Origin: a virus
Taxonomy: Duplodnaviria > Heunggongvirae > Uroviricota > Caudoviricetes
DNA length: 64,000 nucleotides
Direction: 5' to 3' (one strand)
IMG/VR virus record: IMGVR_UViG_3300003310_000099
Coordinates: 170,295-234,294 of that record
Below are positions 1 through 64,000 of the stretch, piece by piece (within the stretch, counting starts at the first letter, position 1; each line of letters begins with the position of its first letter). Made by a program: the position numbers and the translations under genes. The notes beneath the pieces were generated by a model, which was not told the DNA's origin, did no database searches, and worked only from the letters and a program-made list of their open reading frames with translations.

Positions 1-43
1 CACAAAGCTTTTGTATACTACGAAAGAATGCGGAGAGACTTAA

Positions 44-826
44 ATGAATCGTAGAGATTTCCTCAAAGCTGGTGCTGCCGCCTCTGTTGCTGGTGTATTG
101 CCTGCCAATGCTAAGCCATCAATAGACACGCCTGAAGTACGCAAAGCTTGGGACTTGGCAACTGGTAGAATGGAACGGTATCAAGAATACCGAACCATTA
201 TGAACGATAATTTTGAATTGAATGATAAGATTCAAAAGATCGCTGGTGAGGCTGCAAAGCGAGTTGGTGAGTGTCCAAGCGGGGATATGCTCACCCTAAA
301 TGATATCTTGAATTCTGGTTTGAAGCGCGGCGAAATGTATACATGGGTAGGCGGGAAATCTAACGCCTATATGAAAAATCTCTATCGTGCCTATAACCTT
401 GCCGTACATGGCGACGGTTTCTACGAATTGATCTACAATGCTGACTATCCTTTTGATACACTGATTCGTCGTCCAGTTCTTTCTCAAGAACTTCCTGCGG
501 ATACGGTATATCGTATTGAAACCACCAAGGGTAAGTTGGTAGAATTCCAGCAATCCAAAACTGGTCCAGATTACGCTGCACTTTCCCAGCCATTAGAAGG
601 GACTGACCCAAGGCTAATGTTGATTAATAATTCAACAGCCATTAGATTCCGCCCAGACCAAATCTATCATTTGAGAATTGGCCCACCAATCTTCCAACCT
701 TATGGCACTTCTTTACTTGAAGTCGTAAGGAAGAACCCTGATGCAAAGATTGGTGAAGGTGCTATCGAGAACTTCATGATGGTATTTGAAAAAGGTATGC
801 AGGATTTGAGAGAGTTGTGCAAATGA
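44..826 (+). CDS. Chimeric protein: twin-arginine (Tat)-like N-terminus plus T4-type portal (gp20)-like internal fragment
   Basis: N-terminus MNRRDFLKAGAAASVAG. The C-terminal half (HGDGFYELI..LPADTVYRIETTKGKLVEFQQSK.GPDY..AIRFRPDQIYHLRIG..PYGTSLLE) resembles the middle of large-phage portal proteins. At 260 aa it is far too short for a full portal. Confidence 0.55.
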   Translation: MNRRDFLKAGAAASVAGVLPANAKPSIDTPEVRKAWDLATGRMERYQEYRTIMNDNFELNDKIQKIAGEAAKRVGECPSGDMLTLNDILNSGLKRGEMYTWVGGKSNAYMKNLYRAYNLAVHGDGFYELIYNADYPFDTLIRRPVLSQELPADTVYRIETTKGKLVEFQQSKTGPDYAALSQPLEGTDPRLMLINNSTAIRFRPDQIYHLRIGPPIFQPYGTSLLEVVRKNPDAKIGEGAIENFMMVFEKGMQDLRELCK

Positions 827-1248
827 CACCTTGCCAAAAAATCAAACGTGATATTCTGCTTATCGTCCAGGGACTAGGTGCTGCTTCCGATGCTTCGGCA
901 AGAGAAAAAGCACTTATTGCATCCCTTGATGCAGGTATCACTGCCGAGACAGTTGACAACCAATATAATGAATTGGTTGAATTGAAACTGCATTGGGATT
1001 ATGAATATGAGTTCAGGGAAGGGCAAGTGGAAACCAAACTTCCCTGTGAATACTCACGTCATTATGAAGCAAAAGCAGTTGCTAGGAAGATGAGTGACGA
1101 TACTTGGGTTGGGTGGACTTATTGGTATGGTGGGGGTAAGCACGGGAACCCAGAAGGCGTTCCTTGGATGGAAGATGCTTATGACCTGGAACTTACAGAA
1201 ACTGAAAAACTGGTTGTGGTCCAAGAATTCAAACGAATCAATGATTAA
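823..1248 (+). CDS. Hypothetical phage protein
   Basis: ATGA overlap with the upstream stop; WVGWTYWYGGGKHG motif. Confidence 0.7.
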   Translation: MTPCQKIKRDILLIVQGLGAASDASAREKALIASLDAGITAETVDNQYNELVELKLHWDYEYEFREGQVETKLPCEYSRHYEAKAVARKMSDDTWVGWTYWYGGGKHGNPEGVPWMEDAYDLELTETEKLVVVQEFKRIND

Positions 1249-1450
1249 GCGTCCAAAATGTGGTCGTTGTAAAGGTCCACTTGATATCTGGCACGATCCA
1301 GATACGGGGATTACATTGAGTTGCAATAACTTGCAGGGACAGCACACTCCAGCTACAACAGACAAAGAATTTGAAGAAGAATTTAATAGTTTGCCAGGTG
1401 ATGATGTGGTTAAACTTGAAAAGTGGTATGGCCCAATAAGGATAGAATAA
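1241..1450 (+). CDS. Small hypothetical protein with CxxC
   Basis: ATG at 1241 overlapping the upstream gene; CGRC motif. Confidence 0.55.
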   Translation: MIKRPKCGRCKGPLDIWHDPDTGITLSCNNLQGQHTPATTDKEFEEEFNSLPGDDVVKLEKWYGPIRIE

Positions 1451-1644
1451 TGAAAATAGATGCTGAATGCACTTGGGGTGATGGGCCAGATGTTCTACTT
1501 TCCGTCTATAAAGATGGCAAAGTATATGAGCTTTTCGATTTAACTATTGAAGAAGCATTTGATTTGGCTTCCAGGTTGACGATGGCGGCACAATATGCAC
1601 GTCATCATGAAGAAACTGCGGAATGTATGACCCCGAAGCATTAG
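1450..1644 (+). CDS. Hypothetical protein
   Basis: TAATG coupling; the last 16 nt overlap tRNA-Lys. Confidence 0.55.
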   Translation: MKIDAECTWGDGPDVLLSVYKDGKVYELFDLTIEEAFDLASRLTMAAQYARHHEETAECMTPKH

Positions 1645-1700
1645 TGGTGATGCAATAGACTTTTAATCTATTGAATGGAGTTCGACTCTCCACGGGGTCA
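1629..1700 (+). tRNA. tRNA-Lys(UUU), CCA not encoded
   Basis: Acceptor GACCCCG/CGGGGTC, D-stem GCAT/ATGC, anticodon stem ATAGA/TCTAT with loop CT-TTT-AA, T-arm TGGAG-TTCGACT-CTCCA, discriminator A. Confidence 0.92.
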
Positions 1701-1703
1701 TTT

Positions 1704-1839
1704 GGAGTGTTAGCATAATGGCAATGCAGGCCCGCCTCACGAAGCGGGACGGATACTGTGGGCAGTGGGTTGATCGCCACAAGAAACGGTATAGATGGCG
1801 TGGCGACACGCCGAAGCTGGTTCGAGTCCAGCACCTCCA
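1704..1839 (+). ncRNA. tRNA-like RNA with an enlarged three-hairpin central region
   Basis: 5' GGAGTGT-TA-GCAT(AATGGCA)ATGC D-arm; 3' GCTGG-TTCGAGT-CCAGC T-arm followed by ACCTCCA. About 87 nt between the arms fold into CCCGC/GCGGG, ATACTGT/ACGGTAT and GGCGTG-GCGA-CACGCC stems. Confidence 0.7.
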
Positions 1840-1858
1840 CTAGAATAAAGGAGAATTT

Positions 1859-2062
1859 ATGAGTAGTCGTTATCCTGAAATTGATCTTATGGAACAAGTG
1901 ATCCGTGGATGTGTTTATGCATCATCTTTGAGAATGTTTTTCACTAGTATGCATAACGCATTCGCTCACGGAGAAATCTGCAAGGAAGTAAGCAGTGAAG
2001 ACCTAGCAGAGATGTTTAACCATTTTGAAAAGCTTATTGAAATAGGTAAGAAGTACGAGTAG
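1859..2062 (+). CDS. Hypothetical protein
   Basis: AAGGAG RBS, 67-aa ORF. Confidence 0.7.
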   Translation: MSSRYPEIDLMEQVIRGCVYASSLRMFFTSMHNAFAHGEICKEVSSEDLAEMFNHFEKLIEIGKKYE

Positions 2063-2093
2063 TTTCACACTTTACAACAGGGAGATTTTGAAA

Positions 2094-2294
2094 ATGGCGT
2101 GCAATCAGGAGCAAAGAGTAAGGGAACTGGCCTATCGAATCTGGGAACAGGCTGGCTACCCTTGCAGCGATGGAGTTGAGTTTTGGCTTCAAGCCGAAGC
2201 TGAGTTGTCAAATGTACAGCCAGCAAAGGCTGAAAAGACGGCAAAGACAACCCGAACTGCCGCAAAAGTCAGTGCTGGCAGCAAAAAGAAGTAA
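2094..2294 (+). CDS. DUF2934-domain protein
   Basis: RVRELAYRIWEQAG.P.....EFWLQAEAEL motif; basic Ala/Lys tail; GGAG RBS. Confidence 0.8.
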   Translation: MACNQEQRVRELAYRIWEQAGYPCSDGVEFWLQAEAELSNVQPAKAEKTAKTTRTAAKVSAGSKKK

Positions 2295-2311
2295 AAATCA
2301 GTCCAATTCTG

Positions 2312-2346
2312 GAAAAAGGACGCTCAAAAAGCGTCCTTTTTCTTTT
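2312..2346 (+). terminator. Rho-independent terminator (possibly bidirectional)
   Basis: GAAAAAGGACGCT/AGCGTCCTTTTTC stem followed by a T tract. Confidence 0.85.
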
Positions 2347-2620
2347 GATATTGCTATTGACTTGACATTTGACACTTTAGTAGTAAAATAAGAGTAGGGA
2401 ACATGTTATGTCTCTTACAAAAGGTGTCAAATGTACTACGAACCCGCAAAAACTGCTACAATGAGTCAGGAATACTATAAGAGGTTGCTTGAAGGTAGAT
2501 CAAAGCGACTTAATGAATTACTGGAAATTGCTGCTCCGCAAGAGATGATTTGTAAAGAGGTTATTCTAATAGTGCAAGCCGCAAGCTTACTGAGTCCTCA
2601 TACATTTAAATCTTGGAGTA

Positions 2621-3202
2621 ATGATAATGGAAAAGAACACGCAACAGCAGCAGGATAGGTTCTTATTTATTGGAACCGACGAACCAACAGCAAAGTCAGC
2701 ACCAGTCAAAGGCGTCAGCCCACCTATATTCTTAACTGACGTATATCCAACGTATTTTTGCCCCCGTGATGTTGAAAGATGGGGTATCATATCCGTAAAC
2801 TTAAAACATATTGGTATGCCTAGCCCATACCCCCATAATTCAAAACATAAATGGCAGAAATCCCTGGAAACATGTGGTCTATGTACATATCATCACCTAA
2901 TCCCACCAACCGCCATCGAAAAGGTGATGATATACACCCCCTATGGGAAACATAGCAATGACCTGATTACTGAACTGCTGTTGGCACAGCCAGACCCTCG
3001 CCAATTAACAACAAAAGAACATAAGTCCAAATATATGTTGAACTTATGTTTGACTAAATGGTTGAATGGTGAGGAAGTATTGGCGGAAGATTTCAGTGCT
3101 TATAAAGAAGCGGAATCAGTCCGAGATAAATTACATAATAAATCTGGACTGGATATCTACTACATTAGGGCAGAAGACAAGAAAAGAAGGAAGTCATCGT
3201 AA
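2621..3202 (+). CDS. Hypothetical protein, possible degenerate ADP-ribosyltransferase-like fold
   Basis: LFIGTDE..A..A..KGV.P.IFLTD.Y..YF and ..IPP.AI resemble the YHGT..I..GL.P..VYLT..IPP..I pattern, but the His is missing. Confidence 0.35.
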   Translation: MIMEKNTQQQQDRFLFIGTDEPTAKSAPVKGVSPPIFLTDVYPTYFCPRDVERWGIISVNLKHIGMPSPYPHNSKHKWQKSLETCGLCTYHHLIPPTAIEKVMIYTPYGKHSNDLITELLLAQPDPRQLTTKEHKSKYMLNLCLTKWLNGEEVLAEDFSAYKEAESVRDKLHNKSGLDIYYIRAEDKKRRKSS

Positions 3203-3498
3203 TGAACGAATATAAATGTGAGATTAAATGCAGTGCGCAGGAAAATGTAGGATTGAAATTGAAAGACTTGCCGCCGATGACTGTCTTTACTAGTTGTATA
3301 AATGGAAAACAGTATTTAAAATTGGGTGATCTTTCTGAGGTTTACTCATACTTTCGACTTGAAAATTATAAACCTACGGGAGTTGTCGATATTTACACAG
3401 GTAAAGTCGTGTTTCACAGTGATGACGTTCTTGTAATCCCACATAGAAGTACATTAACCATGCAGCGTGGTTAATAAAGTTAATAATAGGAAATCACA

Positions 3499-4017
3499 AT
3501 GAAAATTAGAATTATGGGGCAGACAGCTTTGAAGGAATTGATGAAAGCTGAGCCTAAGAAGCACGATGTACTGCATTATACAAATTCTGATGCAGCACCT
3601 ACTCAGGAAGTTAAGGATTTTGCCAATGATTGGTTTCATATCGCAGCAGATGATATAGACCATTATGGTTTTAAGATGCATTTCCCACCAACTGCCAAGA
3701 ACATAGCAGATGCCTTGGATTGGAGTAAGGGTAAGACGGAGCTAGTGGTGGCGTGTCATGCTGGCATTTCTCGTAGTTCAGCAACTGCATACCTTATTGC
3801 TGCCAGAGCATTAGGTTCAGAATGGGCTTTGGACATTCTCAAAAAGGGTTATCATTACCCGAATCGGTTGATTGTTTATATTGGGTCTAAATTGCTCAAG
3901 GATGATAAGATTTGGGAAAGGTTTGTTGGGTGGCAGAAGGAACATAATTACATGGACCCATCGCAAAATAATGCATGGCCAACTCAAGAAGTTAAGTCGC
4001 AAATTTATTGGCCATAA
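3499..4017 (+). CDS. Predicted protein tyrosine / dual-specificity phosphatase
   Basis: CX5R motif CHAGISRSSA; downstream PNRL motif. Confidence 0.85.
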   Translation: MKIRIMGQTALKELMKAEPKKHDVLHYTNSDAAPTQEVKDFANDWFHIAADDIDHYGFKMHFPPTAKNIADALDWSKGKTELVVACHAGISRSSATAYLIAARALGSEWALDILKKGYHYPNRLIVYIGSKLLKDDKIWERFVGWQKEHNYMDPSQNNAWPTQEVKSQIYWP

Positions 4018-4044
4018 TATATATAATAGAATAAAGGGGTATAG

Positions 4045-4878
4045 ATGCCATATTTTCAGAACGTAATTGGGGAAGAATTTAACCAAAGTTGGCCAATTGA
4101 CCAGTCTGCTATATTTAAGATAAATGCTAATCTTAATAATATCGCAGAAATGGTGTCGTTTCTTAGCGACCCGTATGACTTTTCAGTGGTCAATACTTTT
4201 ACTATTTATATTGCAATTGACCAAGACAAGCTGTTCTATCAGCCTATCTCAGTCAATGTCGCTGGTGCGGTTCCAGCAGCAACCAGAGCAGACGAAGTTG
4301 TTAATGCATTAAATGCCAATGCCTTGTTTGCCAATAGCTTTACCGCATACTTCCAGAACGCAACACAGGGTTCAAGTGGTAATGGTGGACCTTTCACTGT
4401 TCTTATTAGAGCAAAATTGCCAAGAGTGGCAATGAGATGCTATATTGACAATGCTGGTGCGGAGACGAAGCTACAGTTTAATAGAAGGGCACCTGTAAAG
4501 CAGTTGCCGACTTATTTCTCAAGATATACAATTGCTAACAGATTTAACTATCCAGAATCTAATGCACAGTTGATTGAGCTTGACCCGCTTGATCCAGTGG
4601 ATGCTGCAATTATTGTGAATGCGGGGCAGAATCCCTTAGTTGTGTTAGAAGATTGGGAACTGTTAAGGGGACGTTCCAATAATGAACTGTTCCGTAAGAT
4701 TACACAGGATGGCAGCAACAGGATTACTGAAATTATTGAATATTTTGCAGGAGCGGTTGCTGGTGATATGGCTGTCAAGTATCAATATGTTTATACTGGA
4801 TTGAACCTTGTGCCAGACCAGATTACTGAAGTTCCGTACACCTTGCAAACTGGCGATTTGGTAATTCCGCCTCCGTAA
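4045..4878 (+). CDS. Probable virion structural protein
   Basis: Asn/Ala/Thr/Gly-rich and Lys-poor; AT-rich TATATA element upstream. Confidence 0.5.
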   Translation: MPYFQNVIGEEFNQSWPIDQSAIFKINANLNNIAEMVSFLSDPYDFSVVNTFTIYIAIDQDKLFYQPISVNVAGAVPAATRADEVVNALNANALFANSFTAYFQNATQGSSGNGGPFTVLIRAKLPRVAMRCYIDNAGAETKLQFNRRAPVKQLPTYFSRYTIANRFNYPESNAQLIELDPLDPVDAAIIVNAGQNPLVVLEDWELLRGRSNNELFRKITQDGSNRITEIIEYFAGAVAGDMAVKYQYVYTGLNLVPDQITEVPYTLQTGDLVIPPP

Positions 4879-4880
4879 GC

Positions 4881-4909
4881 TTGACATTCTGTTGGTTTTG
4901 TACTATGAT
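4881..4909 (+). promoter_or_regulatory. Sigma70-type promoter upstream of the Pth2-like gene
   Basis: TTGACA-N17-TATGAT, followed by AAAGGAG RBS at about 4915-4921. Confidence 0.75.
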
Positions 4910-4928
4910 ATTGGAAAGGAGCATAAAA

Positions 4929-5261
4929 ATGGAACACTAGGTCACACCTTATCTGTATTGTTTCGTCAGGACAGACCTCTCTCTGCCTCAGCAGATTGTA
5001 CAGGCGTCTCATGCTTGTATAGAAGCCACTAAAGCATTTCTCCCAGAAAATTTAGAGCATCCCCATCTCGTAGTCCTTTCGGTTAAGGACCAGTCTTCAT
5101 TATTTAAAGTTGCAAAAAAACTCGACACTACGGGCGTTCGATATCGTATTTTTATCGAACCCGACCGTGGTGACGAGGCTACCGCGCTTTGTACTGAGGT
5201 CATATCTGGTGACGCTCGCCGCATCTTCAAAAACTATCAATGTATCAAGGAGTCAGCATGA
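4929..5261 (+). CDS. Pth2/PTRHD1-type peptidyl-tRNA hydrolase with in-frame TAG at codon 4 (readthrough gene or pseudogene)
   Basis: ATG GAA CAC TAG, then the open frame VTPYLYCFVRTDLSLPQQIVQASHACIE...HPHLVVLSVKD...FIEPDRGDEATALCT...FKNYQCIKESA*. The YxxVRxDL, QxxHA, VVL and EPD..TA motifs are typical of Pth2-like proteins. The stop overlaps the next ATG (ATGA). Absent from the ORF track. Confidence 0.8.
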
Positions 5262-5719
5262 AACTCTCATCTTATGAGGAGTTCCTTGTCCATGACAAAA
5301 CATGGAATGAGGAAGCTAGAACAGAAGCACTTAATAAATTTCCCTATACAGCAGTTGTAGAAGGATGTTACCCTGCGAACGATGTTGCTTATCGCTGGTG
5401 TTGGCAACAGTTTGGTCCACCAGAATGCAAACAATGTTATGATTATTCATCAGAATATCCAGCTTGCCCGATGGTTCTGGCTATAGAAGAATACATCATT
5501 AAAAAATCCTATACAGACAAAGAAGGCAAAGTTCATGAATATGATTACCATACCAGAGAACCAGAAAAACACGGTCATGAAGGCACCTGGACTACCGTTT
5601 GGCTCGGTAAGACAGGATATGATTATGGATTTACAGAGTATTATTTTTTGAACGAAAGTGACAGAGACAAATTCATAGCCACTGCACCTTCGTTCGATTT
5701 TGGAGAAAATTATGTATAA
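5258..5719 (+). CDS. Hypothetical protein
   Basis: AAGGAG RBS; ATGA-coupled to the Pth2-like gene. Confidence 0.7.
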   Translation: MKLSSYEEFLVHDKTWNEEARTEALNKFPYTAVVEGCYPANDVAYRWCWQQFGPPECKQCYDYSSEYPACPMVLAIEEYIIKKSYTDKEGKVHEYDYHTREPEKHGHEGTWTTVWLGKTGYDYGFTEYYFLNESDRDKFIATAPSFDFGENYV

Positions 5720-6434
5720 GGCAAAATTGATTGAAAATGTTCCCACCAAACCTGGCTGTTGGAATTACACCATGATTGGTATCTTCCAAGATGACAAACA
5801 GGTTGGCGAATATAAACGCAACTACCCAAGTTATGGGGAAGACACTTTCTGCCCGTTCATTGGTGCGGATGGCAAGTGGTATGCAGTATATTCAGAACAT
5901 TATACTGCTACTAGTCTTATGTCACTGCCTGATTGCAAAAAAATTGGTGGTGAAGAACCTGTCGGACACGGTTTCTGCCCAACAGGTTTCTATGTTGCCA
6001 GATATACAGATTCTATTTGGAAAGCAACACCTGAGAATGAATTGCACAAGTATCCAGAAGCTAATCATCACTGGTTGAAGGTAGATCGCCCAGAACGAGA
6101 TTATGAAGACTGCCCAGAGTGGGAATCTGAACTTAAAGCTTATGAAACGGACAGTGCCATTTATTTAGGTAATATCAAATACGATCTTAGACTTGGTTTT
6201 GTCATGGGCTGTATTTGGGGTGATGACACCTCTTGGAAACTGGAGCGTTTGGATTTGACTGAAGCCCACAATGGCATTCTAAAGCGTGAGGCTTCGTTTG
6301 GCTATTTGGAACTACCAGCGTTGCCATTGAAAGAATGCATAAGGGTTTACGGTGGTGAAAATTATTTTAATGTGGCTTTAACCAATGTTAAACATTTTTA
6401 CATGAGGGATGGAGTAATAAAAAATGACGACTAA
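5712..6434 (+). CDS. Hypothetical protein
   Basis: Long ORF with GGAG RBS. Confidence 0.7.
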   Translation: MYKAKLIENVPTKPGCWNYTMIGIFQDDKQVGEYKRNYPSYGEDTFCPFIGADGKWYAVYSEHYTATSLMSLPDCKKIGGEEPVGHGFCPTGFYVARYTDSIWKATPENELHKYPEANHHWLKVDRPERDYEDCPEWESELKAYETDSAIYLGNIKYDLRLGFVMGCIWGDDTSWKLERLDLTEAHNGILKREASFGYLELPALPLKECIRVYGGENYFNVALTNVKHFYMRDGVIKNDD

Positions 6435-6849
6435 AGTGGATTTAAGAGATTTACCAAAGATCAAGGTTAAATTTTTGTGGCACAATGACTGGTGGGATGG
6501 ACCATTGGCTGGAATGTGCGAGTATAAGGACGAGATGTATTGGTATGCTTTACATCATGAAAACTATAAGAAAAACGCCAAGTATTGGAGAAGGTATGTT
6601 GTTATTAAGTTGACGCCAGAGCAAATGGCTGAAGAGTTGAAATGGCATAATCTGTTTGTGGAGAAGGTGGGCGACCACTTCTGTTGTGATGAACGTGGTC
6701 ATAGAAATCGAGACGGAGTGAAACCACAACGTCTTTGGCATGAATTCTATGATGAATTCAATAAGGTTAAGGACACGTTGCGGGGTTATGAAGAAAACCA
6801 AGAGGCAGCGATTGGTTGGTTTGATTTGGGTGTTAGAACAACAATTTAA
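6424..6849 (+). CDS. Hypothetical protein
   Basis: ORF with RBS; WWDGPLAG motif. Confidence 0.65.
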   Translation: MTTKVDLRDLPKIKVKFLWHNDWWDGPLAGMCEYKDEMYWYALHHENYKKNAKYWRRYVVIKLTPEQMAEELKWHNLFVEKVGDHFCCDERGHRNRDGVKPQRLWHEFYDEFNKVKDTLRGYEENQEAAIGWFDLGVRTTI

Positions 6850-6861
6850 AGGAGAATTAAA

Positions 6862-7308
6862 ATGGCACACCAAGGAAAGTATGGTTGGTATCCTTGTGAT
6901 CTTGAAACTTATCACAAATTGAAAGCTATTAACTTAGCTTACGATCAGGCTATTCACAAGATGAAGGCTTGGGAGCGTTGGGAGCGGAAAGACCCTAAGA
7001 ATAGAGTCATCCGAAGGAAGTTAAAGGACTCTACAGGGCAAGTTGTCGGGTATGGGCTAGCGGAACCCATGTCAGAACCCGAAATTTGCCCTGTATTCTG
7101 TAAGAAAGTAGTCAAGAAGGTAAACTTCGACAAGGCGAATAATTACTATAAGGATGGTATTGAACGCACCTTTGTCGAGTTGGTAGAAGATTCTGTCTTT
7201 GACGATTACAGGAAGGCTCGTTATCCTGTTGCAGAGACAGAGGTTCAGCCATTGAGACTGAATTTGGCCGCAATTGACAGATTATATTTGGCTATTAAGA
7301 ATAGATAA
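6862..7308 (+). CDS. Hypothetical protein
   Basis: AAGGAG RBS, 148 aa. Confidence 0.7.
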   Translation: MAHQGKYGWYPCDLETYHKLKAINLAYDQAIHKMKAWERWERKDPKNRVIRRKLKDSTGQVVGYGLAEPMSEPEICPVFCKKVVKKVNFDKANNYYKDGIERTFVELVEDSVFDDYRKARYPVAETEVQPLRLNLAAIDRLYLAIKNR

Positions 7309-7342
7309 TTTACAAGGAAGGATTATGAGGCAAGGATGCCTC

Positions 7343-7561
7343 TTATTCTTTCTTTCGTAGGACATGAATCGTCTTTACTTCATAGCCCAATTTATCTAAT
7401 TCTTGACTAATTTTTGAAATGTCCCCCGTGCCCTGTGCTTTCTTATAAAGCTCTAAAAGTTTATCAGGACTTTTTGCAGCTGGAGGTACAGCAGGGCACA
7501 CTTTATCTATTTCAGTTTTCCCCAATAACCAATTCTTTAATGTCTCATTAATGTATTGCAT
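7343..7561 (-). CDS. Small hypothetical protein, divergent from the J-domain gene
   Basis: 72-aa ORF; ACTATATTTA just upstream on the minus strand. Confidence 0.5.
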
Positions 7562-7579
7562 ATCACTAAATATAGTAGT

Positions 7580-8026
7580 ATGGATTTCTATAAATTACTC
7601 GGCGTTGAAGTCAATGCCACCGAAGAACAGATCAAGCAAGCTTACAGAAAACGAGCGATGGAGAACCACCCAGACCGTAATCCAGGTGATAAAGAAGCTG
7701 AAAATAGATTTAAAGCAATTCAAGAAGCCTATGAGAATCTGATTGATGTTAATAAAAGAGCAAGATATAACGCTAAGGCCCCAACTCCACCTCATAAGAC
7801 CTATCACAAGGCACCACAAAGGAAAAGAGAAATATTTAGTTTCTATGATGCTCCACCTCCAGCTTTTGATATTTGGGGCAATCCACTAAGTAATACACAG
7901 AAAGAAGAATGGGCTAGGAACAACAGAGACAATATTGTTGAGGTACAAAACAAGAAGAAGAGTTTTAATTCTGGATTTGTTGATATATTTAGGTATGAAA
8001 ATGAAGGAGTTCCAGACATTAGATAG
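7580..8026 (+). CDS. J-domain (DnaJ-like) protein
   Basis: [54 protein letters not shown], with the HPD motif. Confidence 0.92.
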
Positions 8027-8047
8027 TATATAAATTAAGGGGCATAC

Positions 8048-8611
8048 ATGGCAAATATTCGTATAATAGGAAACGTTTCTGGAAAAACAACTCAAGTCAA
8101 AGATGCAGACATTGGTTTGTTAGGTGGTATTGATTCAGGCAGCACTCTTAGTGTTGGTGCAACAACCGCAACTGTACTTACCATAGCCAATGGTGTGATT
8201 TCAGTAACAGCCAATGGCGTTTGGACATTCACGAATGGTTTGAATGCGAATGTTTTGCAAAGTTCGTCTACATTCACTTGTCCCTCTGGCGTTGCGGTCA
8301 GAGATGTGGTATACTTAACTGGTAGTCTTGCCGTAGACCAAGCTGACGCATCTGCCGAAGCAACCGTGCCAGCAATAGGTTTTGTTAAAACTAAGCCAAC
8401 TGCAACTACTTGTATTTTGCAGTATTATGGGGAACTTGGTGGCTTTGTTGGATTGACTCCAGGTTCGAAGTATTATCTATCACTAACTTCAGGCGGCATT
8501 ACAACCACTGCTCCAAGTGGTTCGACGGAAGTTGTTCAACAGGTTGGTGTTGCGATAAGTTCTACGATTTTGTTGGTCAAGGTGGACAATTACTATCAAG
8601 TGGTGCCATAA
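8048..8611 (+). CDS. Probable virion structural / decoration protein
   Basis: Thr/Gly/Val-rich; the C-terminal domain is paralogous to those of 43319..44128 and 40819..42306. Confidence 0.65.
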   Translation: MANIRIIGNVSGKTTQVKDADIGLLGGIDSGSTLSVGATTATVLTIANGVISVTANGVWTFTNGLNANVLQSSSTFTCPSGVAVRDVVYLTGSLAVDQADASAEATVPAIGFVKTKPTATTCILQYYGELGGFVGLTPGSKYYLSLTSGGITTTAPSGSTEVVQQVGVAISSTILLVKVDNYYQVVP

Positions 8612-8630
8612 TTAACTATAATAGCAAGTC

Positions 8631-9680
8631 ATGCAGTACAAAGTAACCATAGATTTTTCTTACGATCTTGAATCTGACAAAGATCACGATGAGCTTTTGA
8701 AAAGTCTAGAACAAGAACTCAATGACCTTACCAAAGGTATTGTGCTTAATAAGAGGCAGATTCGTCTCAACAAAATGAAAGCGGTCAAGCATAAGACGAG
8801 AATTGCTACATTTACTCCTGAAGAATTGCTGCCCCAAGTTGTAAAAGAAGGTAAAAAAGAATTTACCATTGATGGCAATGTCTATTCTGTGAGGATGGAC
8901 AGTTCCAGATATTTTGTTTTCAAAAGAAGCCTTGAATGTGTTGCTTGCGGCATTAAAGGCTCCAAGATGATTTTGGAAATCAACCAGCACGACAAGTCAC
9001 CTCATTTCAATTTGTATGCAGAAGAAAACGGTAAGTTGATTTTGATGACAAAGGACCACATCCACCCTAAATCTAAAGGTGGTAAGAACGAAATTGAAAA
9101 CTATGCAACGATGTGTGCAATCTGTAATAATTTAAAAGGTAATGACGAGAGTTTAACGAATGAGAACATTCGTGTTTTAAGAAAAGTTTACAATGAGAAC
9201 AAGAACCTTCCAAGGAAGCAATTCCGTGAATTGTTAGATTTGGAAAAGTCGAAGATTTCCAAAAATCATGTTAAAGTAGTTAGAAAGGTGAAGATGAAGA
9301 AAACAAGAGGCGCAGAGCGTTTAGAACGCATACAAAAAGAAACCAACAAATTACTTTGTCTGGTTGCAAATACTGAAAATGAGGCTATAATAGCACAAAT
9401 CAAGCATCTGATGAAGGTAGTGAATGACTCGGTAGCTGAATGTGAAGAGGAAGTTGTTGTACATACAAAGAGTGAAGACGCTGATACTGGCAGATGGCAC
9501 GTCGTATCTTTAGGGCCAGACGGACAATGCTCTGGTTTCCATGCTTACAAGAATGGAAGGGATACAGTAGTAAAGGATATACTTCAAGCCACAGAGTTTA
9601 TGTCCAAGAAGGATGCCCAAAGAGTTTGTGATTTACTAGGTAAAACTTATTCAGTAGTTGGTTTTCCAGATAAGAGGTAG
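8631..9680 (+). CDS. HNH-domain protein with extra C-terminal region
   Basis: CVAC...MTKDHIHPKSKGG.N.IENY.TMC.ICNNLKG. Confidence 0.8.
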   Translation: MQYKVTIDFSYDLESDKDHDELLKSLEQELNDLTKGIVLNKRQIRLNKMKAVKHKTRIATFTPEELLPQVVKEGKKEFTIDGNVYSVRMDSSRYFVFKRSLECVACGIKGSKMILEINQHDKSPHFNLYAEENGKLILMTKDHIHPKSKGGKNEIENYATMCAICNNLKGNDESLTNENIRVLRKVYNENKNLPRKQFRELLDLEKSKISKNHVKVVRKVKMKKTRGAERLERIQKETNKLLCLVANTENEAIIAQIKHLMKVVNDSVAECEEEVVVHTKSEDADTGRWHVVSLGPDGQCSGFHAYKNGRDTVVKDILQATEFMSKKDAQRVCDLLGKTYSVVGFPDKR

Positions 9681-9868
9681 GAAATGGAAACTATTAAGAT
9701 GCTGAGTGCTGTTTTAATGCTTTATATGGGCATAACTGCTTTAGTGTATGGCATTATGAATCAATCGACGTTTTATGTATGTGTAGCGATTTATTGTAAA
9801 CTCTCAAGCTCTATTGCTGCATATGAACTTGGGTGGCTCAAACCAAAAGAAAATTTACCTACCAAAGA

Positions 9869-9887
9869 ATAGCTTAGCTGTACCAAG
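9869..9887 (+). repeat. Dispersed 19-nt motif, copy 1 (ATAGCTTAGCTGTACCAAG)
   Basis: Exact match to a motif seen 8 times, all on the + strand; supplies the TAG stop of ORF 9684..9872. Confidence 0.9.
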
Positions 9888-9897
9888 GGGATACAGG

Positions 9898-10257
9898 ATG
9901 AACGCAACTCAAATGAAGGCTCATCTACAGGCGTTTAGTAGAACTCTGGATAATAAAAATAAAGACGAGTGGTGGGGAACTATGCGGGATGTTTGGCAGG
10001 ATTTATATCCAAAATTCCTGTCATGGTATAATAGCCACCACAACAAAGTTAAAGCAAAAGAACACAAGCAGAACAAAACGCTTGACGTAACGCTGAATCT
10101 TGAAGAAGCAAATTTAATAATTCAGCTTCTCGAACAAAGTATCAAAACTGGCATTAGCCCCAATGCTTTTGTGTTGAATGGTGAAAAACGACGTGATATT
10201 ATTGCCCGCATCCAACAAACGCCTACTTACTTAAGAGATTCAGGATTAATCCCATGA
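9898..10257 (+). CDS. Hypothetical protein downstream of motif copy 1
   Basis: AAGGGG RBS then ATG at 9898. Confidence 0.65.
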   Translation: MNATQMKAHLQAFSRTLDNKNKDEWWGTMRDVWQDLYPKFLSWYNSHHNKVKAKEHKQNKTLDVTLNLEEANLIIQLLEQSIKTGISPNAFVLNGEKRRDIIARIQQTPTYLRDSGLIP

Positions 10258-10745
10258 AGACCATCTATTCTAACCACCCAATCAATATTCAGGGTAATAG
10301 TATTTTCCTTGCAGGGCCAACCCCTCGCTCAAGGGATGTTAAATCATGGCGTCCAGAAGCTTTAGCCATTCTTGAGAAGCTAGGTTTCAATGGCACGGTC
10401 TACGTCCCTGAATGGGATTATGATGCTCCAAAGATCAGTTATATGGAGCAAGTTGAGTGGGAATACGCACATCTTGAAAACTGTACAAGTATTGTTGTAT
10501 GGGTTCCTCGCAAGCTGGACACAATGCCCGCTTTTACCACCAATGTAGAATTTGGTAGTTACGTTCGTTCTGGTCGCATGGTTTACGGTCGTCCTGATAA
10601 CTCACCCAAGAATGATTATCTAGATTGGCTTTACAACAAGATTACTGGTCGTACACCCCACAATGACCTGTACAAACTGCTTTATGAAGCAATCCCTTAC
10701 AATGAGGCTTGGGGTGGTTCCTATAATTGCTGTGGGAGATTCTAA
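10254..10745 (+). CDS. Nucleoside 2-deoxyribosyltransferase-like protein
   Basis: SIFLAGPTPR..SWR, QVEWE..L, TTNVEFG motifs. Confidence 0.85.
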   Translation: MKTIYSNHPINIQGNSIFLAGPTPRSRDVKSWRPEALAILEKLGFNGTVYVPEWDYDAPKISYMEQVEWEYAHLENCTSIVVWVPRKLDTMPAFTTNVEFGSYVRSGRMVYGRPDNSPKNDYLDWLYNKITGRTPHNDLYKLLYEAIPYNEAWGGSYNCCGRF

Positions 10746-11009
10746 TGGGTTCTCCAGCTAATTGGGTAATCAAACATGTAGTCATGGATGGCGACTGCAT
10801 AATTCATGTTGCTGACACATTGAAGGAAGCTGAGGAATGTAGGGCACTGTACAGGAAGTATGAAATCCCGAAAGATATGCACGGACATAAGTTCAAAGAT
10901 GGTGCGTGTATTTATTGTAATCAGACACACATTAATTATAGCACTACGCCACAAGTAGAACGGTTGCTTTGTAAAGGTTTCAGGTGTCCTTGGTAAAGGA
11001 GGTGCTTAA

Positions 11010-11606
11010 ATGGCACGTTGGATCACTGCTGATTGGCATCTTGGCGAAGATCGTTTTGATTTAATGGGGCGTCCATTTCGGACTATTGACGAAATGATCG
11101 ACACTCTCACTGCCAATCACAACAATCTGGTCTATCCAGATGATGAAGTGTTTGTGGTTGGGGATGTTTGCTATCAGAAGCGTCCTGAATATCTTTGTCG
11201 GGTTGCTGATTTCCACGGCAAGAAGACTTTAATTCGTGGAAATCATGACAGGGTTATTTCAGACGAAGAATTCTTGAAGTATTTTGATAGGGTAATTCCC
11301 GAAGGTTCAGGCATTGACATGGACATTGAAGGTATTCCTTGTTATCTTACTCATTACCCCACTACTTCAAAGCAAGAGCGTTTTAACTTGGTGGGACATG
11401 TGCATGGGGCATATAAATATCAGTTAAACATGCTTAATGTTGGCGTGGACGTGCATCACTTTCGTCCTGTGAATTTGAAAACGATCCCATTCCATTTCAA
11501 AGCAATTTGCGAATACTATGACCAAGATGTTTGGGTTGCCTACAATCCAATTAATGAAATTTATAAAGGATTAAGGGGTAAAAATTCCTCCTATTATTCT
11601 AAATAG
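11010..11606 (+). CDS. Calcineurin-like metallophosphoesterase
   Basis: DWHLG, GD, GNHD, HYP and GHVH motifs; NVGVD. Confidence 0.9.
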   Translation: MARWITADWHLGEDRFDLMGRPFRTIDEMIDTLTANHNNLVYPDDEVFVVGDVCYQKRPEYLCRVADFHGKKTLIRGNHDRVISDEEFLKYFDRVIPEGSGIDMDIEGIPCYLTHYPTTSKQERFNLVGHVHGAYKYQLNMLNVGVDVHHFRPVNLKTIPFHFKAICEYYDQDVWVAYNPINEIYKGLRGKNSSYYSK

Positions 11607-11631
11607 GTTTAGCACATGTTGCTGGGAAGTA

Positions 11632-12480
11632 ATGCGTATAAGAAAATATAAATTTGACTCAGAGTATTTTAAAACAATTGATAGCAATGAAAAAGCCTAT
11701 TGGCTCGGTTTCATTTATGCTGATGGCAATGTATACAAATATACTTTAGGGATTAAGTTGGCTGGATGTGATTTGTCTGTTTTAGAAAAATTCAAACAAG
11801 ACATTTCGGCTAATTGTCCTATAAAGCCAGTTAAGGATAAAGATGCGTATGTGATTAAAATAAATTCTAAAGAACTGATTGCCCAGCTTGCGGTGTTGGG
11901 CGTTACTGCAAATAAGTCCGACAAAATATCATGGCCTCCAATTAAGAAGGAGTTTTACCCAGCATTTATATTGGGATTTTATGATGGTGATGGCTGGATC
12001 ACTGCTAAACATGCTAAAAATCCTGCATGGTTATCTTGGACTGTAGGGTTTGCTTCTTGTTCGCAAAAATTTGTAAGAAGTTTGAGAAAATTGTTTAAGG
12101 AATATGGTTGTGGGTGTGGGTATCATGTTGTTCGTCCGAGTGAAGGTAAAAGAAAAACTGTTTATCAGTTATGTTATTATGGACAGGCGGCTAAACGGGT
12201 TTTAGATCAGATATATTGTGTTGATTTTAACATAAAAAGAAAAAAGGAATGCTATGAAAAGTTTTCCAAATACCTTGAAACTAAATCTGATAAGAAAATT
12301 TCAAAATACATAGGTGTTTCTTTTGACAAAAAATATAAAAAATGGCACAGTAGAATACAACATGGTGGCAGGAGAGTCCTAATCGGATTTTATGAATCAG
12401 AGTTAGAAGCGGTAATGGCTTACAATAAGTTCATTGACAAGCATGGTATTCCAAAGTACAAAAAAAATGAAATGTCATGA
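11632..12480 (+). CDS. Free-standing LAGLIDADG homing endonuclease with C-terminal AP2 domain
   Basis: AYWLGFIYADG and FILGFYDGDG motifs; SKYIGVSF..KW.SRI..IGFY.SE.EA.MAYN AP2 signature. Confidence 0.88.
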   Translation: MRIRKYKFDSEYFKTIDSNEKAYWLGFIYADGNVYKYTLGIKLAGCDLSVLEKFKQDISANCPIKPVKDKDAYVIKINSKELIAQLAVLGVTANKSDKISWPPIKKEFYPAFILGFYDGDGWITAKHAKNPAWLSWTVGFASCSQKFVRSLRKLFKEYGCGCGYHVVRPSEGKRKTVYQLCYYGQAAKRVLDQIYCVDFNIKRKKECYEKFSKYLETKSDKKISKYIGVSFDKKYKKWHSRIQHGGRRVLIGFYESELEAVMAYNKFIDKHGIPKYKKNEMS

Positions 12481-12674
12481 GAAAAAGAAAGATAACTCCG
12501 AAGAATATGCAGAAGGTCTTCAACAAACTTGTTGATTTCCTGAAAGTTAATAATCTCTGTGCCAAAGAGTTCTGCAAAGATTTCAATAAGTTCTTGGATG
12601 ACCGACTTTGCATGGATTTTTTTGGTACAGAGGGGCAGTGCGATCCTAGAGGCGACCATAGGAACGATTAATAT

Positions 12675-13043
12675 ATGAAGATGCTGTTCGGCAAATATAA
12701 AGATAAAGAAATAGAAGACATTCCTCTCGAATATTTGCACTGGTTGGCCAATAATGTTGAGTTAAAAGGTGCTTTGAAATGGTCTGTTTGCAAACACCTT
12801 AAACTGAATGTCGATGACCTTGAGCAACTGCGAACCGATTACAACGCAGTCATTGAAGAGAATAAGGCATTGAAAGAAGAGGTGGCTAAACTACAAAAGC
12901 CTAGTGGTAAGTCTGCCAAGGTAAAGAACAATTTTGATTCTTTGTATAGAAAGCTTGCAATGAAATACCATCCAGATAGGGGTGGTGATGAAATTGCCAT
13001 GAAAGTTGTTAATGAAATATTTGATGAAATAAGGGGACAGTAA
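12675..13043 (+). CDS. Protein with N-terminal DUF3820/ExoX-C-like motif, coiled coil and C-terminal truncated J-domain
   Basis: FGKYKD..IEDIP.EYL.W; YRKLAMKYHPDRGG...MK.VN. Confidence 0.75.
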   Translation: MKMLFGKYKDKEIEDIPLEYLHWLANNVELKGALKWSVCKHLKLNVDDLEQLRTDYNAVIEENKALKEEVAKLQKPSGKSAKVKNNFDSLYRKLAMKYHPDRGGDEIAMKVVNEIFDEIRGQ

Positions 13044-13398
13044 TGACCCTACTAACGATTCTAATGTGGTTGATTTTCATTGGATTTGTTACTCTAGTCG
13101 GATACATGATTCTTCGAGTCGGCAAGTGCCCACGATGTTCTTCTGAAATGAACGGGCATTTGAAAGTTTGTCCGTATTGTAATTTTTGCAGGGTGGAACA
13201 TGACAAAATCAGAATACATTGATAACTTTGTTGTCACCTTTATCTCTGTTTTCACTGCAAAGAACTACGAAGACTATTGCAGTCGTGGTTTGCACAAAGA
13301 GCTTGAAAACCCGCCATTTGAAGACGCTTTCTACTTGGCTGAGAAGACATGGGATAAATTTGAAGCTGGCTGGGCTACCCTTGGAAAGGATAAGTAAT

Positions 13399-13653
13399 AT
13401 GGCTGGCTATCATGTTGCAGAAATAACCCGTGGCGAGTACGGGGAACTCTCCAAAGTCCTTGAAGAAGCCGAAGAGTTAAAAGACGCAATGGAACAGGGC
13501 CAGAAGCTTATGTGCCTCATAGAACTCTCTGATATGCTTGGGGCTATTGAGGGTTATTTAGAGAAACATTATGCAGGCAAAATCACCATGACTGACTTAT
13601 TTAATATGTCCAATGCTACGAGAAACGCATTTGAATCAGGATACAGAAAATGA
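13399..13653 (+). CDS. MazG-like NTP pyrophosphohydrolase-fold protein
   Basis: SKVLEEAEELKDA...ELSDMLGA (EE..E..E..D pattern); AAGGA RBS. Confidence 0.6.
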   Translation: MAGYHVAEITRGEYGELSKVLEEAEELKDAMEQGQKLMCLIELSDMLGAIEGYLEKHYAGKITMTDLFNMSNATRNAFESGYRK

Positions 13654-14261
13654 ATGAAAACATTAAAACAGAATTGGAAGAGTTATTCAAAACTCTAGAT
13701 GTTAAAACAGTGTTCAACAAATTTAAAAAGGTGTTTGAACCATTAGAAGACTTCATCAGCCCATCAAAGGAGACAAAAGTGGAAAACGTAAAGAAAATGC
13801 TAGAAGGCAAGACAATTGCGAAGGCAGAGTTTGAAAGCTACAGTGCCCAAAACGACACCTTAATCCTCAAGTTCACAGATGACACTCATCTCAAGATTGT
13901 GTCAGACCCGAAAAACATCTTTGATGGTCTGGCATTTTTCCAAATAAAGACCAGGACCGTTGAACAACAATATGATGAGGAAATAAAGTGAAAAGAATTG
14001 AACATATGAATAAGGTCAAGGAAATGCTTCATAAAGCTGACCTTAATGGGTTTGAAGAAGGTTATTGGCGATATTTTGGTTGTGGTAATCATCTTTATAT
14101 TTTTGCTGATAACTGTTACGATAAGATAAAAGAGATTGGAAGTCAAAGAATCCACCCAAGAGATATGGCCAAACAAATGTCTGAAGTCACAGACAAATTC
14201 AGAGTTGTGATGGTTGACGTTGAGATAGGTGGCACAAGCGTCTGGCCAGAGGATAAGATAA

Positions 14262-14831
14262 ATGATTGATTATGAAAAAATAGCAGCCGCAGTCTACCAC
14301 TACGAAACCAAGGGTTACAAAGAAATCGAAGTTCCCTGGATAATATCTTTAGATTCAATGCTCATTACCAGGCCAAAAGGGGCAAGACTCTTCAGCACCT
14401 TCGCTGGCGAGTTGGTTGCTTCTGGCGAACAATCCTTCCTTGAAATAAGAAATCAATTAAAGCCTGGCAAGTATCAGTGTGTCACACCTTGTTTTCGTGA
14501 TGAGCAAACCAAGGATGATCTGCACCACCAATATTTCATCAAGAACGAGCTTATATGGGTGTTGGACATTCCGCAATTAGATATTGCAATGGAAAAGCTG
14601 AACATTGTTATTAAGGATGCGCTTCAATTTTTCAAAGGATGTTGGGCATCACGCACGGAACCAAAGTTAGTACACAACCCACTTGATAATACAATAGCTA
14701 ATCAAGACATTGAGATTAATGGTATTGAAGTAGGCTCTTATGGCTATAGGAGCTATGAAGGCTTCCACTGGATTTATGGTACGGGTTGTGCTGAACCACG
14801 GCTGACCCAAGTATTGGAACTATCTTTATGA
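14262..14831 (+). CDS. Stand-alone class II aminoacyl-tRNA synthetase-like catalytic domain
   Basis: Motif 1 GYKEIEVP, motif 2 TPCFRDE..H..YF, IEVGSYG, motif 3 GTGCAEPRL; 189 aa with no anticodon-binding domain. Confidence 0.75.
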   Translation: MIDYEKIAAAVYHYETKGYKEIEVPWIISLDSMLITRPKGARLFSTFAGELVASGEQSFLEIRNQLKPGKYQCVTPCFRDEQTKDDLHHQYFIKNELIWVLDIPQLDIAMEKLNIVIKDALQFFKGCWASRTEPKLVHNPLDNTIANQDIEINGIEVGSYGYRSYEGFHWIYGTGCAEPRLTQVLELSL

Positions 14832-15150
14832 AGATTGCAAGAAAACATCCTACTAAAAGAATCATAATAAAAACCGCATTAATCGACAAAGGAATGATAC
14901 CAGTTGTTGAGTGGTTGAACAAATTTGAAAGTGTTGTGACGAAGTGGTGTTGTCAAGGCAGTAATAATCCTGTAGATCATCCATATGTTGTATTTGCATG
15001 TGATTATCCTCAAGACTTACTTACTATTGTAGAGAAGGTTGGGTATACAGGAGTGGTAGAAATAAGACCGCCACTTAACATCAGAATGATGGACTACTGT
15101 ATTCGCTTCCCCAACAAAAGAAATTTTAATATCTTTAAAAAGAGTTTATA

Positions 15151-16218
15151 ATGAATATAGTCATACCAATGGCAGGTTTGGGGACACGATTCGCAGAAGA
15201 AGGATTCATGCTGCCTAAACCTCTAATAGAAGTTAATGGCAAAACATTAATAGAACATTCCGTAGAGTCATTGGGCCTTGAAGGTAATTATATATTCATA
15301 ACCAGAGATTATGGAGGGTACAATAGCGTCTTATCACAAAAATTAAAGCAACTTAAACCAAAATCAGTAGAAATTAAAATAAATCATCTTACAAAAGGGA
15401 GTGTAGAAACCTGTCTAGCAGCAGAATCATTAATTGACGACAATGAGAGTTTAATTATAACAAATTGTGACCAGAGATTGGAGTGGGATGCAAATAAATT
15501 TATATCATTTTTTTCACAAGGATACTATGACGGCATCATTGTGACTCATTCTTCCAACAATCCTAAACACAGTTATGCCATTATTGATGATTATGATTAT
15601 GTTTTAAGTGTACAGGAAAAGAATCCTGTATCCAATAATGCTTTAATTGGCGTGCATTATTGGCAAAGAGGCAGGGATTTTGTTTCTTCTGCACATGATT
15701 TATTGAATGAGTCGAAAAACGAGTATTATATATCCGAAACATATAATTATTTAATCAAAGCAGGTAAGAAGATTAGAAGTTATAAAATAAAAGATAATGA
15801 ATACATTTCATTAGGCACTCCCTATGATTTAAATGTCTATAACGGAAAAATTAAAGAGTTTTTCACCAATAAACCCAAAACTATATTTTGTGATATAGAC
15901 GGGACTATACTAAAACACGCTCATCGCTTTAGTGACTTAAAGAACGGACAAGGCTTATTGGATGGGGTGCTGGATAAGTTTAACGAATGGGATTCACAAG
16001 GCTATAAGATTGTATTATGTACAGCAAGGAAAGAATCAGCTAGAGATATGACCGAAAGGTATTTAAGCAATCTCGGCATATGTTGGGACATACTGCTTAT
16101 GGGTTTGACAAGTGGCGAGAGAATCTTAATTAATGACAAATTAAGTGCTGACATGCCCGATAGAGCCAAGGCTATTAATTTGATAACAGACCAAGGGTTT
16201 AAAGAATGCAAATTCTAA
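15151..16218 (+). CDS. Sugar nucleotidyltransferase fused to HAD-like phosphatase
   Basis: IPMAGLGTRF...PKPLI N-terminus; LGTP; C-terminal FCDIDGT..TAR..INDK. Confidence 0.88.
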   Translation: MNIVIPMAGLGTRFAEEGFMLPKPLIEVNGKTLIEHSVESLGLEGNYIFITRDYGGYNSVLSQKLKQLKPKSVEIKINHLTKGSVETCLAAESLIDDNESLIITNCDQRLEWDANKFISFFSQGYYDGIIVTHSSNNPKHSYAIIDDYDYVLSVQEKNPVSNNALIGVHYWQRGRDFVSSAHDLLNESKNEYYISETYNYLIKAGKKIRSYKIKDNEYISLGTPYDLNVYNGKIKEFFTNKPKTIFCDIDGTILKHAHRFSDLKNGQGLLDGVLDKFNEWDSQGYKIVLCTARKESARDMTERYLSNLGICWDILLMGLTSGERILINDKLSADMPDRAKAINLITDQGFKECKF

Positions 16219-16526
16219 AGTTAGAGGATATGAAGGGCGGGTGGTTTATAGGAGACTTTGAGCCAACCGCCCATAAGACCAAGGACTTTGAGGTTTCATA
16301 TAAAGTGCATAAGCAGGGTGAACAATGGGACCACCATTACCACAGATGTATAACGGAAATAAACCTATTGGCTTCTGGTCGAATGATAATGCATGGAAAA
16401 GAGTTGAATGGCGGGGATATATTCATTCTTAAACCATATGAAGTAGCTGACCCTATTTTCTTGCAAGATTGTTATATAGTTTGTGTTAAAACTCCAAGTA
16501 TCCCCAATGACAAAGTTATCATATAG
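16206..16526 (+). CDS. Cupin-fold protein
   Basis: GWFIGDFEP..HHYH...EIN..G.M..G...GDIF. Confidence 0.75.
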   Translation: MQILKLEDMKGGWFIGDFEPTAHKTKDFEVSYKVHKQGEQWDHHYHRCITEINLLASGRMIMHGKELNGGDIFILKPYEVADPIFLQDCYIVCVKTPSIPNDKVII

Positions 16527-17133
16527 TCAAGCAGGTCAAGATATTTTTGTCATAAACTGTCTTAATCATAAGAAAAATGGCATATTTCTGGACTTGGGGT
16601 GCAGTGATCCTATTATCATCAATAACACCTATTTGTTAGAGACGCAGTACGGCTGGAAAGGTCTGTCTGTAGATATTGATAAAACAATGACGGATAAGTA
16701 CGTTAATAGAAACACTCATGTATGGGACTTAGATGCCACAAAATTAGATTTCAATAGTGTTATTGAAATTTGCACAGATAAAATTGATTATCTTTCATTA
16801 GACCTGGAACCAGCTGCTGAGACATTTAACTGCCTGCAAACCATCCCTTTTGACAGAATAGATTTCTCAATCATAACTTATGAACATGATTTCTGGAGAT
16901 ATGGGGACGAATACAGAGATAAGTCCAGGGAATTATTAACCAAACACGGGTATAAAATCATTTGCGCAAATGTACTATCTTTTGATAACATTGTATTTGA
17001 AGACTGGTATTACAATCCTAAGTACATAGATTATAAGAATATAAAGCATTTTGAGAGCGATGGCGAGAAATGGCAAACTATTTTAGATCGGTGTTTAGAC
17101 CACCAGCCAAAATTTGGCTCTGAGGAATCCTAA
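16507..17133 (+). CDS. FkbM-family SAM methyltransferase
   Basis: YSQAGQD, FLDLGC.DP...NNTY.LE...W.G, IDYLSLDLE, ITYEHD, FEDWY. Confidence 0.85.
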   Translation: MTKLSYSQAGQDIFVINCLNHKKNGIFLDLGCSDPIIINNTYLLETQYGWKGLSVDIDKTMTDKYVNRNTHVWDLDATKLDFNSVIEICTDKIDYLSLDLEPAAETFNCLQTIPFDRIDFSIITYEHDFWRYGDEYRDKSRELLTKHGYKIICANVLSFDNIVFEDWYYNPKYIDYKNIKHFESDGEKWQTILDRCLDHQPKFGSEES

Positions 17134-17650
17134 TTATCTCTACTCCAAGATGTTCGAGGGTATATTTCAGGTAGCTTTCTGGGTGAAAAGTTTTTCCTTG
17201 ATAAAAAAACATTTGGTGAGTTAAGTAAACTGAATAGTATTTTTGCATAACTTCATAGGTGCCGAACGCTGTCCAGTCATTGACTCCACCTCTCCAATCT
17301 ACGCCCGTAGGAATATAGACACGATTATTAGACAATTGATAACTTGCCAGGTCTATTGGCTTGTCAAATATGGTATCATAACGCATACGGACATAAACAT
17401 TAAGTCCTAGTGGGGCTTTGATGAAGGCTTGCCACATGTTATGCCACATATTCAAAACACGATGAGGAACATTATCTGGCAAACCTTCATGATAATAGAT
17501 GTTAGATGAATATCCAAATATATCTTTTTTATAGAAGTTTAAATCTGCATTAAGTTCATTATAATGAACTTCTAATGCATCGCCAAAGGTATCTTTATGA
17601 TTTTGTTTATCCCAATTGCGGGTAAATCCGCTATAAATTAAACAGTTCAT
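17078..17650 (-). CDS. Glycan-biosynthesis-associated protein (glycosyltransferase-like)
   Basis: YSGF.R, VRMRYD, GVND..AFG...M..Y, HPE..L motifs; lies in the glycan cluster. Confidence 0.55.
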   Translation of the reverse strand: MNCLIYSGFTRNWDKQNHKDTFGDALEVHYNELNADLNFYKKDIFGYSSNIYYHEGLPDNVPHRVLNMWHNMWQAFIKAPLGLNVYVRMRYDTIFDKPIDLASYQLSNNRVYIPTGVDWRGGVNDWTAFGTYEVMQKYYSVYLTHQMFFYQGKTFHPESYLKYTLEHLGVEIIRIPQSQILAGGLNTDLK

Positions 17651-18234
17651 AGTTGGAAAATATAATACCATGAGCGTTCGAGGAAATGAACTTCTTCATG
17701 GTCTTTATGCGTTGATACAGTGCTTAACAATCTATTATAATATTCTAGTGAACGAGATAAAACGGCTTCTTTCCTGACAGATAGAATAGCTCCCCAGAAT
17801 ATAAACAAGTTATTTGAGAAATTAATTGTTGGGTCAATGTATTCATGCACCCAATCGTAGCCATTTTTGTCACACATCAACAGATCACAATTTTGCCAAC
17901 TTCTGATATGGCAATCTTGATCTAAACCTTGTATAAAAGGAGCAGAAGCAGCAGTGTGGCTATAATCGGTTATGTTTAGGTATTCTTTTACATGGCAATG
18001 TATATGATCGTGTGGCCAGCCTTGGGTGAAGAATACAATATCTGGCAAAGTGTCATATCTGTCAATAATGTATGTTAAGTAGGTATGAGCCTCACGTCCA
18101 ATGTTAGGTAGTCGGTGTTGAATGCAGGGTATTTTTGCATTTTCGCCTTTGCTATAGACATGTACAGATTCTTTGGGAAATCTGCGTAGCCATAACAAAT
18201 CTTCATTGTGGTGCGCTACAATAATTTCATACAT
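17647..18234 (-). CDS. DUF3431-like protein (putative glycosyltransferase)
   Basis: LPNIGREAHTYL.YII..YD.LPD...F.QG.P.DH; HFLERSW..IF. Confidence 0.8.
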   Translation of the reverse strand: MYEIIVAHHNEDLLWLRRFPKESVHVYSKGENAKIPCIQHRLPNIGREAHTYLTYIIDRYDTLPDIVFFTQGWPHDHIHCHVKEYLNITDYSHTAASAPFIQGLDQDCHIRSWQNCDLLMCDKNGYDWVHEYIDPTINFSNNLFIFWGAILSVRKEAVLSRSLEYYNRLLSTVSTHKDHEEVHFLERSWYYIFQL

Positions 18235-18824
18235 ATTTTAATAGGAGTATATGATGATGAAATTTGGTGAATTATCGGCTGGAGTGTATTTTAGTATTGT
18301 GCCTGATGATGGAAAAAGGTATATTAAATTGTCTGGTAATGATTCTGCCTGGAATGCCCGAAATGAAAGTGGCCTCTACAATTTCTCCGAAAACCAACAA
18401 GTCGAAATTCTTAATAACTTTAAAAGGGCCAGTGATTGTGATGTTAGGTCTATATGATACTCGAAAAAACTATAAAGAAATTAAAAATTTATTAGTATTT
18501 GTGCTGTGTATTATTGCGGCTGTTGTAGGTTTTCTAATAGGCTTGGAGTTATAATATGGGTGGTCGATGTAGGTATCCATGTAACAAGATAAAACATCCT
18601 GACATTTACATGGCTAAATTGCATTTAGAAGTATTGATAGCCAGGAATCCAGACCATAAGATGGCCATTTATCTATGTGAAGAATGTGTTGCAAAAGATG
18701 GAAAGGAAGTCTGGCATGTAGGACATGTAAGAAAGAATGGCACAGCCTATGTCAAGACGCCAGAAGGCGGCAAGACACTTAAAAAAGTTGTGATAGATCA
18801 GGATAACGTCTCGAACTATTTGCC

Positions 18825-19514
18825 TTAAATCTTCTTAATCTTGTAATCATCAGGCAACTCAAAGTCATTATATTCAGTCAATTCTTGGGCAACCATAGCC
18901 AAGATTTGACCTGTGACAGTCGCTTTTTTAACATCTTTTCTTAAATCATACAGAACTTCTATCTGTACGGCTTGTGCATCATCGTCTGGATACCATTTCC
19001 TAAATATTTGAACGGTGTTTTTTCTGCTCCAGCCAGCATAAGCTCCACCAGCCTTGCCTTGATATACTTTGTGGTTTTCACTTGCTTCAAGCAAGTAAAT
19101 AACCAAATCCCTCACCCATTTATCACAAGTAAAGGAATGTGGATAACCAGCACCAGTGCCGACAACATAACCAATGTTTTTATCAAAATCTTTGATTTTA
19201 TTGCCAAGACCATGTATAAAGAAGAAGAATGCTTTCGGAAACTTCTTGAGGATACGATTCTTATATCGGATAATAGGCTCAAGGAACTCTTCTTTTACCA
19301 CGTCTTTGTGACAATGTTCCATATTATTGCAATTTGCTTGGTCTTTTGATACATTTACAGTATCAGAACGCTGAAATCCTCTATTAATAACTGCATAACT
19401 GTTGAGGTGAGCAGCGGCGACTTCGGCAATGATGGCGGTATTTTCGTCATCGTGGCCATGAGGAGCCACAAATACTACGGGTGTTTTTCCAGATATTAGC
19501 GATACTCTTTCCAT
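18825..19514 (-). CDS. N-formylglutamate amidohydrolase / Zn-peptidase-fold protein
   Basis: VFVAPHG, IHG, VQIE motifs. Confidence 0.5.
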   Translation of the reverse strand: MERVSLISGKTPVVFVAPHGHDDENTAIIAEVAAAHLNSYAVINRGFQRSDTVNVSKDQANCNNMEHCHKDVVKEEFLEPIIRYKNRILKKFPKAFFFFIHGLGNKIKDFDKNIGYVVGTGAGYPHSFTCDKWVRDLVIYLLEASENHKVYQGKAGGAYAGWSRKNTVQIFRKWYPDDDAQAVQIEVLYDLRKDVKKATVTGQILAMVAQELTEYNDFELPDDYKIKKI

Positions 19515-19896
19515 ATATTATAAGATTAATAAACTACATAAGTTTAGGAGGATAATTTTGCAAAATTGTGAGGAACCTTTTCTGGATTTCAGACATTTGG
19601 AAGAAGAAGAATTGGATAGTCTCATACATATGGTAAGCGATATTTGTGAAGACTTGCTTAACAAGGATGTTAAAATTATAATAAAAGTTGGAGACTATGA
19701 GCTTATGTAACTCTTGCAAGTGTTATGTCGATGAGGATGATTATATTATTTGTGACTGCGGATTGATTTGGTGTTCTAATAATTGCGCTAGAAATGAAGG
19801 TTACAATCGTACCAAAAAGAAGTCTTCTTGCAGGGAATGTAGACAAAATAAAATTGATAAAATAGGCGACCATTTTTTATTTAACAAGAAACCTAA

Positions 19897-20859
19897 ATGA
19901 AAATACATGTTTTAGGGTGGTATGACACCCCAACAAGTACCACCCTAAAAGCAAATATAGGCGACGAGTCCTATAAACTCTCATTTCCAAAGCTATTTCC
20001 AGAACATGAATTCATTTTTTGTGACACCATAAAAAACATAGAGCCAGAAACAGTAATTCTCGGAGGTGGCGATGTTCTTTACCCATCTTTCATTAACCAA
20101 ATTAAAGCCAGTAAAGCCAGTAAAAAGTATGCATTTTCTGTTAACATAAAAAACGATGCCGATTATCTTCCCATCTTCGACCGAGTAATCTCCAGAAATA
20201 TTTATAAAGATGTAGAATACCGCCCAGACTTCGCATTTGCTTTAGAAGCCGACAAAGAACGTGGTAAAGCCATAATTAAAAACCTATTTGACCAACATAA
20301 ATGTGAATTATATGAAAATGTAGTAATTCTTGTGATGAACAATTATCTTGTGCCTAAAGAAAATTCTTTATCCAGGGATCATATTAACTTTGAAAAGGTT
20401 TGTTTAGACTTGGCAAGGATCATGGACAGCACTTCTGCTAGTTTTATTCTTCTCCCATTCGGCAATGGCTTCCCAACAAATGATAAAATAGCCAATGCCT
20501 CTGTATATTCTAAGTGTAAATATTGGTCGAAAAATCTACTGGTATTTGAATCTATTGGGGCACAAGACACTTTAGATGTTTTTGCGGGGGCTGATGCATC
20601 TATTAATACCCGACTGCATTCGAACATATTTAGTTGTATAGCGGGCACTCCTTTTATTGATTTGTGTCACCATACAAAGACTAAGTTGTTCATGAATTCC
20701 ATCAAAAAAGAAAATTGGTCTGTGGATTACTGGCATTTTAATTTTGAAAATGTTAAGATGCTACTTAATGATTTTCTTTCTAATAAAGACTCCCACAGGG
20801 AAGAAATATCTAAAATAAATGAAAACAACAAGAAGCTTCTCAGAGAATTAAATATATAA
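19897..20859 (+). CDS. Polysaccharide pyruvyl transferase family protein
   Basis: NIGDE, ILGGGD, PDFAF, TRLHS.IFS..AGTP....HTK. Confidence 0.85.
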   Translation: MKIHVLGWYDTPTSTTLKANIGDESYKLSFPKLFPEHEFIFCDTIKNIEPETVILGGGDVLYPSFINQIKASKASKKYAFSVNIKNDADYLPIFDRVISRNIYKDVEYRPDFAFALEADKERGKAIIKNLFDQHKCELYENVVILVMNNYLVPKENSLSRDHINFEKVCLDLARIMDSTSASFILLPFGNGFPTNDKIANASVYSKCKYWSKNLLVFESIGAQDTLDVFAGADASINTRLHSNIFSCIAGTPFIDLCHHTKTKLFMNSIKKENWSVDYWHFNFENVKMLLNDFLSNKDSHREEISKINENNKKLLRELNI

Positions 20860-20862
20860 GGT

Positions 20863-21474
20863 ATGCGATTCCATGACTGGTTAATTAATGAAGAAGTGCC
20901 TCAAGTAGTGTCCGCTAAAGGCACACCCGAAAACTTCTACTTGGTGTTCAATAATGGGCAGAAAAGCGGCAAAGTGGATCATATTGTAGCCACACCTGGC
21001 AGACCAGGAATTTACCAAATAAAAGATCAAAATGGTCAATATGCCGTTAATATGAATCCAAAGATGGGCAATAAATTAATTAGTATATTTTGGAAGAAAG
21101 CTACTCCATCAAAACCCGAAGAAATGTGGAAAGTTTTAGGTTGGCCTACACCTAAAATGCCACCTCCTCCACCTCACTGGACACCAGAAATGATGGAAAT
21201 GAACCATGACAATGCTGGTAAATATATATCTAATAGGCTTTTACAACAAGGCATGGATGCCAAGCAAGCTGGTTTAATAGGCAATAAGATATCTGAATTT
21301 ATATTCTACTACAGTCCTTATCCGCCAAGAGTAAAAAATCGTGTTTTAATGAAATTGGGCGATCAGTACCCAGATGCTAACACTATGGAATTAGTTAAAA
21401 TAGCAAATGTTAATGCCCAAAAAGCAGAACCATATTACAAAATGCTAAAAGCGAAAGGTTACATTGGCACATAG
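20863..21474 (+). CDS. Hypothetical protein, possible internal head protein
   Basis: N-terminal MRFHDWLINEE motif shared with 44627 and 46771; TAAATATA upstream. Confidence 0.55.
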   Translation: MRFHDWLINEEVPQVVSAKGTPENFYLVFNNGQKSGKVDHIVATPGRPGIYQIKDQNGQYAVNMNPKMGNKLISIFWKKATPSKPEEMWKVLGWPTPKMPPPPPHWTPEMMEMNHDNAGKYISNRLLQQGMDAKQAGLIGNKISEFIFYYSPYPPRVKNRVLMKLGDQYPDANTMELVKIANVNAQKAEPYYKMLKAKGYIGT

Positions 21475-22012
21475 AGAACAGGTAGACTTTTGCAATAGTG
21501 TAAAAGAAGAGTTTCCACAATACTTCATCAACAAGAAGGTTCTTGATATTGGGTCGTATGATGTAAACGGCAATAACCAATATCTATTCGACCAATGTTT
21601 TTATTTAGGTTGTGACGTAGCCCCAGGCAAAAACGTGCATATTGTATGCAAAGGACACGAATTACCTTTCGCAGATGACATATTCGATGTTATCTTAAGC
21701 ACTGAATGCTTTGAACATGACATGTATTACGAGGCGACAGTAAAGAATATCATAAGAATGCTTAAGCCTGGTGGTTTGTTTTTCTTTACTTGTGCCGCTC
21801 CAGGTCGAGCAGAGCATGGAACAATAACTCATGGTAGAGGAGATTGCCCATTAACTTCTCTGATAAGTGAAGAATGGGGAAACTACTATAAAAATCTTAC
21901 TGAGGAAGATTTTAAGAAAATACCTGGATTTAATACTGCTTTCAGTCAAATGGAATTTTTTACAGGTGAGCCAATTGCTCACGATCTTTATTTCTACGGA
22001 ATAAAAGCGTAG
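21464..22012 (+). CDS. Class I SAM methyltransferase (type 11)
   Basis: VLDIGS.DVNG, FDVILSTECFEH, RMLKPGG. Confidence 0.9.
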   Translation: MAHREQVDFCNSVKEEFPQYFINKKVLDIGSYDVNGNNQYLFDQCFYLGCDVAPGKNVHIVCKGHELPFADDIFDVILSTECFEHDMYYEATVKNIIRMLKPGGLFFFTCAAPGRAEHGTITHGRGDCPLTSLISEEWGNYYKNLTEEDFKKIPGFNTAFSQMEFFTGEPIAHDLYFYGIKA

Positions 22013-22013
22013 C

Positions 22014-22041
22014 TTTACAAACATCAAATTCGTGGTATACT
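22014..22041 (+). promoter_or_regulatory. Sigma70-type promoter, probably leaderless transcript
   Basis: TTTACA-N16-TATACT with TGG extension; ATG at 22045/22048 with no RBS. Confidence 0.7.
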
Positions 22042-22246
22042 CACATGATGGAAATTAAAACGGATTTCGATTTCAACTTCTGGACTGCGGGCGTCTGGAT
22101 AGAACGAGAATACTTCCATGCGTCAGGCACCACCAAAGAAGAAGCAATAAAGTCATTACTCAAACATCTTGAAGGCATTGTGCCGATTTACGAACACGAA
22201 ATCGAGCATAGACAGAACCTAATCAGCAAAATCAAGGAACTCACCA

Positions 22247-22972
22247 ATGGCTGAAAACACTGGAATTTCTTGGACGGACCACACTTTTAATATAATTTGG
22301 GGCTGTCAAAAGGTTTCTCCAGGTTGTCAATTTTGCTATGCTGATACCCTATCCAATAGATTCGGTTTAGATGTTTGGGGTCCAGATAAACCCCGTAGAA
22401 CATTTGGTGAAAAACATTGGAATGATCCAATAAGATGGAACCGTAAAGCCACCAAGAAAGAATTGGTATTCTGTTCCAGCATGTGTGATATCTTTGAAGA
22501 CCATCCTACAGTCATTGAAGAATTGAAGAAATTGTGGCCTTTAATCAAAGCTACTCCAAAACTTGAATGGCAGTTATTAACCAAAAGGTCCGAAAGGATC
22601 AAAGAATCATTACCAGCTGATTGGGGGGAAGGCTATCCTAATGCGTGGTTAGGTGTCTCTGTTGAGAACAAAGACTATGAATATAGAGCCGACCATCTAA
22701 GAGAAGTTCCTTGTAAGTTAAGGTTTATCTCCTATGAGCCAGCTTTAGGGCCATTGGACAACTTTAATTTAAAAGGTATTTCCTGGGTCATCTACGGTGG
22801 CGAAAGTGGCGATCATTTCAGAAAAGATGATCCACAATGGGCAAGGAACATGCTAGAACTTTGCCGAAGGGATAAAGTTGCATTCTTCTATAAACAAGCT
22901 TCTAGTAAATTACCTGGAACCAATCCTCAGTTGGATGGGATTGAATATAAGGAATTTCCTCAATATGAATGA
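22247..22972 (+). CDS. Phage Gp37/Gp68 (DUF5131) family protein
   Basis: T.ISWTDHTFN..WGC.KVSPGC.FCYA, VFCSSMCDIF, LLTKR, N.WLGVSVE, RFISYEP.LG, WVIYGGESG, FFYKQ. Confidence 0.92.
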   Translation: MAENTGISWTDHTFNIIWGCQKVSPGCQFCYADTLSNRFGLDVWGPDKPRRTFGEKHWNDPIRWNRKATKKELVFCSSMCDIFEDHPTVIEELKKLWPLIKATPKLEWQLLTKRSERIKESLPADWGEGYPNAWLGVSVENKDYEYRADHLREVPCKLRFISYEPALGPLDNFNLKGISWVIYGGESGDHFRKDDPQWARNMLELCRRDKVAFFYKQASSKLPGTNPQLDGIEYKEFPQYE

Positions 22973-23439
22973 TAAATGCCTGCTTTGTGATAAGGAATCC
23001 CAAATACAGTCCTATTACTGCATGGAATGTGGTAAGGTTTGCCGTCAAAATAATTGCGGCAAGCCTGCTGCATGGGGTAGTTGTGGGCAATGCCAGGAAC
23101 ATCACAAGGAAGAATGTGATGAAATGGACGCCATAATGAGTTATGTGGACACGGCGTTTTGCGATGGCAGATTTGATGAAGTTAATGAAAAACTCAAAAC
23201 CCTTGATGTAAGCGAAATGCGTTCTGTGATAGTGATTTGCTGGCTCACTTGCAGCAAGTGGGCCGAAGAAAAACTACCTTATAGGGCTGAGTTTTTTAAG
23301 AAATGCTATGCTAGATTGGTAGAAATCCGTGGTGTTGAAATTGCTAATAAATTAACTCGTTTTCGTGGCGTGGATAAAGATGTTCAAGAAATGATTAAGG
23401 GTTTGGAATAAATTTGATTAGAATAGTATATATTATGTT

Positions 23440-23808
23440 ATGAATCCAATACAACATGTATATGTAGTCAATCCTTGGTGCTGTGGTGGAGGTGGTGGGT
23501 TTGCAGCAACAGGTGATGTTATTGCCCCTCTTAATCATGGTGCAATCACTGATAGGTCTGGTACAATTACCAATGCTGGGGCATCACAAGTTCTAGCTGC
23601 TGCTAATCCCAATAGAAGCTATTTTTTCATTCAAAACATTTCAGCAGACACTTTATGGATTAATTTTGGTGTAGACGCTGTTCAAGATTCTCCATCCATT
23701 AAGTTGGAAACCAACGAAAAGTTTGTGATGGACAAATTTAACAGTACAGACAGTATAACCATTATTGGCCCTAATGTTGGCGATAAATTTGTAGCCAAAG
23801 AAGGCTAA
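23440..23808 (+). CDS. Probable small virion structural protein
   Basis: Beta-rich SGTIT..G.SQ.L.AAN..R....IQN.S...LWINFG; AT-rich late-type element upstream. Confidence 0.55.
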   Translation: MNPIQHVYVVNPWCCGGGGGFAATGDVIAPLNHGAITDRSGTITNAGASQVLAAANPNRSYFFIQNISADTLWINFGVDAVQDSPSIKLETNEKFVMDKFNSTDSITIIGPNVGDKFVAKEG

Positions 23809-23809
23809 C

Positions 23810-23837
23810 TTGACAATTCGTCTCTCTGTGGTATAAT
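23810..23837 (+). promoter_or_regulatory. Consensus sigma70 promoter, leaderless transcript
   Basis: TTGACA-N16-TATAAT with TG extension; ATG 23845 lies 7 nt downstream. Confidence 0.85.
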
Positions 23838-24394
23838 TACGTCCATGAACAGAATCATCGTACTTGGCGACACACCAGAAGTTCCAAAGGAACATTGGCT
23901 TGGCAATGTCAATTGGTCTGTTTCGTGCATTAATTACTGCTGGCCAACCGAAGAAGACTCTGACCTTAAAGCACTTGACGCTTTAAGAGAAGAAATAAAG
24001 GACAAAATAGCTAAAGCTAAAAATACAGTAGAAAAGATGGAAAAGGACTTGCAGCAAGTTGATACCATTTATGAAGAATGGTTAAATTCTGAGTCTCGCA
24101 GAGCCTTTATAAAGCAACGTGCAGAGCATTTACAAACAGAGTGGGCTAAGTGTGATGGAAATCAGAAAGAAAATTGTAGCTGACCATGTGGGTGGCGTCA
24201 TTTCTGACGATGGCCACATTCAGGAAGTACGTCCTGGCTGGACCTGGATTGTAGAGCCAGAAGGCTATGCCGAATGCGTCAATGTTAAAGACTTAATAGG
24301 GAAGACCCTTAAAATCATTTCAGTGGATGAAACGGAAGTTGTGATGGAGGTTTTGTGATGCGCCTATAAACGCGCATATATACACGAAAGTTTT

Positions 24395-25117
24395 GTGATG
24401 AACATTTTAGACATACTTCCTGACTTTCCAAGAATCTTCCACCTTCCGCATAATCCCAATGCGCAAAGATCAGACCTCATTGCATCACAAGACGATGTAA
24501 AGATTATTTTCGAGAACGATAATACTATCGTGGAAGAGAAGATCGACGCTGCTAATAGCGGTATAGTTTTCTACGAAAATAATCCTGTGATACGCAATCG
24601 CAATAACATCTTAAACAAGGGCAAGACTGGCCACCTTCGCGGTCCTGCCAAAATGCAGTTCGCCTCCATTTATAACTGGTGCTATCAGAACCGTGATAAG
24701 TTTGAAACCTTAAACAACAACCTTGGTTTTGAAGTAAGTGTTTACGGTGAATGGCTTTACGCTTTGCACGGCATTAAGTACGACAAATTACCTTCTTATT
24801 TCATCCCTTATGAATTGTATGATTGGGAGAATAGGAAGTTTATTTCTACTAAGATCACAAGGGCAGCTTTGCAGGAAGCTGGGTTTGAGGTTACGCCATT
24901 GCTGCATGAAGGTCGGCTTCCGAATTGGGAGATTTTTGATAAGTTTTGTGCAGAGAACAGTCCTTTCTCGACAACGGATTTAAGGGAAGGGGTGGTTGTG
25001 AAGGTATCGGATGATAAATACTTAACGCACAGATTCAAGATGGTGCGTAGGGGTTTCATTCAGGGTTGTCACTGGAATGAGCGAGCATTAACAAGGAATA
25101 AGCTTTGTGATGAATAA
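24395..25117 (+). CDS. RNA ligase family nucleotidyltransferase
   Basis: EEKIDAAN (motif I), YGEW, YEL, REGVVVK, FKMV. Confidence 0.85.
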   Translation: MMNILDILPDFPRIFHLPHNPNAQRSDLIASQDDVKIIFENDNTIVEEKIDAANSGIVFYENNPVIRNRNNILNKGKTGHLRGPAKMQFASIYNWCYQNRDKFETLNNNLGFEVSVYGEWLYALHGIKYDKLPSYFIPYELYDWENRKFISTKITRAALQEAGFEVTPLLHEGRLPNWEIFDKFCAENSPFSTTDLREGVVVKVSDDKYLTHRFKMVRRGFIQGCHWNERALTRNKLCDE

Positions 25118-25370
25118 AATTACTAAATTAATTGAAGCAGGCAAAATCCGTCTTGGGATGACTAAGGCGGATTTGCGTGTTTTATTAGGTCCACCAGACT
25201 GCTGGGGTGGTGTAACTCGTAAATACAAAGAGCCTTGTATCTGGAAATACGATGGTGTGGAATTTTATTGGCTTACTAAGAAATATAGAATTCCATATCC
25301 AGGGCCAGAACTTGTCGGGGTATGTTGTGACACCGAAAGACACGATGGCGAACATAGAAAGCTATTATGA
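25107..25370 (+). CDS. SmpA/BamE-like small domain protein
   Basis: IRLGMTK..L..LLGPPD.....W.Y motif. Confidence 0.5.
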   Translation: MMNKITKLIEAGKIRLGMTKADLRVLLGPPDCWGGVTRKYKEPCIWKYDGVEFYWLTKKYRIPYPGPELVGVCCDTERHDGEHRKLL

Positions 25371-26111
25371 AGACAATTAAATTATTGGTCGAATGGATAT
25401 CAAACGCGCAAATACTAGCGTGGCAATTTGTGATAGTATTTTTAGTGTCTACTTTTCCTTTAATGTTTCTATTGTCTTACACAATAAGAGTTAATCAGAA
25501 TCTTAGATGGCGGTTGGACTGTGAGGAGGCACGGCGACGTTCAAACGAAAAGTTCCACGCTGAAAATATTGGTGAATTGCGTTGTAATTTGCGTGATGCA
25601 CACTTAACACTGCTCAAGCTTGGGCGAAATCACGTTATGACTGATGACTTTGCTATAAAAAGCAGTCAAAATAATTTCCCTTTAGTGGCACAACATTGCA
25701 TACAGTGCCATCCTAATAGTTGGCCAGAAGAAGATAAATATCGAAAAGGAGAATAGCATGGGAGTAGTTAAACTTGGATCAAGTGACAGTTATGATAAGA
25801 AGCCTACACCTTATCCAGATACAACCACGCCATTGCCAAATCCAAATCCTGAAAATTACGAAATCCTGAAAAGTTTTCAGATGGGGACGTACTTGATTGT
25901 GGAGCTTCGTTATCCCGATTGCACGAATTATGAAGGCAAGAAAATAATGGTCTATGAGAGGATGAATATTAAACAATTGTTATCGCAGGGTAAAATCGAC
26001 CCGCATTTCTCGAACCATCCTCACTTTAGATCACCTGTGGCGCGCTTCGAGCCGTCGATGAAAGGGTGGGACATGGCCAAGGTATTTTGTGCGGCGATGG
26101 TTGGACAGAAG

Positions 26112-26130
26112 ATAGCTTAGCTGTACCGAG
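26112..26130 (+). repeat. Dispersed 19-nt motif, copy 2
   Basis: ATAGCTTAGCTGTACCGAG; supplies the stop of ORF 25758..26120. Confidence 0.9.
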
Positions 26131-26144
26131 TGGGTTGCGGCGAC

Positions 26145-26172
26145 TTGACAAACCCATTTTCCGTGGTATATT
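26145..26172 (+). promoter_or_regulatory. Sigma70-type promoter, leaderless
   Basis: TTGACA-N16-TATATT with TGG; ATG 26178 lies 5 nt downstream. Confidence 0.75.
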
Positions 26173-26177
26173 AAGCT

Positions 26178-26495
26178 ATGTCTACTTACTCTGGCTCTTT
26201 CGACAACAAGAACTGGTATCAGACCTTCAAAGACGGACAGCCGTTCAGTGCTGAACGTTCGTTGAAGGTCCGCAACCATTCCCCTGATGGTTTTGCTTGG
26301 TCCTATGGAGGTAGCGGGCCGAGTCAACTCGCATTGGGTATTCTGTTGGAAGAAACAGATCAGGCAACTGCTGAACGTTTGTACATGGACTTCAAATGGG
26401 CAGTCATTTCTAATTTGCCTGACAAAAACTGGTCACTAACTTCGGAAGAAATCCAAAATTGGCTGAACCAGAAAGGGCGAGCCGTGTCTGAATAG
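26178..26495 (+). CDS. DUF6166-like protein
   Basis: RNHSPDGFAWSYGGSGPSQLALGIL...A..LY.DFK..VI..LP...W; flanked by two motif copies. Confidence 0.8.
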   Translation: MSTYSGSFDNKNWYQTFKDGQPFSAERSLKVRNHSPDGFAWSYGGSGPSQLALGILLEETDQATAERLYMDFKWAVISNLPDKNWSLTSEEIQNWLNQKGRAVSE

Positions 26496-26510
26496 CTTAG
26501 CTGTACCAAG
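26492..26510 (+). repeat. Dispersed 19-nt motif, copy 3
   Basis: ATAGCTTAGCTGTACCAAG; supplies the stop of the DUF6166 gene. Confidence 0.9.
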
Positions 26511-26546
26511 TAAATCGCTACGATCAAAACTAGGAGGGCTAATCAA

Positions 26547-27560
26547 ATGCACGGCATTCGTCACATTACATTGAAGAAGTCCGAGATGCAGGAATTGCAA
26601 GCTATCATGGCCAAGGGCAACACGCTGCTCAAGGAATGTGCTGCCATGATGGATATGACCAGTGGTGAGTTTCGCGGCAAGTTGTTCAACAAGCGTCTTG
26701 ATACGAGCAAGCTTTCTGCTGAACAGCTTCAGAAGCTGAACGACGCTATTCCGTTTATCATGGAAGTTCGCAACAAGTGCGAAACCAAGATTCTAAACGG
26801 TTTTGCGCGTGCAGTTTACAAACAGGCTAGGGCTGCTGCGTCCAATTCCAGTGATCCCAAGAATTCTTTGCTTGAATTCGAGCAAGAGGCTACCCTTGGT
26901 GTTTTGGAGTGTATCTACGGGTACACCGACACCAGTTTCCAGTTCACTACTTATGTGTGGCGAGCAATGCGCCGCAACATCAATAAGAACATCAATCGGC
27001 TGAATCCGTTCTGTCCTTTGACGAATGAAGCCTTGGGGTTGTCGCAAGATTTTGATAAGGCCAAGACCGAATTGAGCCTCAAGATGAATCGTTTCGTCAA
27101 CACTGAGGAAGTCATTACGGTTATGGGCCTTACGGAAGAACAGAAGGAGATTCTGTTAGCCGCCAATAACAAGGTGATTAACGAGGTTAAGGCTGCTCCA
27201 GGTGCTGAGGTTGATTGCAATGATTACACGTCTCAGCGACGTGGCATCGACAGTGACCTTGAAGAAGTCAACGTCATTCGCAAGGATGTGCGGCAATCAC
27301 TCAAGGATGCTGAATTGAGTGATATTGAGTTGCATCTTCTCCTGGGGGAAATGTTCCCTTACACTGGTTGGAAGGAAGACATTGCCTCCAAGTTCATCAA
27401 TCCACGGACTGGCAAGCGTTATACCAGAGAAGTCACTGGTATCATTGAACGTGCCAAGGATAAGGTTAAGAGGGCAATGAAGTCGCCGCCTTCCTCACCA
27501 AAGGTCAACCCGATGGTGGATCAGATTTTCGATGAAATGAGCGGTAAGCTCGCAAACTAA
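26547..27560 (+). CDS. Sigma70-family RNA polymerase sigma factor-like protein
   Basis: Region 2-like EQEATLGVLECIYGY...FQFTTYVWRAMRRNI; C-terminal region 4-like L..AELSDIE...TRE..GIIERAK.K; AGGAGG RBS. Confidence 0.7.
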   Translation: MHGIRHITLKKSEMQELQAIMAKGNTLLKECAAMMDMTSGEFRGKLFNKRLDTSKLSAEQLQKLNDAIPFIMEVRNKCETKILNGFARAVYKQARAAASNSSDPKNSLLEFEQEATLGVLECIYGYTDTSFQFTTYVWRAMRRNINKNINRLNPFCPLTNEALGLSQDFDKAKTELSLKMNRFVNTEEVITVMGLTEEQKEILLAANNKVINEVKAAPGAEVDCNDYTSQRRGIDSDLEEVNVIRKDVRQSLKDAELSDIELHLLLGEMFPYTGWKEDIASKFINPRTGKRYTREVTGIIERAKDKVKRAMKSPPSSPKVNPMVDQIFDEMSGKLAN

Positions 27561-28217
27561 AAGGAGGTTTTTAAGTGGACAATACCAAAGATTTCTATAC
27601 TACCAAACTGGTATTAGAGGTTGAAATCAGTACCCAAATGGGGCCAGATGCTGCTTTCAACATCATTTACTGCAATTTGAATCCAATGCCAGCAGTGAAG
27701 AGTTTGAAGGTGTTGAAGGCAGAATCTAATTTCAAGGTTCATGAATTGCCTTCCAAGGAATTCATCAGTGTTCCCGTACCAGCATGGGTGAAGAAATGAG
27801 TTTAAGATTAAATATCGACTCTGATGATGTTGTCGCTTCATGCCATGACGGTAATGTATACCTTAATGGCATGAAGATCGGTCAAGAAGATTTCTGTGAA
27901 CTTGTCATGTATTTTATGAAGAATACAGATGTTGAAATCAACGATCATCGCTATGAACTCAAAGCAAGGATTGAGGCATTGACTCTTGTGGAAGGTTTCA
28001 ATGGTCCTCGTACTAGGAGATTTGAGTAATGGATAACAAAATCTATGTTAATGGCCGTCACATGGGTCCAAAACCTTTGCGACGTGAGAATATCGTTTCA
28101 AGCGTTAGCTTTGAGCCAGGTGTTGGTTCAACTATCCGCCTTGACGATAAGGAAAATCTGGAATGGTGGATGGAAATTCACCTAACCAAATTGCAACTAG
28201 AAAAAATGCTCAAGGAG

Positions 28218-28236
28218 ATAGCTTAGCTGTACCGAG
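28218..28236 (+). repeat. Dispersed 19-nt motif, copy 4
   Basis: ATAGCTTAGCTGTACCGAG; supplies the stop of ORF 28029..28226; followed by a GGATGTT/AACATCC hairpin. Confidence 0.9.
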
Positions 28237-28267
28237 GATGTTAGCCAACATCCGAAAGGTGCCAATT

Positions 28268-29344
28268 ATGTACGATACCCAATACGAAAAGCTGTTCTTC
28301 CCTATCGACGGGAATCCTCCTTCTGCCGAAGATCGTCGTGCTTATCTTGATCCAACGAACCCAAATTCGCCCTATTTTGGGTTCGTTGGCAATAAGCGTG
28401 CAGTCGATAAGCTAATTCGTATCGACTTTGATGCTCTTGGTCGCTACAACCACTGCTGCAATGACCTGTCAGTTGCTTTCATCGGGCAAGCTGGTTGCGG
28501 TAAGACTGAACTGGCACGGCGTCATGCTAAGGCAAACAAGCTGCCTTACATCGAACTTTCTCCTAAGTCCATCAATACCTGTCACGATATCTTGAAGGCT
28601 ATTGGTCGGGCTTGTGAGGAACATAACATCCCGTTGGTCGATCTTGTCCGTGAAAACAACTTCTGGATTCCGCCCATTAATGTTTTCATTGACGAAGTTC
28701 ATGCTCTGGCACCGCCCATTGTCCAGGGTTTGCTCAAGGCCACCGAACACAATGACGCAATGCTTGTAACCGAAAAAGGTTACACTGCGGATTGCAAGCG
28801 TGTTCACTGGATGATCGCCACTACGGATCGTGGCAAGCTGTTCGATGCTTTCGACACTCGATTCTCGAAAGTGATTATCAACCTTTACACCAAGGAAGAA
28901 GTTGCACAAATTGTGCAGTTTAACAACCCTGATTGGGATTTCGATGTTTGTCGTCTGGTTGCTCATTACTGTGGAAGGATTCCGCGTGAAGCCTTGGCTT
29001 TCGCCAGGGAAATGCAGCTAGAACACAACATGAACCCTCATCTTTCTTGGCGAGAAGTTGGTCGTCGTGTTGCCAATGACAATGAGATTGATGAATTTGG
29101 CATGACTTACAAGAGGCTTGCTATCCTCAAAGCACTTGGGCAAGGTCCAATTGCCGAGAAACGTATGCCGCTTGTGGCTGGTGTTAAGGCAGAAGAACTG
29201 AATAAGTTCATCATGCCGTGGCTGCTTGCAGAAACGATGGATCAGGCAGCTTTGATTGGCGTTGGCAATAAGGGATATTGCCTGACGGATGCTGGTATCG
29301 AAGAGTTGAAGATCAGGGGTATTCCTTACAAGGAAGCAGCATGA
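28268..29344 (+). CDS. RuvB-like AAA+ ATPase
   Basis: Walker A GQAGCGKT, Walker B FIDEVH, ATTDRGKL..AF.TRF, GRIPREA, C-terminal winged-helix-like region. Confidence 0.8.
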   Translation: MYDTQYEKLFFPIDGNPPSAEDRRAYLDPTNPNSPYFGFVGNKRAVDKLIRIDFDALGRYNHCCNDLSVAFIGQAGCGKTELARRHAKANKLPYIELSPKSINTCHDILKAIGRACEEHNIPLVDLVRENNFWIPPINVFIDEVHALAPPIVQGLLKATEHNDAMLVTEKGYTADCKRVHWMIATTDRGKLFDAFDTRFSKVIINLYTKEEVAQIVQFNNPDWDFDVCRLVAHYCGRIPREALAFAREMQLEHNMNPHLSWREVGRRVANDNEIDEFGMTYKRLAILKALGQGPIAEKRMPLVAGVKAEELNKFIMPWLLAETMDQAALIGVGNKGYCLTDAGIEELKIRGIPYKEAA

Positions 29345-29348
29345 CCCA

Positions 29349-29407
29349 TACATAATGTAGGTTATTTTGTGAAAATAACCTACATTATGTAACTATATAA
29401 GGGCATG
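29349..29407 (+). promoter_or_regulatory. 20-bp perfect hairpin plus ACTATATA element before an HNH gene
   Basis: TACATAATGTAGGTTATTTT-GTG-AAAATAACCTACATTATGTA, then ACTATATA-AGGGC-ATG. Confidence 0.7.
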
Positions 29408-29998
29408 AATAAATATTCCAAGACTCCTAAGCATGATTTAACTGGCAAAAGATTTAATTATTTGGTTGTTGATAAAATGGCTGTAACTAGTAAGTCAACG
29501 GATAAATCATGGAGAGCCATATGCAGATGCGATTGTGGTAGAATTGCCGACGTTAATACAAATTATTTGATGAGAGGATTACGCAAAACATGTGGCAACA
29601 AAGAGTGCCAATATCATCGACAAGATTATAATAATGCAGGGAAAAATAATGTATGCTTCGCTGGGTATGAAGGTATACATGGCTCAAAATGGTCTGGCAT
29701 TAGAGCGGCTGCAAAAAGAAGAGGACTAGCTTTTGAAGTCACTATAAAAGAAGCATGGGAATTATTTGAAAGGCAAAATAGAAAATGCGCATTAACTGAT
29801 TTGGATATTGGTTTTGGTAAAACTTATACTGAAGGCAATACTGCCTCGTTGGATCGGATTGATAGCAGTAAAGGTTATATTTTGGGAAACATACAATGGG
29901 TCCACAAAGATGTAAATAAAATGAAAATGGATATATCAATGCCAAGGTTTTTAGAATTATGCAGATTGGTGGTGACAAATGAACAAAAAACAAATTAG
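29405..29998 (+). CDS. HNH-like homing endonuclease
   Basis: DLTGKRFNYL.V, CRCDCG, KCALT, ASLDRIDSSKGY..GNIQWVHKDVN.MK. Confidence 0.85.
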   Translation: MNKYSKTPKHDLTGKRFNYLVVDKMAVTSKSTDKSWRAICRCDCGRIADVNTNYLMRGLRKTCGNKECQYHRQDYNNAGKNNVCFAGYEGIHGSKWSGIRAAAKRRGLAFEVTIKEAWELFERQNRKCALTDLDIGFGKTYTEGNTASLDRIDSSKGYILGNIQWVHKDVNKMKMDISMPRFLELCRLVVTNEQKTN

Positions 29999-30296
29999 GA
30001 ACAATTTCGTTCAAGCAGTGTTTGAACGAGATGGGCACAAATGCGTTATGTGTGGTCGAAAACATACACTTAATGCGCATCATATTATTGATAGACACGA
30101 AATTATAAATGGAGGATACGTCAAGGAAAACGGCATAACCCTCTGCGCAGGCGAAGACAAGGATAATTGTCACTGGAAAGCTGAACAATATCATGCAACT
30201 GGCATCGCTTACCCTGGCTATAGTCCAGAAGAATTATTTAAAAGGATTGGTTCAAGTTTAGAGTTGGCAACGGAGGCTTCTCATGTGCTATGTTAA
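29979..30296 (+). CDS. Small HNH endonuclease
   Basis: VFERDGHKCVMCG...LNAHHI...NGITLC...CH. Confidence 0.85.
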   Translation: MNKKQIRNNFVQAVFERDGHKCVMCGRKHTLNAHHIIDRHEIINGGYVKENGITLCAGEDKDNCHWKAEQYHATGIAYPGYSPEELFKRIGSSLELATEASHVLC

Positions 30297-30488
30297 GATC
30301 GTCCTTGACGAAGGGAAGCCACTCTATGGTACTGTCACCGATTTGATTCATGAACAAGGTCCAGCATGGCCAGCTTTATATGAAGTCAACTTGGGTACTG
30401 AGGAAAAACCTGAATTGAAACTTTACTACGAGTATGGCATGGGTTATGAACTATTTTTCATCCCTAAAGAGGATTACCAAGTGAACTT

Positions 30489-31352
30489 ATGAAGGACAGA
30501 ATTAATTCCGAAATCATCACAGCGTTAAAGAACAATCAAGTACCTTGGCAGAAACCGTGGGTTGGATGGGGAGATAACTTAGGCTTTCCCCGCAACATCG
30601 GTTCCAGGCTAAAGTATTTCGGCATTAATTTTGTTCTGTTGCAAATGGCGGCAAAACGTCATGGCTTTAAGAGCAAGTGGTGGGGAACAGCACACGATTT
30701 TAAGGCTTTTGGCTATAAAATTGCTGAACGTCCACCACATGTTGAAGTGGGCTGCTGGGGCACCGTAATAGTTTCTTACAAAATTAAAGAACTAAAAGTA
30801 GAAGCTATCCCTGAGATTGTATACAATGCAGATCAACTTAGTGTGCCTTTTGATGCATGTGTGGCTAAGGCGAAGTTAAAGGTTGATTACGAGTTTGGGG
30901 ATAAAGTTCTGAGTAAGGTTCCTGTGGAAGTAAAGCTTAATGAGGAAGGAAAAGCTTTATATTACTATCCACCACAAGACTATATTACAATGCCATCCAA
31001 AATTGATTTTGAGATGGGCATAAATGGTCTGCCAGCTTATTACGAATGCTTAGCTCATGAATTAATGCACTATACTGAAACAAGGTTAAACTTCAAGACT
31101 GAGTATGAGGCTATTCGTGAGTTAAGGGCAGAGATTGGGGCGGCGATGCTGATGCAGGAGTTAAGGCTACCACACAGCATTACTTTATCTAATTTCAGGA
31201 AGTGGTCTGAAATCTGGGTTAATTTCATGACAAATACACCTAATTTAATTTTCAGGCTTACCGCTTCGGCATCAAGGGCAGTGGACTATATCCTTTCTTT
31301 CAGTGATTTAGATGAAGAAAGGTTCAATGAAGTCAGTGAAAATGTAGCTTAG
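30489..31352 (+). CDS. ardC: ArdC-like antirestriction / ssDNA-binding protein with zincin-like domain
   Basis: VPWQKPW, P.N..S...Y.GIN..LL, W.T, VYNADQ, YY.P..D.I.MP, AHELMH.T, EL.AEIGAA.L. Confidence 0.8.
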   Translation: MKDRINSEIITALKNNQVPWQKPWVGWGDNLGFPRNIGSRLKYFGINFVLLQMAAKRHGFKSKWWGTAHDFKAFGYKIAERPPHVEVGCWGTVIVSYKIKELKVEAIPEIVYNADQLSVPFDACVAKAKLKVDYEFGDKVLSKVPVEVKLNEEGKALYYYPPQDYITMPSKIDFEMGINGLPAYYECLAHELMHYTETRLNFKTEYEAIRELRAEIGAAMLMQELRLPHSITLSNFRKWSEIWVNFMTNTPNLIFRLTASASRAVDYILSFSDLDEERFNEVSENVA

Positions 31353-32219
31353 GAGTTTTATGGCATTTACGATAGACGCAGTATGGGCTTATGTATCCAG
31401 AAATGATGATAATGAGGAAGGCATCTGCGGCTTCCAAGACCCAAGAACCAAGCAATGGTTGCCAATGATAGCTGGAGATAAAGAAAGACTACAGGTTCTT
31501 CGCCCATTCGCCCACCAGATTGCAAAAGTAACTAATAAAAAAGTAACGCTAGTTAAATTGAGCGTTCGAGAAGATTTGGAGACAATAGACCCATGAAATG
31601 GAGTGAATTAGCTGAATGGGTAAGAAATACTAAGAAACTGGACGAACAGGTGGAAATGTTTGTGGAGGAACCAGAGCCGAATGAGGCAGACTTTACCATC
31701 GAAGGCGTAGGTCCAGTGTTTAGTGCGCCGTTTACTGGTTATACATGTAAACGATATGCTGAACCAAGTTCTCACATACATATAGATTTGTGGGAAAGTG
31801 AATACTACAGTCCATACACATGGCAGCAGTTATTAGCCTGGCTTGCTACTGTTGAGGATGGTGATGCAACGGCATTGGCTGCTTGGCATTTACTACATTT
31901 GAAACCGATATCTGAGGATAGATTGTATGCTTATGAAAGGTTGGCTGAGCCGACAGCTAAATAATGCTCATAAAACCGTTCAATCACTTCCGCCTTGGAT
32001 GAGAGAGGAGCCTAAAATGAAGCTTACTTTTGGCGACTTGCAAATTGGTGATTATTTTATTGGATTCCCGTTGGATGGGGATAACGCAGGTCATGGTGGA
32101 TATTTAGGAAAACACAATGTTTTCAAGAAGCTGGCTGAGCCTAATGCGGCTATCATGTTAGCTACCAAGACAATTAGCCACATGCCTAATAGCATGTTTG
32201 TTTTAAGGGTGGATTTATA

Positions 32220-32675
32220 ATGATCGAATTCAAGCTGGATGATATCTTCAAATCCGACTGCGAAGCTATCACTAACACAGTAAATTGTGTTGGTGCAATG
32301 GGTGCTGGTCTGGCACTAGCATTCAAACGTCGGTATCCAGAAATGTATAAAGAATACGTTGAAGTTTGCAATAAGGGCGAACTACGTCCTGGTAAATTGC
32401 ACATTTGGGAAAATCCTAATAGCCCTCCAAAATATATTATTAACTTCCCAACCAAAGACGATTTCCGTAAAGATTCAGAAATGAGTTATATCATCGAAGG
32501 ACTCGTAACCTTGAAGGATGAAATCAAAGCCAGGGGTATTAAGTCTATTGCTGTACCTAGTTTAGGATGCGGATACGGGGGACTTTTGTATGAGGATGTT
32601 AAGCCTCTACTTGAACAATTTGCCAAAAATTTACCAGAAAACATAAAAATTGTTATTTATGAGCCATTAAATTAA
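32220..32675 (+). CDS. Macro domain protein (DarG/Poa1-like ADP-ribose hydrolase)
   Basis: NTVNCVGAMGAGLALAFK, IINFPTK, SIAVP.LGCG.GGL. Confidence 0.9.
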   Translation: MIEFKLDDIFKSDCEAITNTVNCVGAMGAGLALAFKRRYPEMYKEYVEVCNKGELRPGKLHIWENPNSPPKYIINFPTKDDFRKDSEMSYIIEGLVTLKDEIKARGIKSIAVPSLGCGYGGLLYEDVKPLLEQFAKNLPENIKIVIYEPLN

Positions 32676-32680
32676 GTAAA

Positions 32681-32726
32681 TGTAACTATCCTATTCCATG
32701 CACATTTATGGAATAGGATAGTTATG
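32681..32726 (+). promoter_or_regulatory. 17-bp hairpin sequestering the RBS and ATG of an HNH gene
   Basis: TAACTATCCTATTCCAT (32683-99) pairs with ATGGAATAGGATAGTTA (32708-24), which includes the A of the start codon. Confidence 0.75.
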
Positions 32727-33380
32727 AATAATTTATGTTGTTGTGGGTGCGGTCAAGTAGTCGAGAAGTCAAAAAGTAAAGGCTACACAAGAAAGTACGC
32801 AAATGGCCATGAGCGCGTTGCTAGAGTATTGAACTACCGAATCAAGAAGACTAAAAAATGCAATGGGTGTAAAAAAGAAAAGAATATCGGAGAATTTAGT
32901 GTTAGAAATTTTACCGCTTCAAACGGACTAACATATGAAAGGTTAAGGAGTAGATGCAAAAAATGTGAAGGTGATTATGCGCATAATGTTTGGACAACGA
33001 ATCCAGAACTAAGAAGTCGTAGACGTGAATACAAAAGAAATGATAGGTCACTCAAAAGTTTGATTCAGAACCGCATTGCATCTTGGAAAAAGAAAACTCC
33101 TAACTCCGACTTGACAACTGAATATTTGCTGGGTGTTTTTGAAAAACAAGAAGGCAAATGCTATTACACTGGACAGCTTTTAGAGACGCTTAAAGCATTT
33201 GAATGGAAAGAAAAATTCCAGAACAGTATTTCTCTCGATAGACTCGATCCAGACAAAGGCTATATGCAGGGCAATGTGGTTTTTTGTTCATATGTAATCA
33301 ACACCATGAAAGGCACATTGACAGAACAAGCTTTCTATGAAAAAATGAAATTTATTTTGGCAAATAAAAACCAGAATTGA
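32724..33380 (+). CDS. HNH-like homing endonuclease
   Basis: CCCGCG, CNGC..CKKC, GKCYYTG, SLDRLDP.KGY.QGNVV.C...IN.MK. Confidence 0.85.
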   Translation: MNNLCCCGCGQVVEKSKSKGYTRKYANGHERVARVLNYRIKKTKKCNGCKKEKNIGEFSVRNFTASNGLTYERLRSRCKKCEGDYAHNVWTTNPELRSRRREYKRNDRSLKSLIQNRIASWKKKTPNSDLTTEYLLGVFEKQEGKCYYTGQLLETLKAFEWKEKFQNSISLDRLDPDKGYMQGNVVFCSYVINTMKGTLTEQAFYEKMKFILANKNQN

Positions 33381-33480
33381 GGCGGACGTAAGAGATGAAA
33401 GGTAGTGCTATCGCTTGGACGCGATACAGTGGAAGAGAAGTCATGGCTTGGATAGACGGCAAGATCGTTGCGCTGCGTAC

Positions 33481-33508
33481 TTTACAAACAGCAACTTTGT
33501 AGTATCAT
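33481..33508 (+). promoter_or_regulatory. Sigma70-type promoter
   Basis: TTTACA-N16-TATCAT preceded by TTGTAG; the gene starts at about 33543 after AAGGA. Confidence 0.6.
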
Positions 33509-34447
33509 AACTGTGACAACAACCAACAACAAGGAACAAACCATGAAGAAGACTTACCAGTTTTTCAACCGCACGAAGACCACCCAGCCAGCTTTTATGG
33601 GCAAGCTAAATGGGTATTTGGCTAGGTCATGGGGCAGTCTCGGCAGCATTTCGGTTAGCCTCAGCCAGCCTAAGCCCAATGAATACGAAATCATGTTCTT
33701 CCCCGCCGTGCGAGAACTGCATGGTGGTAAGAACGACGGTGAATTGTACTTCCCTGGATTTACGCTCAATATTGGTAAGTTCATCCGCGTATTCGACAAA
33801 GACCCGTCCCCAAAGGTTAAATTTGATTGCTTACAGCAATGTACAGTTGAACATCTACTGTTCATTGGCAGGATTGATGGCTCTAAGGTCAAGGTAGCTA
33901 TTCTTTCTGGACCGCCGCAAGGACAGGCTCCAGTGGAGAAGGTATATACTCAGGGACCGAAGAAGGGTATGATTGAACCTATCGAGAGGGTGTAATGAAC
34001 CCTATTGAAAAATTGCGTCAAGGTGCCCGCCGTGCTAGTGGGTATCTCGACCTGTATAACATGACTGGTTCCGATGAAATGAAACAGCGTTGCGACAAGG
34101 AATTAGAAGAAGTTTTGTATAACAAAGAAATAGAAGAAGCATTTGACCGCATGGCATGGGAAGATGAGTTGGAACGGCAAAGCGAGGATTACTTCATTGA
34201 CCCATAAAATGTATAGAACTCAAAGATATCAAGAAGTTGCGGGTGATGCCACCATTTTGGATTTGGCACTAGCTTTACATTGCTGCTGTTCAGGAGCATG
34301 TGAAGGTGAACCAAAACATATGGAGGCTATTGCCGAAGTGTTAAGAGAAGTAATTAACACTTGGAAGCCACCAATTCCACAATACGCAGCTTTTGATAAT
34401 GCTTGCTTCCAAGTTGTGGAGGCAGCGTTATATGAGTATGAAAATTC

Positions 34448-35077
34448 ATGAAAGATTATCCATCTATACCTAAAGTTCTAAAAGATCATATCGACTCTGA
34501 CTGCATTGCATTCTATAAGTACGATGGCAGTCAAATTAGAGTAGAATGGTCCAAGAAAAAAGGCTGGCATAAGTTCGCAACCAGAGGCCAACTCTTCGAT
34601 AAGTCGGAGAAGACTTTCGGTTGCGCCGTAGACATTTTCAACAACACACATGCCGAAGCCTTGAACAAAGTCATCCAAGACAAATATCCTAAAGCCACAG
34701 AAATCCTGGCATTCTTGGAATTTGTAGGACCACATTCATTCGCTGGACTCCATGACCCTGGAATCTTGAATGTAGAAAGTAATGATCCCAAGGAACTAGT
34801 CCTTTTCGATATCAATATCCACAAAAAGGGCATTGTAAGTCCAGCAGAGTTTGTCAAAAACTTCTCCCACCTTCGCTCTGCCGAAGTTCTATACCAAGGC
34901 AAGCTAAACGACGACTTCATCAAGGATGTTCGTGAAGGTAAGTTTAAGGGTGAGGAAGGTGTCGTCTGTAAGGGTGGAGAAGGGCACAAAATTTGGATGG
35001 CAAAGATTAAGACTTGGGCATATTTGAAGAAGATTCAGAAGTTTTTTGGTAGCAGTTATGGGAGCTATTGGGAGTAA
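34448..35077 (+). CDS. RNA-ligase-like nucleotidyltransferase (second copy)
   Basis: YPSI, KYDGS, EFVG, LFDI, EGVVCK, AKIK motifs. Confidence 0.75.
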   Translation: MKDYPSIPKVLKDHIDSDCIAFYKYDGSQIRVEWSKKKGWHKFATRGQLFDKSEKTFGCAVDIFNNTHAEALNKVIQDKYPKATEILAFLEFVGPHSFAGLHDPGILNVESNDPKELVLFDINIHKKGIVSPAEFVKNFSHLRSAEVLYQGKLNDDFIKDVREGKFKGEEGVVCKGGEGHKIWMAKIKTWAYLKKIQKFFGSSYGSYWE

Positions 35078-35079
35078 AC

Positions 35080-35463
35080 ATGTTCTACTTGGATTGCTTT
35101 ATTGAGTCAGACAAAAACTTCCCTGTTAATTCTTATTGTGATGAAGACCCCGAAAAGTTGGCCAAGGTTGGTGCCGCACTACTAAAGATTGAAAATAATA
35201 TTGGCATAAATGAGCTAATTGGGCATCCCTTGGAAGAAATTATTCGTTATTATGTCGAAGAAACACTTAAATTGACTAATGACAGTCGTGAAGAAGCCGC
35301 CCGTATTCTTGGCATTGGCGAAAGAACAATATATCGCTATATTCAGGCGTGGAAAGACCAGCCAATGAAGCCGATTAAAAAAAAGAACATTTCAGGCATT
35401 GCGGAAATAAGAATAAGCAAAGAAACCAAAGGTATGAGTCCCATTAAACTTGAAGGTGATTAA
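35080..35463 (+). CDS. Fis-type helix-turn-helix protein (NtrC C-terminal-like)
   Basis: PLEEI..YY.EETLKLT...REEAARILGIGERTIYR. Confidence 0.8.
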   Translation: MFYLDCFIESDKNFPVNSYCDEDPEKLAKVGAALLKIENNIGINELIGHPLEEIIRYYVEETLKLTNDSREEAARILGIGERTIYRYIQAWKDQPMKPIKKKNISGIAEIRISKETKGMSPIKLEGD

Positions 35464-36518
35464 TGGAATCCTACATCGTCGGCGGCACTTTTGATAAGGA
35501 TGGCGGCAAGCCATCCTATATCGTTGGTGAAATTGCCAAGGAAACTGGTTTCTATCCCATCAATGGCGGCAACCTCAATCAATTGCAGAATTTTGATTTC
35601 TCCAAAGTTCAAACAATTATCTGGATGCCCAATGTCTCCAACGACGAAGCCAAGATTCTCCCAGACATTAAGAAAGCAAACCAAAAGCTGCTACTAGTAT
35701 CCTCTAAACGAGCTATCGAAAAGGATTACAAAGAGTCTGATGTAATTGGTCACTTATTGGCCAATAAGTCCAACCTTGGCATCATGATTACCAAGGAAGA
35801 TAAATATAACTTTAAGCTGCTAGACCCATTAGGCAATATCTGGGCTGATACTATATCTATTCCTCAGCTTTGCACCAAAATGCTTAATAGGTTAGATTTC
35901 CTTGGCAGCTTAACTAGATTTGGTTCAGAGAAGATTGGTGAGCTTAGACCATTTGATGTTGATTTAGCATTCTTGAAGATTATCCAGCGATTTGGCAATG
36001 AATTCACAAACTATGTGAATGCAGTGAATCCTAATCGTTTCCTGGGCAATGCTGCAACTCGTTGCTCTTATGGTTTTCCTTCTACAAGGAAGAATAATAG
36101 AATTTTTGTAACTCGCAGGAACGTGGATAAAACTTCCATTCAGGCGAATGATTTTGTAGAAGTTGAACCTAAAGGTGATAAAGTTGGGTATTATGGGGAT
36201 AATAAGCCATCGGTGGATACACCGATTCAGTTGAAGTTGTTTGAGCAATATCCGAATGTCAACTACATGATTCATGGGCATGTATATGCGCAAGAATCGC
36301 CTTTTACGGGTTGGATGGACACAAGGAAACCAGCAACGTCCAAGATTCCTTGCGGCTGTATCGAGGAAATTTATGAGATAGAGAAATTATTCCCAGAGCG
36401 AAGCAGTTGGAATTTTACTGTGAACCTGTTCGGTCATGGTTTTCTTGCGTTTGCTAAAGATTTAGAATATTTCGATAAAATTATGCTAAGGGGTAGGCCA
36501 TTCCCTGAAACTGTTTGA
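35463..36518 (+). CDS. Class II aldolase/adducin-domain protein
   Basis: GN...R, KPSVDTPIQ..LF..YP.VNYMIHGH, GHG.LA. Confidence 0.65.
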   Translation: MESYIVGGTFDKDGGKPSYIVGEIAKETGFYPINGGNLNQLQNFDFSKVQTIIWMPNVSNDEAKILPDIKKANQKLLLVSSKRAIEKDYKESDVIGHLLANKSNLGIMITKEDKYNFKLLDPLGNIWADTISIPQLCTKMLNRLDFLGSLTRFGSEKIGELRPFDVDLAFLKIIQRFGNEFTNYVNAVNPNRFLGNAATRCSYGFPSTRKNNRIFVTRRNVDKTSIQANDFVEVEPKGDKVGYYGDNKPSVDTPIQLKLFEQYPNVNYMIHGHVYAQESPFTGWMDTRKPATSKIPCGCIEEIYEIEKLFPERSSWNFTVNLFGHGFLAFAKDLEYFDKIMLRGRPFPETV

Positions 36519-36835
36519 CAAATGTGCAAGGATAGCGTAAGCTAAAGGAGGCTTAATACATGGAGGCTGCATATGAAACTTTCCATAAAAGAAATCAAAG
36601 AATCGGGCAAGGCTACTCCTGTAAAGTATGTTCGAGTGGGCGAAAAAGACTTTAGATTCGCTTCGCCAGAGAGCTATACCAATCACTCAGATTTGGTAGA
36701 AAAGCATGAAAATCCAGTCTCGGCTGGATTCTTCATCTATGTTGATGGTGACATACACCTTCAAGATTCGCCATCTACCACCCTGAAATTAGGACCAAAA
36801 GCAGAAGACCAAGGGCTTTTGGAGGATATTTTCAA

Positions 36836-37288
36836 ATGAAAAATCGCAGAACAGTTTTGAAGACTATGTTGGGTAGCGTCCTTGGATTTCTAGGTTTTAC
36901 GCAAACCAAGGAAGTGATAGCAGAAGACCTGGGTGTTAGTAGTTGCTCATTGAGAAGTAGCAACGGTATTGTGTGCTTTGATATTGATGATGTTATGGTG
37001 TGCGACCGCAACATTAACGTTACAACTAATAACAGATTGATTTCAAAGCCTTCAATGTCTGTAATAAGCCAAATGATTTACGGACCAACGCCGATTAATG
37101 GAACGGTAATTTTAACCAGGGATGGGTTGAAGCAGAAAATAGAATTTAAGAATTATGCTGTAAGATGTTACGGGCTTAAATACAATGGACAACACCAAAT
37201 GGATGCTGTTCATCAACATGATGTTTTGTCATTCAATGAGAATGATATAGTGATGGTTATTGATTTGGTGCCATATGACAACACATGA
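36836..37288 (+). CDS. Hypothetical protein with twin-arginine-like N-terminus
   Basis: MKNRRTVLKTMLGSVLGFLGF. Confidence 0.55.
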   Translation: MKNRRTVLKTMLGSVLGFLGFTQTKEVIAEDLGVSSCSLRSSNGIVCFDIDDVMVCDRNINVTTNNRLISKPSMSVISQMIYGPTPINGTVILTRDGLKQKIEFKNYAVRCYGLKYNGQHQMDAVHQHDVLSFNENDIVMVIDLVPYDNT

Positions 37289-38938
37289 AAAGTTAGAGTA
37301 TCTGCAAAGTCTGAAAGCTGATGTATTCACAGTTGCAGAACTTAATATACTCATGTGGAATACAAGTAAAATGTTTGCCCATGAGTATGAAGAGTACGCT
37401 ATCCACATAGATAAAATTTATGAAAGAGTGAAAAAAGATGAAAGTTTACGAAACGAAAGTACATCCAGCACATGAATATAAAGCTCTTGTGTGTCGCTCT
37501 TGTGACCTATGTGGTAAGACAACCAAAGGTACTGATTGGCCTAAAGGGTTTTATTATGAAGTTAATGAAACAGAAATCAGTGTTAAGATTAAGCAAAAGG
37601 AAGGTCATAACTTTCCTGAAGGTGGGAATGGCACAGAATATGAAATAGACTTGTGCCCAGATTGTTTCAAAGACAAGTTAGTTCCTTGGCTCAAGTCTCA
37701 AGGTGCGAAAATAGAAGAAAAGGAATGGGATTGGTAATGTTATTTGCAGGTAAAACAAAATCTGGTAGTTGTCATTTGTGGCCTCGTTGGTGGGTATTTT
37801 TGTTTGGTGGTAATTACAATCAAGCCAACGGAGGTTATGGACGCTGTTACTCTATTATATCAAGAATCAGAAGATACTATCGTGAACGATGGTATGAACA
37901 ATATTCACTGATAGGCTGGATATGGCAACAAGGACCATACTCACATTAAAGGATAATATGCTTAGTAAATATCAAATAAAGACAATTCAGGATTTCATGC
38001 CGCCTGCTTGTACATTGTTAATGAAAAAGAACAATCTGCAATGCAGTGTCACCGCAACCAGAGTAGTATACGACGTTCTTACAAAACTACACTTCAAAGT
38101 CAAACCCTTGGCTGTTGAAGCAAGAGTGTACAACCCCATGTACACTCAGAAGTTGCGTCCACCAGAGAACGACGAAGAAGCAAATAAGTGGCTTGAAGAA
38201 GGTTGCTGGAGTGTAATTTTGGGTGATCTTGTGCCCAAAGCTGCCAACAAGTGGCCAGGACATTTAGTGGCCATTATCAACGATGCCTGTATCATGGATT
38301 TAACCATTGTACAAGCATATCGCCCTGATAAGAATTTAATTGTAAACCCTGTATTTGCTGAAATCAATGAAGCATTTATTCAGGGGGATATACAACGTGG
38401 CGTCATGAATAATGATTGCCTTATTGTATATCAGGCAGTCCCCTACAACCAAGATTGGTTAAAGGCTAAGGATTGGAGCAATAAGAAGGGTGTTGAGAAT
38501 ATTGAGAAGGATGTACTGGCAGAAATAAGGCTTAGAAATCGTCCTGTAAAGCAGAAGCAAGTGAGGAAAGATTCTTCAATACTGAGGGAATCAAAGCACT
38601 TAGCTTTGAAGGAGGGTTCTTATGAAGAAATCGCAGTCTCCAGACCGACCGAAATCACGAACATCCCAATCGCGGCAATCCCCCCGTTCAAAGAAGTTAT
38701 GTCGCCCAACACCGAAGGATGTGGGTCCGTTTAACATTGGCATAGCATTGGGCAAGATAAACGGTGCCATAGATGAACTTGTGTGGGCGAGTATGGGGTA
38801 TAACCCATCAGAAAGAAATCATCTAATGCACTGTATTACAAGAATGGCATTGATTGTTCATAGGTATCCAAATTCCGAGAACAAAAAAGCTGATGAAGAA
38901 TTGAAGATGCTGTTGCAGAAGTATGAGGAAAAATACGC

Positions 38939-39238
38939 ATGGCTGGACGAGCTTTGGTAGTCAATATCTACAAAGATAAATTCGATGTTTATATTGGAAG
39001 AAAAGGAAAAGGTCATGATGGTTATTTTGGCAACCCTTTCCGTTTGAAACATGAGGGTGAAAGAGCCGAAATCCTAGAATTGTATCGTAAGTATTTCTAC
39101 AACAGATTGGATACTGACCCAGAATTTAAGAGTAGGATTCTAGGTCTAAAAGATAAGGTATTGGGCTGTTTTTGCAAGCCTAAACTATGCCACGGTGACG
39201 TGATTGTTGAGTGGTTAAAGGAGCAAAATAATGTTTGA
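38939..39238 (+). CDS. DUF4326 family protein
   Basis: DVYIGR....GYFGNPF...LKDKVLGCFCKPKLCHGDVI. Confidence 0.88.
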   Translation: MAGRALVVNIYKDKFDVYIGRKGKGHDGYFGNPFRLKHEGERAEILELYRKYFYNRLDTDPEFKSRILGLKDKVLGCFCKPKLCHGDVIVEWLKEQNNV

Positions 39239-39872
39239 ATTATTCACCGACAGAGCCAGAAAAGTAGTACAATACGCCAAAGAAGATGCGTATAAGAGAA
39301 ATTTTGAATATGTTGGCACAGAATGTATCTTGATCGGCCTGCTCAGAGAACCAAATGGTGTTGCCAACCATGTTCTCGAAAGTCTTGACGTGAGCATTGG
39401 TCGTATTCATCTCGAAATAGAAAAAATAGTTCAGACTGGCCCTGATTATGAAGTTGATAGAGACAAAATTCCATTCTCCCCAAGAGCTAAGAAGTTGTTT
39501 GAATACTCCAAGGATGAGGCCAAGACTCTTAAACATAAGTACATCGGCACCGAACACCTTCTTCTTGGCCTATTGAGAGAAGAGGAAAGTATTGCTGCAC
39601 AAATTCTTTTGAATCTTGGCGTCAACGTCAAGGCTACTCGTAAGGCTGTAATGGAATTGTTAGGTCATCCTGATATGGACCGCTACCAATTCGATAAAGT
39701 GTACAGCAATGAAGGTGAGCTTTATAATGTATTGAAACTTTATGGCAATGGTGACAAAGAACATATTGCTTTCTTTGACAATACAACCAAAAAGTTATGC
39801 GTTCCCAAGGCAGTGGAACTTGATGAATTAGCAGAGGTAATCAACGCTTGTAAGGCAAAAAATGAAACGTAA
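39231..39872 (+). CDS. Clp N-terminal (double Clp-R) domain fused to an unrelated C-terminal domain, no AAA module
   Basis: MFELFTDRARKV..A...A....YVGTE.IL.GL.RE..GVA / PFSPRAKK..E....EA..L.H.YIGTEHLLLGLLRE. Confidence 0.9.
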   Translation: MFELFTDRARKVVQYAKEDAYKRNFEYVGTECILIGLLREPNGVANHVLESLDVSIGRIHLEIEKIVQTGPDYEVDRDKIPFSPRAKKLFEYSKDEAKTLKHKYIGTEHLLLGLLREEESIAAQILLNLGVNVKATRKAVMELLGHPDMDRYQFDKVYSNEGELYNVLKLYGNGDKEHIAFFDNTTKKLCVPKAVELDELAEVINACKAKNET

Positions 39873-40770
39873 AATTGTCAGAAGTAAATGTTACCGAGTC
39901 ATCAGAAAACTGCTTAAAACTACTACGCCAGAAGTAGTAACTGGCAATCTACTTGACCAAATCGACCTTGAAAAGTTATTAATGATAATTTGCAATGAGT
40001 GTGTTTTCAAGTCTAATGCAATTCTTAATAAGAAAAAGAAAAAGTCCTGGTATGGGGTAGCTCGCCTTATCCATCGAGCAATGGATGAACTAAAACTGGA
40101 AAAAGAAAAGAAAACCATTTTCAAAGTGTCCAGAAGAGACGTTTACACTTGTAAATGTAAGAAAAGGTTTTATGTTGATCCTTTACATGATAAAAACTGT
40201 GCATTTGACGTGGATCGGGGACTTGTTATTGTAACTTGCCCCCACTGTGGAAAGAAGGAATAAATCATGGGCGTAGATCATAATGCTTACATTGGGCCTT
40301 ATCTCCGTGTAACAGAAACGGTCAAGAAGGTCCAAATTGACCATTGTAAAAACCATGATCGTGGTGATGCTACTTATTGCCCTGAATGTGGTTTATCAAA
40401 ACAACAGCGTAGGGAAACACAAGAATGCAGTGATGCTCCTGATGATTGGGAAACTGAATATAAAAAAAATGGTAAAGAAGCTGATTTTAATGATTATCTT
40501 TGCTCCACATCTTTCATGTCATCCCCAGATATTATTAAAGGTAAGCGCACCTATCTTTACACACCAAACCGTTATTACGAAGAATTGAACATACCTGATA
40601 TTGATGGTGACAAGTATTCAGAAGAAGAAGTGCCATTTGACGAAATTGACGTTCCAGGGACAATTAAGAAGTTCAAAAAGCTTTTTAAGGATGAAATTGC
40701 TTATTTGGAGCAATGGTTTGAAGTGGAAGTTAAGTTTGGTTACATTAGTTATTGCTCTTAAAATTTATTC

Positions 40771-40817
40771 AGCCTTCTTGAGTCACATGTGTAAATAATA
40801 TGTGACTCAAGGAGGTT
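40771..40817 (+). promoter_or_regulatory. RBS-sequestering hairpin with TAAATA in the loop
   Basis: CCTTCTTGAGTCACAT pairs with ATGTGACTCAAGGAGG, covering the AGGAGG RBS of 40819. Confidence 0.75.
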
Positions 40818-40818
40818 A

Positions 40819-42306
40819 ATGGCAACTTTTAAGGCATTGATAATTTCTGGTGGCGTTACAAAGCAAATACCAGATGCAGATACACTTAATGTAGCAGCTG
40901 GTATCATTTCCGCAGCAGCAACAACAAATCTAACAATTACTGCCGCTACAGGCGTCGTTGCAGTCACTAGTGCAGCCACATTTGCCAGCACAATTACTGT
41001 AACAGGTCAAAGTAATACCAATGGTGGTATTGGCCGTTCTAGCTCTGGCACTCTAAACATTGGTAATGAACCTAATACAGTTGCAGTTAATTTTGCAACT
41101 GGCGTCAATACAACAGCAGTAAGCATTAGCCGTACTGGTCAATTAACAACTATTGCTGGTAATTTCCAGGTTAATGGCACAACCGCATTCGTAGGTACAG
41201 CCACATTCAATAGTGCAGCCGTTGTTGGCAATGGTGTCGGTGGCCCAGATACATTGGCATTTGACGCCACAACTGGACGCTTAGGCTCTATTGCCCTGCC
41301 AGACGTAAAATGGTTAAAAGAAGTAAATCACCAATTCTATGTTGATGACACAACTACAGCAGCCACTCCTGGTGGTAATTTAACGATTGCCGCTGGTTTA
41401 GGTACTGCTGCTGGTGGTAATTTAGCCCTAAATGCAGGTGCTGGCACTACTAATGGTGGTGTAAACATCGGTCTAATTAACACTATTGGTGTTAATATCG
41501 GTGCAGTTGGCGTTACAACAACCGTAACAGGCAACCTAACTCAACTAACAGGTGCATTTAGCTTAACAGGCAATGCAGCTTCCCAAGCAGTCACAACTGT
41601 TGGTGCATTAACATTAAGTGGTATTGGTGTAAATTTACAAGGTGGAGGCACCAATGCTCTTGTTATTAACAGCACAGGCACAGCATTAACAGTTCAAGCA
41701 GGTGCTATATTAGGCACAACTGGCACTGGTAATATAAACCTGCCAAATAACGCTTCTGCAAGATTCCAGGTCGAAGGTGTTGCTGTATCTGCTAATGTCA
41801 CAACAGCTAATCTTAATACATTAACAGCAGGACCAGCATCCGACGCAAGTGCATTACACACTCACTCAGGATTGGCAGGAACTGTTACAATCCCAGCAAA
41901 TGCTAATCAAACAGTGGCCGAACCTGCTGGTATTACAGCGGGTATGGCTGTTGCGGCATTAGTTGGCACAGGTGTAAGAACATGGGTAAGAGCCGATGCT
42001 TCTAATAGTGCTGTTGTATCTTGTAATTTTATTGGCGTTGCTAATACAACTGTCGCTCAGGACGGACAGATGGCGGTTATTGTCTCTGGGCAGGCAGTTA
42101 TTCCAGACGCATTCTGGGATGGCGGTGTTCCAGCACAAGCTTCCATCGGTAATAGAGTATACTTGTCTGCTACAACTCCTGGTAATTTCACACTAACTGC
42201 ACCATCTACTTCTGGACAATGGGCACAAAGAGTTGGCATTTTAACCAGAGGTGGTACTGGCGTAGCATCTATTAGTGTTGATCCAGGTGAAGGTGTTGCA
42301 ATATAA
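40819..42306 (+). CDS. Virion fibre/structural protein
   Basis: Thr/Ala/Gly/Asn-rich beta-repeat composition; C-terminal domain (VYLS..TPG..T.TAPS.SG...QRVG) related to 8048 and 43319. Confidence 0.7.
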   Translation: MATFKALIISGGVTKQIPDADTLNVAAGIISAAATTNLTITAATGVVAVTSAATFASTITVTGQSNTNGGIGRSSSGTLNIGNEPNTVAVNFATGVNTTAVSISRTGQLTTIAGNFQVNGTTAFVGTATFNSAAVVGNGVGGPDTLAFDATTGRLGSIALPDVKWLKEVNHQFYVDDTTTAATPGGNLTIAAGLGTAAGGNLALNAGAGTTNGGVNIGLINTIGVNIGAVGVTTTVTGNLTQLTGAFSLTGNAASQAVTTVGALTLSGIGVNLQGGGTNALVINSTGTALTVQAGAILGTTGTGNINLPNNASARFQVEGVAVSANVTTANLNTLTAGPASDASALHTHSGLAGTVTIPANANQTVAEPAGITAGMAVAALVGTGVRTWVRADASNSAVVSCNFIGVANTTVAQDGQMAVIVSGQAVIPDAFWDGGVPAQASIGNRVYLSATTPGNFTLTAPSTSGQWAQRVGILTRGGTGVASISVDPGEGVAI

Positions 42307-42307
42307 A

Positions 42308-42330
42308 ATAGATTACTATTTTATATCATG
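42308..42330 (+). repeat. 23-bp inverted repeat, left copy
   Basis: ATAGATTACTATTTTATATCATG; exact reverse complement at 44416-44438. Confidence 0.8.
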
Positions 42331-43302
42331 GACAATATGCTAATCCTATTGGATGAAATAAAAGAAAGCCTAATCAACAATTACACCAAATTTCCTAAAA
42401 CTATAAATAGGGAAATAAAAAAGATAGTTAACGGCTATGAACTAAGTTCAAGGCAATTAGAAGAACTTAATATTAGGCTCAGACCCTTGTTAGATAAAAT
42501 CAAGCAACAATACACTGATAACAAGGCAAATATTGTCAGTGAAATTGAATTGATTGTTAGTGAACATTTAGAGCGTAGCAAGGAGAAAACTGTTGATTTT
42601 GCTACATCTGTTGACTTTGATTTCAAGGGTTTTTGGCGTGGCAACTGGCATATTGAGCATGAAAACGCATTTGGTTGGGATAATGTGTTGGTAGTTAATG
42701 ACCCAACGCATGGCAGAGTTTTGCAGATATTGCATAAAAGTGCTACATCTTGTGCTAAAATAACACCAATCAATCCAGGTGGCTTACAGTTTTTTAACGT
42801 TTTCAAACAGAAATACGATCATTTGATATTGGAATATGGTGTAAAGTTCCAAGAAGGATTCAGATTTTGTCGTGGAGGAAGGCTCCCAGGGCTTTATGCT
42901 GGCGATATTACCAGTGAAGATCAAGTTCCTAATGGAACTAATGGCTTTTTAAGTAGGATAGGATGGACTAGCAATGGGTTTGGTGAATTAATTTTGAATT
43001 TACCTCCTGTTAATGGACAGAATAGTTGGCATTATACAGGTGGTGGCTGGAGATTTACTCCTGGTAAATGGCACACAATTCAACAAGAAATATACCTTAA
43101 CAAGGACAGTAAAGACGGTTATGCAAAGATAACATTTGATGACAAAAAGGTTATATTTATGCCTGATTTGTGTTTCAGGAACTCCGTTGATGTAAAGATC
43201 AAGGGTATTGCGTTTACTAATTATTATGGTGAAAATGATCCTTTGGCTACTTGTCCTGCTGACACTTGGATGGAATTTAGTTCTTTTAAAATCCTCACAT
43301 AA
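42328..43302 (+). CDS. Polysaccharide lyase family 14-like protein with N-terminal coiled coil
   Basis: GGLQF, LEYGVKF..GF.F.RGGRLPGLYAG, GTNGF.SRI.W, F.PGKWH.I.Q...LN...DG, I.GI.F..YYG. Confidence 0.75.
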   Translation: MDNMLILLDEIKESLINNYTKFPKTINREIKKIVNGYELSSRQLEELNIRLRPLLDKIKQQYTDNKANIVSEIELIVSEHLERSKEKTVDFATSVDFDFKGFWRGNWHIEHENAFGWDNVLVVNDPTHGRVLQILHKSATSCAKITPINPGGLQFFNVFKQKYDHLILEYGVKFQEGFRFCRGGRLPGLYAGDITSEDQVPNGTNGFLSRIGWTSNGFGELILNLPPVNGQNSWHYTGGGWRFTPGKWHTIQQEIYLNKDSKDGYAKITFDDKKVIFMPDLCFRNSVDVKIKGIAFTNYYGENDPLATCPADTWMEFSSFKILT

Positions 43303-43318
43303 TCTCTAAATATTCAAT

Positions 43319-44128
43319 ATGACAGCACAAGCAGTAACTGGAGTTGGTTCTGGGTCTTCGGAAGGACCACTAAGAGGATTTGACCTTGATAATATCCGTA
43401 GGGTTTATATCGACCAAAATGGCGAATTGCTACCATGTGTTTTCCTAATAGATGAGACAGGTCCACACACAGGCAAATGGGTTCTTCGTGCCGTTGGCGA
43501 TGGTCAGATTAAAATAGATGCAAGCGATGAAATCTCAGGCTACTTTTCAGATAAAATTATTCCTGGCACTGGTGTAGTCTTTGTAACCTCTCCTGGTCCA
43601 AATAAAACCATCACAATCAACACAACAATAGACGATCACAAGGTTCTTGTTGATGGTGCGGACGTTATTGCAGGCTTCCTTGACACTAAAATACTGGCTG
43701 GAACGAACATTACGTTCAGCACTTCTGCGGGTCCAAATAAAGCCATTACAATTAATAGCTTTGGACAACCAGTTCTTACAAGTGCTACTGTTTACAACTG
43801 TCCAGCTTCCGTTGCTGTAAACGATGCGGTTTATGCCACTATTGTCGATGATACTGTTGACCAAGCAAATGCCACATCTTTTGCAACTGCGCCTATAATA
43901 GGATTTGTTATTAGTAAGCCAACCGCTGTTACTTGCATGGTAGCTTATGCTGGTGAAATAACTGGATTTGTAGGATTATTGGCTGGAGAACAGTATTATC
44001 TTGACATTGTTAATGGTGCTATTACCACGGTTGTACCGAGTAGTCCAGGTAATATTGTGCAAAGAATAGGTACTGCCAGGAATTCGACTACTTTGGTAGC
44101 ATCCCTTGACGATTACACCGAACTCTAA
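43319..44128 (+). CDS. Virion structural protein
   Basis: Two internal repeats (D...GY/F...KI..GT......S.GPNK.ITIN); C-terminal domain paralogous to 8048. Confidence 0.7.
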   Translation: MTAQAVTGVGSGSSEGPLRGFDLDNIRRVYIDQNGELLPCVFLIDETGPHTGKWVLRAVGDGQIKIDASDEISGYFSDKIIPGTGVVFVTSPGPNKTITINTTIDDHKVLVDGADVIAGFLDTKILAGTNITFSTSAGPNKAITINSFGQPVLTSATVYNCPASVAVNDAVYATIVDDTVDQANATSFATAPIIGFVISKPTAVTCMVAYAGEITGFVGLLAGEQYYLDIVNGAITTVVPSSPGNIVQRIGTARNSTTLVASLDDYTEL

Positions 44129-44418
44129 GCAATCTTGGTCAAAGTGTGACCAATTAGGTCTAAATTCCATTGCCCTTCATTCGGATTGTCTATATTCACG
44201 CCTTTACTGCGTGCAATTGCTTTAGCTTCTTCAACATACTCATTGGTTAGTTTATCAATATTACTACTGAGGTTCCTCAAATTGTCTTCCTGGGTCTTCA
44301 AATTGATATAGGCATCAGCTAATGCTATCTTCGTGGCGTTGATTTTTTCTTGCATAGCTAGAATTTTTGCCAAATCATCCTGGCTTAAAGCAAACTTACT
44401 TTTAGTTTTTTTACTCAT
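44125..44418 (-). CDS. Small coiled-coil protein (tail-assembly-chaperone-like composition)
   Basis: 97-aa ORF convergent on 43319; its start lies in the right inverted-repeat copy. Confidence 0.6.
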   Translation of the reverse strand: MSKKTKSKFALSQDDLAKILAMQEKINATKIALADAYINLKTQEDNLRNLSSNIDKLTNEYVEEAKAIARSKGVNIDNPNEGQWNLDLIGHTLTKIA

Positions 44419-44438
44419 GATATAAAATAGTAATCTAT
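44416..44438 (-). repeat. 23-bp inverted repeat, right copy
   Basis: CATGATATAAAATAGTAATCTAT is the reverse complement of 42308-42330. Confidence 0.8.
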
Positions 44439-44626
44439 ATAATTAAAAGGAGTAAAAAATGTGCTGTGGAAGAAAAACACCAAGAAAAGCTGGTAAACGA
44501 AGTCAGTTAATAAAAAAACCACAACAGAGCGAGAACAGCCCTGTTGTGGTTCCAGAAGTGCCTGAACAACCAAGGCAAGAACCTGAATATAATAAACCAG
44601 AAGAACAAAAGCAAGGGGAAATCTAA

Positions 44627-46768
44627 ATGCATTGGTTCAATTTCTCATTCCGTGATTGGGTGCTGGCTGAAGGTGTAAACACTAATCTTCTGACTGCGCA
44701 ATATAAGAAAAGATTCCCACAAGCCACAGAAGAAGAAATTGCCGAGAAAATCCAGTTAGCCGTAGCTGCCGATCCGACTCCTAATAAACAATATGTTACT
44801 TGGATTTTCAGGGAATTGCTCAACAACAGAATGCGTCTCCCCGAAGATTCCCCTGTTACCCTACAACAATTAGCAATATTTGATAAAAGCAAACCCGCTC
44901 TCAAAAGATTAGGTAAAGAAGTCGATATAACCAAATATGATCGTCCAACCCTCTGGAAGACCTTGAGTGAACTAGGAGGTGTAACTAGCAAGCGTGCCGA
45001 AGCTGCTAAAGTTAAACAAGAAGGTGCGGAAAAGATATATGAAGATGATGAATGGTTAGTAATTAAAATGACCAAACCAGAAGCTTGTACTTATTATGCA
45101 AGAGGGACCAAATGGTGTACTTCCAATGCAGAAGTTGCTTCAGGGTATTTGGATGAAGGTCCATTATTCATGATTTATCGCAATGGGCAAGTATATGCAC
45201 AGGCTCATGTCGAGAGTGGGCAGCTAATGGACCCAGAAGACGTGCCAATTCCTCCAGGTAAAGTGCCAGAAAAATTAAGAGACATTATTAAACAGCATGT
45301 TCCTGTTGACGATGAATATAAAGGGAAAAGGAATGAATTATTCGGCATTAAGGAAAAAGTAATTGAATATCCAGATGGATTTTATTGGGGAACATCAAAC
45401 CATAAAGACTTCTTATTAATCGCCCCAAGTGGTGAGGAAGAAGTATTTTTAAGAAACGTAGATGGTACTGTGTGGGTTGATCGACCAAAGGACAAAACGC
45501 TTGAAGGTATCATGGATCGTAAGGGCGATTGGAAAAAGAACCTGGAAGAATATAAGCATTCTTCTAATTGGAATAAGTATATTGTTGACTTTATTCTTAA
45601 AAATAAGTCTATAACACACATTAATCCTCTGCAAACTACCTGGAATTTAGGTGATCTATCTGAGGAAGATAGGAATACGTTGTTCACTGCTAGACAAGAT
45701 TTAATGCCACCAATTGAGATGAAAACAGATGGTTATTTGTGGACGGCTCTTGGGCTTGGTAGCTACGTTCTATTAGATAAATGGTATCCAACTCTATCTA
45801 TGCAGATGGACAACGACGGAAACTTATCTTATGGAAATTGGTTAAATAAATCTCAATCTAAGATACTCAATGATGAGAAATTTGATAAATCTAAATACAG
45901 TCTTGCTACGGCTCAATTCTTGATAAGAAACAATATAGAACATTATCCTAGAGATAACCGCACTAGACACTATAACTCCTGGGAGTTCAAGGACTTGCTG
46001 CCAGAGCATCAAGCAATGGTTTTGCAGAAATTCCCACATTTTAATGATGACTTAGTTTATCATCAAAAGCAGTCAACGGATCAAAAAGAATTATTAAAGA
46101 GATTAGGTTCATCGAGTGGTTTGTATGACATGCAGTCACTGGATGAGAAAACAGTGATACTAAGACCATACGATACTTTAAGTGCGGAGAAAATAGGTGA
46201 TACCAGGCACACGCATGACCTATTCGGCAGCAATTACGAAGAAAAGGACAGGATTAAAAAGCTGCTTTACAACAAGATAAATGGGTATGGAGATGGTAGT
46301 ATAGGTTGGGAATTTGAGCAAGATTTCAAAAATGGTAATTTGGACAAAATTAAAGAAAACCTTCCATTCTTGGACACGGAACTATTGAAAGGTGCAGACC
46401 CGAAAAGCTATACGGTTGCCAATTCATTGGCTAACGCTGTAGGTAAACACGTTATGCGTGAATTTATGAAAATATTGTATAATGATTTGAAACCTTTTGA
46501 AAATGATAAATTTAAGATCGTGTTAAAGGATGATAACATTTACTTTGTGACAGATTATGATAATGTTATCAATTATTACAAACAAGAAAAGAACTTGAAG
46601 TCATTGGAGGAAGAATATAAGAAGTGGCATAAGAGTATAAAGATTCCATTTGAGACGCTTGAGCAACAAATAGTGGCGATACCTAGAGAGGTGGATAAGG
46701 AAGATTTCGTTAAAAATCTAAACAGCGATAAATATTATCAAAAGAATAAATACAGTTTTTCAAACTAA
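44627..46768 (+). CDS. Large hypothetical phage protein, possible head-associated protein
   Basis: N-terminal FRDWVLAEG; DPT.NKQY..W and A..Y..GTKWCT motifs as in large-phage proteins. Confidence 0.7.
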   Translation: MHWFNFSFRDWVLAEGVNTNLLTAQYKKRFPQATEEEIAEKIQLAVAADPTPNKQYVTWIFRELLNNRMRLPEDSPVTLQQLAIFDKSKPALKRLGKEVDITKYDRPTLWKTLSELGGVTSKRAEAAKVKQEGAEKIYEDDEWLVIKMTKPEACTYYARGTKWCTSNAEVASGYLDEGPLFMIYRNGQVYAQAHVESGQLMDPEDVPIPPGKVPEKLRDIIKQHVPVDDEYKGKRNELFGIKEKVIEYPDGFYWGTSNHKDFLLIAPSGEEEVFLRNVDGTVWVDRPKDKTLEGIMDRKGDWKKNLEEYKHSSNWNKYIVDFILKNKSITHINPLQTTWNLGDLSEEDRNTLFTARQDLMPPIEMKTDGYLWTALGLGSYVLLDKWYPTLSMQMDNDGNLSYGNWLNKSQSKILNDEKFDKSKYSLATAQFLIRNNIEHYPRDNRTRHYNSWEFKDLLPEHQAMVLQKFPHFNDDLVYHQKQSTDQKELLKRLGSSSGLYDMQSLDEKTVILRPYDTLSAEKIGDTRHTHDLFGSNYEEKDRIKKLLYNKINGYGDGSIGWEFEQDFKNGNLDKIKENLPFLDTELLKGADPKSYTVANSLANAVGKHVMREFMKILYNDLKPFENDKFKIVLKDDNIYFVTDYDNVINYYKQEKNLKSLEEEYKKWHKSIKIPFETLEQQIVAIPREVDKEDFVKNLNSDKYYQKNKYSFSN

Positions 46769-46770
46769 AT

Positions 46771-47637
46771 ATGGATGTGTTAAATTTTAGTAAATGGTTT
46801 CTGAATGAAATGCCCATACAGGTCAAGACTTTGGGCAATTGGGAGGATAAAGACAAGCGATATCGCTGGGACAAGCCTAGTATTGGTATTTTAACCAATC
46901 CAGTTGGTGTTCAGAAAATTGTTCAAAAATGGAGCAGACTTCCTCAACAGTTTAATGCGTGGATGTTAAAGGGTCCAGGTGCTTCAAAATATATTGAAAT
47001 GGGTCAAGTAGATGAGTCATTTCTAACAAACAATCTAAAATTAAAAATAGTACCAAATCCTACTAAACCTGATGAAATTAATATCGACCCTAACGCTATA
47101 AACGTCATTTATACGCAGAATATAGGCAATGAGAAAATGCCAATGAATTATTGGACTATAGCTCACAGGTTCGGTCATACGGTCAGAAGACAAAATCAAA
47201 CTTGGGATTATTTTACCAGAGAATTAGAAAAAGATATTTTAACATTAATGCAAAATGTTTTCGGTAGAAAACCAACGAAAGAAGGTATGTACGGGCAATT
47301 CTATAATTCTAAAGGCAGGCAATTTCTTAAACAGTTTGCTAACGCATTAGGTACTATGGGTTCAGCAAGAAAAGGTCAATTAAGGGATTTTGGTGAATTT
47401 CCATATGAATTATTGGCACAGTATATGCTAACTGGTAAAATTACTTTCAATAAATTACCATTTAAGATCGTGGACAGGTATGCTTGGGGTAATCCACAGC
47501 ACATTCGTCCTCAGTGGGCATTAAAACAAGATGATTTTGAACAATGGAACGAATTCATCGTACACATGGAAGAAAAGTATCAGCAATTGTTGGAAGAAAT
47601 ACTAGAATCTTCTGTAGGCAAAATATTTATTATGTAA
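46771..47637 (+). CDS. Hypothetical protein with zincin-like HxxGH motif, possible internal head protein
   Basis: N-terminal FSKWFLNE; WTIAHRFGH...EFPYELLAQY; CTAAATA immediately upstream. Confidence 0.6.
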   Translation: MDVLNFSKWFLNEMPIQVKTLGNWEDKDKRYRWDKPSIGILTNPVGVQKIVQKWSRLPQQFNAWMLKGPGASKYIEMGQVDESFLTNNLKLKIVPNPTKPDEINIDPNAINVIYTQNIGNEKMPMNYWTIAHRFGHTVRRQNQTWDYFTRELEKDILTLMQNVFGRKPTKEGMYGQFYNSKGRQFLKQFANALGTMGSARKGQLRDFGEFPYELLAQYMLTGKITFNKLPFKIVDRYAWGNPQHIRPQWALKQDDFEQWNEFIVHMEEKYQQLLEEILESSVGKIFIM

Positions 47638-47697
47638 TCAATCTACCATACGCTGTACATTTCTTTTTTGATCTGAATATATACGGTGGAGGAAATC

Positions 47698-47931
47698 ATG
47701 CAAAAACTAGTTACCAGAGTTGCTTTGTGTAGGCTCGGCGTCAGACTCTTTGAAAATGAGGTAAATGCTTATCTAGCAGATGGTTGGGACTTAGAAGAAT
47801 ATGATGTTGAGCCACATTTTTTACGAATTGTTTGCTCTGCACTCCTTGAAAAAGAAGATTGTTCTTGTGATTGCTGCAAGGATATCTGCAAATGCTGCTG
47901 TACTTGTTGCAAGACGCACAGTGAAGAGTAA
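47698..47931 (+). CDS. Small protein with Cys-rich tail
   Basis: GGAGG RBS; C-terminal CSCDCCKDICKCCCTCCK. Confidence 0.65.
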   Translation: MQKLVTRVALCRLGVRLFENEVNAYLADGWDLEEYDVEPHFLRIVCSALLEKEDCSCDCCKDICKCCCTCCKTHSEE

Positions 47932-47937
47932 TTCAGC

Positions 47938-47965
47938 TTTACAAATCTACGGTTTGTGCTATAGT
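47938..47965 (+). promoter_or_regulatory. Sigma70-type promoter, leaderless
   Basis: TTTACA-N16-TATAGT with TGTGC; ATG at 47973. Confidence 0.65.
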
Positions 47966-48152
47966 AAATAGGATGAAACCTAATCCTTGGTATTTTGCTG
48001 GCATTGTTGTTGGTGTAGTGAACCTGCTGGTCGCTTGTATAGGTGCTGCCATGTATGGCATCTATTACAATGCTATGTGGGTGCATAGTCTTATTCTAGC
48101 AATTGCGGCGGTATGGGTATGGGCACTTCGGCCCTATAAAAAATAACTGAGG

Positions 48153-48171
48153 ATAGCTTAGCTGTACCGAG
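48153..48171 (+). repeat. Dispersed 19-nt motif, copy 5
   Basis: ATAGCTTAGCTGTACCGAG. Confidence 0.9.
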
Positions 48172-48357
48172 GAAATTGAAAATGGCGAAATCGAATGGTC
48201 CAAGTGACGCAAGTTTTGCAGTAGCAATGTTAATGTTTGGAGTAATCGGGGCTTTAATTGGATTCGGCACTCAGGGTACTTTACAAGGTGCCTGCTTGGG
48301 TGCAGGGGTTGGGGCATTGGTGCCAGTTGTACTTTTAATTTTTAGTGGGATGCCTTG

Positions 48358-48376
48358 AAAGCTTAGCTGTACCGAG
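48358..48376 (+). repeat. Dispersed 19-nt motif, copy 6 (upstream of rIIB)
   Basis: AAAGCTTAGCTGTACCGAG, abutting the stop of 48176..48358. Confidence 0.9.
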
Positions 48377-48414
48377 TGATTTGTTCTGAAACCTACAAAC
48401 AAGGGAGAAGTTAA

Positions 48415-49356
48415 ATGATTCCTGGTGGCGTTATTGTCTCGGACTCTGGTGTTATCACAGTCTCGGTCAGTGGCAAGCTTTATTCGTTTGCCAGGGACCA
48501 CATGAATTACAATCTGGTCAAGGAAGCTCTGAAGGACAATAAGCTGGAGAATATTCCCAAGTTGGCGGATATTCCCAAGTCTATTCAAGAGTTCACTGGT
48601 TCCAATGTCACTGTTGTCAATGGCAACATTCTTTATAAGAATAAGCCGCTTGAGAACAGTTTGACACGGCGAATCCTTGCCCTTATGAATGAGGGTTTCC
48701 CATTCGCTCCGATGCTCAAGTTCCTTGAGAATTTGATGCAGAATCCGAGTTGCCATTCTGTACGGGAACTTTATAATTTCCTGGTACACCGCAACTTGCC
48801 GATTACTGAGGATGGGTGCTTCTTGGCTTATAAGTCTGTGCGCCCAGACTATATGGATTGGCATTCCAACAGTGTTCTCAATTCGGTTGGTGCAACCATT
48901 CCGCCGATTGAGCGCAATGAAGTTGATGATAATTGGCGTCTCGACTGTAGCTCAGGCTACCATGTCGGTGCTATGGAATATGTCGATAATTTCCACCGTC
49001 ATGATGGGCACATCATGATTGTGAAGGTTAATCCGAAGGACGTGGTTAGCGTTCCCGAAGGGGAATGTACCAAGTGCCGTGTGTGCTGGTATGAAGTTGT
49101 GGGCGAAATGCAGGAAGAGGAATTGGTGCGTCCCGTCTACGCTACTACTCCTACATCCTATCAGCCTTCCGTCCCTAACAGCATCACCCAACAAGATGAA
49201 GGCGGCTGGCCCAATGATATCGTTGCTGATGACGACGACGATGACGAAGATGAATGGGGCGACGACGATGACGATGGTGGTTGGCCCGAAGATGACGAAG
49301 ACGATGACGAAGAATATGAAGAAGATGACGATGAGTACGGTCCCGTCGAACCGTAG
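48415..49356 (+). CDS. rIIB: rIIB-like protein with acidic tail
   Basis: FLENLMQNPS..SV.ELY.FL, LPIT.DG.FLAYK.V, RN.VDDN...CSSG.HVG, VKVNP.DVVSVP, RVC.YEVV. Confidence 0.88.
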   Translation: MIPGGVIVSDSGVITVSVSGKLYSFARDHMNYNLVKEALKDNKLENIPKLADIPKSIQEFTGSNVTVVNGNILYKNKPLENSLTRRILALMNEGFPFAPMLKFLENLMQNPSCHSVRELYNFLVHRNLPITEDGCFLAYKSVRPDYMDWHSNSVLNSVGATIPPIERNEVDDNWRLDCSSGYHVGAMEYVDNFHRHDGHIMIVKVNPKDVVSVPEGECTKCRVCWYEVVGEMQEEELVRPVYATTPTSYQPSVPNSITQQDEGGWPNDIVADDDDDDEDEWGDDDDDGGWPEDDEDDDEEYEEDDDEYGPVEP

Positions 49357-49372
49357 TCAGTAAGTGTTAATT

Positions 49373-49416
49373 AACAAATAGGGACTAGGAGTTAAATTCT
49401 AGTCCCTATTTGTTTT
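49373..49416 (+). terminator. Rho-independent terminator after rIIB
   Basis: AACAAATAGGGACTAG/CTAGTCCCTATTTGTT stem followed by T tract. Confidence 0.8.
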
Positions 49417-49641
49417 GGAGCAAATCATGAAGCTTACAAAAGCGATGGTGATTCTTAGCTCTGCATGTGATAAAGTAATCATTGAAACCGATTTTCCATG
49501 TCCGTATGTTGTGGCTTTTGCACCAAAGCAGCAACCCCTCTCGATTATGTTTGATGCAACTTATGATACGGGTGTTCAGTATGTTCGTGACAATTTTGGA
49601 TTAGAGCCAGAAATCGTGAATACGCGACTGTACAATAAGTG

Positions 49642-49660
49642 ATACCTTAGCTGTACCTAG
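49642..49660 (+). repeat. Dispersed 19-nt motif, copy 7 (variant, upstream of rIIA)
   Basis: ATACCTTAGCTGTACCTAG; core CTTAGCTGTACC intact. Confidence 0.85.
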
Positions 49661-49707
49661 TAATTTGTTGACGAGTGAGAACAACTGTTTAACTGGAGTA
49701 AATAAAC

Positions 49708-51825
49708 ATGAAGCTTGAAGACAAGGTTGGCAACGTTTCGATTTCCGCTGGTATCAAGGTCACGAATTTCCGTCTCAAGGTTAATAAGCATTCTTTTAAG
49801 CAGCTTTACAGTGGTCTTTACAGCGATAAGATTCACGCAATCATCCGTGAATTGGCTACGAATGCTGCGGATTCGCATGTTTCTGCTGGTCGTGCTGACG
49901 TTCCTTTCGAGGTCCATCTTCCGAGTGAACTGGAACCGTTTTTCTATATTAAGGATTTCGGTACTGGTCTTTCCCCCGAACAAATTGACGGTGAAAACGG
50001 TATCTACATTACTTTCTTTGAATCTGATAAGGCCCATAGTGACGATTTCACTGGTTGTCTTGGTCTAGGTTCCAAGTCGCCGTTTGCTTATACTGACAAC
50101 TTTATGGTGGAAAGTCGCCATAATGGTAAGAAGTACAATTACGTCTGCCTTCACAATGAGGCTGGTGAACCGTGTATCGCGCCGATGGGTGAATGCGATA
50201 CTGATGAACCGAATGGGTTGAAGGTGGAATTTGCGGTCAAGACGGAAGATTTCCATAAGTTCCACGGCAAGGCTGAGGAAGTGCTTAGTTGGTTTAAGGT
50301 TAAGCCGACTGTCTTCGGTCGTGATTTTGAGTTTAAGAAGCACGAATATCTCCGTAGTACGGAACGGTATGGAGTGTGCAAGAATAATCGTGGTCATTCT
50401 ACGGTTGTCATGGGCAATGTTGCTTATGATGTTCATGCTACTGATTTCAGTTATAGTAAGCTTAGCGATGTTGAGCGACAGGTGATTGAGTGGGGTGTCG
50501 ATCTTTTCGTGGATATTGGGGACGTGGAATTCGTTCCTAGTCGTGAAAAGTTGGCGATGACTGATAAGACGGTTGTTGGCGTCCGCAAGTATTTGGGGGA
50601 CGCTATCAAGTCGATTCAGGAAGAATTGGAACTCCAGGTGCAGAAGGCACCAACTGTTTGGCAGGCACGCCGAATGCTTCACGATATCAAGCATTCGATC
50701 TTGGGCAAGGTCCGTAGTATGACTACGGTAATGTATCAGGGCGAAGAAATTTCTGAATACATTAGTTTGAACAAGCTTTATGAGGCTGAAGATGTAGCCA
50801 AGCCGAAGTTTGAATCCTTTTCTTTGAAGAAGGAAAACTATCGTCGGGCTGACGAAAACACCATCTATTGCGATGGTACGGTTATCTATCTGAATGATCT
50901 GGAGCATGGTGGTTATGCTCGTATCAATCAGCATCTTCGCAATAATAGTTACAAAAGGGGCTTCTGCGTAAGCAATGCGACCAAGGAATTCCTTGATAAG
51001 ACTGGTATCGGGGAAGTTGCCATTCTTACTTCTAGTCTGCCGAAGCAAGAACGCCAGAAGCGGGAACGGGTTGAGGGTGAATCTTCTGGTTATGTCAAGC
51101 GGACGCTGTTGCAGGAATACGTTCCTAGTGGCAACAGCTATGCTGGTAACTGGTGGCAGGATATTGAAGTCGATCTTGAAGAGGGTGGTGTTTATGTCGT
51201 AGTGTCTTACGGGCAGGTGGTTGAAGGTGATGGCAAGCGTTCTCCGCAAGACATTCGTTATAAGTACAACCTCATGAAGACGCTTAATCCCGATTTCAAG
51301 TTGCTGGCCATTCGGCCCGCTCACTTGGAAAAGATGGGCAAGCACGCGCACAAGTGGATTAAGTTTGACGATTATGCCAATGTTCTCTTGAAGGAGAAGG
51401 AAAAGTACGCTGAAGTGGCATTGGCATATTTGCAGCACAATGAAGTCGAGAACAAGGATCGTTACGAATTCTTTTTCAAGACCACTTTCGAGGATTATTC
51501 CTTGTTTGGTGATTTTCTTGAGAAATTGAAGGCTGCTCGGATTCATAAGGATAACGCAATCGCAGCAGCGTATGCTGAGTTGGACGGTCATTGCACGGTT
51601 AAGTGTCCTCTTTTGACGAAGAGGAATGCACTTGAACACATGCGTAATTCGATTGAGAAGGCATATCCTCTGCTTTCTAAGTTGGATTGGTGGAATGTTC
51701 GGAATGGTAATGTTGAGGATATTGCGGATTATATCCGTGCGATGGATGATCGTCGCATGGATAACATTGTGGCTCATCGACCTGCCGTTCGAGAAGCGGA
51801 GGTCCATTTAGAAGAGGCGGTTTAA
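49708..51825 (+). CDS. rIIA: rIIA-like protein (GHKL ATPase N-terminus)
   Basis: LYSDKI.AIIRELATNA.DSH, IKDFGTGLS, G.LGLGSKSPFAYTD.F.V.S, TDEPNG, VMGNVAY, IG.V...PSRE.L. Confidence 0.9.
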   Translation: MKLEDKVGNVSISAGIKVTNFRLKVNKHSFKQLYSGLYSDKIHAIIRELATNAADSHVSAGRADVPFEVHLPSELEPFFYIKDFGTGLSPEQIDGENGIYITFFESDKAHSDDFTGCLGLGSKSPFAYTDNFMVESRHNGKKYNYVCLHNEAGEPCIAPMGECDTDEPNGLKVEFAVKTEDFHKFHGKAEEVLSWFKVKPTVFGRDFEFKKHEYLRSTERYGVCKNNRGHSTVVMGNVAYDVHATDFSYSKLSDVERQVIEWGVDLFVDIGDVEFVPSREKLAMTDKTVVGVRKYLGDAIKSIQEELELQVQKAPTVWQARRMLHDIKHSILGKVRSMTTVMYQGEEISEYISLNKLYEAEDVAKPKFESFSLKKENYRRADENTIYCDGTVIYLNDLEHGGYARINQHLRNNSYKRGFCVSNATKEFLDKTGIGEVAILTSSLPKQERQKRERVEGESSGYVKRTLLQEYVPSGNSYAGNWWQDIEVDLEEGGVYVVVSYGQVVEGDGKRSPQDIRYKYNLMKTLNPDFKLLAIRPAHLEKMGKHAHKWIKFDDYANVLLKEKEKYAEVALAYLQHNEVENKDRYEFFFKTTFEDYSLFGDFLEKLKAARIHKDNAIAAAYAELDGHCTVKCPLLTKRNALEHMRNSIEKAYPLLSKLDWWNVRNGNVEDIADYIRAMDDRRMDNIVAHRPAVREAEVHLEEAV

Positions 51826-51856
51826 TATGCGTGATGACATGGCGAAAATTAAATAT

Positions 51857-51896
51857 TTTTACTATATAGATAACATGGAGGTTATCTATGGTAAAA
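51857..51896 (+). promoter_or_regulatory. Hairpin sequestering the HNH start codon, with ACTATATA in the 5' arm
   Basis: TTTTAC..ATAGATAAC / GTTATCTAT..GTAAAA; GGAG lies in the loop and the ATG (51888) in the 3' arm. Confidence 0.7.
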
Positions 51897-52589
51897 GATG
51901 GGGATGTATTTGGTCGTTTAACCGTCCTTCATAAGACAGAAGAAAAGCTTCGCAAAAGGTTTTTATGGAAATGTAGGTGCGTATGTGGTACTGAGTTATT
52001 AGTTGTGCAGGATGCACTTAGGAAAATCGGTGGCACTCAATCCTGTGGGTGTTTATTAAGAGATAAGATTACTGAGCATGGAAGAGGATTGGTAGATATT
52101 AGTGGGCAAAGGTATGAACGACTATTGGTAGTGAAAAATTCTGGTTTAAGGAAATATAATCGTGTTCTTTGGGAATGTTTGTGCGATTGCGGCAAGGTTT
52201 GTTTTTTGTTAAAAACCTCTTTAGTTGGCAAATTAGTCAAGTCTTGCGGATGTTGGAAGGCAGACCTTGCAAGGCAAAGATGTAAAGAAAAACATCCCGC
52301 ATGGAAAGGGGGAATGGAGAAACAATGTAGGGACAGGAATTGCCAGGCTCTTAAAATTTGGCGTAAAAAAGTATATTATAGAGATAATTATACTTGCCAG
52401 GTTTGCGATAAGCGTGGTGGCAGGTTAAACGCACATCATTTAGAGTCTTTTGCGGATTATCCAGAGCTTAGGTTCATTGTCGAAAATGGAGCTACATTAT
52501 GCGTAGGTTGTCACCGTTTATTCCATAAAAAATACGGTAAAGAACACGTTAGAAAATGGCAGTTTTTGGAGTTTCAAAATGAGAAGTGA
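51888..52589 (+). CDS. HNH homing endonuclease with two CxCxCG repeats
   Basis: FGRLTV..WKCRCVCG..SCGC repeated twice; RDNYTCQVC..LNAHH...NG.TLC..CH..FH. Confidence 0.88.
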   Translation: MVKDGDVFGRLTVLHKTEEKLRKRFLWKCRCVCGTELLVVQDALRKIGGTQSCGCLLRDKITEHGRGLVDISGQRYERLLVVKNSGLRKYNRVLWECLCDCGKVCFLLKTSLVGKLVKSCGCWKADLARQRCKEKHPAWKGGMEKQCRDRNCQALKIWRKKVYYRDNYTCQVCDKRGGRLNAHHLESFADYPELRFIVENGATLCVGCHRLFHKKYGKEHVRKWQFLEFQNEK

Positions 52590-53268
52590 TATGCACAGAG
52601 TAATTACGGAACGCCCGCGAGTTGGCGGGCGTATCAAGGCTCCCAAGGGCGAGAATAAGAAGAAGAATTGGGAGAAGAATAACGAAGCGGAGTCCAAGGG
52701 TGAGTCTATCCGCAAGAAGTGGAAGGCAACCTACGAGAATAAGCAATTCTCTGAAAAGCTTGGCCCGCTCTATCGTTACCTTCTCAGCAAGATCGGTTGC
52801 AAGTGGGACGAAGTTTATTCTGAAATCTGCGACGGATTAAGTCAGGATTCCGTAGTACAGAGCCATGTTCGTGACCATGTTTTCGATTTCGTAGCGGTGG
52901 ATTGCTACGAAGAGAATGGCGAGATTTATGAAGCGAACCATCCTGGTTCGCCAATGGACAGCTATAGCAAATATCATTCTCTTTATGTTCTGAATGGTAT
53001 CCTATGTAAGCTGCCACAACGTAAGCGTAAGAGTTGGCGTCAAGAGCAACCGAAGTTCCACGTCGGTACTCAGGTTTTGAAGTACCGTGGTATCTGGTAC
53101 GAAGTCGAATTGGTTGCCTTTGATGACCCTAACTCCAAGGTCAGTTTGAAGGATATGTTCCTTGGACAAGTGAGCGACCGTTGGAAGTTGCACAAGTTCT
53201 ACGGGAGCTATCTGCGCTGTGTCCGTAAGCGTTGCTTGAACAGCAAGGAAATTGAGAAATTAACATGA
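52579..53268 (+). CDS. Conserved hypothetical protein (MRxDMxxVIxERPR type)
   Basis: MRSDMHRVITERPR; E.LGPL.RYL....G..WD.VYSEIC. Confidence 0.75.
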   Translation: MRSDMHRVITERPRVGGRIKAPKGENKKKNWEKNNEAESKGESIRKKWKATYENKQFSEKLGPLYRYLLSKIGCKWDEVYSEICDGLSQDSVVQSHVRDHVFDFVAVDCYEENGEIYEANHPGSPMDSYSKYHSLYVLNGILCKLPQRKRKSWRQEQPKFHVGTQVLKYRGIWYEVELVAFDDPNSKVSLKDMFLGQVSDRWKLHKFYGSYLRCVRKRCLNSKEIEKLT

Positions 53269-53682
53269 TTACTTTTGAAGGCATAGCTAGTGGCGACCAT
53301 GAATGCTTTTGCTGGGATGTTACCAGAGAGGTTTACAAAGAAATCACTGGTAGCTTTCCCAGCAAGTATGACAAGTCCACCTTTAACAAGGGTGGAAAGA
53401 AGCAGCTTTACAAATTGTACCCTGGTGCTATATTAGATAAGCTGGGGGTCGGTCCCAATGTCAAGTGTAAAGTCACCATTAGTGCCGAGAAGGTAGAAGG
53501 TTCATAGTGGGGTTCAAAAAGCACGCCACCTTAAAATGCCATACATGCAAGGCAAAAAAGGCATTGGGCGGCACGAAAAAGATGGGTAAGTTGGATGATG
53601 GAACTTGGCAAATGATTAAGATGCCAAAAGTGGGTTATGTTTGGCTGTGTCCAACTTGCAACAGGAGACGAAATGGGTAATT

Positions 53683-54219
53683 ATGGAAGGTCTGCAATAT
53701 AAACCCAATTATTTAGGTGATGAAGCTGAAAAGCTAATACTCAACAAAATAGACTCGCAAGATTGGTCTACGGAGTTGAATCGGCGTGTGCAGCATTATG
53801 GCTATAAATATGCCTATAAAGAAAGAAAAGTCACACCTGAAATGTATCTTGGGCCACTGCCGAAGTGGTTGCAGATGATGAGCAATCAGTTGCTCAAAGA
53901 TGGGTTGATGTTCAGGGTGGCGGATCAGGTAATTATAAATGAATATGAGCCAGGGCAGGGGATTGGTAAGCACGTTGATTGTGTGCCATGCTTTGACGAT
54001 TCAATAGTTTCAATTTCCCTTGGCTCGTCTTGCATGATGGAATTTCAGCATCTCAAGAGCAAAGAAAAGCATTTATTGTTCTTGGAGAGGCTTTCTGCTG
54101 TATCAATCTCTGGTGAAGCGCGGTATGATTGGTTCCATTCGATTCCGAAGCGTTTGAGCGACAATGGCATTCCAAGGAATCGAAGAGTGTCTTTGACGTT
54201 CCGCAACGTGGTGATTTGA
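53683..54219 (+). CDS. AlkB-family 2OG-Fe(II) dioxygenase
   Basis: RRVQHYGY.Y, DQ.IINEY.PGQGI..HVD, ISLGS, RY.W.H.I, RVSLTFR. Confidence 0.92.
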   Translation: MEGLQYKPNYLGDEAEKLILNKIDSQDWSTELNRRVQHYGYKYAYKERKVTPEMYLGPLPKWLQMMSNQLLKDGLMFRVADQVIINEYEPGQGIGKHVDCVPCFDDSIVSISLGSSCMMEFQHLKSKEKHLLFLERLSAVSISGEARYDWFHSIPKRLSDNGIPRNRRVSLTFRNVVI

Positions 54220-57200
54220 TGAAACCAATGACAAAGGCTGCTAGGAAACGTCACCTGGAAAGTGCTGGCACCTATGGTTGTCCGTACTGCAAAGCGGATA
54301 TGGAAGAATTTGATTACGAAGAACCAGAGCCTGTTGAGGATGGCTCCTTTCAGCAGAAAGTAAGTTGTTTAGTTTGTAAGCGTCGTTGGATGGATGTGTA
54401 CGTCTTGACTGATGTTTGTGAACTCTATTGAGAGTAATTCAAAATGGCTAGAGTTAAACTCGAAGTCAATAAGGTCGAATTGCAAAAAGTGGTGACTGAT
54501 TTAGAAGCGAAGCAAGTCTTTGCTAATCCTAGTTACCTTTGGAAAGCAGTTGAAGGAACTGAGTGGGCCAAGAGTCAGAAGCCACGTCCTTTGACGGCTA
54601 GTGTTGCTTGCGCAAGGGCGAAGGAATTAGGAATTGTATCCAAAACTCCTCCAGGGAAGAAGGGTCGGGGTGGCAATCCTAATTTTGGCAAAGGCCCAAA
54701 AGGACCAAGAATCCCTCGTAGTGAGAAGTTCAAAGCATTCGACAAGACTTTTGAAATTATGGCAAAGGAAGTGCCACAGCAGTATCGTCATTTGATTGAT
54801 AAAATTCGGAAGGGCAGTATGAAGTCTGCCTTAAAATTGAAGTGTCTGGACTGTTCTGCATGGGATATCAAGGAAGTCAGGCAATGTGTTTGTACTGGCT
54901 GTTCTTTATTCCCATTCCGTCCAGGGGCTAATAAAAAGGTGGTGGCTGATGTACCTGAAAGCGAAGATGACGCGGGTGAAGGGGAAGAATGATGTTCCCA
55001 CTGGTCTACACTATGCCATTTTAGTCTATAAGACTGAATCCGTTTATATTGAGGGTGATGAACGGAGTCGGACTAATCCAGGGCATGGCTACCCTGCTCG
55101 CACAGAGGTCTATGAAAGCTTTGAACATTATGTAACTCTTTATAAAGACGAATGGCTCAAGGCTATTGAAGAATTTGCCACGAATGAAGACACCAAGAAC
55201 AAATTCATTTGTTTTGAAGTGCCGAAGCTCTCATCCGTCAAGACAAAGGTAGTGGTGGACATTGACTAAGCGAGAGAAAAAATTAGAGCAAGTAATTGAA
55301 TCACTATTGCCGCTTGTCGCAAAGAAGTCTGGCACAGCAATAGTGTGCGGTCATTGTGGGATTATATTTCCGCCGCATGACAATGACTGTCCAGTTCGTT
55401 TAGCAGAAAATGCTTTGTATTTAGAGGATGATGATGATGAAAGTTGATAATGTAAAGCAATGTTGGAGTGGTGCAGTAAGTGGACGGGATGAAGTCACGT
55501 TCACCGCTACCAAGGCTGAAGCTGATGAATTGAGAAATGCTCTGGCTATTGTAGATAAATGGCAGAAGCAAGCTTTGAAGAAAGTACCATCGGCAAAGGG
55601 TGCTGACTGGACAATGGTAACTTATGCAGTTAAGACGGACAAGGTAATTGTGGGCGTTGAATCAGGAGCATGTGGTTAATGGCATTCTATGTACAAGCTG
55701 CTGGTAATCTCACTTATAAAGTCGAACATGCTCTCCAGAAGTTCTTTGGGGATAAGGCAGAAGTCCATTGGTATAATGGACAAGTGTTTGTTAAGGTTAA
55801 GGATAATGCTGGGTTCGTTGCCGAAGATCATCGCTTGACTGATGAAGAGATTAAACAAGGTGTATTTGGTGGTGGTCGTATTGATGGATTAGATGGTAAG
55901 ATGTTCTGTATTAAGGTAGAAGAAATCAAAGAATGGCCTTGGAGAAAATATGAATCTTGAGCAGAGAGAATGGGATAGGCTTAAAGATATATTGTTGCCT
56001 TTCCTCAAGACGGCGAAGGGTATCCCTGACAACTGGCCTAAACAGTGTAGTTTACTTTACGATACTAGGGTAAATAATAAAAATGAAGAATACGCATACA
56101 TTACTTATCATAGGGCTGGGATTGATGCTGGTCCGACGATTGGTGATTATGCCAAATTAGAAGAATGGTGTAAGGACTATGGTGTAGAAGATGCAAAGTA
56201 ATCATCATCCTGAAAAGACAACTTATCCTGCGAACAAAATGATTCCAGTTGAAGCATTGTCTCTTTATAAGAAATACCCTAGAGCAAAGAAACACATGAA
56301 GCGAGAACATACAAGAGCTTCACGTCGGTATCTAAAACATAATTTGAAAGATGAGCATGAAACATTCAATACATAAACGTGCTAAGTTTGGCTGTTTGCC
56401 TGGCGATGTTTCTAAATCAAGAAAGATTGCCATGTTAGAAGGTGAAAGCACATCGCTAGGTGCCAAAACCTATCGTAAAGATTTAAAAAAAAGCAAATCG
56501 TAAGTTCCGTCATACTGCCATTAAGGATGAAACAAATGGAAGAGTATAAAGAACCAGAATATGAGAAAGTTAATTGTCTGGTTTGCGATAAAGAATTAGA
56601 TTATGACCCAGGAAAGACGCATGATGGCAATGTCATGGATGGCGGCTTTATGCTTATAAGCTTCCATTATGGAAGTCGGCACGATCAATGCCTTGGTTTC
56701 TCTGGAAGAAAAGCACATAGGAAAGACGCTTCTCCTATGCACAAACTGCTTACTTGCGACGATCTTGAAGCATTCATTTGCGATGATTGTTTTGAGAAGA
56801 AATTCGATAAGGTGAAGGGTTATGATATTGAAGTTCGCACTAGGAGACACCGAACCAAGGTGGTGTAACCATGAGTAGTCATCAATTAAAAAATCTTCAA
56901 ACCCGACGTAATGAAGCCGAAGCTTTATGGATTAATGCCAAAGCTAAGGTGACTGATGCTCAACGTGATGTTGAGAAATATCGCAGTCAGATGAAAAGTC
57001 TTGATGACGAAATCAATAAAGTGCGGATTAACATTGTTGTAAGTGAACATGCCTATGTCCGATTCTTTGAACGTGTATTAGGGCATGACTTGGAAGAGAT
57101 TAAAGAACAAATTATCCCTCCTGATGTTATGTCCATGATCCAAAGTCTAGGGGATGGTTCCTATCCAGTGGGAACTACCCATAAGGTGAAGGTCAAAAAC

Positions 57201-59507
57201 AACACGATTGTTACCGTTCTCACCAAAGACGAGAAAGATTAATGAAACTCAGCAGATTAATGCCTGAACATGCCGTATCCCCCAAGCGACTTTCCCTCGT
57301 CCGACTCGATTGCTTTGTCCAATGGCTTAAAAAGAATAAGCCAGAAGTAATCAAAGAAGCAGGAAAGTCTCTTGGTATCAAGGAACTCCATCAGGCTTTT
57401 GACGATCTTGGAGTAGGTACGGAACTTTATCGCCCGTGAATAGATACTTTTGCCGTAAGTGCCTGAAAATAAACAACTTAGTGATTTTGGTGAATAGATA
57501 CATGAATAGATCAGACTGTCCAGACTTTGACGATGACAAGTATGAGGAAATTCTTACATGGGCTAAGGCGGAAGTAATCTATGATGATGTTTTTGTAAAT
57601 GGTAAGGGGGAGAGGTTTGTTCGTCCAGAGCGTGGTTACTGGACGTTGCATTGGGAACATGGATTTATTGGTTTTAATACTCTTGCCAAGCAAGATGAAA
57701 AAGTGGCACGCATGGCTGCTGCGATGTTTATTTATTTATGGTGTAATGGTATTATGGCATCTATCGCTGATTCATTAGCGATATTGTATGCGAGGGCTTA
57801 TGTACGATCAACCCAATACTCGGAAGCAACTCCAGAAAAAGCAAGCACAACTGCAAAAGCAGATGGCTGAGCTTGAAAAAGAATTAAAAGCCATTGATCC
57901 TGACCCGATCAAAGAAGTAGCTCACGCCATTCATAGAACAATGTGTCGTAAAAGGCATGACGACGATTGTTCTTTTTATTATGATAATTGGGATAACCCA
58001 AGTGGGGAACGCCAAAAGTTCGTTAAAAAAGCTATTGAAATGTTGAAGTGTGCAGATAAAAACAAGGTTTTGGACATTTTAGACATTTTAGGAGAATAAA
58101 ATGGAGTTAGAACCTGGACAGAAATGTGCCCGTTGCACTCGTCTTCTGGACGGCGGTTATACAACCATTTACAATGAAAAAATGGATGCTATTAAGGAGA
58201 TTATTTGTACTATTTGCAATACTGTTGAATACATGGATGATTACAAGAAGGATGGCATCATTACGACAAAGATTATGATGGAAGCGTCGATGGCTAAGTA
58301 TTATTTTGAGGAAACTGACCTTAGCCGTTTGCGTCCCGAATGTCGTGAATTCTTCATGCAGAATAAAGTGCCATTGCTCCAAATCGCCAATGATGTGGTA
58401 GAAATTCACAAGTTGGTGGATGAATTTGAAGATAAGCATTGGCTTCCATATATCAAAAAGTATTGGAATGATACGAATGAGCGTGGTCATATCGCTGATT
58501 CAAGGAATTGCACTATTATGATGTGGGGGTGTGCTGGGCGTGTACTCATTACTGCTGAGCAGCCTGGCAGTAGTATTACTATGATTTTCAGTGATTATGT
58601 TGCTACTGAGGAAGATATCAAGAAGTATGGTGATATGTTCAAGCAACGGGGTGGCATTCAAGGTATCACTGCCAAGAAGGAAGACGCTATCTTCATCATG
58701 AAGGAACTGAATAAGATGAAGAAAATTAAGTTCCATCCCAAGGAAAGTGTAACAATGGCGGGGTTATGATTCTAGATTTGCATATAGGCAATAAAACCGT
58801 GAAGATTACAAAAGATATGAAGCTGGCAATGGCTCGCTATTATCTCAAGCCTTGCGAAGATCATTTGCAGGCTGTTAAAAAGTTAGCTGAAAAGGCTGGA
58901 ATGACTTTCTCTGCATTGCCATCTGAAGGACAGTTTAGGTTTGAATTCTATGTCAAGCGGGTTGGGCATTTGAGTAATTGTGTTATCGAATGCAACGTGG
59001 ACAATTTTCTTGATGGTGGTTATAAGATGGTATTTGCACCATGTCTTTGTGGAGATGAATACTAATGGGGATGGACGCAAAAGCTAATGTGTTTTATGGT
59101 TATAAGCAAGATGTAATTTGTCAGGATGATGAAGGTGACTATCTTCCTATGCCTGATGGCATTAATATTGTCAGGCAATGCGATTCCCATTATATGGCAG
59201 TTAAGCAAACTAATCAAAGGTTTGATTGGGACTACGGTATCCAAGATTTGAAGCTAGATTCCATGCAGAATCCTAATTTGATTGCTTGGAAGGCATTGCT
59301 GAAACAGGGGTGCGATGCTTTGGGGCTGGAATTCAAGGAAGAATATTGCGGCTGGTTCGTAGTTTGCGATTATAGATAAAAATTTTGTGAACCTTTTTGC
59401 TGTTTCATTCGTCTATTATTATGGAAGTGATGCATCATTCCATGAGGATGCGCCGTAGTGCGGTCCTCGACCAAGTAAATTTTTTTTATTGGCAAAGGAG
59501 AATTTTT

Positions 59508-60014
59508 ATGAATCAGTTAGTAGCATCATCTCGTAATGGTTTGACCCCTCGTAGAGACGACATTTTTGCCCCATTTGAATCATTTTTTAATCAAGTTTTC
59601 GATGAAATGTGGGGCGATTTCAGTGGTCTTAAGTCCAATGCCCGTAAGGGTTTCCCTGTTTTAGACGTTATTGAAGACAATGGTAAGTACATAGTTGAGG
59701 CATGTGTTCCTGGTGCAAGCGGTGAGAATTTGTCTGTGGAGATAGAGCCAGCTAAGGAAACTGATGTAACGAAGACAGCCAGAATTTTGAGGATTTCTGG
59801 ACGTTTGGATCAGACCCATCAATATTCTGATAAGGCTCAGTATTACAAGAAGGAACTTCGTAGAAGCTCATTTGAGCGAGCGATGTATTTGCCAGATTAT
59901 GTTCAAGGAGAGCCAGAGGCTACTCTTAAAAATGGCATGTTGAAATTGGTATGGGACGTTCCAGAATTGAAGCCACCTGAAAAGAAAACAGTAGCCATTA
60001 AGTGTTTAGATTAA
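59508..60014 (+). CDS. Small heat-shock protein (Hsp20)
   Basis: P.LDVIE, VPG, LRISG, EL...SFER...LP.......A.LKNG.L; AAGGAG RBS. Confidence 0.92.
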   Translation: MNQLVASSRNGLTPRRDDIFAPFESFFNQVFDEMWGDFSGLKSNARKGFPVLDVIEDNGKYIVEACVPGASGENLSVEIEPAKETDVTKTARILRISGRLDQTHQYSDKAQYYKKELRRSSFERAMYLPDYVQGEPEATLKNGMLKLVWDVPELKPPEKKTVAIKCLD

Positions 60015-60021
60015 ATCATTT

Positions 60022-60053
60022 GTAATGCCCCATAGCTTCCTATGGGGCATTAC
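60022..60053 (+). terminator. 14-bp hairpin after hsp20
   Basis: GTAATGCCCCATAG/CTATGGGGCATTAC; weak U tract, followed by ACTATTATA and a small ORF. Confidence 0.6.
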
Positions 60054-60212
60054 TATTATAAAGCATGTTAAAACTATTCCTTGCAGGTGCGGTTCTATTT
60101 TATATGTTTCTTTTTTGGCTATGTAGGCCAAAAAGGATTAAGGTTCCGTGTTGCCGCAGAATCTATCCCCAAATGAGTTGTACTAATGACGAATTGGATA
60201 GGGAAGTAAAAA

Positions 60213-60662
60213 TTGATAACAATATACACTGATGGTTCCGCTTGGCCTAATCCTGGTCCTGGCGGTTGGGCTGCTATTATCGACGGTAAAGAAATTTTTG
60301 GTTCCGAGAAACAGACTACGAATAACCGTATGGAAATTACGGCAGTCCTGCGTAGTCTTGAAACACTCCCACATGATTCAGACGTTAAAATATACTCAGA
60401 CAGTCAATATGTCGTCAATGGCATAGGGTCTTGGGTAGGTGGCAAACCATTCAAGGAAGGTTGGATGGTTGGTTGGCAAAAACGTGGTTGGACCCGTAGA
60501 GAAGGCGAATTGCAAAACGCTGATTTGTGGAAAGAAATTTATTCACTTGTAAAATTGTACAGTAGCGTTGAACTTAGATGGATTCGTGGTCATGACGACG
60601 ATGAATTAAATGAAAGATGTGATAAATTAGCATTAAAAGCGAGGATGAGTAATGGACAGTGA
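60213..60662 (+). CDS. rnhA: Ribonuclease HI
   Basis: IYTDGS..NPGPGGW, TTNNRME.TA, SDSQYV, N.DLW, W.RGH...NERCD.LA. Confidence 0.95.
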   Translation: MITIYTDGSAWPNPGPGGWAAIIDGKEIFGSEKQTTNNRMEITAVLRSLETLPHDSDVKIYSDSQYVVNGIGSWVGGKPFKEGWMVGWQKRGWTRREGELQNADLWKEIYSLVKLYSSVELRWIRGHDDDELNERCDKLALKARMSNGQ

Positions 60663-61338
60663 CATTAGATGGATTTTATGGAGAATCCAAAATCTTAAAG
60701 AGATGAATTCACCAAATCGTTTGCCAACCTATCGTAATATTTGGCAAGGCTGCTATGATGTGTGGCATTGTGAGCAAGATCGTATTGATTCTGTTGAAAT
60801 ACCAAAAGCCAAAATGAAGGCAGCAGAGGAAGGCGGCTTCATTAAAAGCGAGATAGTAAAGATGGGTAAATTCGATCAAGTAGTTTATTCACTAACCGAG
60901 TTAGGCGAGAAAACCTTGAGGGAAAACAATGAACAAGGAACTTGAGAAGCAGTTGCAAGAAAGATTTCCTAAGCAATTCAGGGATTTGTACGGGGATATG
61001 CGGGAAACCTGTATGCATTGGGGCTGTACAAATGGTAGCGGCTGGTACGGGATCATTGAGCAAGCTTGTTCTCAGATACAGGAAGAACTTGACGCACATC
61101 CTGAGCTAGATTTCAAGTGGTTGCAGATCAAGGAAAAATTTGGGCAATTGGTATTGAACGGAAGTGGTGGCAACGAAAGGATTTACGAGATAATCAAAAA
61201 ATTCCAGCAAAAGTCACTGGAAGTGTGCGAGATTTGCTCTACAGATGAAGGCAACATCACTACGAAGGGTTCATGGATCAGAACGCTTTGCGATAGTTGC
61301 AGGGCGACTAGGGCTAGGGAAGAATCCTAGTTGGTTAC

Positions 61339-61366
61339 TTTACAAACCGTGGATTTGTACTATCAT
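61339..61366 (+). promoter_or_regulatory. Sigma70-type promoter
   Basis: TTTACA-N16-TATCAT preceded by TTGTAC; GAGGAG RBS and ATG at about 61383. Confidence 0.65.
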
Positions 61367-61732
61367 CTTAGAGGAGACAGCAATGCTACTCGCAAAAAAG
61401 AACGCACGGTACTATCTGACGGAGCAGCGAGACGAGTGTGAACGTTGGTTCAGGTGTGTCAAGAGTATGGAGACTTATTCGGAGGTAGTCTACATTACTC
61501 CGAGAATGGCCAAAGAGTTATTGGATACAAGGAAGACAAGAAGGAATCTGCGGGTAGTAGGGCCATCTGACTTAAAGCTGGCAGGGACGCATTATAATGT
61601 AGCAATTAGTTTTTCTGGTAATTTGATAGAAGGCCAGCAAATACTAGAAAACATAATTGAAACTAGAAAATCAACAGAAGTTTTAGTTACTTTCAATTTG
61701 TCCGATAGACTAATTTTTTAGGAGAGATTACT

Positions 61733-62137
61733 GTGGAAACGAACGGCGAGCGTTTTGAGTGGAAGCCAGGATTCAGCCTTACGAAGTATGGAAGCATCTT
61801 TACTCTTAATTGCAATCAAGAGTTCGCTCAAAGGTTTAGGAATGTCCTGCGCGATTGTGGTGCTAATGAACCCACAATTAACAATTTGGCCGAGGATTTC
61901 AAATATTGTTTGGAATCCAATGAAGAGAGTGTGGACCCCGAATCGCATGATTTCATGCTGTCCAAGTTCGGGCATGTCTATCTGCTGACGTGCAAGCGGG
62001 AATTCATGCAAAGGCTCAATGCCGTTTTGCAGAATTTCTTGGTGACAAATCGTGTCTCGCCAGCGATTTTCTCTTTCTCCCAACAACTTGACGGCTATCT
62101 GCTGAACAAGTTCCAAAAAGCCCATACCGATTACTAA
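61733..62137 (+). CDS. Hypothetical protein with two tandem ~60-aa repeats
   Basis: FSLTKYGSIFTLNCNQEFAQRFRNVL versus FMLSKFGHVYLLTCKREFMQRLNAVL. Confidence 0.65.
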   Translation: METNGERFEWKPGFSLTKYGSIFTLNCNQEFAQRFRNVLRDCGANEPTINNLAEDFKYCLESNEESVDPESHDFMLSKFGHVYLLTCKREFMQRLNAVLQNFLVTNRVSPAIFSFSQQLDGYLLNKFQKAHTDY

Positions 62138-62144
62138 GAAGTTT

Positions 62145-62178
62145 ATGATAAGACCCCTGAAAAGGGGTCTTATCATTT
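62145..62178 (+). terminator. Rho-independent terminator
   Basis: ATGATAAGACCCCT-GAAA-AGGGGTCTTATCAT-TT. Confidence 0.75.
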
Positions 62179-62552
62179 AAGGAGCAATTTATGCCGAAGA
62201 AAGCTAAAGCTGAACCAAAGAAAATTGACGTGTTCAAACTCAATTATTATGTAACCAATAATGGTGATGGCTCAGCTAGTGTCCGTTTTTGTGAATCAAA
62301 AGAAAAAGCAGAAAAACTAGACGAAGAACAGGATGAAGGTTGGGGGGAGTCGTCTGCCAGCGATTTTGAACTCAAAATCGAAAATGGTGAAATTTATTGC
62401 CGTGCTTATGACCATGCCAAGCACAAGTATGATTGGCATAAACTAGAAAAGGGGACTCGAAATGAAGGCACATGAACTGACTCGCATGAAGACTTTCCCA
62501 AAGTTCCGCTTGAAAAATGGTAGGGTTGTGTGGGATAATGCGAATTAAAAGA

Positions 62553-62581
62553 TGGTCATTTACTATGTTAAGTAATGACCA
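62553..62581 (+). promoter_or_regulatory. Hairpin sequestering the HNH start codon
   Basis: TGGTCAT(T)TACT-ATGTTA-AGTAATGACCA; the ATG at 62575 is paired; ACTAT element in the 5' arm and loop. Confidence 0.6.
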
Positions 62582-63102
62582 AAAGTGAGAAAACAAAACT
62601 TCGACGTAAGACAAGAGCCGAAAATAATAAATGTGTTGTTTGTGGCACAGATTGGCGCGGAAGCAGTGTCACTTGTGAAAAATGTTTAGTTAAACTAAGA
62701 GAAAAAAACAAAATTAATAGAAGGAAGACAGTAGAAGAACGTAGACTTATTGAAGGTGTATGTGCTTATTGTGGGTCGGAATGGCAAGGTAAAACGATAA
62801 AATGCGAAAAATGTTTGCGGCAAGACACCAACCATTGTGCAAATAAGAAAAAAATTGTGTTTGAACATTACGGAAATAAGTGTGAATGTTGTGGCGAGAA
62901 CAACACCAAATTTTTAACTATAGATCATATTAACAATGATGGTAAGTTTTTTCGTAAAATTAAGCCTTACCATTATATTATAAAAAATAATTTTCCTAGT
63001 GACATAAGACTGTTGTGTTGGAATTGTAATTGCGGTCGGGCTAAGAATAATGGAGTTTGCCCACATAAGCAACAATCATTCCCTCCGTTCGTTTTCGTTT
63101 AA
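62575..63102 (+). CDS. HNH homing endonuclease with Zn-finger repeats
   Basis: CxxC repeats; YG.KC.CCGE....FLTIDHINNDG...LLCWNCN. Confidence 0.88.
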   Translation: MTKSEKTKLRRKTRAENNKCVVCGTDWRGSSVTCEKCLVKLREKNKINRRKTVEERRLIEGVCAYCGSEWQGKTIKCEKCLRQDTNHCANKKKIVFEHYGNKCECCGENNTKFLTIDHINNDGKFFRKIKPYHYIIKNNFPSDIRLLCWNCNCGRAKNNGVCPHKQQSFPPFVFV

Positions 63103-63112
63103 GGAATAAATT

Positions 63113-63448
63113 ATGTGTATTATACCGAAATTTGTCAGTAATGAAGTAGCAGTCAAGTTAGCAGAGGCAAAGCAGCTTATTGAAAATGGCTGGTGTCAGC
63201 ATCTATTTGCAATTCAGCAAGATAAAGAACGTTTCAATTACTGTGTAGTTGGAGCAATGTATGCGACCTTAGATAGAGGTGAAGTATTTGATAAGATGGT
63301 CAATGCCTTCATCAATGCTAATGGGCTTCCATCCTCAGATTACATGATGGGCAAGACAACCAATATCACTAGCTGGAACGATGATAAAAATCGCACCAAA
63401 GAAGAAGTTCTAGCTGCATTTGACAAGGCGATAAATTATGTTGGATAA
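63113..63448 (+). CDS. DUF6197-like protein
   Basis: A..LI..GWCQ, YC.VGA, I..WND...RT.EEVLAAFDKA. Confidence 0.7.
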   Translation: MCIIPKFVSNEVAVKLAEAKQLIENGWCQHLFAIQQDKERFNYCVVGAMYATLDRGEVFDKMVNAFINANGLPSSDYMMGKTTNITSWNDDKNRTKEEVLAAFDKAINYVG

Positions 63449-63986
63449 ACTAAAAGAAGCAATCCAGAAATTACCAGAGCTTTTGCAAGACCCAAATAAC
63501 TTTGATTCTTTGATCGTTAATAGGCGTAAACCACACACTTATAGAGTGTTTACGCATTTTAACGGTTATCGTATTTGTTTGCATAAATTTGATGTTTGTG
63601 ATAGGCACGAAGCGTTCCTCCACCCACATCCCTGGCCTGGCGCTTTTGCTATCTTACTTGGTAGCTATGAAATGGAAGTTGGGTATTCTGTATCTCGTAC
63701 AGAAAAACCTAATCATGTATTAAAAGTGGTATTGCTAGAAGGTAGTAGATACGAGATTACCAGTCCATTAACCTGGCATTCGGTCACGCCACTTGAGCCG
63801 ACTTATACGGTCATGGTTAATGGCGAACCTTGGGACGCTGAGACTGCCCATACAGACGTGCGGACCACTAAGGGCAAAGACTTGGATAGGATGGAGCCAG
63901 ATAAATTACTGCACCACCTGAAATCATTTAGGTTGCTGCTTCCTTTGCATGTTTGCCCAAAGTGCGGGGAAGGAGATAAAGCTTAG
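63438..63986 (+). CDS. Cupin-fold protein
   Basis: LHPHPWP....L.G.YE...WHSV. Confidence 0.65.
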   Translation: MLDKLKEAIQKLPELLQDPNNFDSLIVNRRKPHTYRVFTHFNGYRICLHKFDVCDRHEAFLHPHPWPGAFAILLGSYEMEVGYSVSRTEKPNHVLKVVLLEGSRYEITSPLTWHSVTPLEPTYTVMVNGEPWDAETAHTDVRTTKGKDLDRMEPDKLLHHLKSFRLLLPLHVCPKCGEGDKA

Positions 63987-63996
63987 CTGTACCGAG
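63978..63996 (+). repeat. Dispersed 19-nt motif, copy 8
   Basis: AAAGCTTAGCTGTACCGAG; supplies the stop of 63438..63986. Confidence 0.9.
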
Positions 63997-64000
63997 TGGT

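Follow-up and report, generated by a model that had tools for sequence, protein, structure and literature searches.

The window analysed here, a stretch of 64,000 nucleotides, corresponds to positions 170295-234294 in an IMG/VR virus record of 373 kb. An identical stretch is located on a ~596-kb JGI metagenome contig, of which the virus record represents approximately the last 373 kb. Rfam and ARAGORN identify one standard tRNA in the window, a tRNA-Lys(UUU), which is followed by a 136-nt tRNA-like element (1704-1839) with tRNA-type ends and an enlarged middle containing three additional hairpins (Table 1). Both RNA genes lie in a variable slot between a gene for a zinc-ribbon protein and a DUF2934 gene, and in this genome the slot contains a 64-aa ORF, tRNA-Lys, the tRNA-like element and a 67-aa ORF (ORF67).

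Table 1. Features of the variable slot and of the tRNA-like element (window coordinates).
Feature	Position	Strand	Basis or remarks
Gene for a 69-aa zinc-ribbon protein, one border of the slot	1241-1450		
tRNA-Lys(UUU), upstream neighbour	1629-1700	+	RF00005, 55.3 bits; ARAGORN; fold z -4.2; CCA not encoded
TTT spacer (3 nt) between tRNA-Lys and the element	1701-1703	+	sequence
5′ acceptor strand, GGAGTGT	1704-1710	+	T1708 bulged; sequence and minimum-energy fold
U8-A9 (T1711-A1712) and D arm GCAT-AATGGCA-ATGC (1713-1727) with G18G19	1711-1727	+	17/17 identity to tRNA-Gly(GCC)
Hairpin 1, CCCGC-CTCACGAA-GCGGG, 5-bp stem, 8-nt loop CUCACGAA	1731-1748	+	fold
Two-tiered extra (long) arm, 40 nt	1753-1792	+	7-bp outer stem, 5x5 internal loop, 4-bp inner stem, 8-nt loop
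GNRA hairpin, GGCGTG-GCGA-CACGCC, 6 bp, 3 nt 5′ of the T arm	1797-1812	+	fold z -3.36
T arm, GCTGG-TTCGAGT-CCAGC, canonical	1816-1832	+	sequence; matched by the T-arm portion of the tRNA-Sec model
3′ acceptor strand ACCTCC (1833-1838) and discriminator A1839	1833-1839	+	within the 9-mer ACCTCCACT
Shine-Dalgarno sequence AAGGAG (1848-1853) and 67-aa ORF (ORF67, 1859-2062)	1848-2062	+	directly 3′ of the element
DUF2934 gene, other border of the slot	2094-2294		

The architecture proposed in the original prediction, consisting of an acceptor stem, TA at positions 8 and 9, a D arm, three hairpins and a T arm, was confirmed in the sequence and in the minimum-energy fold of the RNA (-52 kcal/mol), which recovers every helix; the distance of 3 nt from tRNA-Lys and the D stem shared with this tRNA were likewise borne out. 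The acceptor stem contains six pairs with T1708 bulged and is one base short on its 3′ side, and an alternative register yields five pairs and two mismatches. The identity of the D arm to that of the genome's own tRNA-Gly(GCC) (genome 55138-55154; blastn-short, E 0.002) extends over all 17 positions, and the T arm shares 16 of 17 positions with its counterparts in tRNA-Asn and tRNA-Gln of this genome. In the long arm, the outer stem ATACTGT/ACGGTAT pairs 1753-1759 with 1786-1792 and encloses an inner hairpin, GTGG-GTTGATCG-CCAC (1765-1780), in which 1765-1768 pair with 1777-1780. The GNRA hairpin can be regarded as a variable arm of the class II type or as a hairpin at the place of the anticodon arm; in the former case, hairpin 1 takes the anticodon-arm position. 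GCAA-capped variable arms are present in other tRNAs of the same genome.

ORF67 is co-oriented with the element and probably co-transcribed with it and with tRNA-Lys, as no promoter-like or terminator-like site separates the three: promoter-like sites are lacking on the + strand between 631 and 2362, and the next terminator-like site past the element lies at 2311-2343 on the same strand. The element also overlaps an open frame (1718-1843) that could encode a 41-aa basic peptide, starting from an ATG at 1718 with GGAG 10 nt upstream. However, the putative peptide has no Pfam match, no gene is called at this position on the identical public contig, the frame crosses canonical D- and T-arm sequence and the relatives have no counterpart, so that a coding function appears exceedingly unlikely.

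Although the element exhibits the features of a tRNA elbow (U8, a D arm with G18G19 and a UUCRANY T loop), it lacks the remaining hallmarks of a canonical tRNA. Instead of seven acceptor pairs that run without a break into a 5-bp T stem it has six pairs interrupted by the bulge, and instead of a 5-bp/7-nt anticodon arm followed by a variable region of ~4-21 nt it has hairpin 1, with its 8-nt loop CUCACGAA, and a distance of 67 nt from there to the T stem. With the tRNA model RF00005 (gathering cut-off 29 bits), 1704-1842 went unmatched even when the threshold was relaxed to E<=10 for a slice of 301 nt, and ARAGORN run without its intron option did not call the element. The sole overlapping Rfam match at E<=10 was tRNA-Sec (RF01852), which scored 18.7 bits against a cut-off of 47 (E 0.09-0.27) and aligned with the 3′ half only, from the GNRA hairpin through the T arm to the acceptor stem, skipping the D and anticodon arms. 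A tmRNA is contradicted by an A-U pair in place of G3-U70 at position 3-70, by the absence of a call from ARAGORN -m and by a score of 7.8 bits with the permuted-tmRNA model (cut-off 47), and the Y RNA-like YrlA family (RF02553) did not match at E<=10 over 1600-1900. A strong match to an already described Rfam family, which would have counted against the original prediction, was thus not obtained. In intron mode, ARAGORN reported a tRNA-Leu(CAA) with a 48-nt intron, which was rejected as an artefact of the search mode owing to its weak anticodon stem, a G.A mismatch and a G at position 33. The idea that the element supplies a missing class II tRNA for Leu, Ser or Tyr was also rejected: the record covers only ~373 of ~596 kb, and the Leu/Tyr/Ser cluster of LR756511.1, the nearest complete relative (a 595-kb uncultured phage; 54% amino-acid identity in rIIA), lies in the region matching the unsampled part.

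The tRNA origin of the element is secure, based on the D arm identical to tRNA-Gly(GCC) and the canonical T arm, and its description as tRNA-derived in the original prediction is further supported by the canonical elbow as a whole and by the direct abutment to a tRNA gene. With its long arm removed in silico, the element was compared globally with every tRNA of this genome and LR756511.1, and the phage's own tRNA-Gly(CCC) and tRNA-Gly(GCC) ranked best. By its D arm and 5′ half, the nearest kin of the element are the phage's own tRNA-Gly genes, while its middle has been rebuilt. For the long arm, neither a paralogue nor significant similarity to any tRNA of the genome was found. By eye, 1759-1779 resembles a class-II D arm (TG-GGC-AGTGGGTTGATC-GCC-A) and 1765-1780 a decayed T arm. 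An origin as a chimera of two tRNAs was nevertheless dropped, as 278 of 500 shuffles aligned locally with the genome's 58 tRNAs as well as the long arm did.

Compared with shuffled sequences, the whole element reached a fold z score of -1.74 (10/200 shuffles as good) and its 87-nt middle -2.35 (5/200). Among the individual arms, the GNRA hairpin scored -3.36 (2/200), the long arm -2.66 (1/200) and hairpin 1 -1.78 (13/200); the neighbouring, genuine tRNA-Lys reached -4.2. The complete pairing in all arms, which had been cited as an argument against simple decay, is thus real, but statistically it constitutes only moderate evidence. The element has a G+C content of 59% and its middle one of 63%, compared with 41% for the genome and an average of 52% for the genome's 58 tRNAs, only two of which match or exceed the value of the element. 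With a G+C-rich middle that folds better than shuffles, the insert resembles structured RNA rather than random A+T-rich filler, moderate as these statistics are, and the high G+C content argues for structural selection or a very recent origin over long neutral decay.

No homologue of the element was identified. Megablast and blastn searches against 50,697 phage records matched only generic tRNA pieces, no exact 23-mer match to the element occurred in IMG/VR, BLAST against the whole of LR756511.1 returned nothing, and the element is present in a single copy in its own record, where no paralogue was found. A covariance model of the element (R1) was searched against 1.07 Mb comprising the own record, LR756511.1 and the related contigs fetched; it recovered the element itself at 179 bits and no other true match. 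The runners-up were an unrelated long tRNA-like RNA with an identical D arm (L007; 30.8 bits) and then the phage's own tRNA-Gly genes. The collection-wide searches were exact-pattern scans with the D arm, the hairpin-1 loop and the T loop against IMG/VR, a metagenome collection and 185,579 species genomes, and the same architecture was not found in any of these. Combining the D arm with the T loop yielded mostly adjacent pairs of ordinary tRNAs, with one match to a different long tRNA-like RNA (again L007), and besides ordinary tRNAs, combining the hairpin-1 loop with the T loop yielded only long tRNA-like RNAs unrelated to the element. Likewise, R1 detected nothing of similar architecture in 91 loci obtained with loop-anchored patterns, and keyword searches of the literature found no description of the element or of the extra-arm tRNA family discussed below. 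The original prediction had named a lack of homologues with covarying insert stems, together with that of a discrete transcript, as evidence against it; within the databases searched there is no homologue, which on this first point counts against the prediction and leaves no basis for a covariation test of the insert.

To compare the locus itself, syntenic contigs were retrieved via the flanking proteins. The element is absent from the slot in all nine related contigs and in LR756511.1, and the content of the slot differs widely among them. In LR756511.1 and in contig L023, whose 64-aa ORF is 98% identical to the copy in our genome, the DUF2934 gene directly follows tRNA-Lys. In L021, all that remains of ORF67 behind tRNA-Lys is a 3′ remnant of the final ~20 codons, left by a deletion, and L017 has retained ORF67 (86% amino-acid identity) behind a 146-nt spacer. 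The slot is occupied by a PD-(D/E)XK nuclease gene in L024 and by a 168-aa HTH ORF in L019, L028 and L029, and contains no tRNA in L022 and L025. Among the syntenic contigs, three sequence types of the tRNA-Lys can be distinguished. The hypervariability of the slot and the absence of the element from the relatives indicate that the element is strain-specific and dispensable, and that its locus serves accessory genes as a landing pad.

The spacer of L017 was considered as a candidate homologue and rejected, as its patches of identity in MAFFT and pairwise alignments are at chance level (55-63 of 1000 shuffles as good, p ~0.06). It has neither a D arm nor a T arm and its G+C content of 42% corresponds to the background, and the flanking genes of L017 are still 77-80% identical to those of our genome at synonymous sites. 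Only the 9-mer ACCTCCACT and the ribosome-binding site of ORF67 (GGAGAAT) are credibly common to the spacer and the element. In both genomes the CCUCC strand pairs with an upstream strand containing GGAG (GGAG-U-GU in the element, GGUGGAGG in L017), which would fit a cis-acting leader of ORF67 in which the structure sequesters the anti-Shine-Dalgarno-like CCUCC and sets the 5′ end of the mRNA, the tRNA shape being incidental. However, canonical D and T arms are unnecessary for such a role, the region has been lost together with most of ORF67 in L021, and the shared 9-mer could be a remnant of a common ancestor. A leader function therefore appears rather improbable.

The original prediction had also considered an intron-bearing precursor repaired by phage RNA ligases. 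In such a precursor, the insert or inserts would be removed by a nuclease and the halves joined to give a tRNA of normal size. We deleted every segment of 20-94 nt in silico and ran ARAGORN on each of the resulting 4,500 constructs, and no single deletion restored a canonical tRNA. The commonest product (375 constructs) lacked the long arm and was a class-II-shaped tRNA with hairpin 1 as its anticodon arm and an 8-nt anticodon loop, CU-CACG-AA, read by ARAGORN as 'cacg'. At a threshold of 110% five deletion products survived, all with mismatched anticodon stems, and at 115% none did; for calibration, 42 of the 58 real tRNAs of the genome survive at 110% and 28 at 115%. Furthermore, no bulge-helix-bulge motif was seen by eye, the insert size of 40-88 nt is far below that of a group I core (>200 nt), and neither the splicing endonuclease EndA (PF01974) nor the ligase RtcB (PF01139) is encoded in the own record, itself part of the ~596-kb contig, or in the complete relative LR756511.1. 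Of the two RNA ligases claimed for the window, one was confirmed by a Pfam match (PF09414, 24395-25117), whereas the other (34448-35077) has no Pfam match.

Several features of the lineage speak for a precursor besides the PF09414 ligase gene. The tRNA-Lys of L028 and L029 contains a 22-nt hairpin in its anticodon loop, after C32, that is missing from the near-identical allele of L023, which indicates that small structured insertions into tRNAs are ongoing in this clade. Further elongated tRNA genes are present in our genome, and tRNAs with 'enigmatic introns' have been described in Lak megaphages (PMC6784885). Against the outcome of the deletion series and the lack of EndA and RtcB, we nevertheless consider an intron-bearing precursor very doubtful.

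The class-II-shaped deletion product raises the alternative that the element works as an unusual decoder, with hairpin 1 as its anticodon arm, an 8-membered loop presenting the triplet CAC or ACG or the quadruplet CACG, the GNRA hairpin as a class-II variable arm and the long arm as a tolerated or protein-binding extra arm. Without the long arm, the cloverleaf is clean and contains a perfect 5-bp anticodon stem and U33. Several of the phage's accepted tRNAs bear GNRA-capped variable arms, ARAGORN also calls a tRNA with a 4-nt anticodon, tRNA-???(gaaa), in the relative, and the same genome encodes a conserved family of extra-arm tRNAs with ordinary anticodon loops. Contrastingly, the element has a bulged acceptor stem of six pairs and is accepted by no tRNA covariance model, it is missing from every relative and it falls outside the extra-arm family. 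We know of no recoding site that would require it. Decoding of this kind is accordingly quite unlikely. Positive evidence was found for none of the three roles suggested in the original prediction, namely decoy, spliced precursor and substrate of aminoacyl-tRNA synthetases, and the bulged acceptor stem and 8-nt anticodon loop speak against the last of these.

Alternatively, the element could be a tRNA mimic that occupies a host anticodon nuclease, a tRNA sensor or a tRNA-binding enzyme in the manner of a decoy or sponge. Its elbow is intact, it adjoins a stand-alone tRNA-Lys(UUU) and its locus is a hot spot for accessory genes. Two reports describe tRNA-Lys as a target of host nucleases and phage tRNAs as a means to counter such defences (PMC11464382, PMC10264068). 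However, the hairpin-1 loop CUCACGAA is unlike the tRNA-Lys loop CUUUUAA, hairpin 1 has no evident tie to a nuclease target, the element is not conserved and has neither a defence gene nor a partner gene linked to it, and the idea is purely inferential. We thus attribute little probability to a decoy function.

Taken together, we favour the interpretation that the element is a young, dispensable paralogue of a tRNA that sits in a recombination hot spot and is no longer a standard decoder, a reading to which we assign an even chance. Its excision probably still follows the tRNA route. Once transcribed together with tRNA-Lys and the 67-aa ORF, the element would be excised by RNase P and 3′-end enzymes recognizing the intact D-loop/T-loop elbow and the stack of the acceptor stem on the T arm, which would at the same time release tRNA-Lys at its 3′ end and the ORF67 mRNA at its 5′ end. 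The product would be a stable tRNA-like RNA of ~136 nt rather than a standard decoding tRNA, and it may be a relic without selective effect or an accessory RNA specific to the strain. Against a young and dispensable paralogue stand the three insert arms that together fold better than shuffles (z -2.35) and the intactness of all elbow nucleotides, and the high G+C content and stable arms keep functional readings of the element alive. It is conceivable, albeit unlikely, that the element is a functional strain-specific tRNA-like RNA with a new architecture, characterized by a six-helix junction, an 8-nt anticodon-like loop and a two-tiered arm. If so, it would group functionally with the extra-arm tRNAs of its clade and with RNAC of phage T4, and it might act as a charged adaptor for a non-standard codon or as a mimic that blunts a host defence directed at tRNAs.

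The extra-arm tRNAs show that such expansions can be functional in this lineage, as they are conserved and covarying in the same genome. This family consists of tRNAs of 110-135 nt, encoded at genome position 24.4-28.0 kb, with the anticodons CAU, UUU, UCU, UCG and CCA; the CAU member, for instance, spans genome 25210-25342. They contain a conserved two-tiered arm of ~48 nt located 5′ of an ordinary anticodon arm and carrying the motifs ACUYRGAY-hairpin-GUCYCC and CWUACAAAC. In an alignment of the family, 94.9% of cells are paired, compared with 36-53% when the partners are slid by one to three columns, and 17 of 24 pairs show double changes, values reached by none of 500 shuffles. Orthologues are present in LR756511.1, and a covariance model of the family (R2) retrieved 19 further members from four other large-phage contigs, so that the family is conserved and covarying in at least six large-phage contigs. 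R2 had no match in the window at E<=1, whereas true members score 93-119 bits and the further members 32-63 bits. The element resembles these tRNAs in having an outer stem, an internal loop and an inner hairpin, and in the hairpin located 2-5 nt before the T arm. Furthermore, in one member (genome 24954-25064) a GAAA tetraloop replaces the anticodon loop, and the element has a GCGA tetraloop next to its T arm. In contrast to the family, however, the element lacks the ACUYRGAY...GUCYCC...CWUACAAAC motifs and is unique to one genome. As this lineage tolerates and conserves expanded tRNAs, we do not rate the orphan element as mere junk.

Among known RNAs, class II tRNAs share with the element a long stem-loop before the T arm and the discriminator A. 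Suppressor tRNAs of +1 frameshifts have 8-nt anticodon loops, and the corresponding loop of the element is likewise 8-membered with U33. The element differs from both in its added 40-nt arm, its bulged acceptor stem and the lack of any model that accepts it. The Lak megaphages, with genomes of >500 kb, provide one of the two closest analogues, as they also contain tRNA genes that are too long for bacterial tRNA finders, with inserts that some genomes have and others lack (Devoto et al. 2019, PMC6784885). However, the Lak inserts, which tRNAscan in eukaryote mode assigned to the anticodon loop, leave a recognizable tRNA, whereas the extra arm of the element is situated 3′ of its anticodon-like hairpin and no single excision restores a canonical tRNA.

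The closest architectural analogue of the element, although not a homologue, is RNAC of phage T4 (species 1 RNA), which at 139 nt is of similar size. RNAC and its companion RNAD, both small stable RNAs, directly follow a tRNA gene (tRNA-Arg) in the same orientation, as does the element, and the T4 record also annotates the homing-endonuclease gene segB in the same tRNA cluster. The fold of RNAC comprises an acceptor-like stem with imperfect pairing, a long arm of irregular shape and a canonical T arm (CCGGG-UUCGAAU-CCCGG), which is immediately preceded by a perfect hairpin. Unlike the element, RNAC has neither a D arm nor an anticodon-like hairpin, and it is conserved in T4-like phages (with a homologue in contig L094), whereas the element has no homologue. 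When R1 was run on the T4 tRNA region with filters off, only the T arm of RNAC was aligned (8.9 bits), so that there is no homology at the level of sequence or model. The functions of RNAC and RNAD have remained unassigned for decades (PMC3014915, PMC9697503).

Viewed alone, the element is one more odd tRNA-like gene of a giant phage and, without relatives, says little. Together with the hairpin in the tRNA-Lys of L028 and L029, the other elongated tRNA genes and the extra-arm family, it forms part of a pattern of tRNA gene remodelling in this lineage. The element is an orphan variant of the odd tRNA-like genes found in phage tRNA neighbourhoods, and not a proven new kind of RNA. If any of these RNAs were found to be charged, spliced or directed against host defences that cleave tRNAs, this would bear on the question of why phages carry tRNAs and on the role of RNAC and RNAD.

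A family of conserved tRNAs, 110-135 nt in length, is encoded in the same genome, in LR756511.1, the 595-kb uncultured phage that is its nearest complete relative, and in further contigs. These tRNAs carry a two-tiered extra arm of ~48 nt, which follows the D region and precedes an anticodon arm of ordinary form. The motifs of the extra arm are ACUYRGAY-hairpin-GUCYCC and then CWUACAAAC, and the observed anticodons of the family are CAU, UUU, UCU, UCG and CCA. Covariation is strong, with double changes in 17 of 24 pairs and observed values reached by none of 500 shuffles. A search with the covariance model of the family (R2) identified 19 additional members in four other IMG/VR contigs. The family was missed by standard ARAGORN, and a keyword search of the literature found no description of it. 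With the tmRNA model of Rfam, one member also reaches 29 bits.

Coordinates of the tRNA genes, tRNA-like RNAs and associated features ("genome", the whole 373-kb virus record)
Feature	Location	Strand	Remark
Extra-arm tRNA family, own genome	L061:4405-8001 = genome 24405-28001
Extra-arm tRNA family, relative	L044:8344-11437 = LR756511.1 288344-291437	minus
Extra-arm tRNA family, further contigs	L168-L172
Extra-arm family member matching tmRNA model	genome 24758-24884
tRNA-Lys slot with its flanking zinc-ribbon and DUF2934 genes	window 1241-2294
9-mer ACCTCCACT	window 1833-1841; L017:3219-3227
Interrupted tRNA-Lys(UUU)	L028:2666-2759; L029:1171-1264
Uninterrupted tRNA-Lys allele	L023:358-428
Elongated tRNA genes	genome 49031-49179, 28411-28501, 166535-166715		outside the window
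tRNAs with long variable arms	genome 81418-81502, 82500-82580, 44773-44860, 85493-85580
tRNA-like RNA of unrelated phage contig	L007:9459-9591 (IMGVR_UViG_3300033066_001740)		133 nt
tRNA with anticodon CUA (amber-reading)	genome 167507-167581		2.7 kb upstream of window
ORF downstream of in-frame TAG	window 4929-5261
tmRNA-like RNA	genome 305082-305218; LR756511.1 2250-2383 and 341280-341632		given jointly with the relative's tmRNA

The tRNA-Lys gene preceding the 136-nt element lies in a slot bounded by a 69-aa zinc-ribbon gene and a DUF2934 gene, a hypervariable landing pad. Across the window and the loci compared with it (L002, L017, L019, L021-L025 and L028-L029, on own or related contigs), tRNA-Lys in this slot occurs as three sequence types, and the alternative cargo consists of ORF67 (the 67-aa ORF just downstream of the element), a PD-(D/E)XK nuclease gene, a 168-aa HTH ORF or nothing. 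In a relative, tRNA-Lys(UUU) contains a 22-nt hairpin (ACGCAGTTGGCTCTGCGACAAT) after C32 of the anticodon loop. The insert is present in two independent assemblies (L028 and L029), where the 168-aa HTH ORF follows the interrupted gene, and is missing from an otherwise near-identical allele in L023. Furthermore, the window and L017 share the 9-mer ACCTCCACT, which precedes the start codon of ORF67 by 17-23 nt in two otherwise unrelated spacers. In both, the CCUCC within the 9-mer pairs with a GGAG-rich strand upstream, and the 9-mer may represent an anti-Shine-Dalgarno-like or processing signal.

Additional elongated tRNA genes were identified in the same genome, including a 149-nt gene whose UUUAAG-type loop carries a 76-nt insert at position 37/38, a tRNA-Val(GAC) whose anticodon loop begins with 18 extra nt (29.0 bits on the Rfam tRNA model) and a 181-nt unit with an internal T-arm-like hairpin. 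Four tRNAs combine a long variable arm, in three cases closed by a GCAA tetraloop, with an anticodon normally found in class I tRNAs (Cys GCA, Arg CCU, Asn GUU and Ile UAU). An unrelated 94-kb phage contig (L007) encodes a tRNA-like RNA whose D arm is identical to that of the element. Its T arm is normal and its variable arm is GUAA-capped, but the place of the anticodon loop is taken by a long irregular arm that ends in a T-loop-like hairpin.

The amber-reading tRNA has a counterpart in LR756511.1, similarly spaced from the tRNA-Lys of that phage. Within the window, the ORF that follows an in-frame TAG has a match to Pfam PTH2 (E 1.7e-6), and in the relative L023 a public gene call required reading TAG as Q. 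The virus record (G000, 373 kb, classed as a provirus) appears to represent the last ~373 kb of contig Ga0071082_100015, which is about 596 kb long, so the absence of genes and of Ser, Tyr and most Leu tRNAs from the record does not equal absence from the phage. The genome also encodes a 137-nt tmRNA-like RNA, starting with GGGCCAGACAGGUUUCGAC, which is partly conserved in LR756511.1, where the match is confined to the last 30 nt (90%); this relative encodes a standard 353-nt tmRNA as well.

What the first reader, a model, noticed from the sequence alone, without database searches (positions are those of the whole stretch)
4881..5261. Peptidyl-tRNA hydrolase gated by an amber stop at codon 4: candidate termination-sensing readthrough switch
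Seen: a sigma70 promoter and AAAGGAG RBS precede ATG GAA CAC TAG (4929-4940). Then 106 open codons encode a complete Pth2-like fold (YCFVRTDL, QASHA, HLVVLSV, FIEPD..ATALC) ending in an ATGA overlap with the next gene. There is no in-frame ATG/GTG/TTG after the TAG, and no other lesion. TAG is a normal stop elsewhere in this window. A weak stem (AGGTC/GACCT, 4939-4978) overlaps the stop. Established: Pth recycles dropped-off peptidyl-tRNA; very short minigenes (lambda bar) promote drop-off; prfB is autoregulated through an internal stop. Inference: the MEH* minigene reports RF1 or termination efficiency (or a suppressor tRNA), so the hydrolase is made only when UAG termination fails, for example under host defence or translation stress. 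Gene callers miss this gene completely.
Basis: partly seen in the sequence, partly recalled or inferred. Interest (0 to 1): 0.88.

Follow-up and report, generated by a model that had tools for sequence, protein, structure and literature searches.

The report
Suppressor-tRNA-gated phage Pth2-like gene
A giant phage that otherwise uses the normal genetic code keeps a UAG stop as the fourth codon of a small tRNA-hydrolase-like gene and carries its own UAG-reading tRNA, a pairing shared by about a hundred distant phages, so the enzyme is probably made only when that tRNA overrides the stop.

Summary
ATG GAA CAC TAG (4929-4940) sits behind a consensus promoter and an AAAGGAG ribosome-binding site. 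It is followed by 106 open codons with no canonical start. These fold as a Pth2-type peptidyl-tRNA hydrolase (pLDDT 96).

The stop is neither damage nor an error. Of 139 distinct homologous loci, 98 have a short leader (ATG, or GTG once, plus 0-7 codons) and then an in-frame stop, with no other usable start; 97 of these stops are TAG. Frames after the stop are under purifying selection (dN/dS 0.06-0.3).

The window's 373-kb phage genome encodes a well-formed tRNA(CUA) 7.6 kb upstream on the same strand. In 33 of 42 well-flanked gated loci a matching suppressor tRNA lies nearby, often as the only tRNA. Two TGA variants each sit beside a tRNA(UCA). The base after the gate stop is a purine in 61 of 63 representatives.

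The best reading is readthrough that depends on the phage's own suppressor tRNA. Why this divergent paralogue is coupled to the tRNA is inferred only.

This scan has noted the same module on other genomes. I found no published description.

The parts
4881..4909 (+). sigma-70-like promoter TTGACA-17 nt-TATGAT
   Evidence: 11 of 12 consensus positions. This is a consensus match only; function was not shown.
4915..4921 (+). Shine-Dalgarno AAAGGAG, 7 nt before the ATG
   Evidence: Homologues also place a GGAG-like box before the leader ATG, not before any codon after the stop.
4929..4940 (+). leader ATG GAA CAC followed by the gate codon TAG (4938-4940), in frame with the hydrolase
   Evidence: The closest relatives carry ATG-NNN-CAC-TAG at the same place (L001, L085-L089).
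4941..5261 (+). 106 codons of a divergent Pth2-like hydrolase plus its TGA stop; full product predicted as M-E-H-X-V-T-P-Y... (110 aa)
   Evidence: Pfam PTH2 28.7 bits. PDB profile hit 2zv3, E = 1.4e-7. AlphaFold2 pLDDT 96. The top 11 Foldseek hits are all Pth2-family structures, TM 0.68-0.77. dN/dS is about 0.1 against L001.
5258..5719 (+). next gene (153 aa, no family); its ATG overlaps the hydrolase stop (ATGA) and AAGGAG lies 3 nt upstream
1628..1701 (+). tRNA-Lys(UUU), the only tRNA inside the window. The partner tRNA(CUA) lies outside the window at G000:C1:167508-167580 (+), which is 2.7 kb before window base 1 and 7.6 kb before the gene.
   Evidence: for tRNA-Lys. Searches (ARAGORN; Rfam tRNA, 66 bits against a gathering score of 29) for the tRNA(CUA).

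Best explanation
The gene at 4929-5261 is an intact, expressed gene for a divergent Pth2-fold hydrolase. Its translation is gated by the UAG at codon 4.

Proposed mechanism:
- Ribosomes start at the ATG behind the AAAGGAG box and make Met-Glu-His.
- At the UAG, either RF1 terminates, giving a 3-residue peptide and no enzyme, or the phage's own amber suppressor tRNA(CUA) inserts an amino acid and the 110-residue enzyme is made.
- The gate therefore acts as an AND gate: transcription of the gene plus a matured, charged phage suppressor tRNA.
- The position right after the start codon and the purine after the stop fit a site selected for efficient suppression with minimal waste.

What is shown: the anatomy, the conservation, purifying selection, the physical linkage to suppressor tRNAs and the stop-anticodon covariation.

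What is inferred:
- That the tRNA is made and charged.
- Which residue is inserted.
- Why the coupling exists. My preferred reading (about 35%) is that this specialised paralogue works on the suppressor-tRNA pathway, clearing peptidyl- or acyl-tRNA by-products of suppression, so its dose is tied to suppressor activity.
- Alternatives for the coupling are negative feedback on suppression (about 25%) and a leak-proof timer for a harmful enzyme (about 25%).
For: Conservation of the gate:
- of 139 distinct homologous loci (cultured phages, IMG/VR and metagenomes), 94 have ATG plus 0-6 codons plus a stop and no canonical start before the conserved core; 93 of these stops are TAG.
- Four more have TAG after a 7-codon leader or after a GTG start.
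- Fourteen more have the leader-stop plus a nearby downstream start.
- Twenty-six have an ordinary start. Of the 22 loci whose upstream in-frame stop is TGA or TAA, 18 are of this ordinary-start kind.
- Fisher p = 5e-13 for TAG versus a leader ORF (counts are not phylogenetically independent).

Selection:
- dN/dS is 0.06-0.3 in frames downstream of the stop.

The suppressor tRNA:
- the window's own genome carries a tRNA(CUA) scoring 66 bits with the Rfam tRNA model.
- the closest relative, LR756511, has a 95% identical tRNA about 8 kb from its gene, in the same layout.
- 33 of 42 gated loci with at least 3 kb of flank hold a tRNA(CUA). Nearly all are on the same strand, and it is often the sole tRNA.
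- 6 of 7 loci from genome contigs show the same.

Covariation:
- the TGA variants L036 and L158 each have a tRNA(UCA) 14-190 nt upstream.
- L036 and L158 lie in different halves of the family tree.
- p = 0.0013.

Context of the stop:
- the base after the gate stop is A or G in 61 of 63 representatives and never T, against 51% purine at true TAG terminators in the same loci (p = 8e-16).
- From memory, not checked here: a 3' purine favours amber suppression in E. coli (Bossi; Miller and Albertini).

Other points:
- RaK2 has a plain ATG and no suppressor among the 8 tRNAs of its 35-kb tRNA region.
- the genome also has a canonical Pth2 with a plain ATG (115 bits), so the gated gene is a specialised paralogue.
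- the XacN1 and RsoM2USA papers report CUA suppressor tRNAs. The XacN1 authors could not identify any target genes; the RsoM2USA paper names none.
Against: - Nothing here is experimental. Expression, charging and amino-acid identity of the tRNA are unknown.
- In this genome the tRNA is 7.6 kb away, not adjacent.
- 9 of 42 well-flanked gated loci show no suppressor tRNA within 5-10 kb. Whole genomes were not scanned for these.
- TAG ends 17% of this phage's long ORFs, so strong suppression should be costly to the phage itself.
- Some plain-start homologues also sit beside suppressor tRNAs (L015, L053, L054, L082), so the tRNA-enzyme link is wider than the gate.
- The enzyme lacks the Lys-bearing loop of canonical Pth2, so its substrate is uncertain.
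Confidence: 0.8

Rival explanations
1. One reading: a termination-efficiency (RF1) sensor. The MEH* minigene is read through by near-cognate host tRNAs only when RF1-mediated termination fails, with no need for a dedicated suppressor tRNA.
For: - The stop lies in a very short ORF. From memory of the lambda bar and minigene literature, termination is inefficient there and peptidyl-tRNA drop-off is frequent.
- 9 of 42 gated loci lack a visible suppressor within the flanks.
- Readthrough by a suppressor necessarily competes with RF1, so RF1 level should modulate output in any case.
Against: - The gate stop is tightly linked to suppressor tRNAs of matching anticodon, and TGA pairs with UCA. An RF-only sensor needs neither.
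- The genome carries its own tRNA(CUA).
- The near-exclusive use of TAG is explained by the tRNA.
Confidence: 0.08
2. Translation starts after the stop, either at a non-canonical codon or by termination-reinitiation after the three-codon upstream ORF. The TAG then merely ends a regulatory leader.
For: - In the HD-fusion (XacN1-type) clade an ATG lies 4 codons after the stop.
- The codon after the stop is ATT or ATC in 17 of 63 representatives. AUU is a rare bacterial start codon.
Against: - Most loci have no start-like codon after the stop: GTT, GTA, AAC, ACT and GAC occur there.
- In the window the first codons after the stop are GTC ACA CCT TAT CTG.
- The leader is always in frame with the enzyme, which reinitiation does not require.
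- The Shine-Dalgarno box is spaced for the leader ATG.
- This reading gives no reason for linkage to, or covariation with, suppressor tRNAs.
Confidence: 0.05
3. A dead gene or an assembly error: the TAG is a recent nonsense mutation or a miscalled base.
For: This is a single metagenomic assembly. Reads were not available to me.
Against: - The same CAC-TAG is found in six independent relatives at 57-66% amino-acid identity, and the leader-stop in about 100 distinct loci.
- dN/dS is about 0.1.
- The family's conserved residues are retained (invariant R10, Q21, H24 and A25 in the 54-sequence alignment).
- The predicted fold has pLDDT 96.
Confidence: 0.01
4. Genome-wide reassignment of TAG to an amino acid, as in code-15 phages; this gene would be just one of many carrying in-frame TAG.
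For: The genome encodes a tRNA(CUA).
Against: - TAG terminates 71 of 419 long ORFs.
- The hydrolase is the only ATG-x-TAG frame with a Shine-Dalgarno box and no other start.
- A crude coding-potential scan found no excess of TAG-interrupted frames over TAA or TGA controls.
- The XacN1 authors found nothing behind 18 amber stops.
Confidence: 0.03

Closest known systems
Stop-codon recoding in phages with phage-encoded suppressor tRNAs (TAG read as Gln, 'code 15'; Borges et al., bioRxiv 10.1101/2021.08.26.457843)
   Same: A phage-encoded tRNA(CUA) decodes in-frame TAG in phage genes while the host uses the standard code. The arrangement has been proposed to act as a translational switch.
   Different: Here the genome keeps TAG as an ordinary terminator (17% of long ORFs). 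Only one gene is gated, always of the same family, and the stop sits within 0-7 codons of the start. That preprint never mentions peptidyl-tRNA hydrolase (0 occurrences).
prfB (RF2) autoregulation through an in-frame UGA
   Same: An early in-frame stop in a translation-factor gene makes output depend on how that very stop is read.
   Different: prfB needs a +1 frameshift and senses its own product. Whether the enzyme feeds back on suppression is unknown.
Lambda bar and other minigenes, and their link to Pth
   Same: A 2-4 codon ORF behind a strong Shine-Dalgarno box; a historical link between minigenes, peptidyl-tRNA drop-off and Pth (from memory).
   Different: bar minigenes are stand-alone and toxic in pth-limited hosts. 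Here the mini-ORF is always in frame with, and serves as the start of, a conserved enzyme.
Synthetic 'leak dampener': a suppressor-tRNA feed-forward loop with silent nonsense codons (Ho et al., NAR 2021, PMC7969014)
   Same: The circuit logic is the same: a gene carrying early amber or opal codons is made only when a co-regulated suppressor tRNA is present, which gives a tight OFF state.
   Different: That system is engineered. This one is natural, conserved and tied to one enzyme family.
Archaeal and eukaryotic Pth2 (PF01981; PDB 2zv3, 3erj, 1wn2, 1q7s, 1xty)
   Same: The fold and the R-x-D-L, Q-x-x-H-A and T-A motifs.
   Different: A two-residue deletion removes the Lys-bearing loop, and E-P-D replaces T-D-A-G. 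The phage also has a canonical Pth2.

Membership tests
Pth2 peptidyl-tRNA hydrolase (Pfam PF01981) | Sequence match above the curated cut-off | tested here: met
   28.7 bits against a cut-off of 23. The family profile hits PDB 2zv3 at E = 1.4e-7.
Pth2 peptidyl-tRNA hydrolase (Pfam PF01981) | Pth2 alpha/beta fold | tested here: met
   The AlphaFold2 model has pLDDT 96 and pTM 0.88. The top 11 Foldseek PDB hits are all Pth2-family structures, TM 0.68-0.77.
Pth2 peptidyl-tRNA hydrolase (Pfam PF01981) | Catalytic Lys in the G-K-G-K loop after R-x-D-L (its role recalled from the S. solfataricus Pth2 literature, not checked here) | tested here: not met
   The alignments to 2zv3 and to the phage's own canonical Pth2 show a 2-residue deletion and no Lys: DLS--LPQQ against DLKMRRGKE.
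Pth2 peptidyl-tRNA hydrolase (Pfam PF01981) | Catalytic Asp of the D-A-G motif | tested here: inconclusive
   It aligns with the near-invariant E73; D75 is also near-invariant. An acidic residue is kept but not the same one.
Pth2 peptidyl-tRNA hydrolase (Pfam PF01981) | Hydrolysis of peptidyl- or N-acyl-aminoacyl-tRNA | not testable with these tools
   This needs an enzyme assay.
Code-15-type recoded phage | Phage-encoded suppressor tRNA matching the in-frame stop | tested here: met
   tRNA(CUA) at G000:C1:167508-167580.
Code-15-type recoded phage | Many genes with in-frame TAG, and TAG rare as a terminator | tested here: not met
   TAG ends 71 of 419 long ORFs. One gated gene was found.
prfB-like autoregulatory recoding | The product acts on decoding of the stop inside its own gene | not testable with these tools
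   Only the linkage of the enzyme family to suppressor tRNAs is shown.
prfB-like autoregulatory recoding | A frameshift is required to pass the stop | tested here: not met
   The enzyme is in the zero frame in all loci.
Lambda bar-type minigene | A stand-alone 2-4 codon ORF whose effect does not depend on downstream coding | tested here: not met
   The leader is always in frame with the conserved enzyme, and most loci offer no other start.

The most novel reading that the evidence does not exclude
The suppressor tRNA and the gated Pth2-like enzyme form a self-contained feedback circuit. The enzyme would act specifically on the acyl- or peptidyl- form of the suppressor tRNA, so that the level of stop-codon readthrough in the infected cell sets, and is set by, the enzyme. 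That would be a tRNA-based counterpart of prfB autoregulation, letting a standard-code phage run a controlled pulse of amber suppression.
Probability: 0.2. Interest if true: 0.9.

Novelty: new variant of a known kind. Interest (0 to 1): 0.8.

Why it matters
- It gives a concrete, conserved target for the orphan suppressor tRNAs of standard-code jumbo phages. The XacN1 authors stated they could find none.
- It describes a natural version of a circuit that synthetic biologists built independently.
- It exposes a systematic annotation gap: the gene is missing or truncated in GenBank records of GAP32, BF, fHe-Yen9-04, RsoM2USA and Arash.
- Several carriers are cultured on tractable hosts (Cronobacter, Serratia, Acinetobacter, Salmonella, Ralstonia, Xanthomonas). 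The switch, the inserted residue and the enzyme's substrate are therefore directly testable.
- The results bear on how stop-codon reassignment begins in phages.

Tried and rejected
- The proposed RNA stem around the stop has z = +0.9 against shuffles. Rejected.
- Megablast of the region against phage records found no match.
- Pfam on the flanking genes and on the N-terminal domains of fused homologues gave nothing informative. This includes the XacN1-type domain with an H-D-like motif.
- A search for other gated genes in this genome found none convincing:
  - The ATG-(0-4 codons)-stop scan returned only the hydrolase with a Shine-Dalgarno box and no start.
  - A crude codon-usage scan gave one TAG-split candidate at G000:C1:124585-125280 (-). 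Its translation looks like antisense noise. That scan was too blunt to recover the hydrolase itself at its threshold.
- No RF-1-domain gene (release factor or ArfB) is present in the genome.
- The identity of the suppressor tRNA could not be assigned:
  - Its best intragenomic match is tRNA-Asn at 71%.
  - The linked suppressors of other loci are heterogeneous, and all but one are class I in length (70-80 nt).
I repeated it with the 10-sequence alignment.
- Four literature searches found no description of the natural module.

Full report
**1. The observation**

The window reads ...TTGACA (4881)-17 nt-TATGAT (4909)...AAAGGAG (4915-4921)-7 nt-ATG GAA CAC TAG (4929-4940) GTC ACA CCT TAT CTG TAT TGT TTC GTC AGG ACA GAC CTC....

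- The promoter match is 11 of 12 positions.
- After the TAG, 106 codons stay open to the TGA at 5259-5261. That stop overlaps the ATG of the next gene.
- No ATG, GTG or TTG occurs in frame after the TAG.
- The 106-residue frame passes Pfam PTH2 (28.7 bits, cut-off 23).
- The proposed stem is no better than shuffled sequence (z = +0.9).

**2. The genome**

- The window is bases 170295-234294 of a single 373,404-bp virus record with 41% G+C.
- The record has 58 tRNA genes.
- TAG ends 71 of 419 long ORFs, so the standard code is in use.
- One tRNA has the anticodon CUA. It lies at 167508-167580 on the same strand, 7.6 kb upstream of the gene.
- It is a well-formed class I tRNA with a G1-C72 acceptor stem, discriminator G and no encoded CCA. 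It scores 66 bits with the Rfam tRNA model against a gathering score of 29.
- The genome has no release-factor-domain gene.
- It does have a second, canonical Pth2 with a plain ATG at 100159-100515 (-), scoring 115 bits.

**3. Relatives in phage records**

tblastn of the 106-residue frame against phage records found 38 records, nearly all jumbo phages.

- In several records nothing is annotated under the match, or only a truncated CDS.
- Reading the DNA gave the reason:

| Phage | N-terminal reading |
|---|---|
| Uncultured phage LR756511 | M-T-H-* |
| Serratia phage BF | M-T-H-* |
| Yersinia phage fHe-Yen9-04 | M-S-H-* |
| Cronobacter phage GAP32 | M-A-Q-* |
| Acinetobacter phage ME3 | M-T-* |
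| Ralstonia phage RsoM2USA | M-L-* |
| Salmonella phage Arash | M-L-* |
| Xanthomonas phage XacN1 | M-K-*, before a fused 283-codon frame |
| Klebsiella phage RaK2 | plain ATG |

- The stop is TAG in every case, and it is always in frame with the conserved core.

**4. Wider survey**

I scanned IMG/VR (74 loci), metagenomes (80 loci) and genome contigs (7 loci). The first two sets, the nine phage-record loci and the window's own locus gave 164 loci, of which 139 are distinct. The seven genome-contig loci were examined separately.

| Class | Distinct loci |
|---|---|
| ATG + 0-6 codons + stop, no canonical start before the core | 94 (93 TAG, 1 TGA) |
| TAG after a 7-codon leader or after a GTG start | 4 |
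| Leader-stop plus a nearby downstream start | 14 |
| Ordinary start | 26 |
| Cut off at a contig end | 1 |

- Of the 22 loci whose upstream in-frame stop is TGA or TAA, 18 are of the ordinary-start kind.
- The association between TAG and a leader ORF gives Fisher p = 5e-13. These counts are not phylogenetically independent.
- All seven loci from genome contigs are TAG-gated.
- On a quick tree the gated state occupies both halves. Ordinary starts are scattered among gated forms, and well-supported branches force at least 4 changes.
- The tree has few columns for its 98 rows and many unresolved forks.

**5. Not a pseudogene**

- dN/dS between pairs of TAG-bearing genes is 0.06-0.3. For the window against LR756511 it is about 0.1, with dS near saturation.
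- R10, Q21, H24 and A25 are invariant in the 54-sequence alignment. In the 10-sequence alignment Y6, D12, E28, E73, T81 and A82 are invariant as well; in the 54-sequence alignment these, with D75, are at least 90% conserved.
- The AlphaFold2 model has pLDDT 96.
- The top 11 Foldseek hits in the PDB are all Pth2-family structures, TM 0.68-0.77.

**6.

- Of 42 gated loci with at least 3 kb on both sides, 33 hold a tRNA(CUA). Nearly all are on the same strand, often within a few hundred bases, and often it is the only tRNA present.
- 6 of the 7 genome-contig loci show the same arrangement.
- LR756511, the closest relative, has a 95% identical tRNA about 8 kb from its gene, as in the window's genome.
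- The cultured phages GAP32, CBB, BF, fHe-Yen9-04 and ME3 all show the tRNA(CUA) within 4 kb.
- The XacN1 and RsoM2USA papers report CUA suppressor tRNAs. The XacN1 authors could not identify target genes after reading through 18 amber stops; the RsoM2USA paper names none.
- RaK2 has the plain-ATG form and no suppressor among the 8 tRNAs of its 35-kb tRNA region.

Covariation is the most telling point.

- Locus L036 has AGGAGG-ATG GTC TTC ACG TGA, with a tRNA(UCA) ending 14 nt before the ATG.
- Locus L158 has ATG GAA TCG TGA, with a tRNA(UCA) 190 nt upstream.
- The two lie in different halves of the tree.
- Stop type against anticodon gives p = 0.0013.

**7. Context of the gate stop**

- In 63 representatives below 80% identity, the base after the stop is A in 31, G in 30, C in 2 and T in none.
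- True TAG terminators of long ORFs in the same loci have 51% purine at that position (p = 8e-16).
- From memory of classical E. coli work, a 3' purine favours suppression and a 3' U favours termination.
- The codon before the stop is mostly His CAC, Thr ACN or Leu.
- In leaders of two or more codons the residue before that is Phe in 12 of 26 cases. I have no explanation for the Phe.

**8. What it is and how it likely works**

- The simplest account of all this is a gene that is translated only when the phage's own suppressor tRNA reads the early stop.
It does not explain the tRNA linkage or the covariation.
- Reinitiation or a non-canonical start is unlikely. Most loci offer no start-like codon, the frame is always kept and the Shine-Dalgarno box serves the leader ATG.
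- Genome-wide recoding is excluded for this genome.

**9. Why the coupling exists (inference only)**

- The gated protein is a divergent paralogue of Pth2.
- Against both PDB 2zv3 and the phage's own canonical Pth2 it has a two-residue deletion that removes the Lys-bearing loop. It also has E-P-D where Pth2 has T-D-A-G.
- Plain-start members also sit next to suppressor tRNAs: L015, L053, L054 and L082. The functional tie is therefore between the enzyme and the tRNA, not merely a timing trick.
- Constitutive co-expression would be pointless if the enzyme simply destroyed suppressor function.
- I therefore lean, weakly, towards the enzyme handling by-products of suppression with its dose tied to suppressor activity (about 35%).
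- The alternatives are negative feedback (about 25%) and a leak-proof timer (about 25%).

**10. Prior knowledge**

- Four full-text searches found no description of this natural module.
- Iyer et al. note PTH2 in jumbo phages, but their paper does not contain the term 'stop codon' or 'suppressor'.
- A synthetic circuit with the same logic exists.
- This scan has already recorded the same module on at least 88 other genomes. Those notes agree with what I found independently here, including the covariation and the HD-domain fusions.
- A later check on one of those notes put the bold feedback reading at about 20/100, which matches my own estimate.

**11. Verdict**

The feature is a new variant of suppressor-tRNA recoding: a single-gene, start-proximal gate in standard-code phages. 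It is conserved, appears undescribed in the literature, and is directly testable in cultured phages.

Noticed in passing
G000:C1:100159-100515 (-), outside the window (locus L165 1498-1866): The same phage carries a canonical Pth2: 122 aa, 115 bits, plain ATG, with an intact K-x-x-G-K loop and T-D-A-G motif. The gated gene is therefore a second, divergent paralogue.
   Followed up: partly
G000:C1:27104-92121 and scattered: The genome has 58 tRNA genes, most in a cluster between 27 and 92 kb. ARAGORN found no tRNA-Tyr or tRNA-Ser. One odd 94-nt call lies at 305860-305953.
   Followed up: no
leaders of L034, L036, L091, L092, L096-L098, L112, L116, L120, L135, L136, L140, L142, L146, L167-L169, L171, L172: Leaders of two or more sense codons very often end in Phe-X-stop (F-T, F-H, F-R, F-A, F-P, F-G, F-M). 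Plain-start homologues lack this, so it looks like a translational context signal and not part of the enzyme. I have no explanation for it.
   Followed up: partly
L005 (XacN1 ORF364), L013, L034, L114, L125, L160: In one clade the Pth2-like domain is fused behind a ~180-residue domain with an H-D-like motif (WHDIGKP). Each has a leader-stop (TAG; TAA in L125) and then an ATG 4 codons later, so both gated and ungated starts are possible. Pfam gave no hit for the N-terminal domain of L005, the one tested.
   Followed up: partly
GenBank records JN882285 (GAP32_397), OQ632216 (Arash gp84c), KU935715 (ME3_195), KY630187, LT960551, MG752970: The gene is annotated from an internal TTG or GTG (truncated) in three records and not annotated at all in three. 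This is a systematic annotation gap caused by the early TAG.
   Followed up: yes
L016, L017, L023, L026, L044, L058, L081: Some loci carry two or three different tRNA(CUA) genes in tandem, with different acceptor stems and discriminator bases. This suggests several charging identities.
   Followed up: no
L030 8764-8839; L066 and L079 (~90-nt calls): tRNA(UUA) ochre-suppressor-like genes lie near plain-start homologues. L125 has a TAA leader-stop, but its short contig holds no tRNA.
   Followed up: no
L174 (RaK2) 29650-29736 and 30542-30617: Two annotated pseudo 'tRNA-OTHER' features in RaK2. The second contains ...ATCTAAG... and could be a decayed suppressor tRNA. ARAGORN does not call either.
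   Followed up: partly
window 3499-4017, 7556-8026, 8631-9680: Neighbouring genes include a dual-specificity-phosphatase-like protein (27.5 bits, below the 33.5 cut-off), a DnaJ-domain protein (87 bits) and an HNH endonuclease.
   Followed up: no
L167-L169, L171, L172: The nearest cellular-bin homologues (41-52% identity) are in Planctomycetes MAGs (Gemmataceae, Pirellulaceae, Phycisphaerales). One lies on a 1.6-Mb contig. This may hint at the host range of this phage group, or at prophage or cellular copies of the cassette.
   Followed up: no

Follow-up and report, generated by a model that had tools for sequence, protein, structure and literature searches.

The gp55-dependent late promoter of phage T4 consists of the element TATAAATA. 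Leaderless mRNAs are familiar from the cI transcript that lambda produces from PRM, and they are common in the Actinobacteria and Deinococcus. The middle and late promoters of phiEco32 carry the element AATGTA, centred at −11.5, and are read by the phage sigma factor gp36 in combination with the host core RNA polymerase (PMC12276001). In T4-type phages (RB49/phi1, PST/T4 and nt-1/KVP40), promoter-early stem-loop (PeSL) cassettes have been described (PMC2839356; PMC4122927). The motif analysed here resembles the PeSL in that a short repeated regulatory sequence stands before most small accessory ORFs of hyperplastic regions, and in that the places where related phages differ by an indel or a replacement fall on it, here in a dense array of such genes. 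The phage also displays T4-like traits, i.e. rIIA/rIIB, gp6-like baseplate wedge proteins and a sigma factor consisting of region 2 only. However, the PeSL combines a sigma70-type early promoter with an integral stem-loop, whereas the present motif is neither sigma70-like nor equipped with a −35 element. It moreover extends over 20 nt and varies far less, features a hairpin in a minority of copies, and would, from its predicted start site, yield leaderless mRNAs for about one copy in four. With the phiEco32 and T4 gp55 promoters it shares a single conserved element in the −10 region, the lack of a −35 element, the presence of phage sigma genes, the TGTA core and the fact that no RNA polymerase of the phage's own was detected. 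Conversely, the element is longer, is located ~3 nt further upstream (TGTA at −15 to −12) and is found in more than 100 copies. Promoters of T7-like and phiKZ/AR9 polymerases are likewise near-invariant, private to the phage and different between related phages, but no such polymerase was found here and the conserved block ends at −6 rather than continuing through the start. Finally, a start codon at the predicted +1 without a Shine-Dalgarno sequence is what is seen in leaderless mRNAs, albeit here systematically within a promoter class (in 27 of the 113 copies and again in four relatives) and not for a single gene.

The stretch of DNA analysed (64 kb, hereafter the window) belongs to a 373-kb phage record, which is probably part of a ~597-kb genome. 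The sequence CTTAGCTGTACCNAG is found in the window as exact matches at 9873, 26116, 26496, 28222, 48157, 48362, 49646 and 63982, all on the + strand, and no further copies are present there at up to two mismatches. The chance expectation for the window is 0.25, and eight or more copies were obtained in 0 of 100 shuffles. A preliminary description of this DNA had listed eight co-oriented copies at these start positions minus 4, and every one of them was recovered. The “R” of the motif as first described is not strict, as a T follows ACC at 49646. The four leading bases also vary and are not always ATAG, with AAAG at 48358 and 63978 and ATAC at 49642. In five of the eight copies the upstream gene ends, as had been proposed, on a TAG inside the motif.

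Copy 1 (ATAG-CTTAGCTGTACC-AAGG, 9869..9888, + strand, predicted start ~9894–9895) precedes a + strand ORF of 119 aa without family match (ATG at 9898). Copy 2 (26112..26131, + strand, predicted start 26137) coincides exactly with the position, 26117, at which homology to a related contig (L102) begins. It stands in tandem with a canonical sigma70-type promoter (26145..26172, + strand; TTGACA, a 16-nt spacer and TATATT preceded by TGG), which ends 5 nt before the ATG of a DUF6166 gene (26178..26495, + strand; PF19663, E 4e-27); tandem motif and sigma70-type promoter pairs recur at genome positions 245403 and 252651. Copy 3 (26492..26511, + strand, predicted start 26517) is followed by a 30-nt leader with a GGAGG Shine-Dalgarno sequence and the ATG of a divergent sigma70-family factor of 337 aa (26547..27560, + strand), assigned from profile and fold matches. 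Copy 4 (28218..28237, + strand, predicted start 28243) precedes an AAA ATPase gene identified by profile search (ATG 28268 to 29344, + strand), and copy 5 (48153..48172, + strand, predicted start 48178) a 58-aa + strand ORF with a 4-nt leader (ATG 48182). The rIIB gene (ATG at 48415) follows copy 6 (48358..48377, + strand, predicted start 48383) and rIIA (ATG at 49708) follows copy 7 (49642..49661, + strand, predicted start 49667), while for copy 8 (63978..63997, + strand) the start site and a 97-aa gene are located just past the window end. The downstream genes named in the preliminary description were verified (rIIB and rIIA via PHROGs, the AAA ATPase and the divergent sigma factor), as were the two single genes bracketed by copy pairs (26178–26495, the DUF6166 gene, and 48182–48358).

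Extending the search to the 373-kb record revealed at least 113 copies, with 111 on the + strand (96 exact and 15 with one mismatch) versus 2 on the − strand. No + strand excess was seen among two-mismatch matches (4 + versus 12 −). About 90 copies are packed at 244–325 kb in a dense array of ~120-aa genes, all of them at gene junctions, and the structural modules of the record are devoid of the motif. Strong hairpin plus T-run terminators are located 9–21 nt before at least nine copies, and many others reach into the 3′ end of the preceding ORF without an intervening terminator. A conserved upstream hairpin is found in about 13 copies, canonical terminators in ~9 and neither in most; the ~13 form a composite hairpin-plus-promoter unit, in which CAGGGTYCGCCCACCCTG is followed after 6–12 nt by the motif. 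In IMG/VR, exact matches to the motif amounted to 34 single, scattered occurrences, i.e. chance level, and G001 (355 kb), the only jumbo contig to contain one, is not enriched in the motif. Likewise, a literature search on the motif, on AGCTGTAC as a phage promoter and on the related genome LR756511 yielded nothing relevant.

A position weight matrix defines the conserved block as AWAS-CTTAGCTGTAC-C-NAGT (20 nt, ~33 bits), in which position 12 alone shows appreciable variation. Upstream of the block (−25) there is no conservation, and no −35 element was observed. Just beyond the block, 101 of the 113 copies have a pyrimidine at position 21 and 105 have a purine at position 22. In 27 copies an ORF of 35 aa or more opens with its ATG exactly on position 22, without a Shine-Dalgarno sequence; in this class a GAG is found 6 nt before the ATG. 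Position 22 is also the first base of the tRNA-Met at 124488, and two further tRNAs start at positions 24 and 27. From the Y21/R22 preference, the fixed ATG spacing and the tRNA starts, we infer that transcription begins at position 22, which would place AGCTGTAC at −18 to −11 and the block as a whole at −25 to −6. In the copy at genome position 296521, the sole plausible ATG is at position 14, upstream of this predicted start.

The core AGCTGTAC-C-NAGT is unlike TTGACA/TATAAT, and genuine sigma70-type promoters are separate and found elsewhere. The motif behaves as the non-sigma70 promoter that had been suggested at the outset. A −10-like hexamer, TACnnA, was discarded: it matches the motif of this phage, of L105 and L106 and of the LR756511 array, yet position 14 of the motif is not conserved in L108. 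ECF-type (GAAC-N16-CGTC) and T4-late (TATAAATA) exact patterns, sought as further promoter classes for assigning sigma factors by elimination, were not enriched over shuffles.

The preliminary description had further reported hairpins downstream of several copies. The named hairpins do exist in the sequence, although two of them have their 5′ arms upstream of the predicted start site, and the feature is not general: folding of the leader is weak in the 45 copies that have one (for the most part between 0 and −2 kcal/mol). A downstream hairpin was consequently rejected as part of the module. A 5′-terminal stem-loop (GUAA...UUAC) was similarly abandoned as support for the start site, the 5′ end being paired in 5 of 45 leaders as compared with 25% of shuffles.

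Related phages carry lineage-specific versions of the motif, CTTAGTTGTACC, YTWAGCTGTACY and TAAAGCTGTACT, at the same offset, and only AGYTGTAC is universal across lineages. The change is concerted within a genome, as seen in L106, where C6 is replaced by T in 29 of 29 copies. The Y21/R22 rule is retained in L105 (12 of 15 copies), L106 (25 of 30) and L108 (28 of 34), and is visible also in LR756511. Similarly, the ATG-at-22 class recurs in four relatives, with 2, 6 and 11 copies in three of them; the highest figure is that of L108 (11 of 34), in which the NAGT flank is not conserved while the ATG at 22 is kept. In LR756511 the exact 12-mer is not enriched, and the related motif was detected only through a k-mer census. 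Its copies are on the + strand at 0.7–19 kb and on the − strand at 19–105 kb, so that the orientation flips with that of the genes. Orthologous motif sites before the genes for the 337-aa sigma factor and the AAA ATPase are kept in five lineages. A search for related loci seeded with the AAA ATPase gave no match.

It appears rather probable that the motif is a promoter of a phage-specific class, employed by a clade of ~600-kb uncultured phages and read by the host core polymerase together with a phage sigma factor. In this mechanism, the universal core AG(C/T)TGTAC would be recognised at −18 to −11 without a −35 element, and the lineage-specific flanks (AWAS-CTT upstream and C-NAGT downstream) would widen the recognised block to −25 to −6. 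Transcription would then begin with a purine, at a distance of exactly 10 nt downstream of the core. In roughly one quarter of the copies the +1 would be the A of the start codon, giving a leaderless mRNA, and in most others the G of a leader that is short, CA-rich and unstructured and ends in a GGAG Shine-Dalgarno sequence, while in three copies it would sit 0–5 nt before a tRNA. The reader would most likely be the host core RNA polymerase carrying one of four phage sigma factors, since no phage polymerase is detectable and the four sigma-like genes of the record are all conserved in LR756511. Besides the ORF at 26547 (26547–27560 of the window), these genes are located at genome positions 16864–17343, 96335–96667 (− strand) and 157512–158339. 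No similarity of these sigma factors to other phage sigma factors was detectable by tblastn. The ORF at 26547, previously termed sigma-like, is indeed a sigma-family protein: it matches phrog_15865, albeit weakly, its ortholog reaches the PF04542 cut-off, 13 of 24 homologs match Sigma70_r2, and its fold matches full-length sigma-A chains (probability 1.0). However, a motif copy stands before its gene in each of the five lineages examined, and the protein consequently belongs to the regulon itself and is no obvious candidate for its reader. A sigma70-type (TTGACA-type) promoter is found before a 159-aa phage sigma factor, and a plausible cascade would run from host sigma70 via the 159-aa factor to the motif regulon, including the factor encoded at 26547. 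The sigma70-type promoters are in any case better candidates for the earliest class than the motif, which had been described as an early promoter. Counting against a sigma factor as reader, two of the four contain region 4 and would normally need a −35 element.

An alternative named in the preliminary description, a phage RNA polymerase that might be packaged in the virion, is in our assessment unlikely. Here the motif would be the promoter of an unrecognised, divergent polymerase, possibly delivered with the virion. The near-invariance of the 20-nt block (96 exact copies) is commoner in promoters of single-subunit polymerases than in sigma promoters, and lineage-wide specificity shifts such as the C6 to T replacement in all 29 copies of L106 resemble T7-type polymerase–promoter pairs. 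Still, no polymerase was detected in either the record or a complete 595-kb relative. No PF00940 match above cut-off was obtained in these two sequences, with control genomes that are without this family, and neither PF00562 nor PF00623 was matched in them, with positive controls in 14 of 14 genomes. A DFDGD-type motif was absent from both except for one 172-aa ORF, the T7 motif-B pattern occurred in no long ORF of either, and comparison of the largest ORFs with Pfam, PHROGs and PDB sequences revealed no RNA polymerase. This inventory covers 373 kb of a probable ~597-kb genome, the phage's record being incomplete, plus the complete relative, and Pfam and motif scans could miss very divergent (crAss-like, YonO-like) enzymes. 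Several large conserved proteins lack a family or solved-structure match, and three conserved proteins (1070, 1583 and 1877 aa) have no assignable fold. Conversely, conservation ends at −6 and the initiation region is variable, unlike in T7-type promoters, and four sigma genes imply heavy use of the host core polymerase. The lack of a detectable phage polymerase thus makes a phage sigma factor acting with the host core enzyme the likelier reader.

A signal acting at the RNA level, either an endoribonuclease cut 10 nt downstream of the motif or the use of NAG as a weak Shine-Dalgarno sequence, seems improbable. The strand lock and the fixed ATG distance are equally compatible with such a signal, as are the GAG 6 nt before the ATG in the ATG-at-22 class and the many copies that overlap an upstream ORF end with no terminator between. 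However, copies placed right after strong intrinsic terminators would rarely be transcribed from upstream, those before tRNAs have no translational role, and the motif lacks the hairpin typical for known sequence-specific RNA endonucleases. A Shine-Dalgarno role is also made less likely by L108, where NAGT is unconserved and yet the ATG is found at position 22 in 11 of 34 copies.

The motif had also been proposed as a junction for gene cassettes, and this part of the description held for the dense array outside the window. There, of 31 homology-block edges, 14 lie within −8 to +20 of a motif copy in both genomes, compared with 5.7% of array positions. In the window, by contrast, only 1 of ~5 indel junctions relative to an 83–89% identical phage is found at a copy. 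As the motif is present at almost every gene boundary of the array, the coincidence with edges is partly expected even without motif-mediated recombination. With its own motif copy on nearly every small accessory gene, the array could nevertheless offer homology patches for deletion, insertion and reordering of cassettes. A pure DNA recombination or mobile-cassette site (a recombinase or homing target) without promoter function is very improbable. In its favour, homology blocks start and stop on the motif, and the cassette at genome position 293.4 kb occupies a different place relative to a DUF932 gene in L106 and LR756511. However, such a site would leave unexplained why start codons and a tRNA 5′ end keep a fixed distance of 10 nt, why the Y/R rule holds, why copies follow terminators and why the motif is stably present before rIIA, rIIB, the AAA ATPase and the sigma factor in five lineages, and most indels in the sparse region are without motif.

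For the largest phages (about 0.6 Mb), we know of no experimental work on gene scheduling. The promoter reading converts the motif into a testable regulon map of more than 100 transcription units with starts predicted to the base, narrows the candidate readers to four sigma factors, and provides, in the specificity variants of sister lineages, a means of finding the reader by covariation or swapping. It would also explain the organisation of the accessory array into cassettes that each pair one promoter with one gene, and extend the PeSL idea from T4-type to huge phages, with evidence at the sequence level that the same element marks cassette exchange. The systematic occurrence of a leaderless class is relevant to host translation and also to annotation, as gene callers that require a Shine-Dalgarno sequence will assign wrong starts to such genes. 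The element, if validated, could be used as a compact orthogonal promoter–sigma pair. A more comprehensive picture, which we put forward tentatively, is that most accessory genes in this ~600-kb clade are under one 20-bp promoter without a −35 element, whose reader, a private sigma factor or an unrecognised polymerase, may co-evolve with 100 or more copies (CTTAGCTGTACC, CTTAGTTGTACC, TAAAGCTGTACT). In such phages a quarter of the messages and a tRNA would start on their first functional base, and the promoter would serve also as a recombination patch.

All eight co-oriented copies of the repeat placed in the window by the preliminary description were recovered. CTTAGCTGTACCNAG occurs there eight times, always as an exact match on the + strand, whereas 0.25 copies are expected by chance, and none of 100 shuffles attained eight copies. 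The flanks of these copies vary slightly (AWAS 5' of the core and N-A-G-T/G 3' of it). Likewise, the observations that a TAG within the motif is the stop of the upstream ORF in five of the eight cases, and that two small genes each have a copy on both sides, were borne out. The window spans positions 170295-234294 of a virus record of 373,404 bp. The + strand of this record has 96 exact copies of the 12-nt core and 15 with a single mismatch, and the - strand has one of each; the mismatches are mostly C12 to T. Two-mismatch matches are not in excess on the + strand of the record, and consequently the motif has no degenerate tail. Copies are sparse until 244 kb (record coordinates) and then recur every 200-1500 bp across 244-325 kb, a dense array of ~120-aa genes where G+C climbs to 45-50% versus 40% elsewhere; its densest part, at 290-325 kb, has a G+C of 45-50% compared with ~40% in the genome outside it. 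The structural modules (0-30 and 326-373 kb) are free of copies. The only two - strand copies (321933 and 324262) point against the array, have a conserved downstream GAGTTTAGGTTGRAA in common and continue into + strand terminators in reverse-complement form; such copies may drive antisense transcripts or small RNAs. At the array end, directly 5' of the last copy, a 17-bp perfect inverted repeat carries a half-motif (ATAGCTTAGTGCTAATC, 325130-325200).

The record itself is classed as 'provirus' in IMG/VR. A contig of 596,617 bp encodes proteins identical to those of two genes of the record, and relatives measure 590-623 kb; given the identical proteins, the 373-kb record was probably trimmed in error from a phage genome of ~0.6 Mb (~597 kb). 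Among its unusual accessory genes are those for a protein with PARP catalytic and WGR domains (159616-161205), a CCA-adding/poly(A) polymerase family protein (332642-334159, - strand) and a Ro60-like vWA protein (28860-30368). A weak protein-kinase-like match was seen at 69242-70918, and a 1052-aa protein (344114-347272) is split by an intein that carries a LAGLIDADG endonuclease.

A weight matrix of 113 copies defines a 20-nt block, A-W-A-S-CTTAGCTGTAC-C-N-A-G-T, of ~33 bits, with no conservation upstream of it. When numbering begins at 1 with the initial C of the core, a pyrimidine is found at position 21 in 101 of the 113 copies and a purine at position 22 in 105. An ATG lies exactly at position 22 in 27 copies, opening an ORF (minimum 35 aa) without a Shine-Dalgarno sequence, and in ~60 copies a G at this position is followed by a CA-rich leader of 15-30 nt, GGAG and ATG. 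The first base of a tRNA-Met gene (124488) is exactly position 22 of its copy, and two further tRNAs start at positions 24 and 27 of theirs. Apart from genome 296521, no credible starts were found upstream of position 22. From the Y21/R22 step and the spacing of ATGs, leaders and tRNAs we infer that transcription starts at position 22, which would put AGCTGTAC at -18 to -11 and the full block at -25 to -6. A T4 Rnl1-like RNA ligase gene within the array (313895-314989) also has a leaderless start.

At least nine copies sit 9-21 nt 3' of strong hairpin and T-run terminators, so that the next gene would require a promoter of its own, and the motif is very probably that promoter. A purely translational signal is ruled out by the copies in front of tRNAs. 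Many TAG stops come from the motif, and one of the 58 tRNA genes called by ARAGORN in the record (167507-167581, 2.7 kb ahead of the window) has the anticodon CTA and would read TAG; general TAG recoding is unlikely, since code 11 leaves long ORFs intact. The hairpin that had been described downstream of the motif is not a general feature. About 13 array copies (306-322 kb) have a conserved hairpin, CAGGGTYCGCCCACCCTG, 6-12 nt upstream, forming a composite similar to the PeSL (promoter-early stem-loop) cassettes of T4-type phages, and at 318297 the motif after CAGGGTYCGCCCACCCTG is cut short to CTTA, which precedes a Shine-Dalgarno sequence.

The only relative found in the phage collection was LR756511.1, an uncultured 595-kb phage with ~270 proteins in common with this phage and broad synteny. 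Its top over-represented 12-mer is TAAAGCTGTACT, and AGCTGTAC occurs 57 times on its + and 77 times on its - strand (9 expected), with identical 10-nt spacing to the Y/R step and to ATGs lacking a Shine-Dalgarno sequence. The copies switch from the + strand (0.7-19 kb) to the - strand (19-105 kb), in agreement with gene orientation, while both blocks homologous to this 0.7-105 kb run are co-oriented in the present phage; motif orientation thus follows transcription across an inversion. Metagenomic contigs of closer relatives add three lineages to the comparison: L105 (85% nucleotide identity) has 16 copies in 6.7 kb with the same motif as this phage, L106 has 29 in 12.5 kb, all CTTAGTTGTACC, and L108 has ~30 in 15 kb of the form YTWAGCTGTACY. 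The Y21/R22 rule holds for 12 of 15, 25 of 30 and 28 of 34 copies, respectively, and an ATG occupies position 22 in 2, 6 and 11. The motif or its lineage variant is kept at orthologous sites 5' of the AAA ATPase gene and of the gene for the 337-aa sigma-like protein in all five lineages, and the universal element is AGYTGTAC. The flanks vary between lineages and concertedly within each, as would be expected if one reader co-evolves with all copies.

The proposal that the motif doubles as a gene-cassette junction was supported in the dense array and, for most junctions, not in the window. In blastn comparisons of the array with L105 or L106, blocks repeatedly start 3-8 nt ahead of the motif's first C or end 9-17 nt past it, with equal offsets in both genomes. 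This edge window covers only 5.7% of array positions and contains 14 of 31 internal block edges, a result that is partly unavoidable because nearly all array boundaries bear the motif. The upstream flank of L105 copy 1703 matches that of copy 305802 in this phage, and its downstream flank matches that of copy 306484; some junctions, this one among them, have the shape that exchange between two copies would leave. For homologous recombination, a 20-nt stretch is short. In L106 and LR756511 the cassette that this phage has at genome 293.4 kb is on the opposite side of a DUF932 gene. The DUF932 (PF06067) gene of the array (302932-303921) is far more widespread than the remaining array, with thousands of homologs at 60-70% identity on phage, plasmid and bacterial contigs. 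When the window was compared with contigs L101 and L102 (83-89% identity), junction 26117 alone fell on a copy; neither three further junctions nor an insertion of 1.1 kb and three genes (29345-30481) coincide with the motif. This insertion encodes proteins of 197, 105 and 69 aa between the AAA ATPase and an ArdC-like gene, has no flanking copies, and is missing from L101, contig L103 and LR756511.

Among the window gene labels, rIIB and rIIA were confirmed by PHROGs (E 3e-66 and 2e-112), and AAA ATPase and DUF6166 were upheld. ORF 26547 (26547-27560, + strand), labelled sigma-like, has no Pfam match itself and a weak PHROG match; homologs and a structure model identify it as a divergent sigma factor. 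Its LR756511 ortholog attains the Sigma70_r2 cut-off, 13 of 24 homologs match Sigma70_r2, and the AlphaFold model (pLDDT 78) matches full-length sigma-A chains with probability 1.0. It is one of four sigma-family genes conserved in this phage and LR756511, the others encoding proteins of 159 and 275 aa (each with regions 2 and 4) and of 110 aa (region 2 only, gp55-like architecture). Since it is under motif control in every lineage, the 337-aa sigma is itself a predicted member of the motif regulon.

As the reader of the motif we lean towards host core polymerase carrying a phage sigma. Of documented systems phiEco32 comes nearest: there the phage sigma gp36, working with host core polymerase, recognises middle and late promoters made up of just one element, AATGTA, with its centre at -11.5 (PMC12276001). 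TGTA is common to both elements, which is a lead and not a test. The phage RNA polymerase suggested earlier was found neither in this record nor in the complete LR756511: T7-like polymerase and beta/beta-prime domains were not detected, a DFDGD-type catalytic motif and T7 motif-B are absent from the long ORFs, and Pfam, PHROGs and PDB sequence searches with the largest unassigned proteins were negative for polymerases. An unrecognised phage polymerase is a less likely candidate.

Canonical sigma70-type promoters are also present: TTGACA-17-TATTAT lies ~100 nt 5' of the 159-aa sigma gene, with TTGACA at the equivalent site in LR756511, TTGACA-16-TGgTATAGT lies at genome 155038, and three such promoters stand in tandem just 3' of a motif copy, including window 26145-26172. 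The latter belongs to a small near-consensus family (also at record positions 245421, 252669, 155038 and 192308) with a conserved spacer (TTCGTGG before the -10), two similar examples of which occur in LR756511. The host consequently uses ordinary promoters, with the motif as a separate class. The literature searched does not mention it. The motif belongs neither to PeSL elements (PMC2839356, PMC4122927), of which sigma70-type hexamers are a feature, nor to phage-sigma single-element promoters, as it is without such hexamers and has only candidate readers; it resembles the former in the genomic role of the element and the latter in its probable mechanism.
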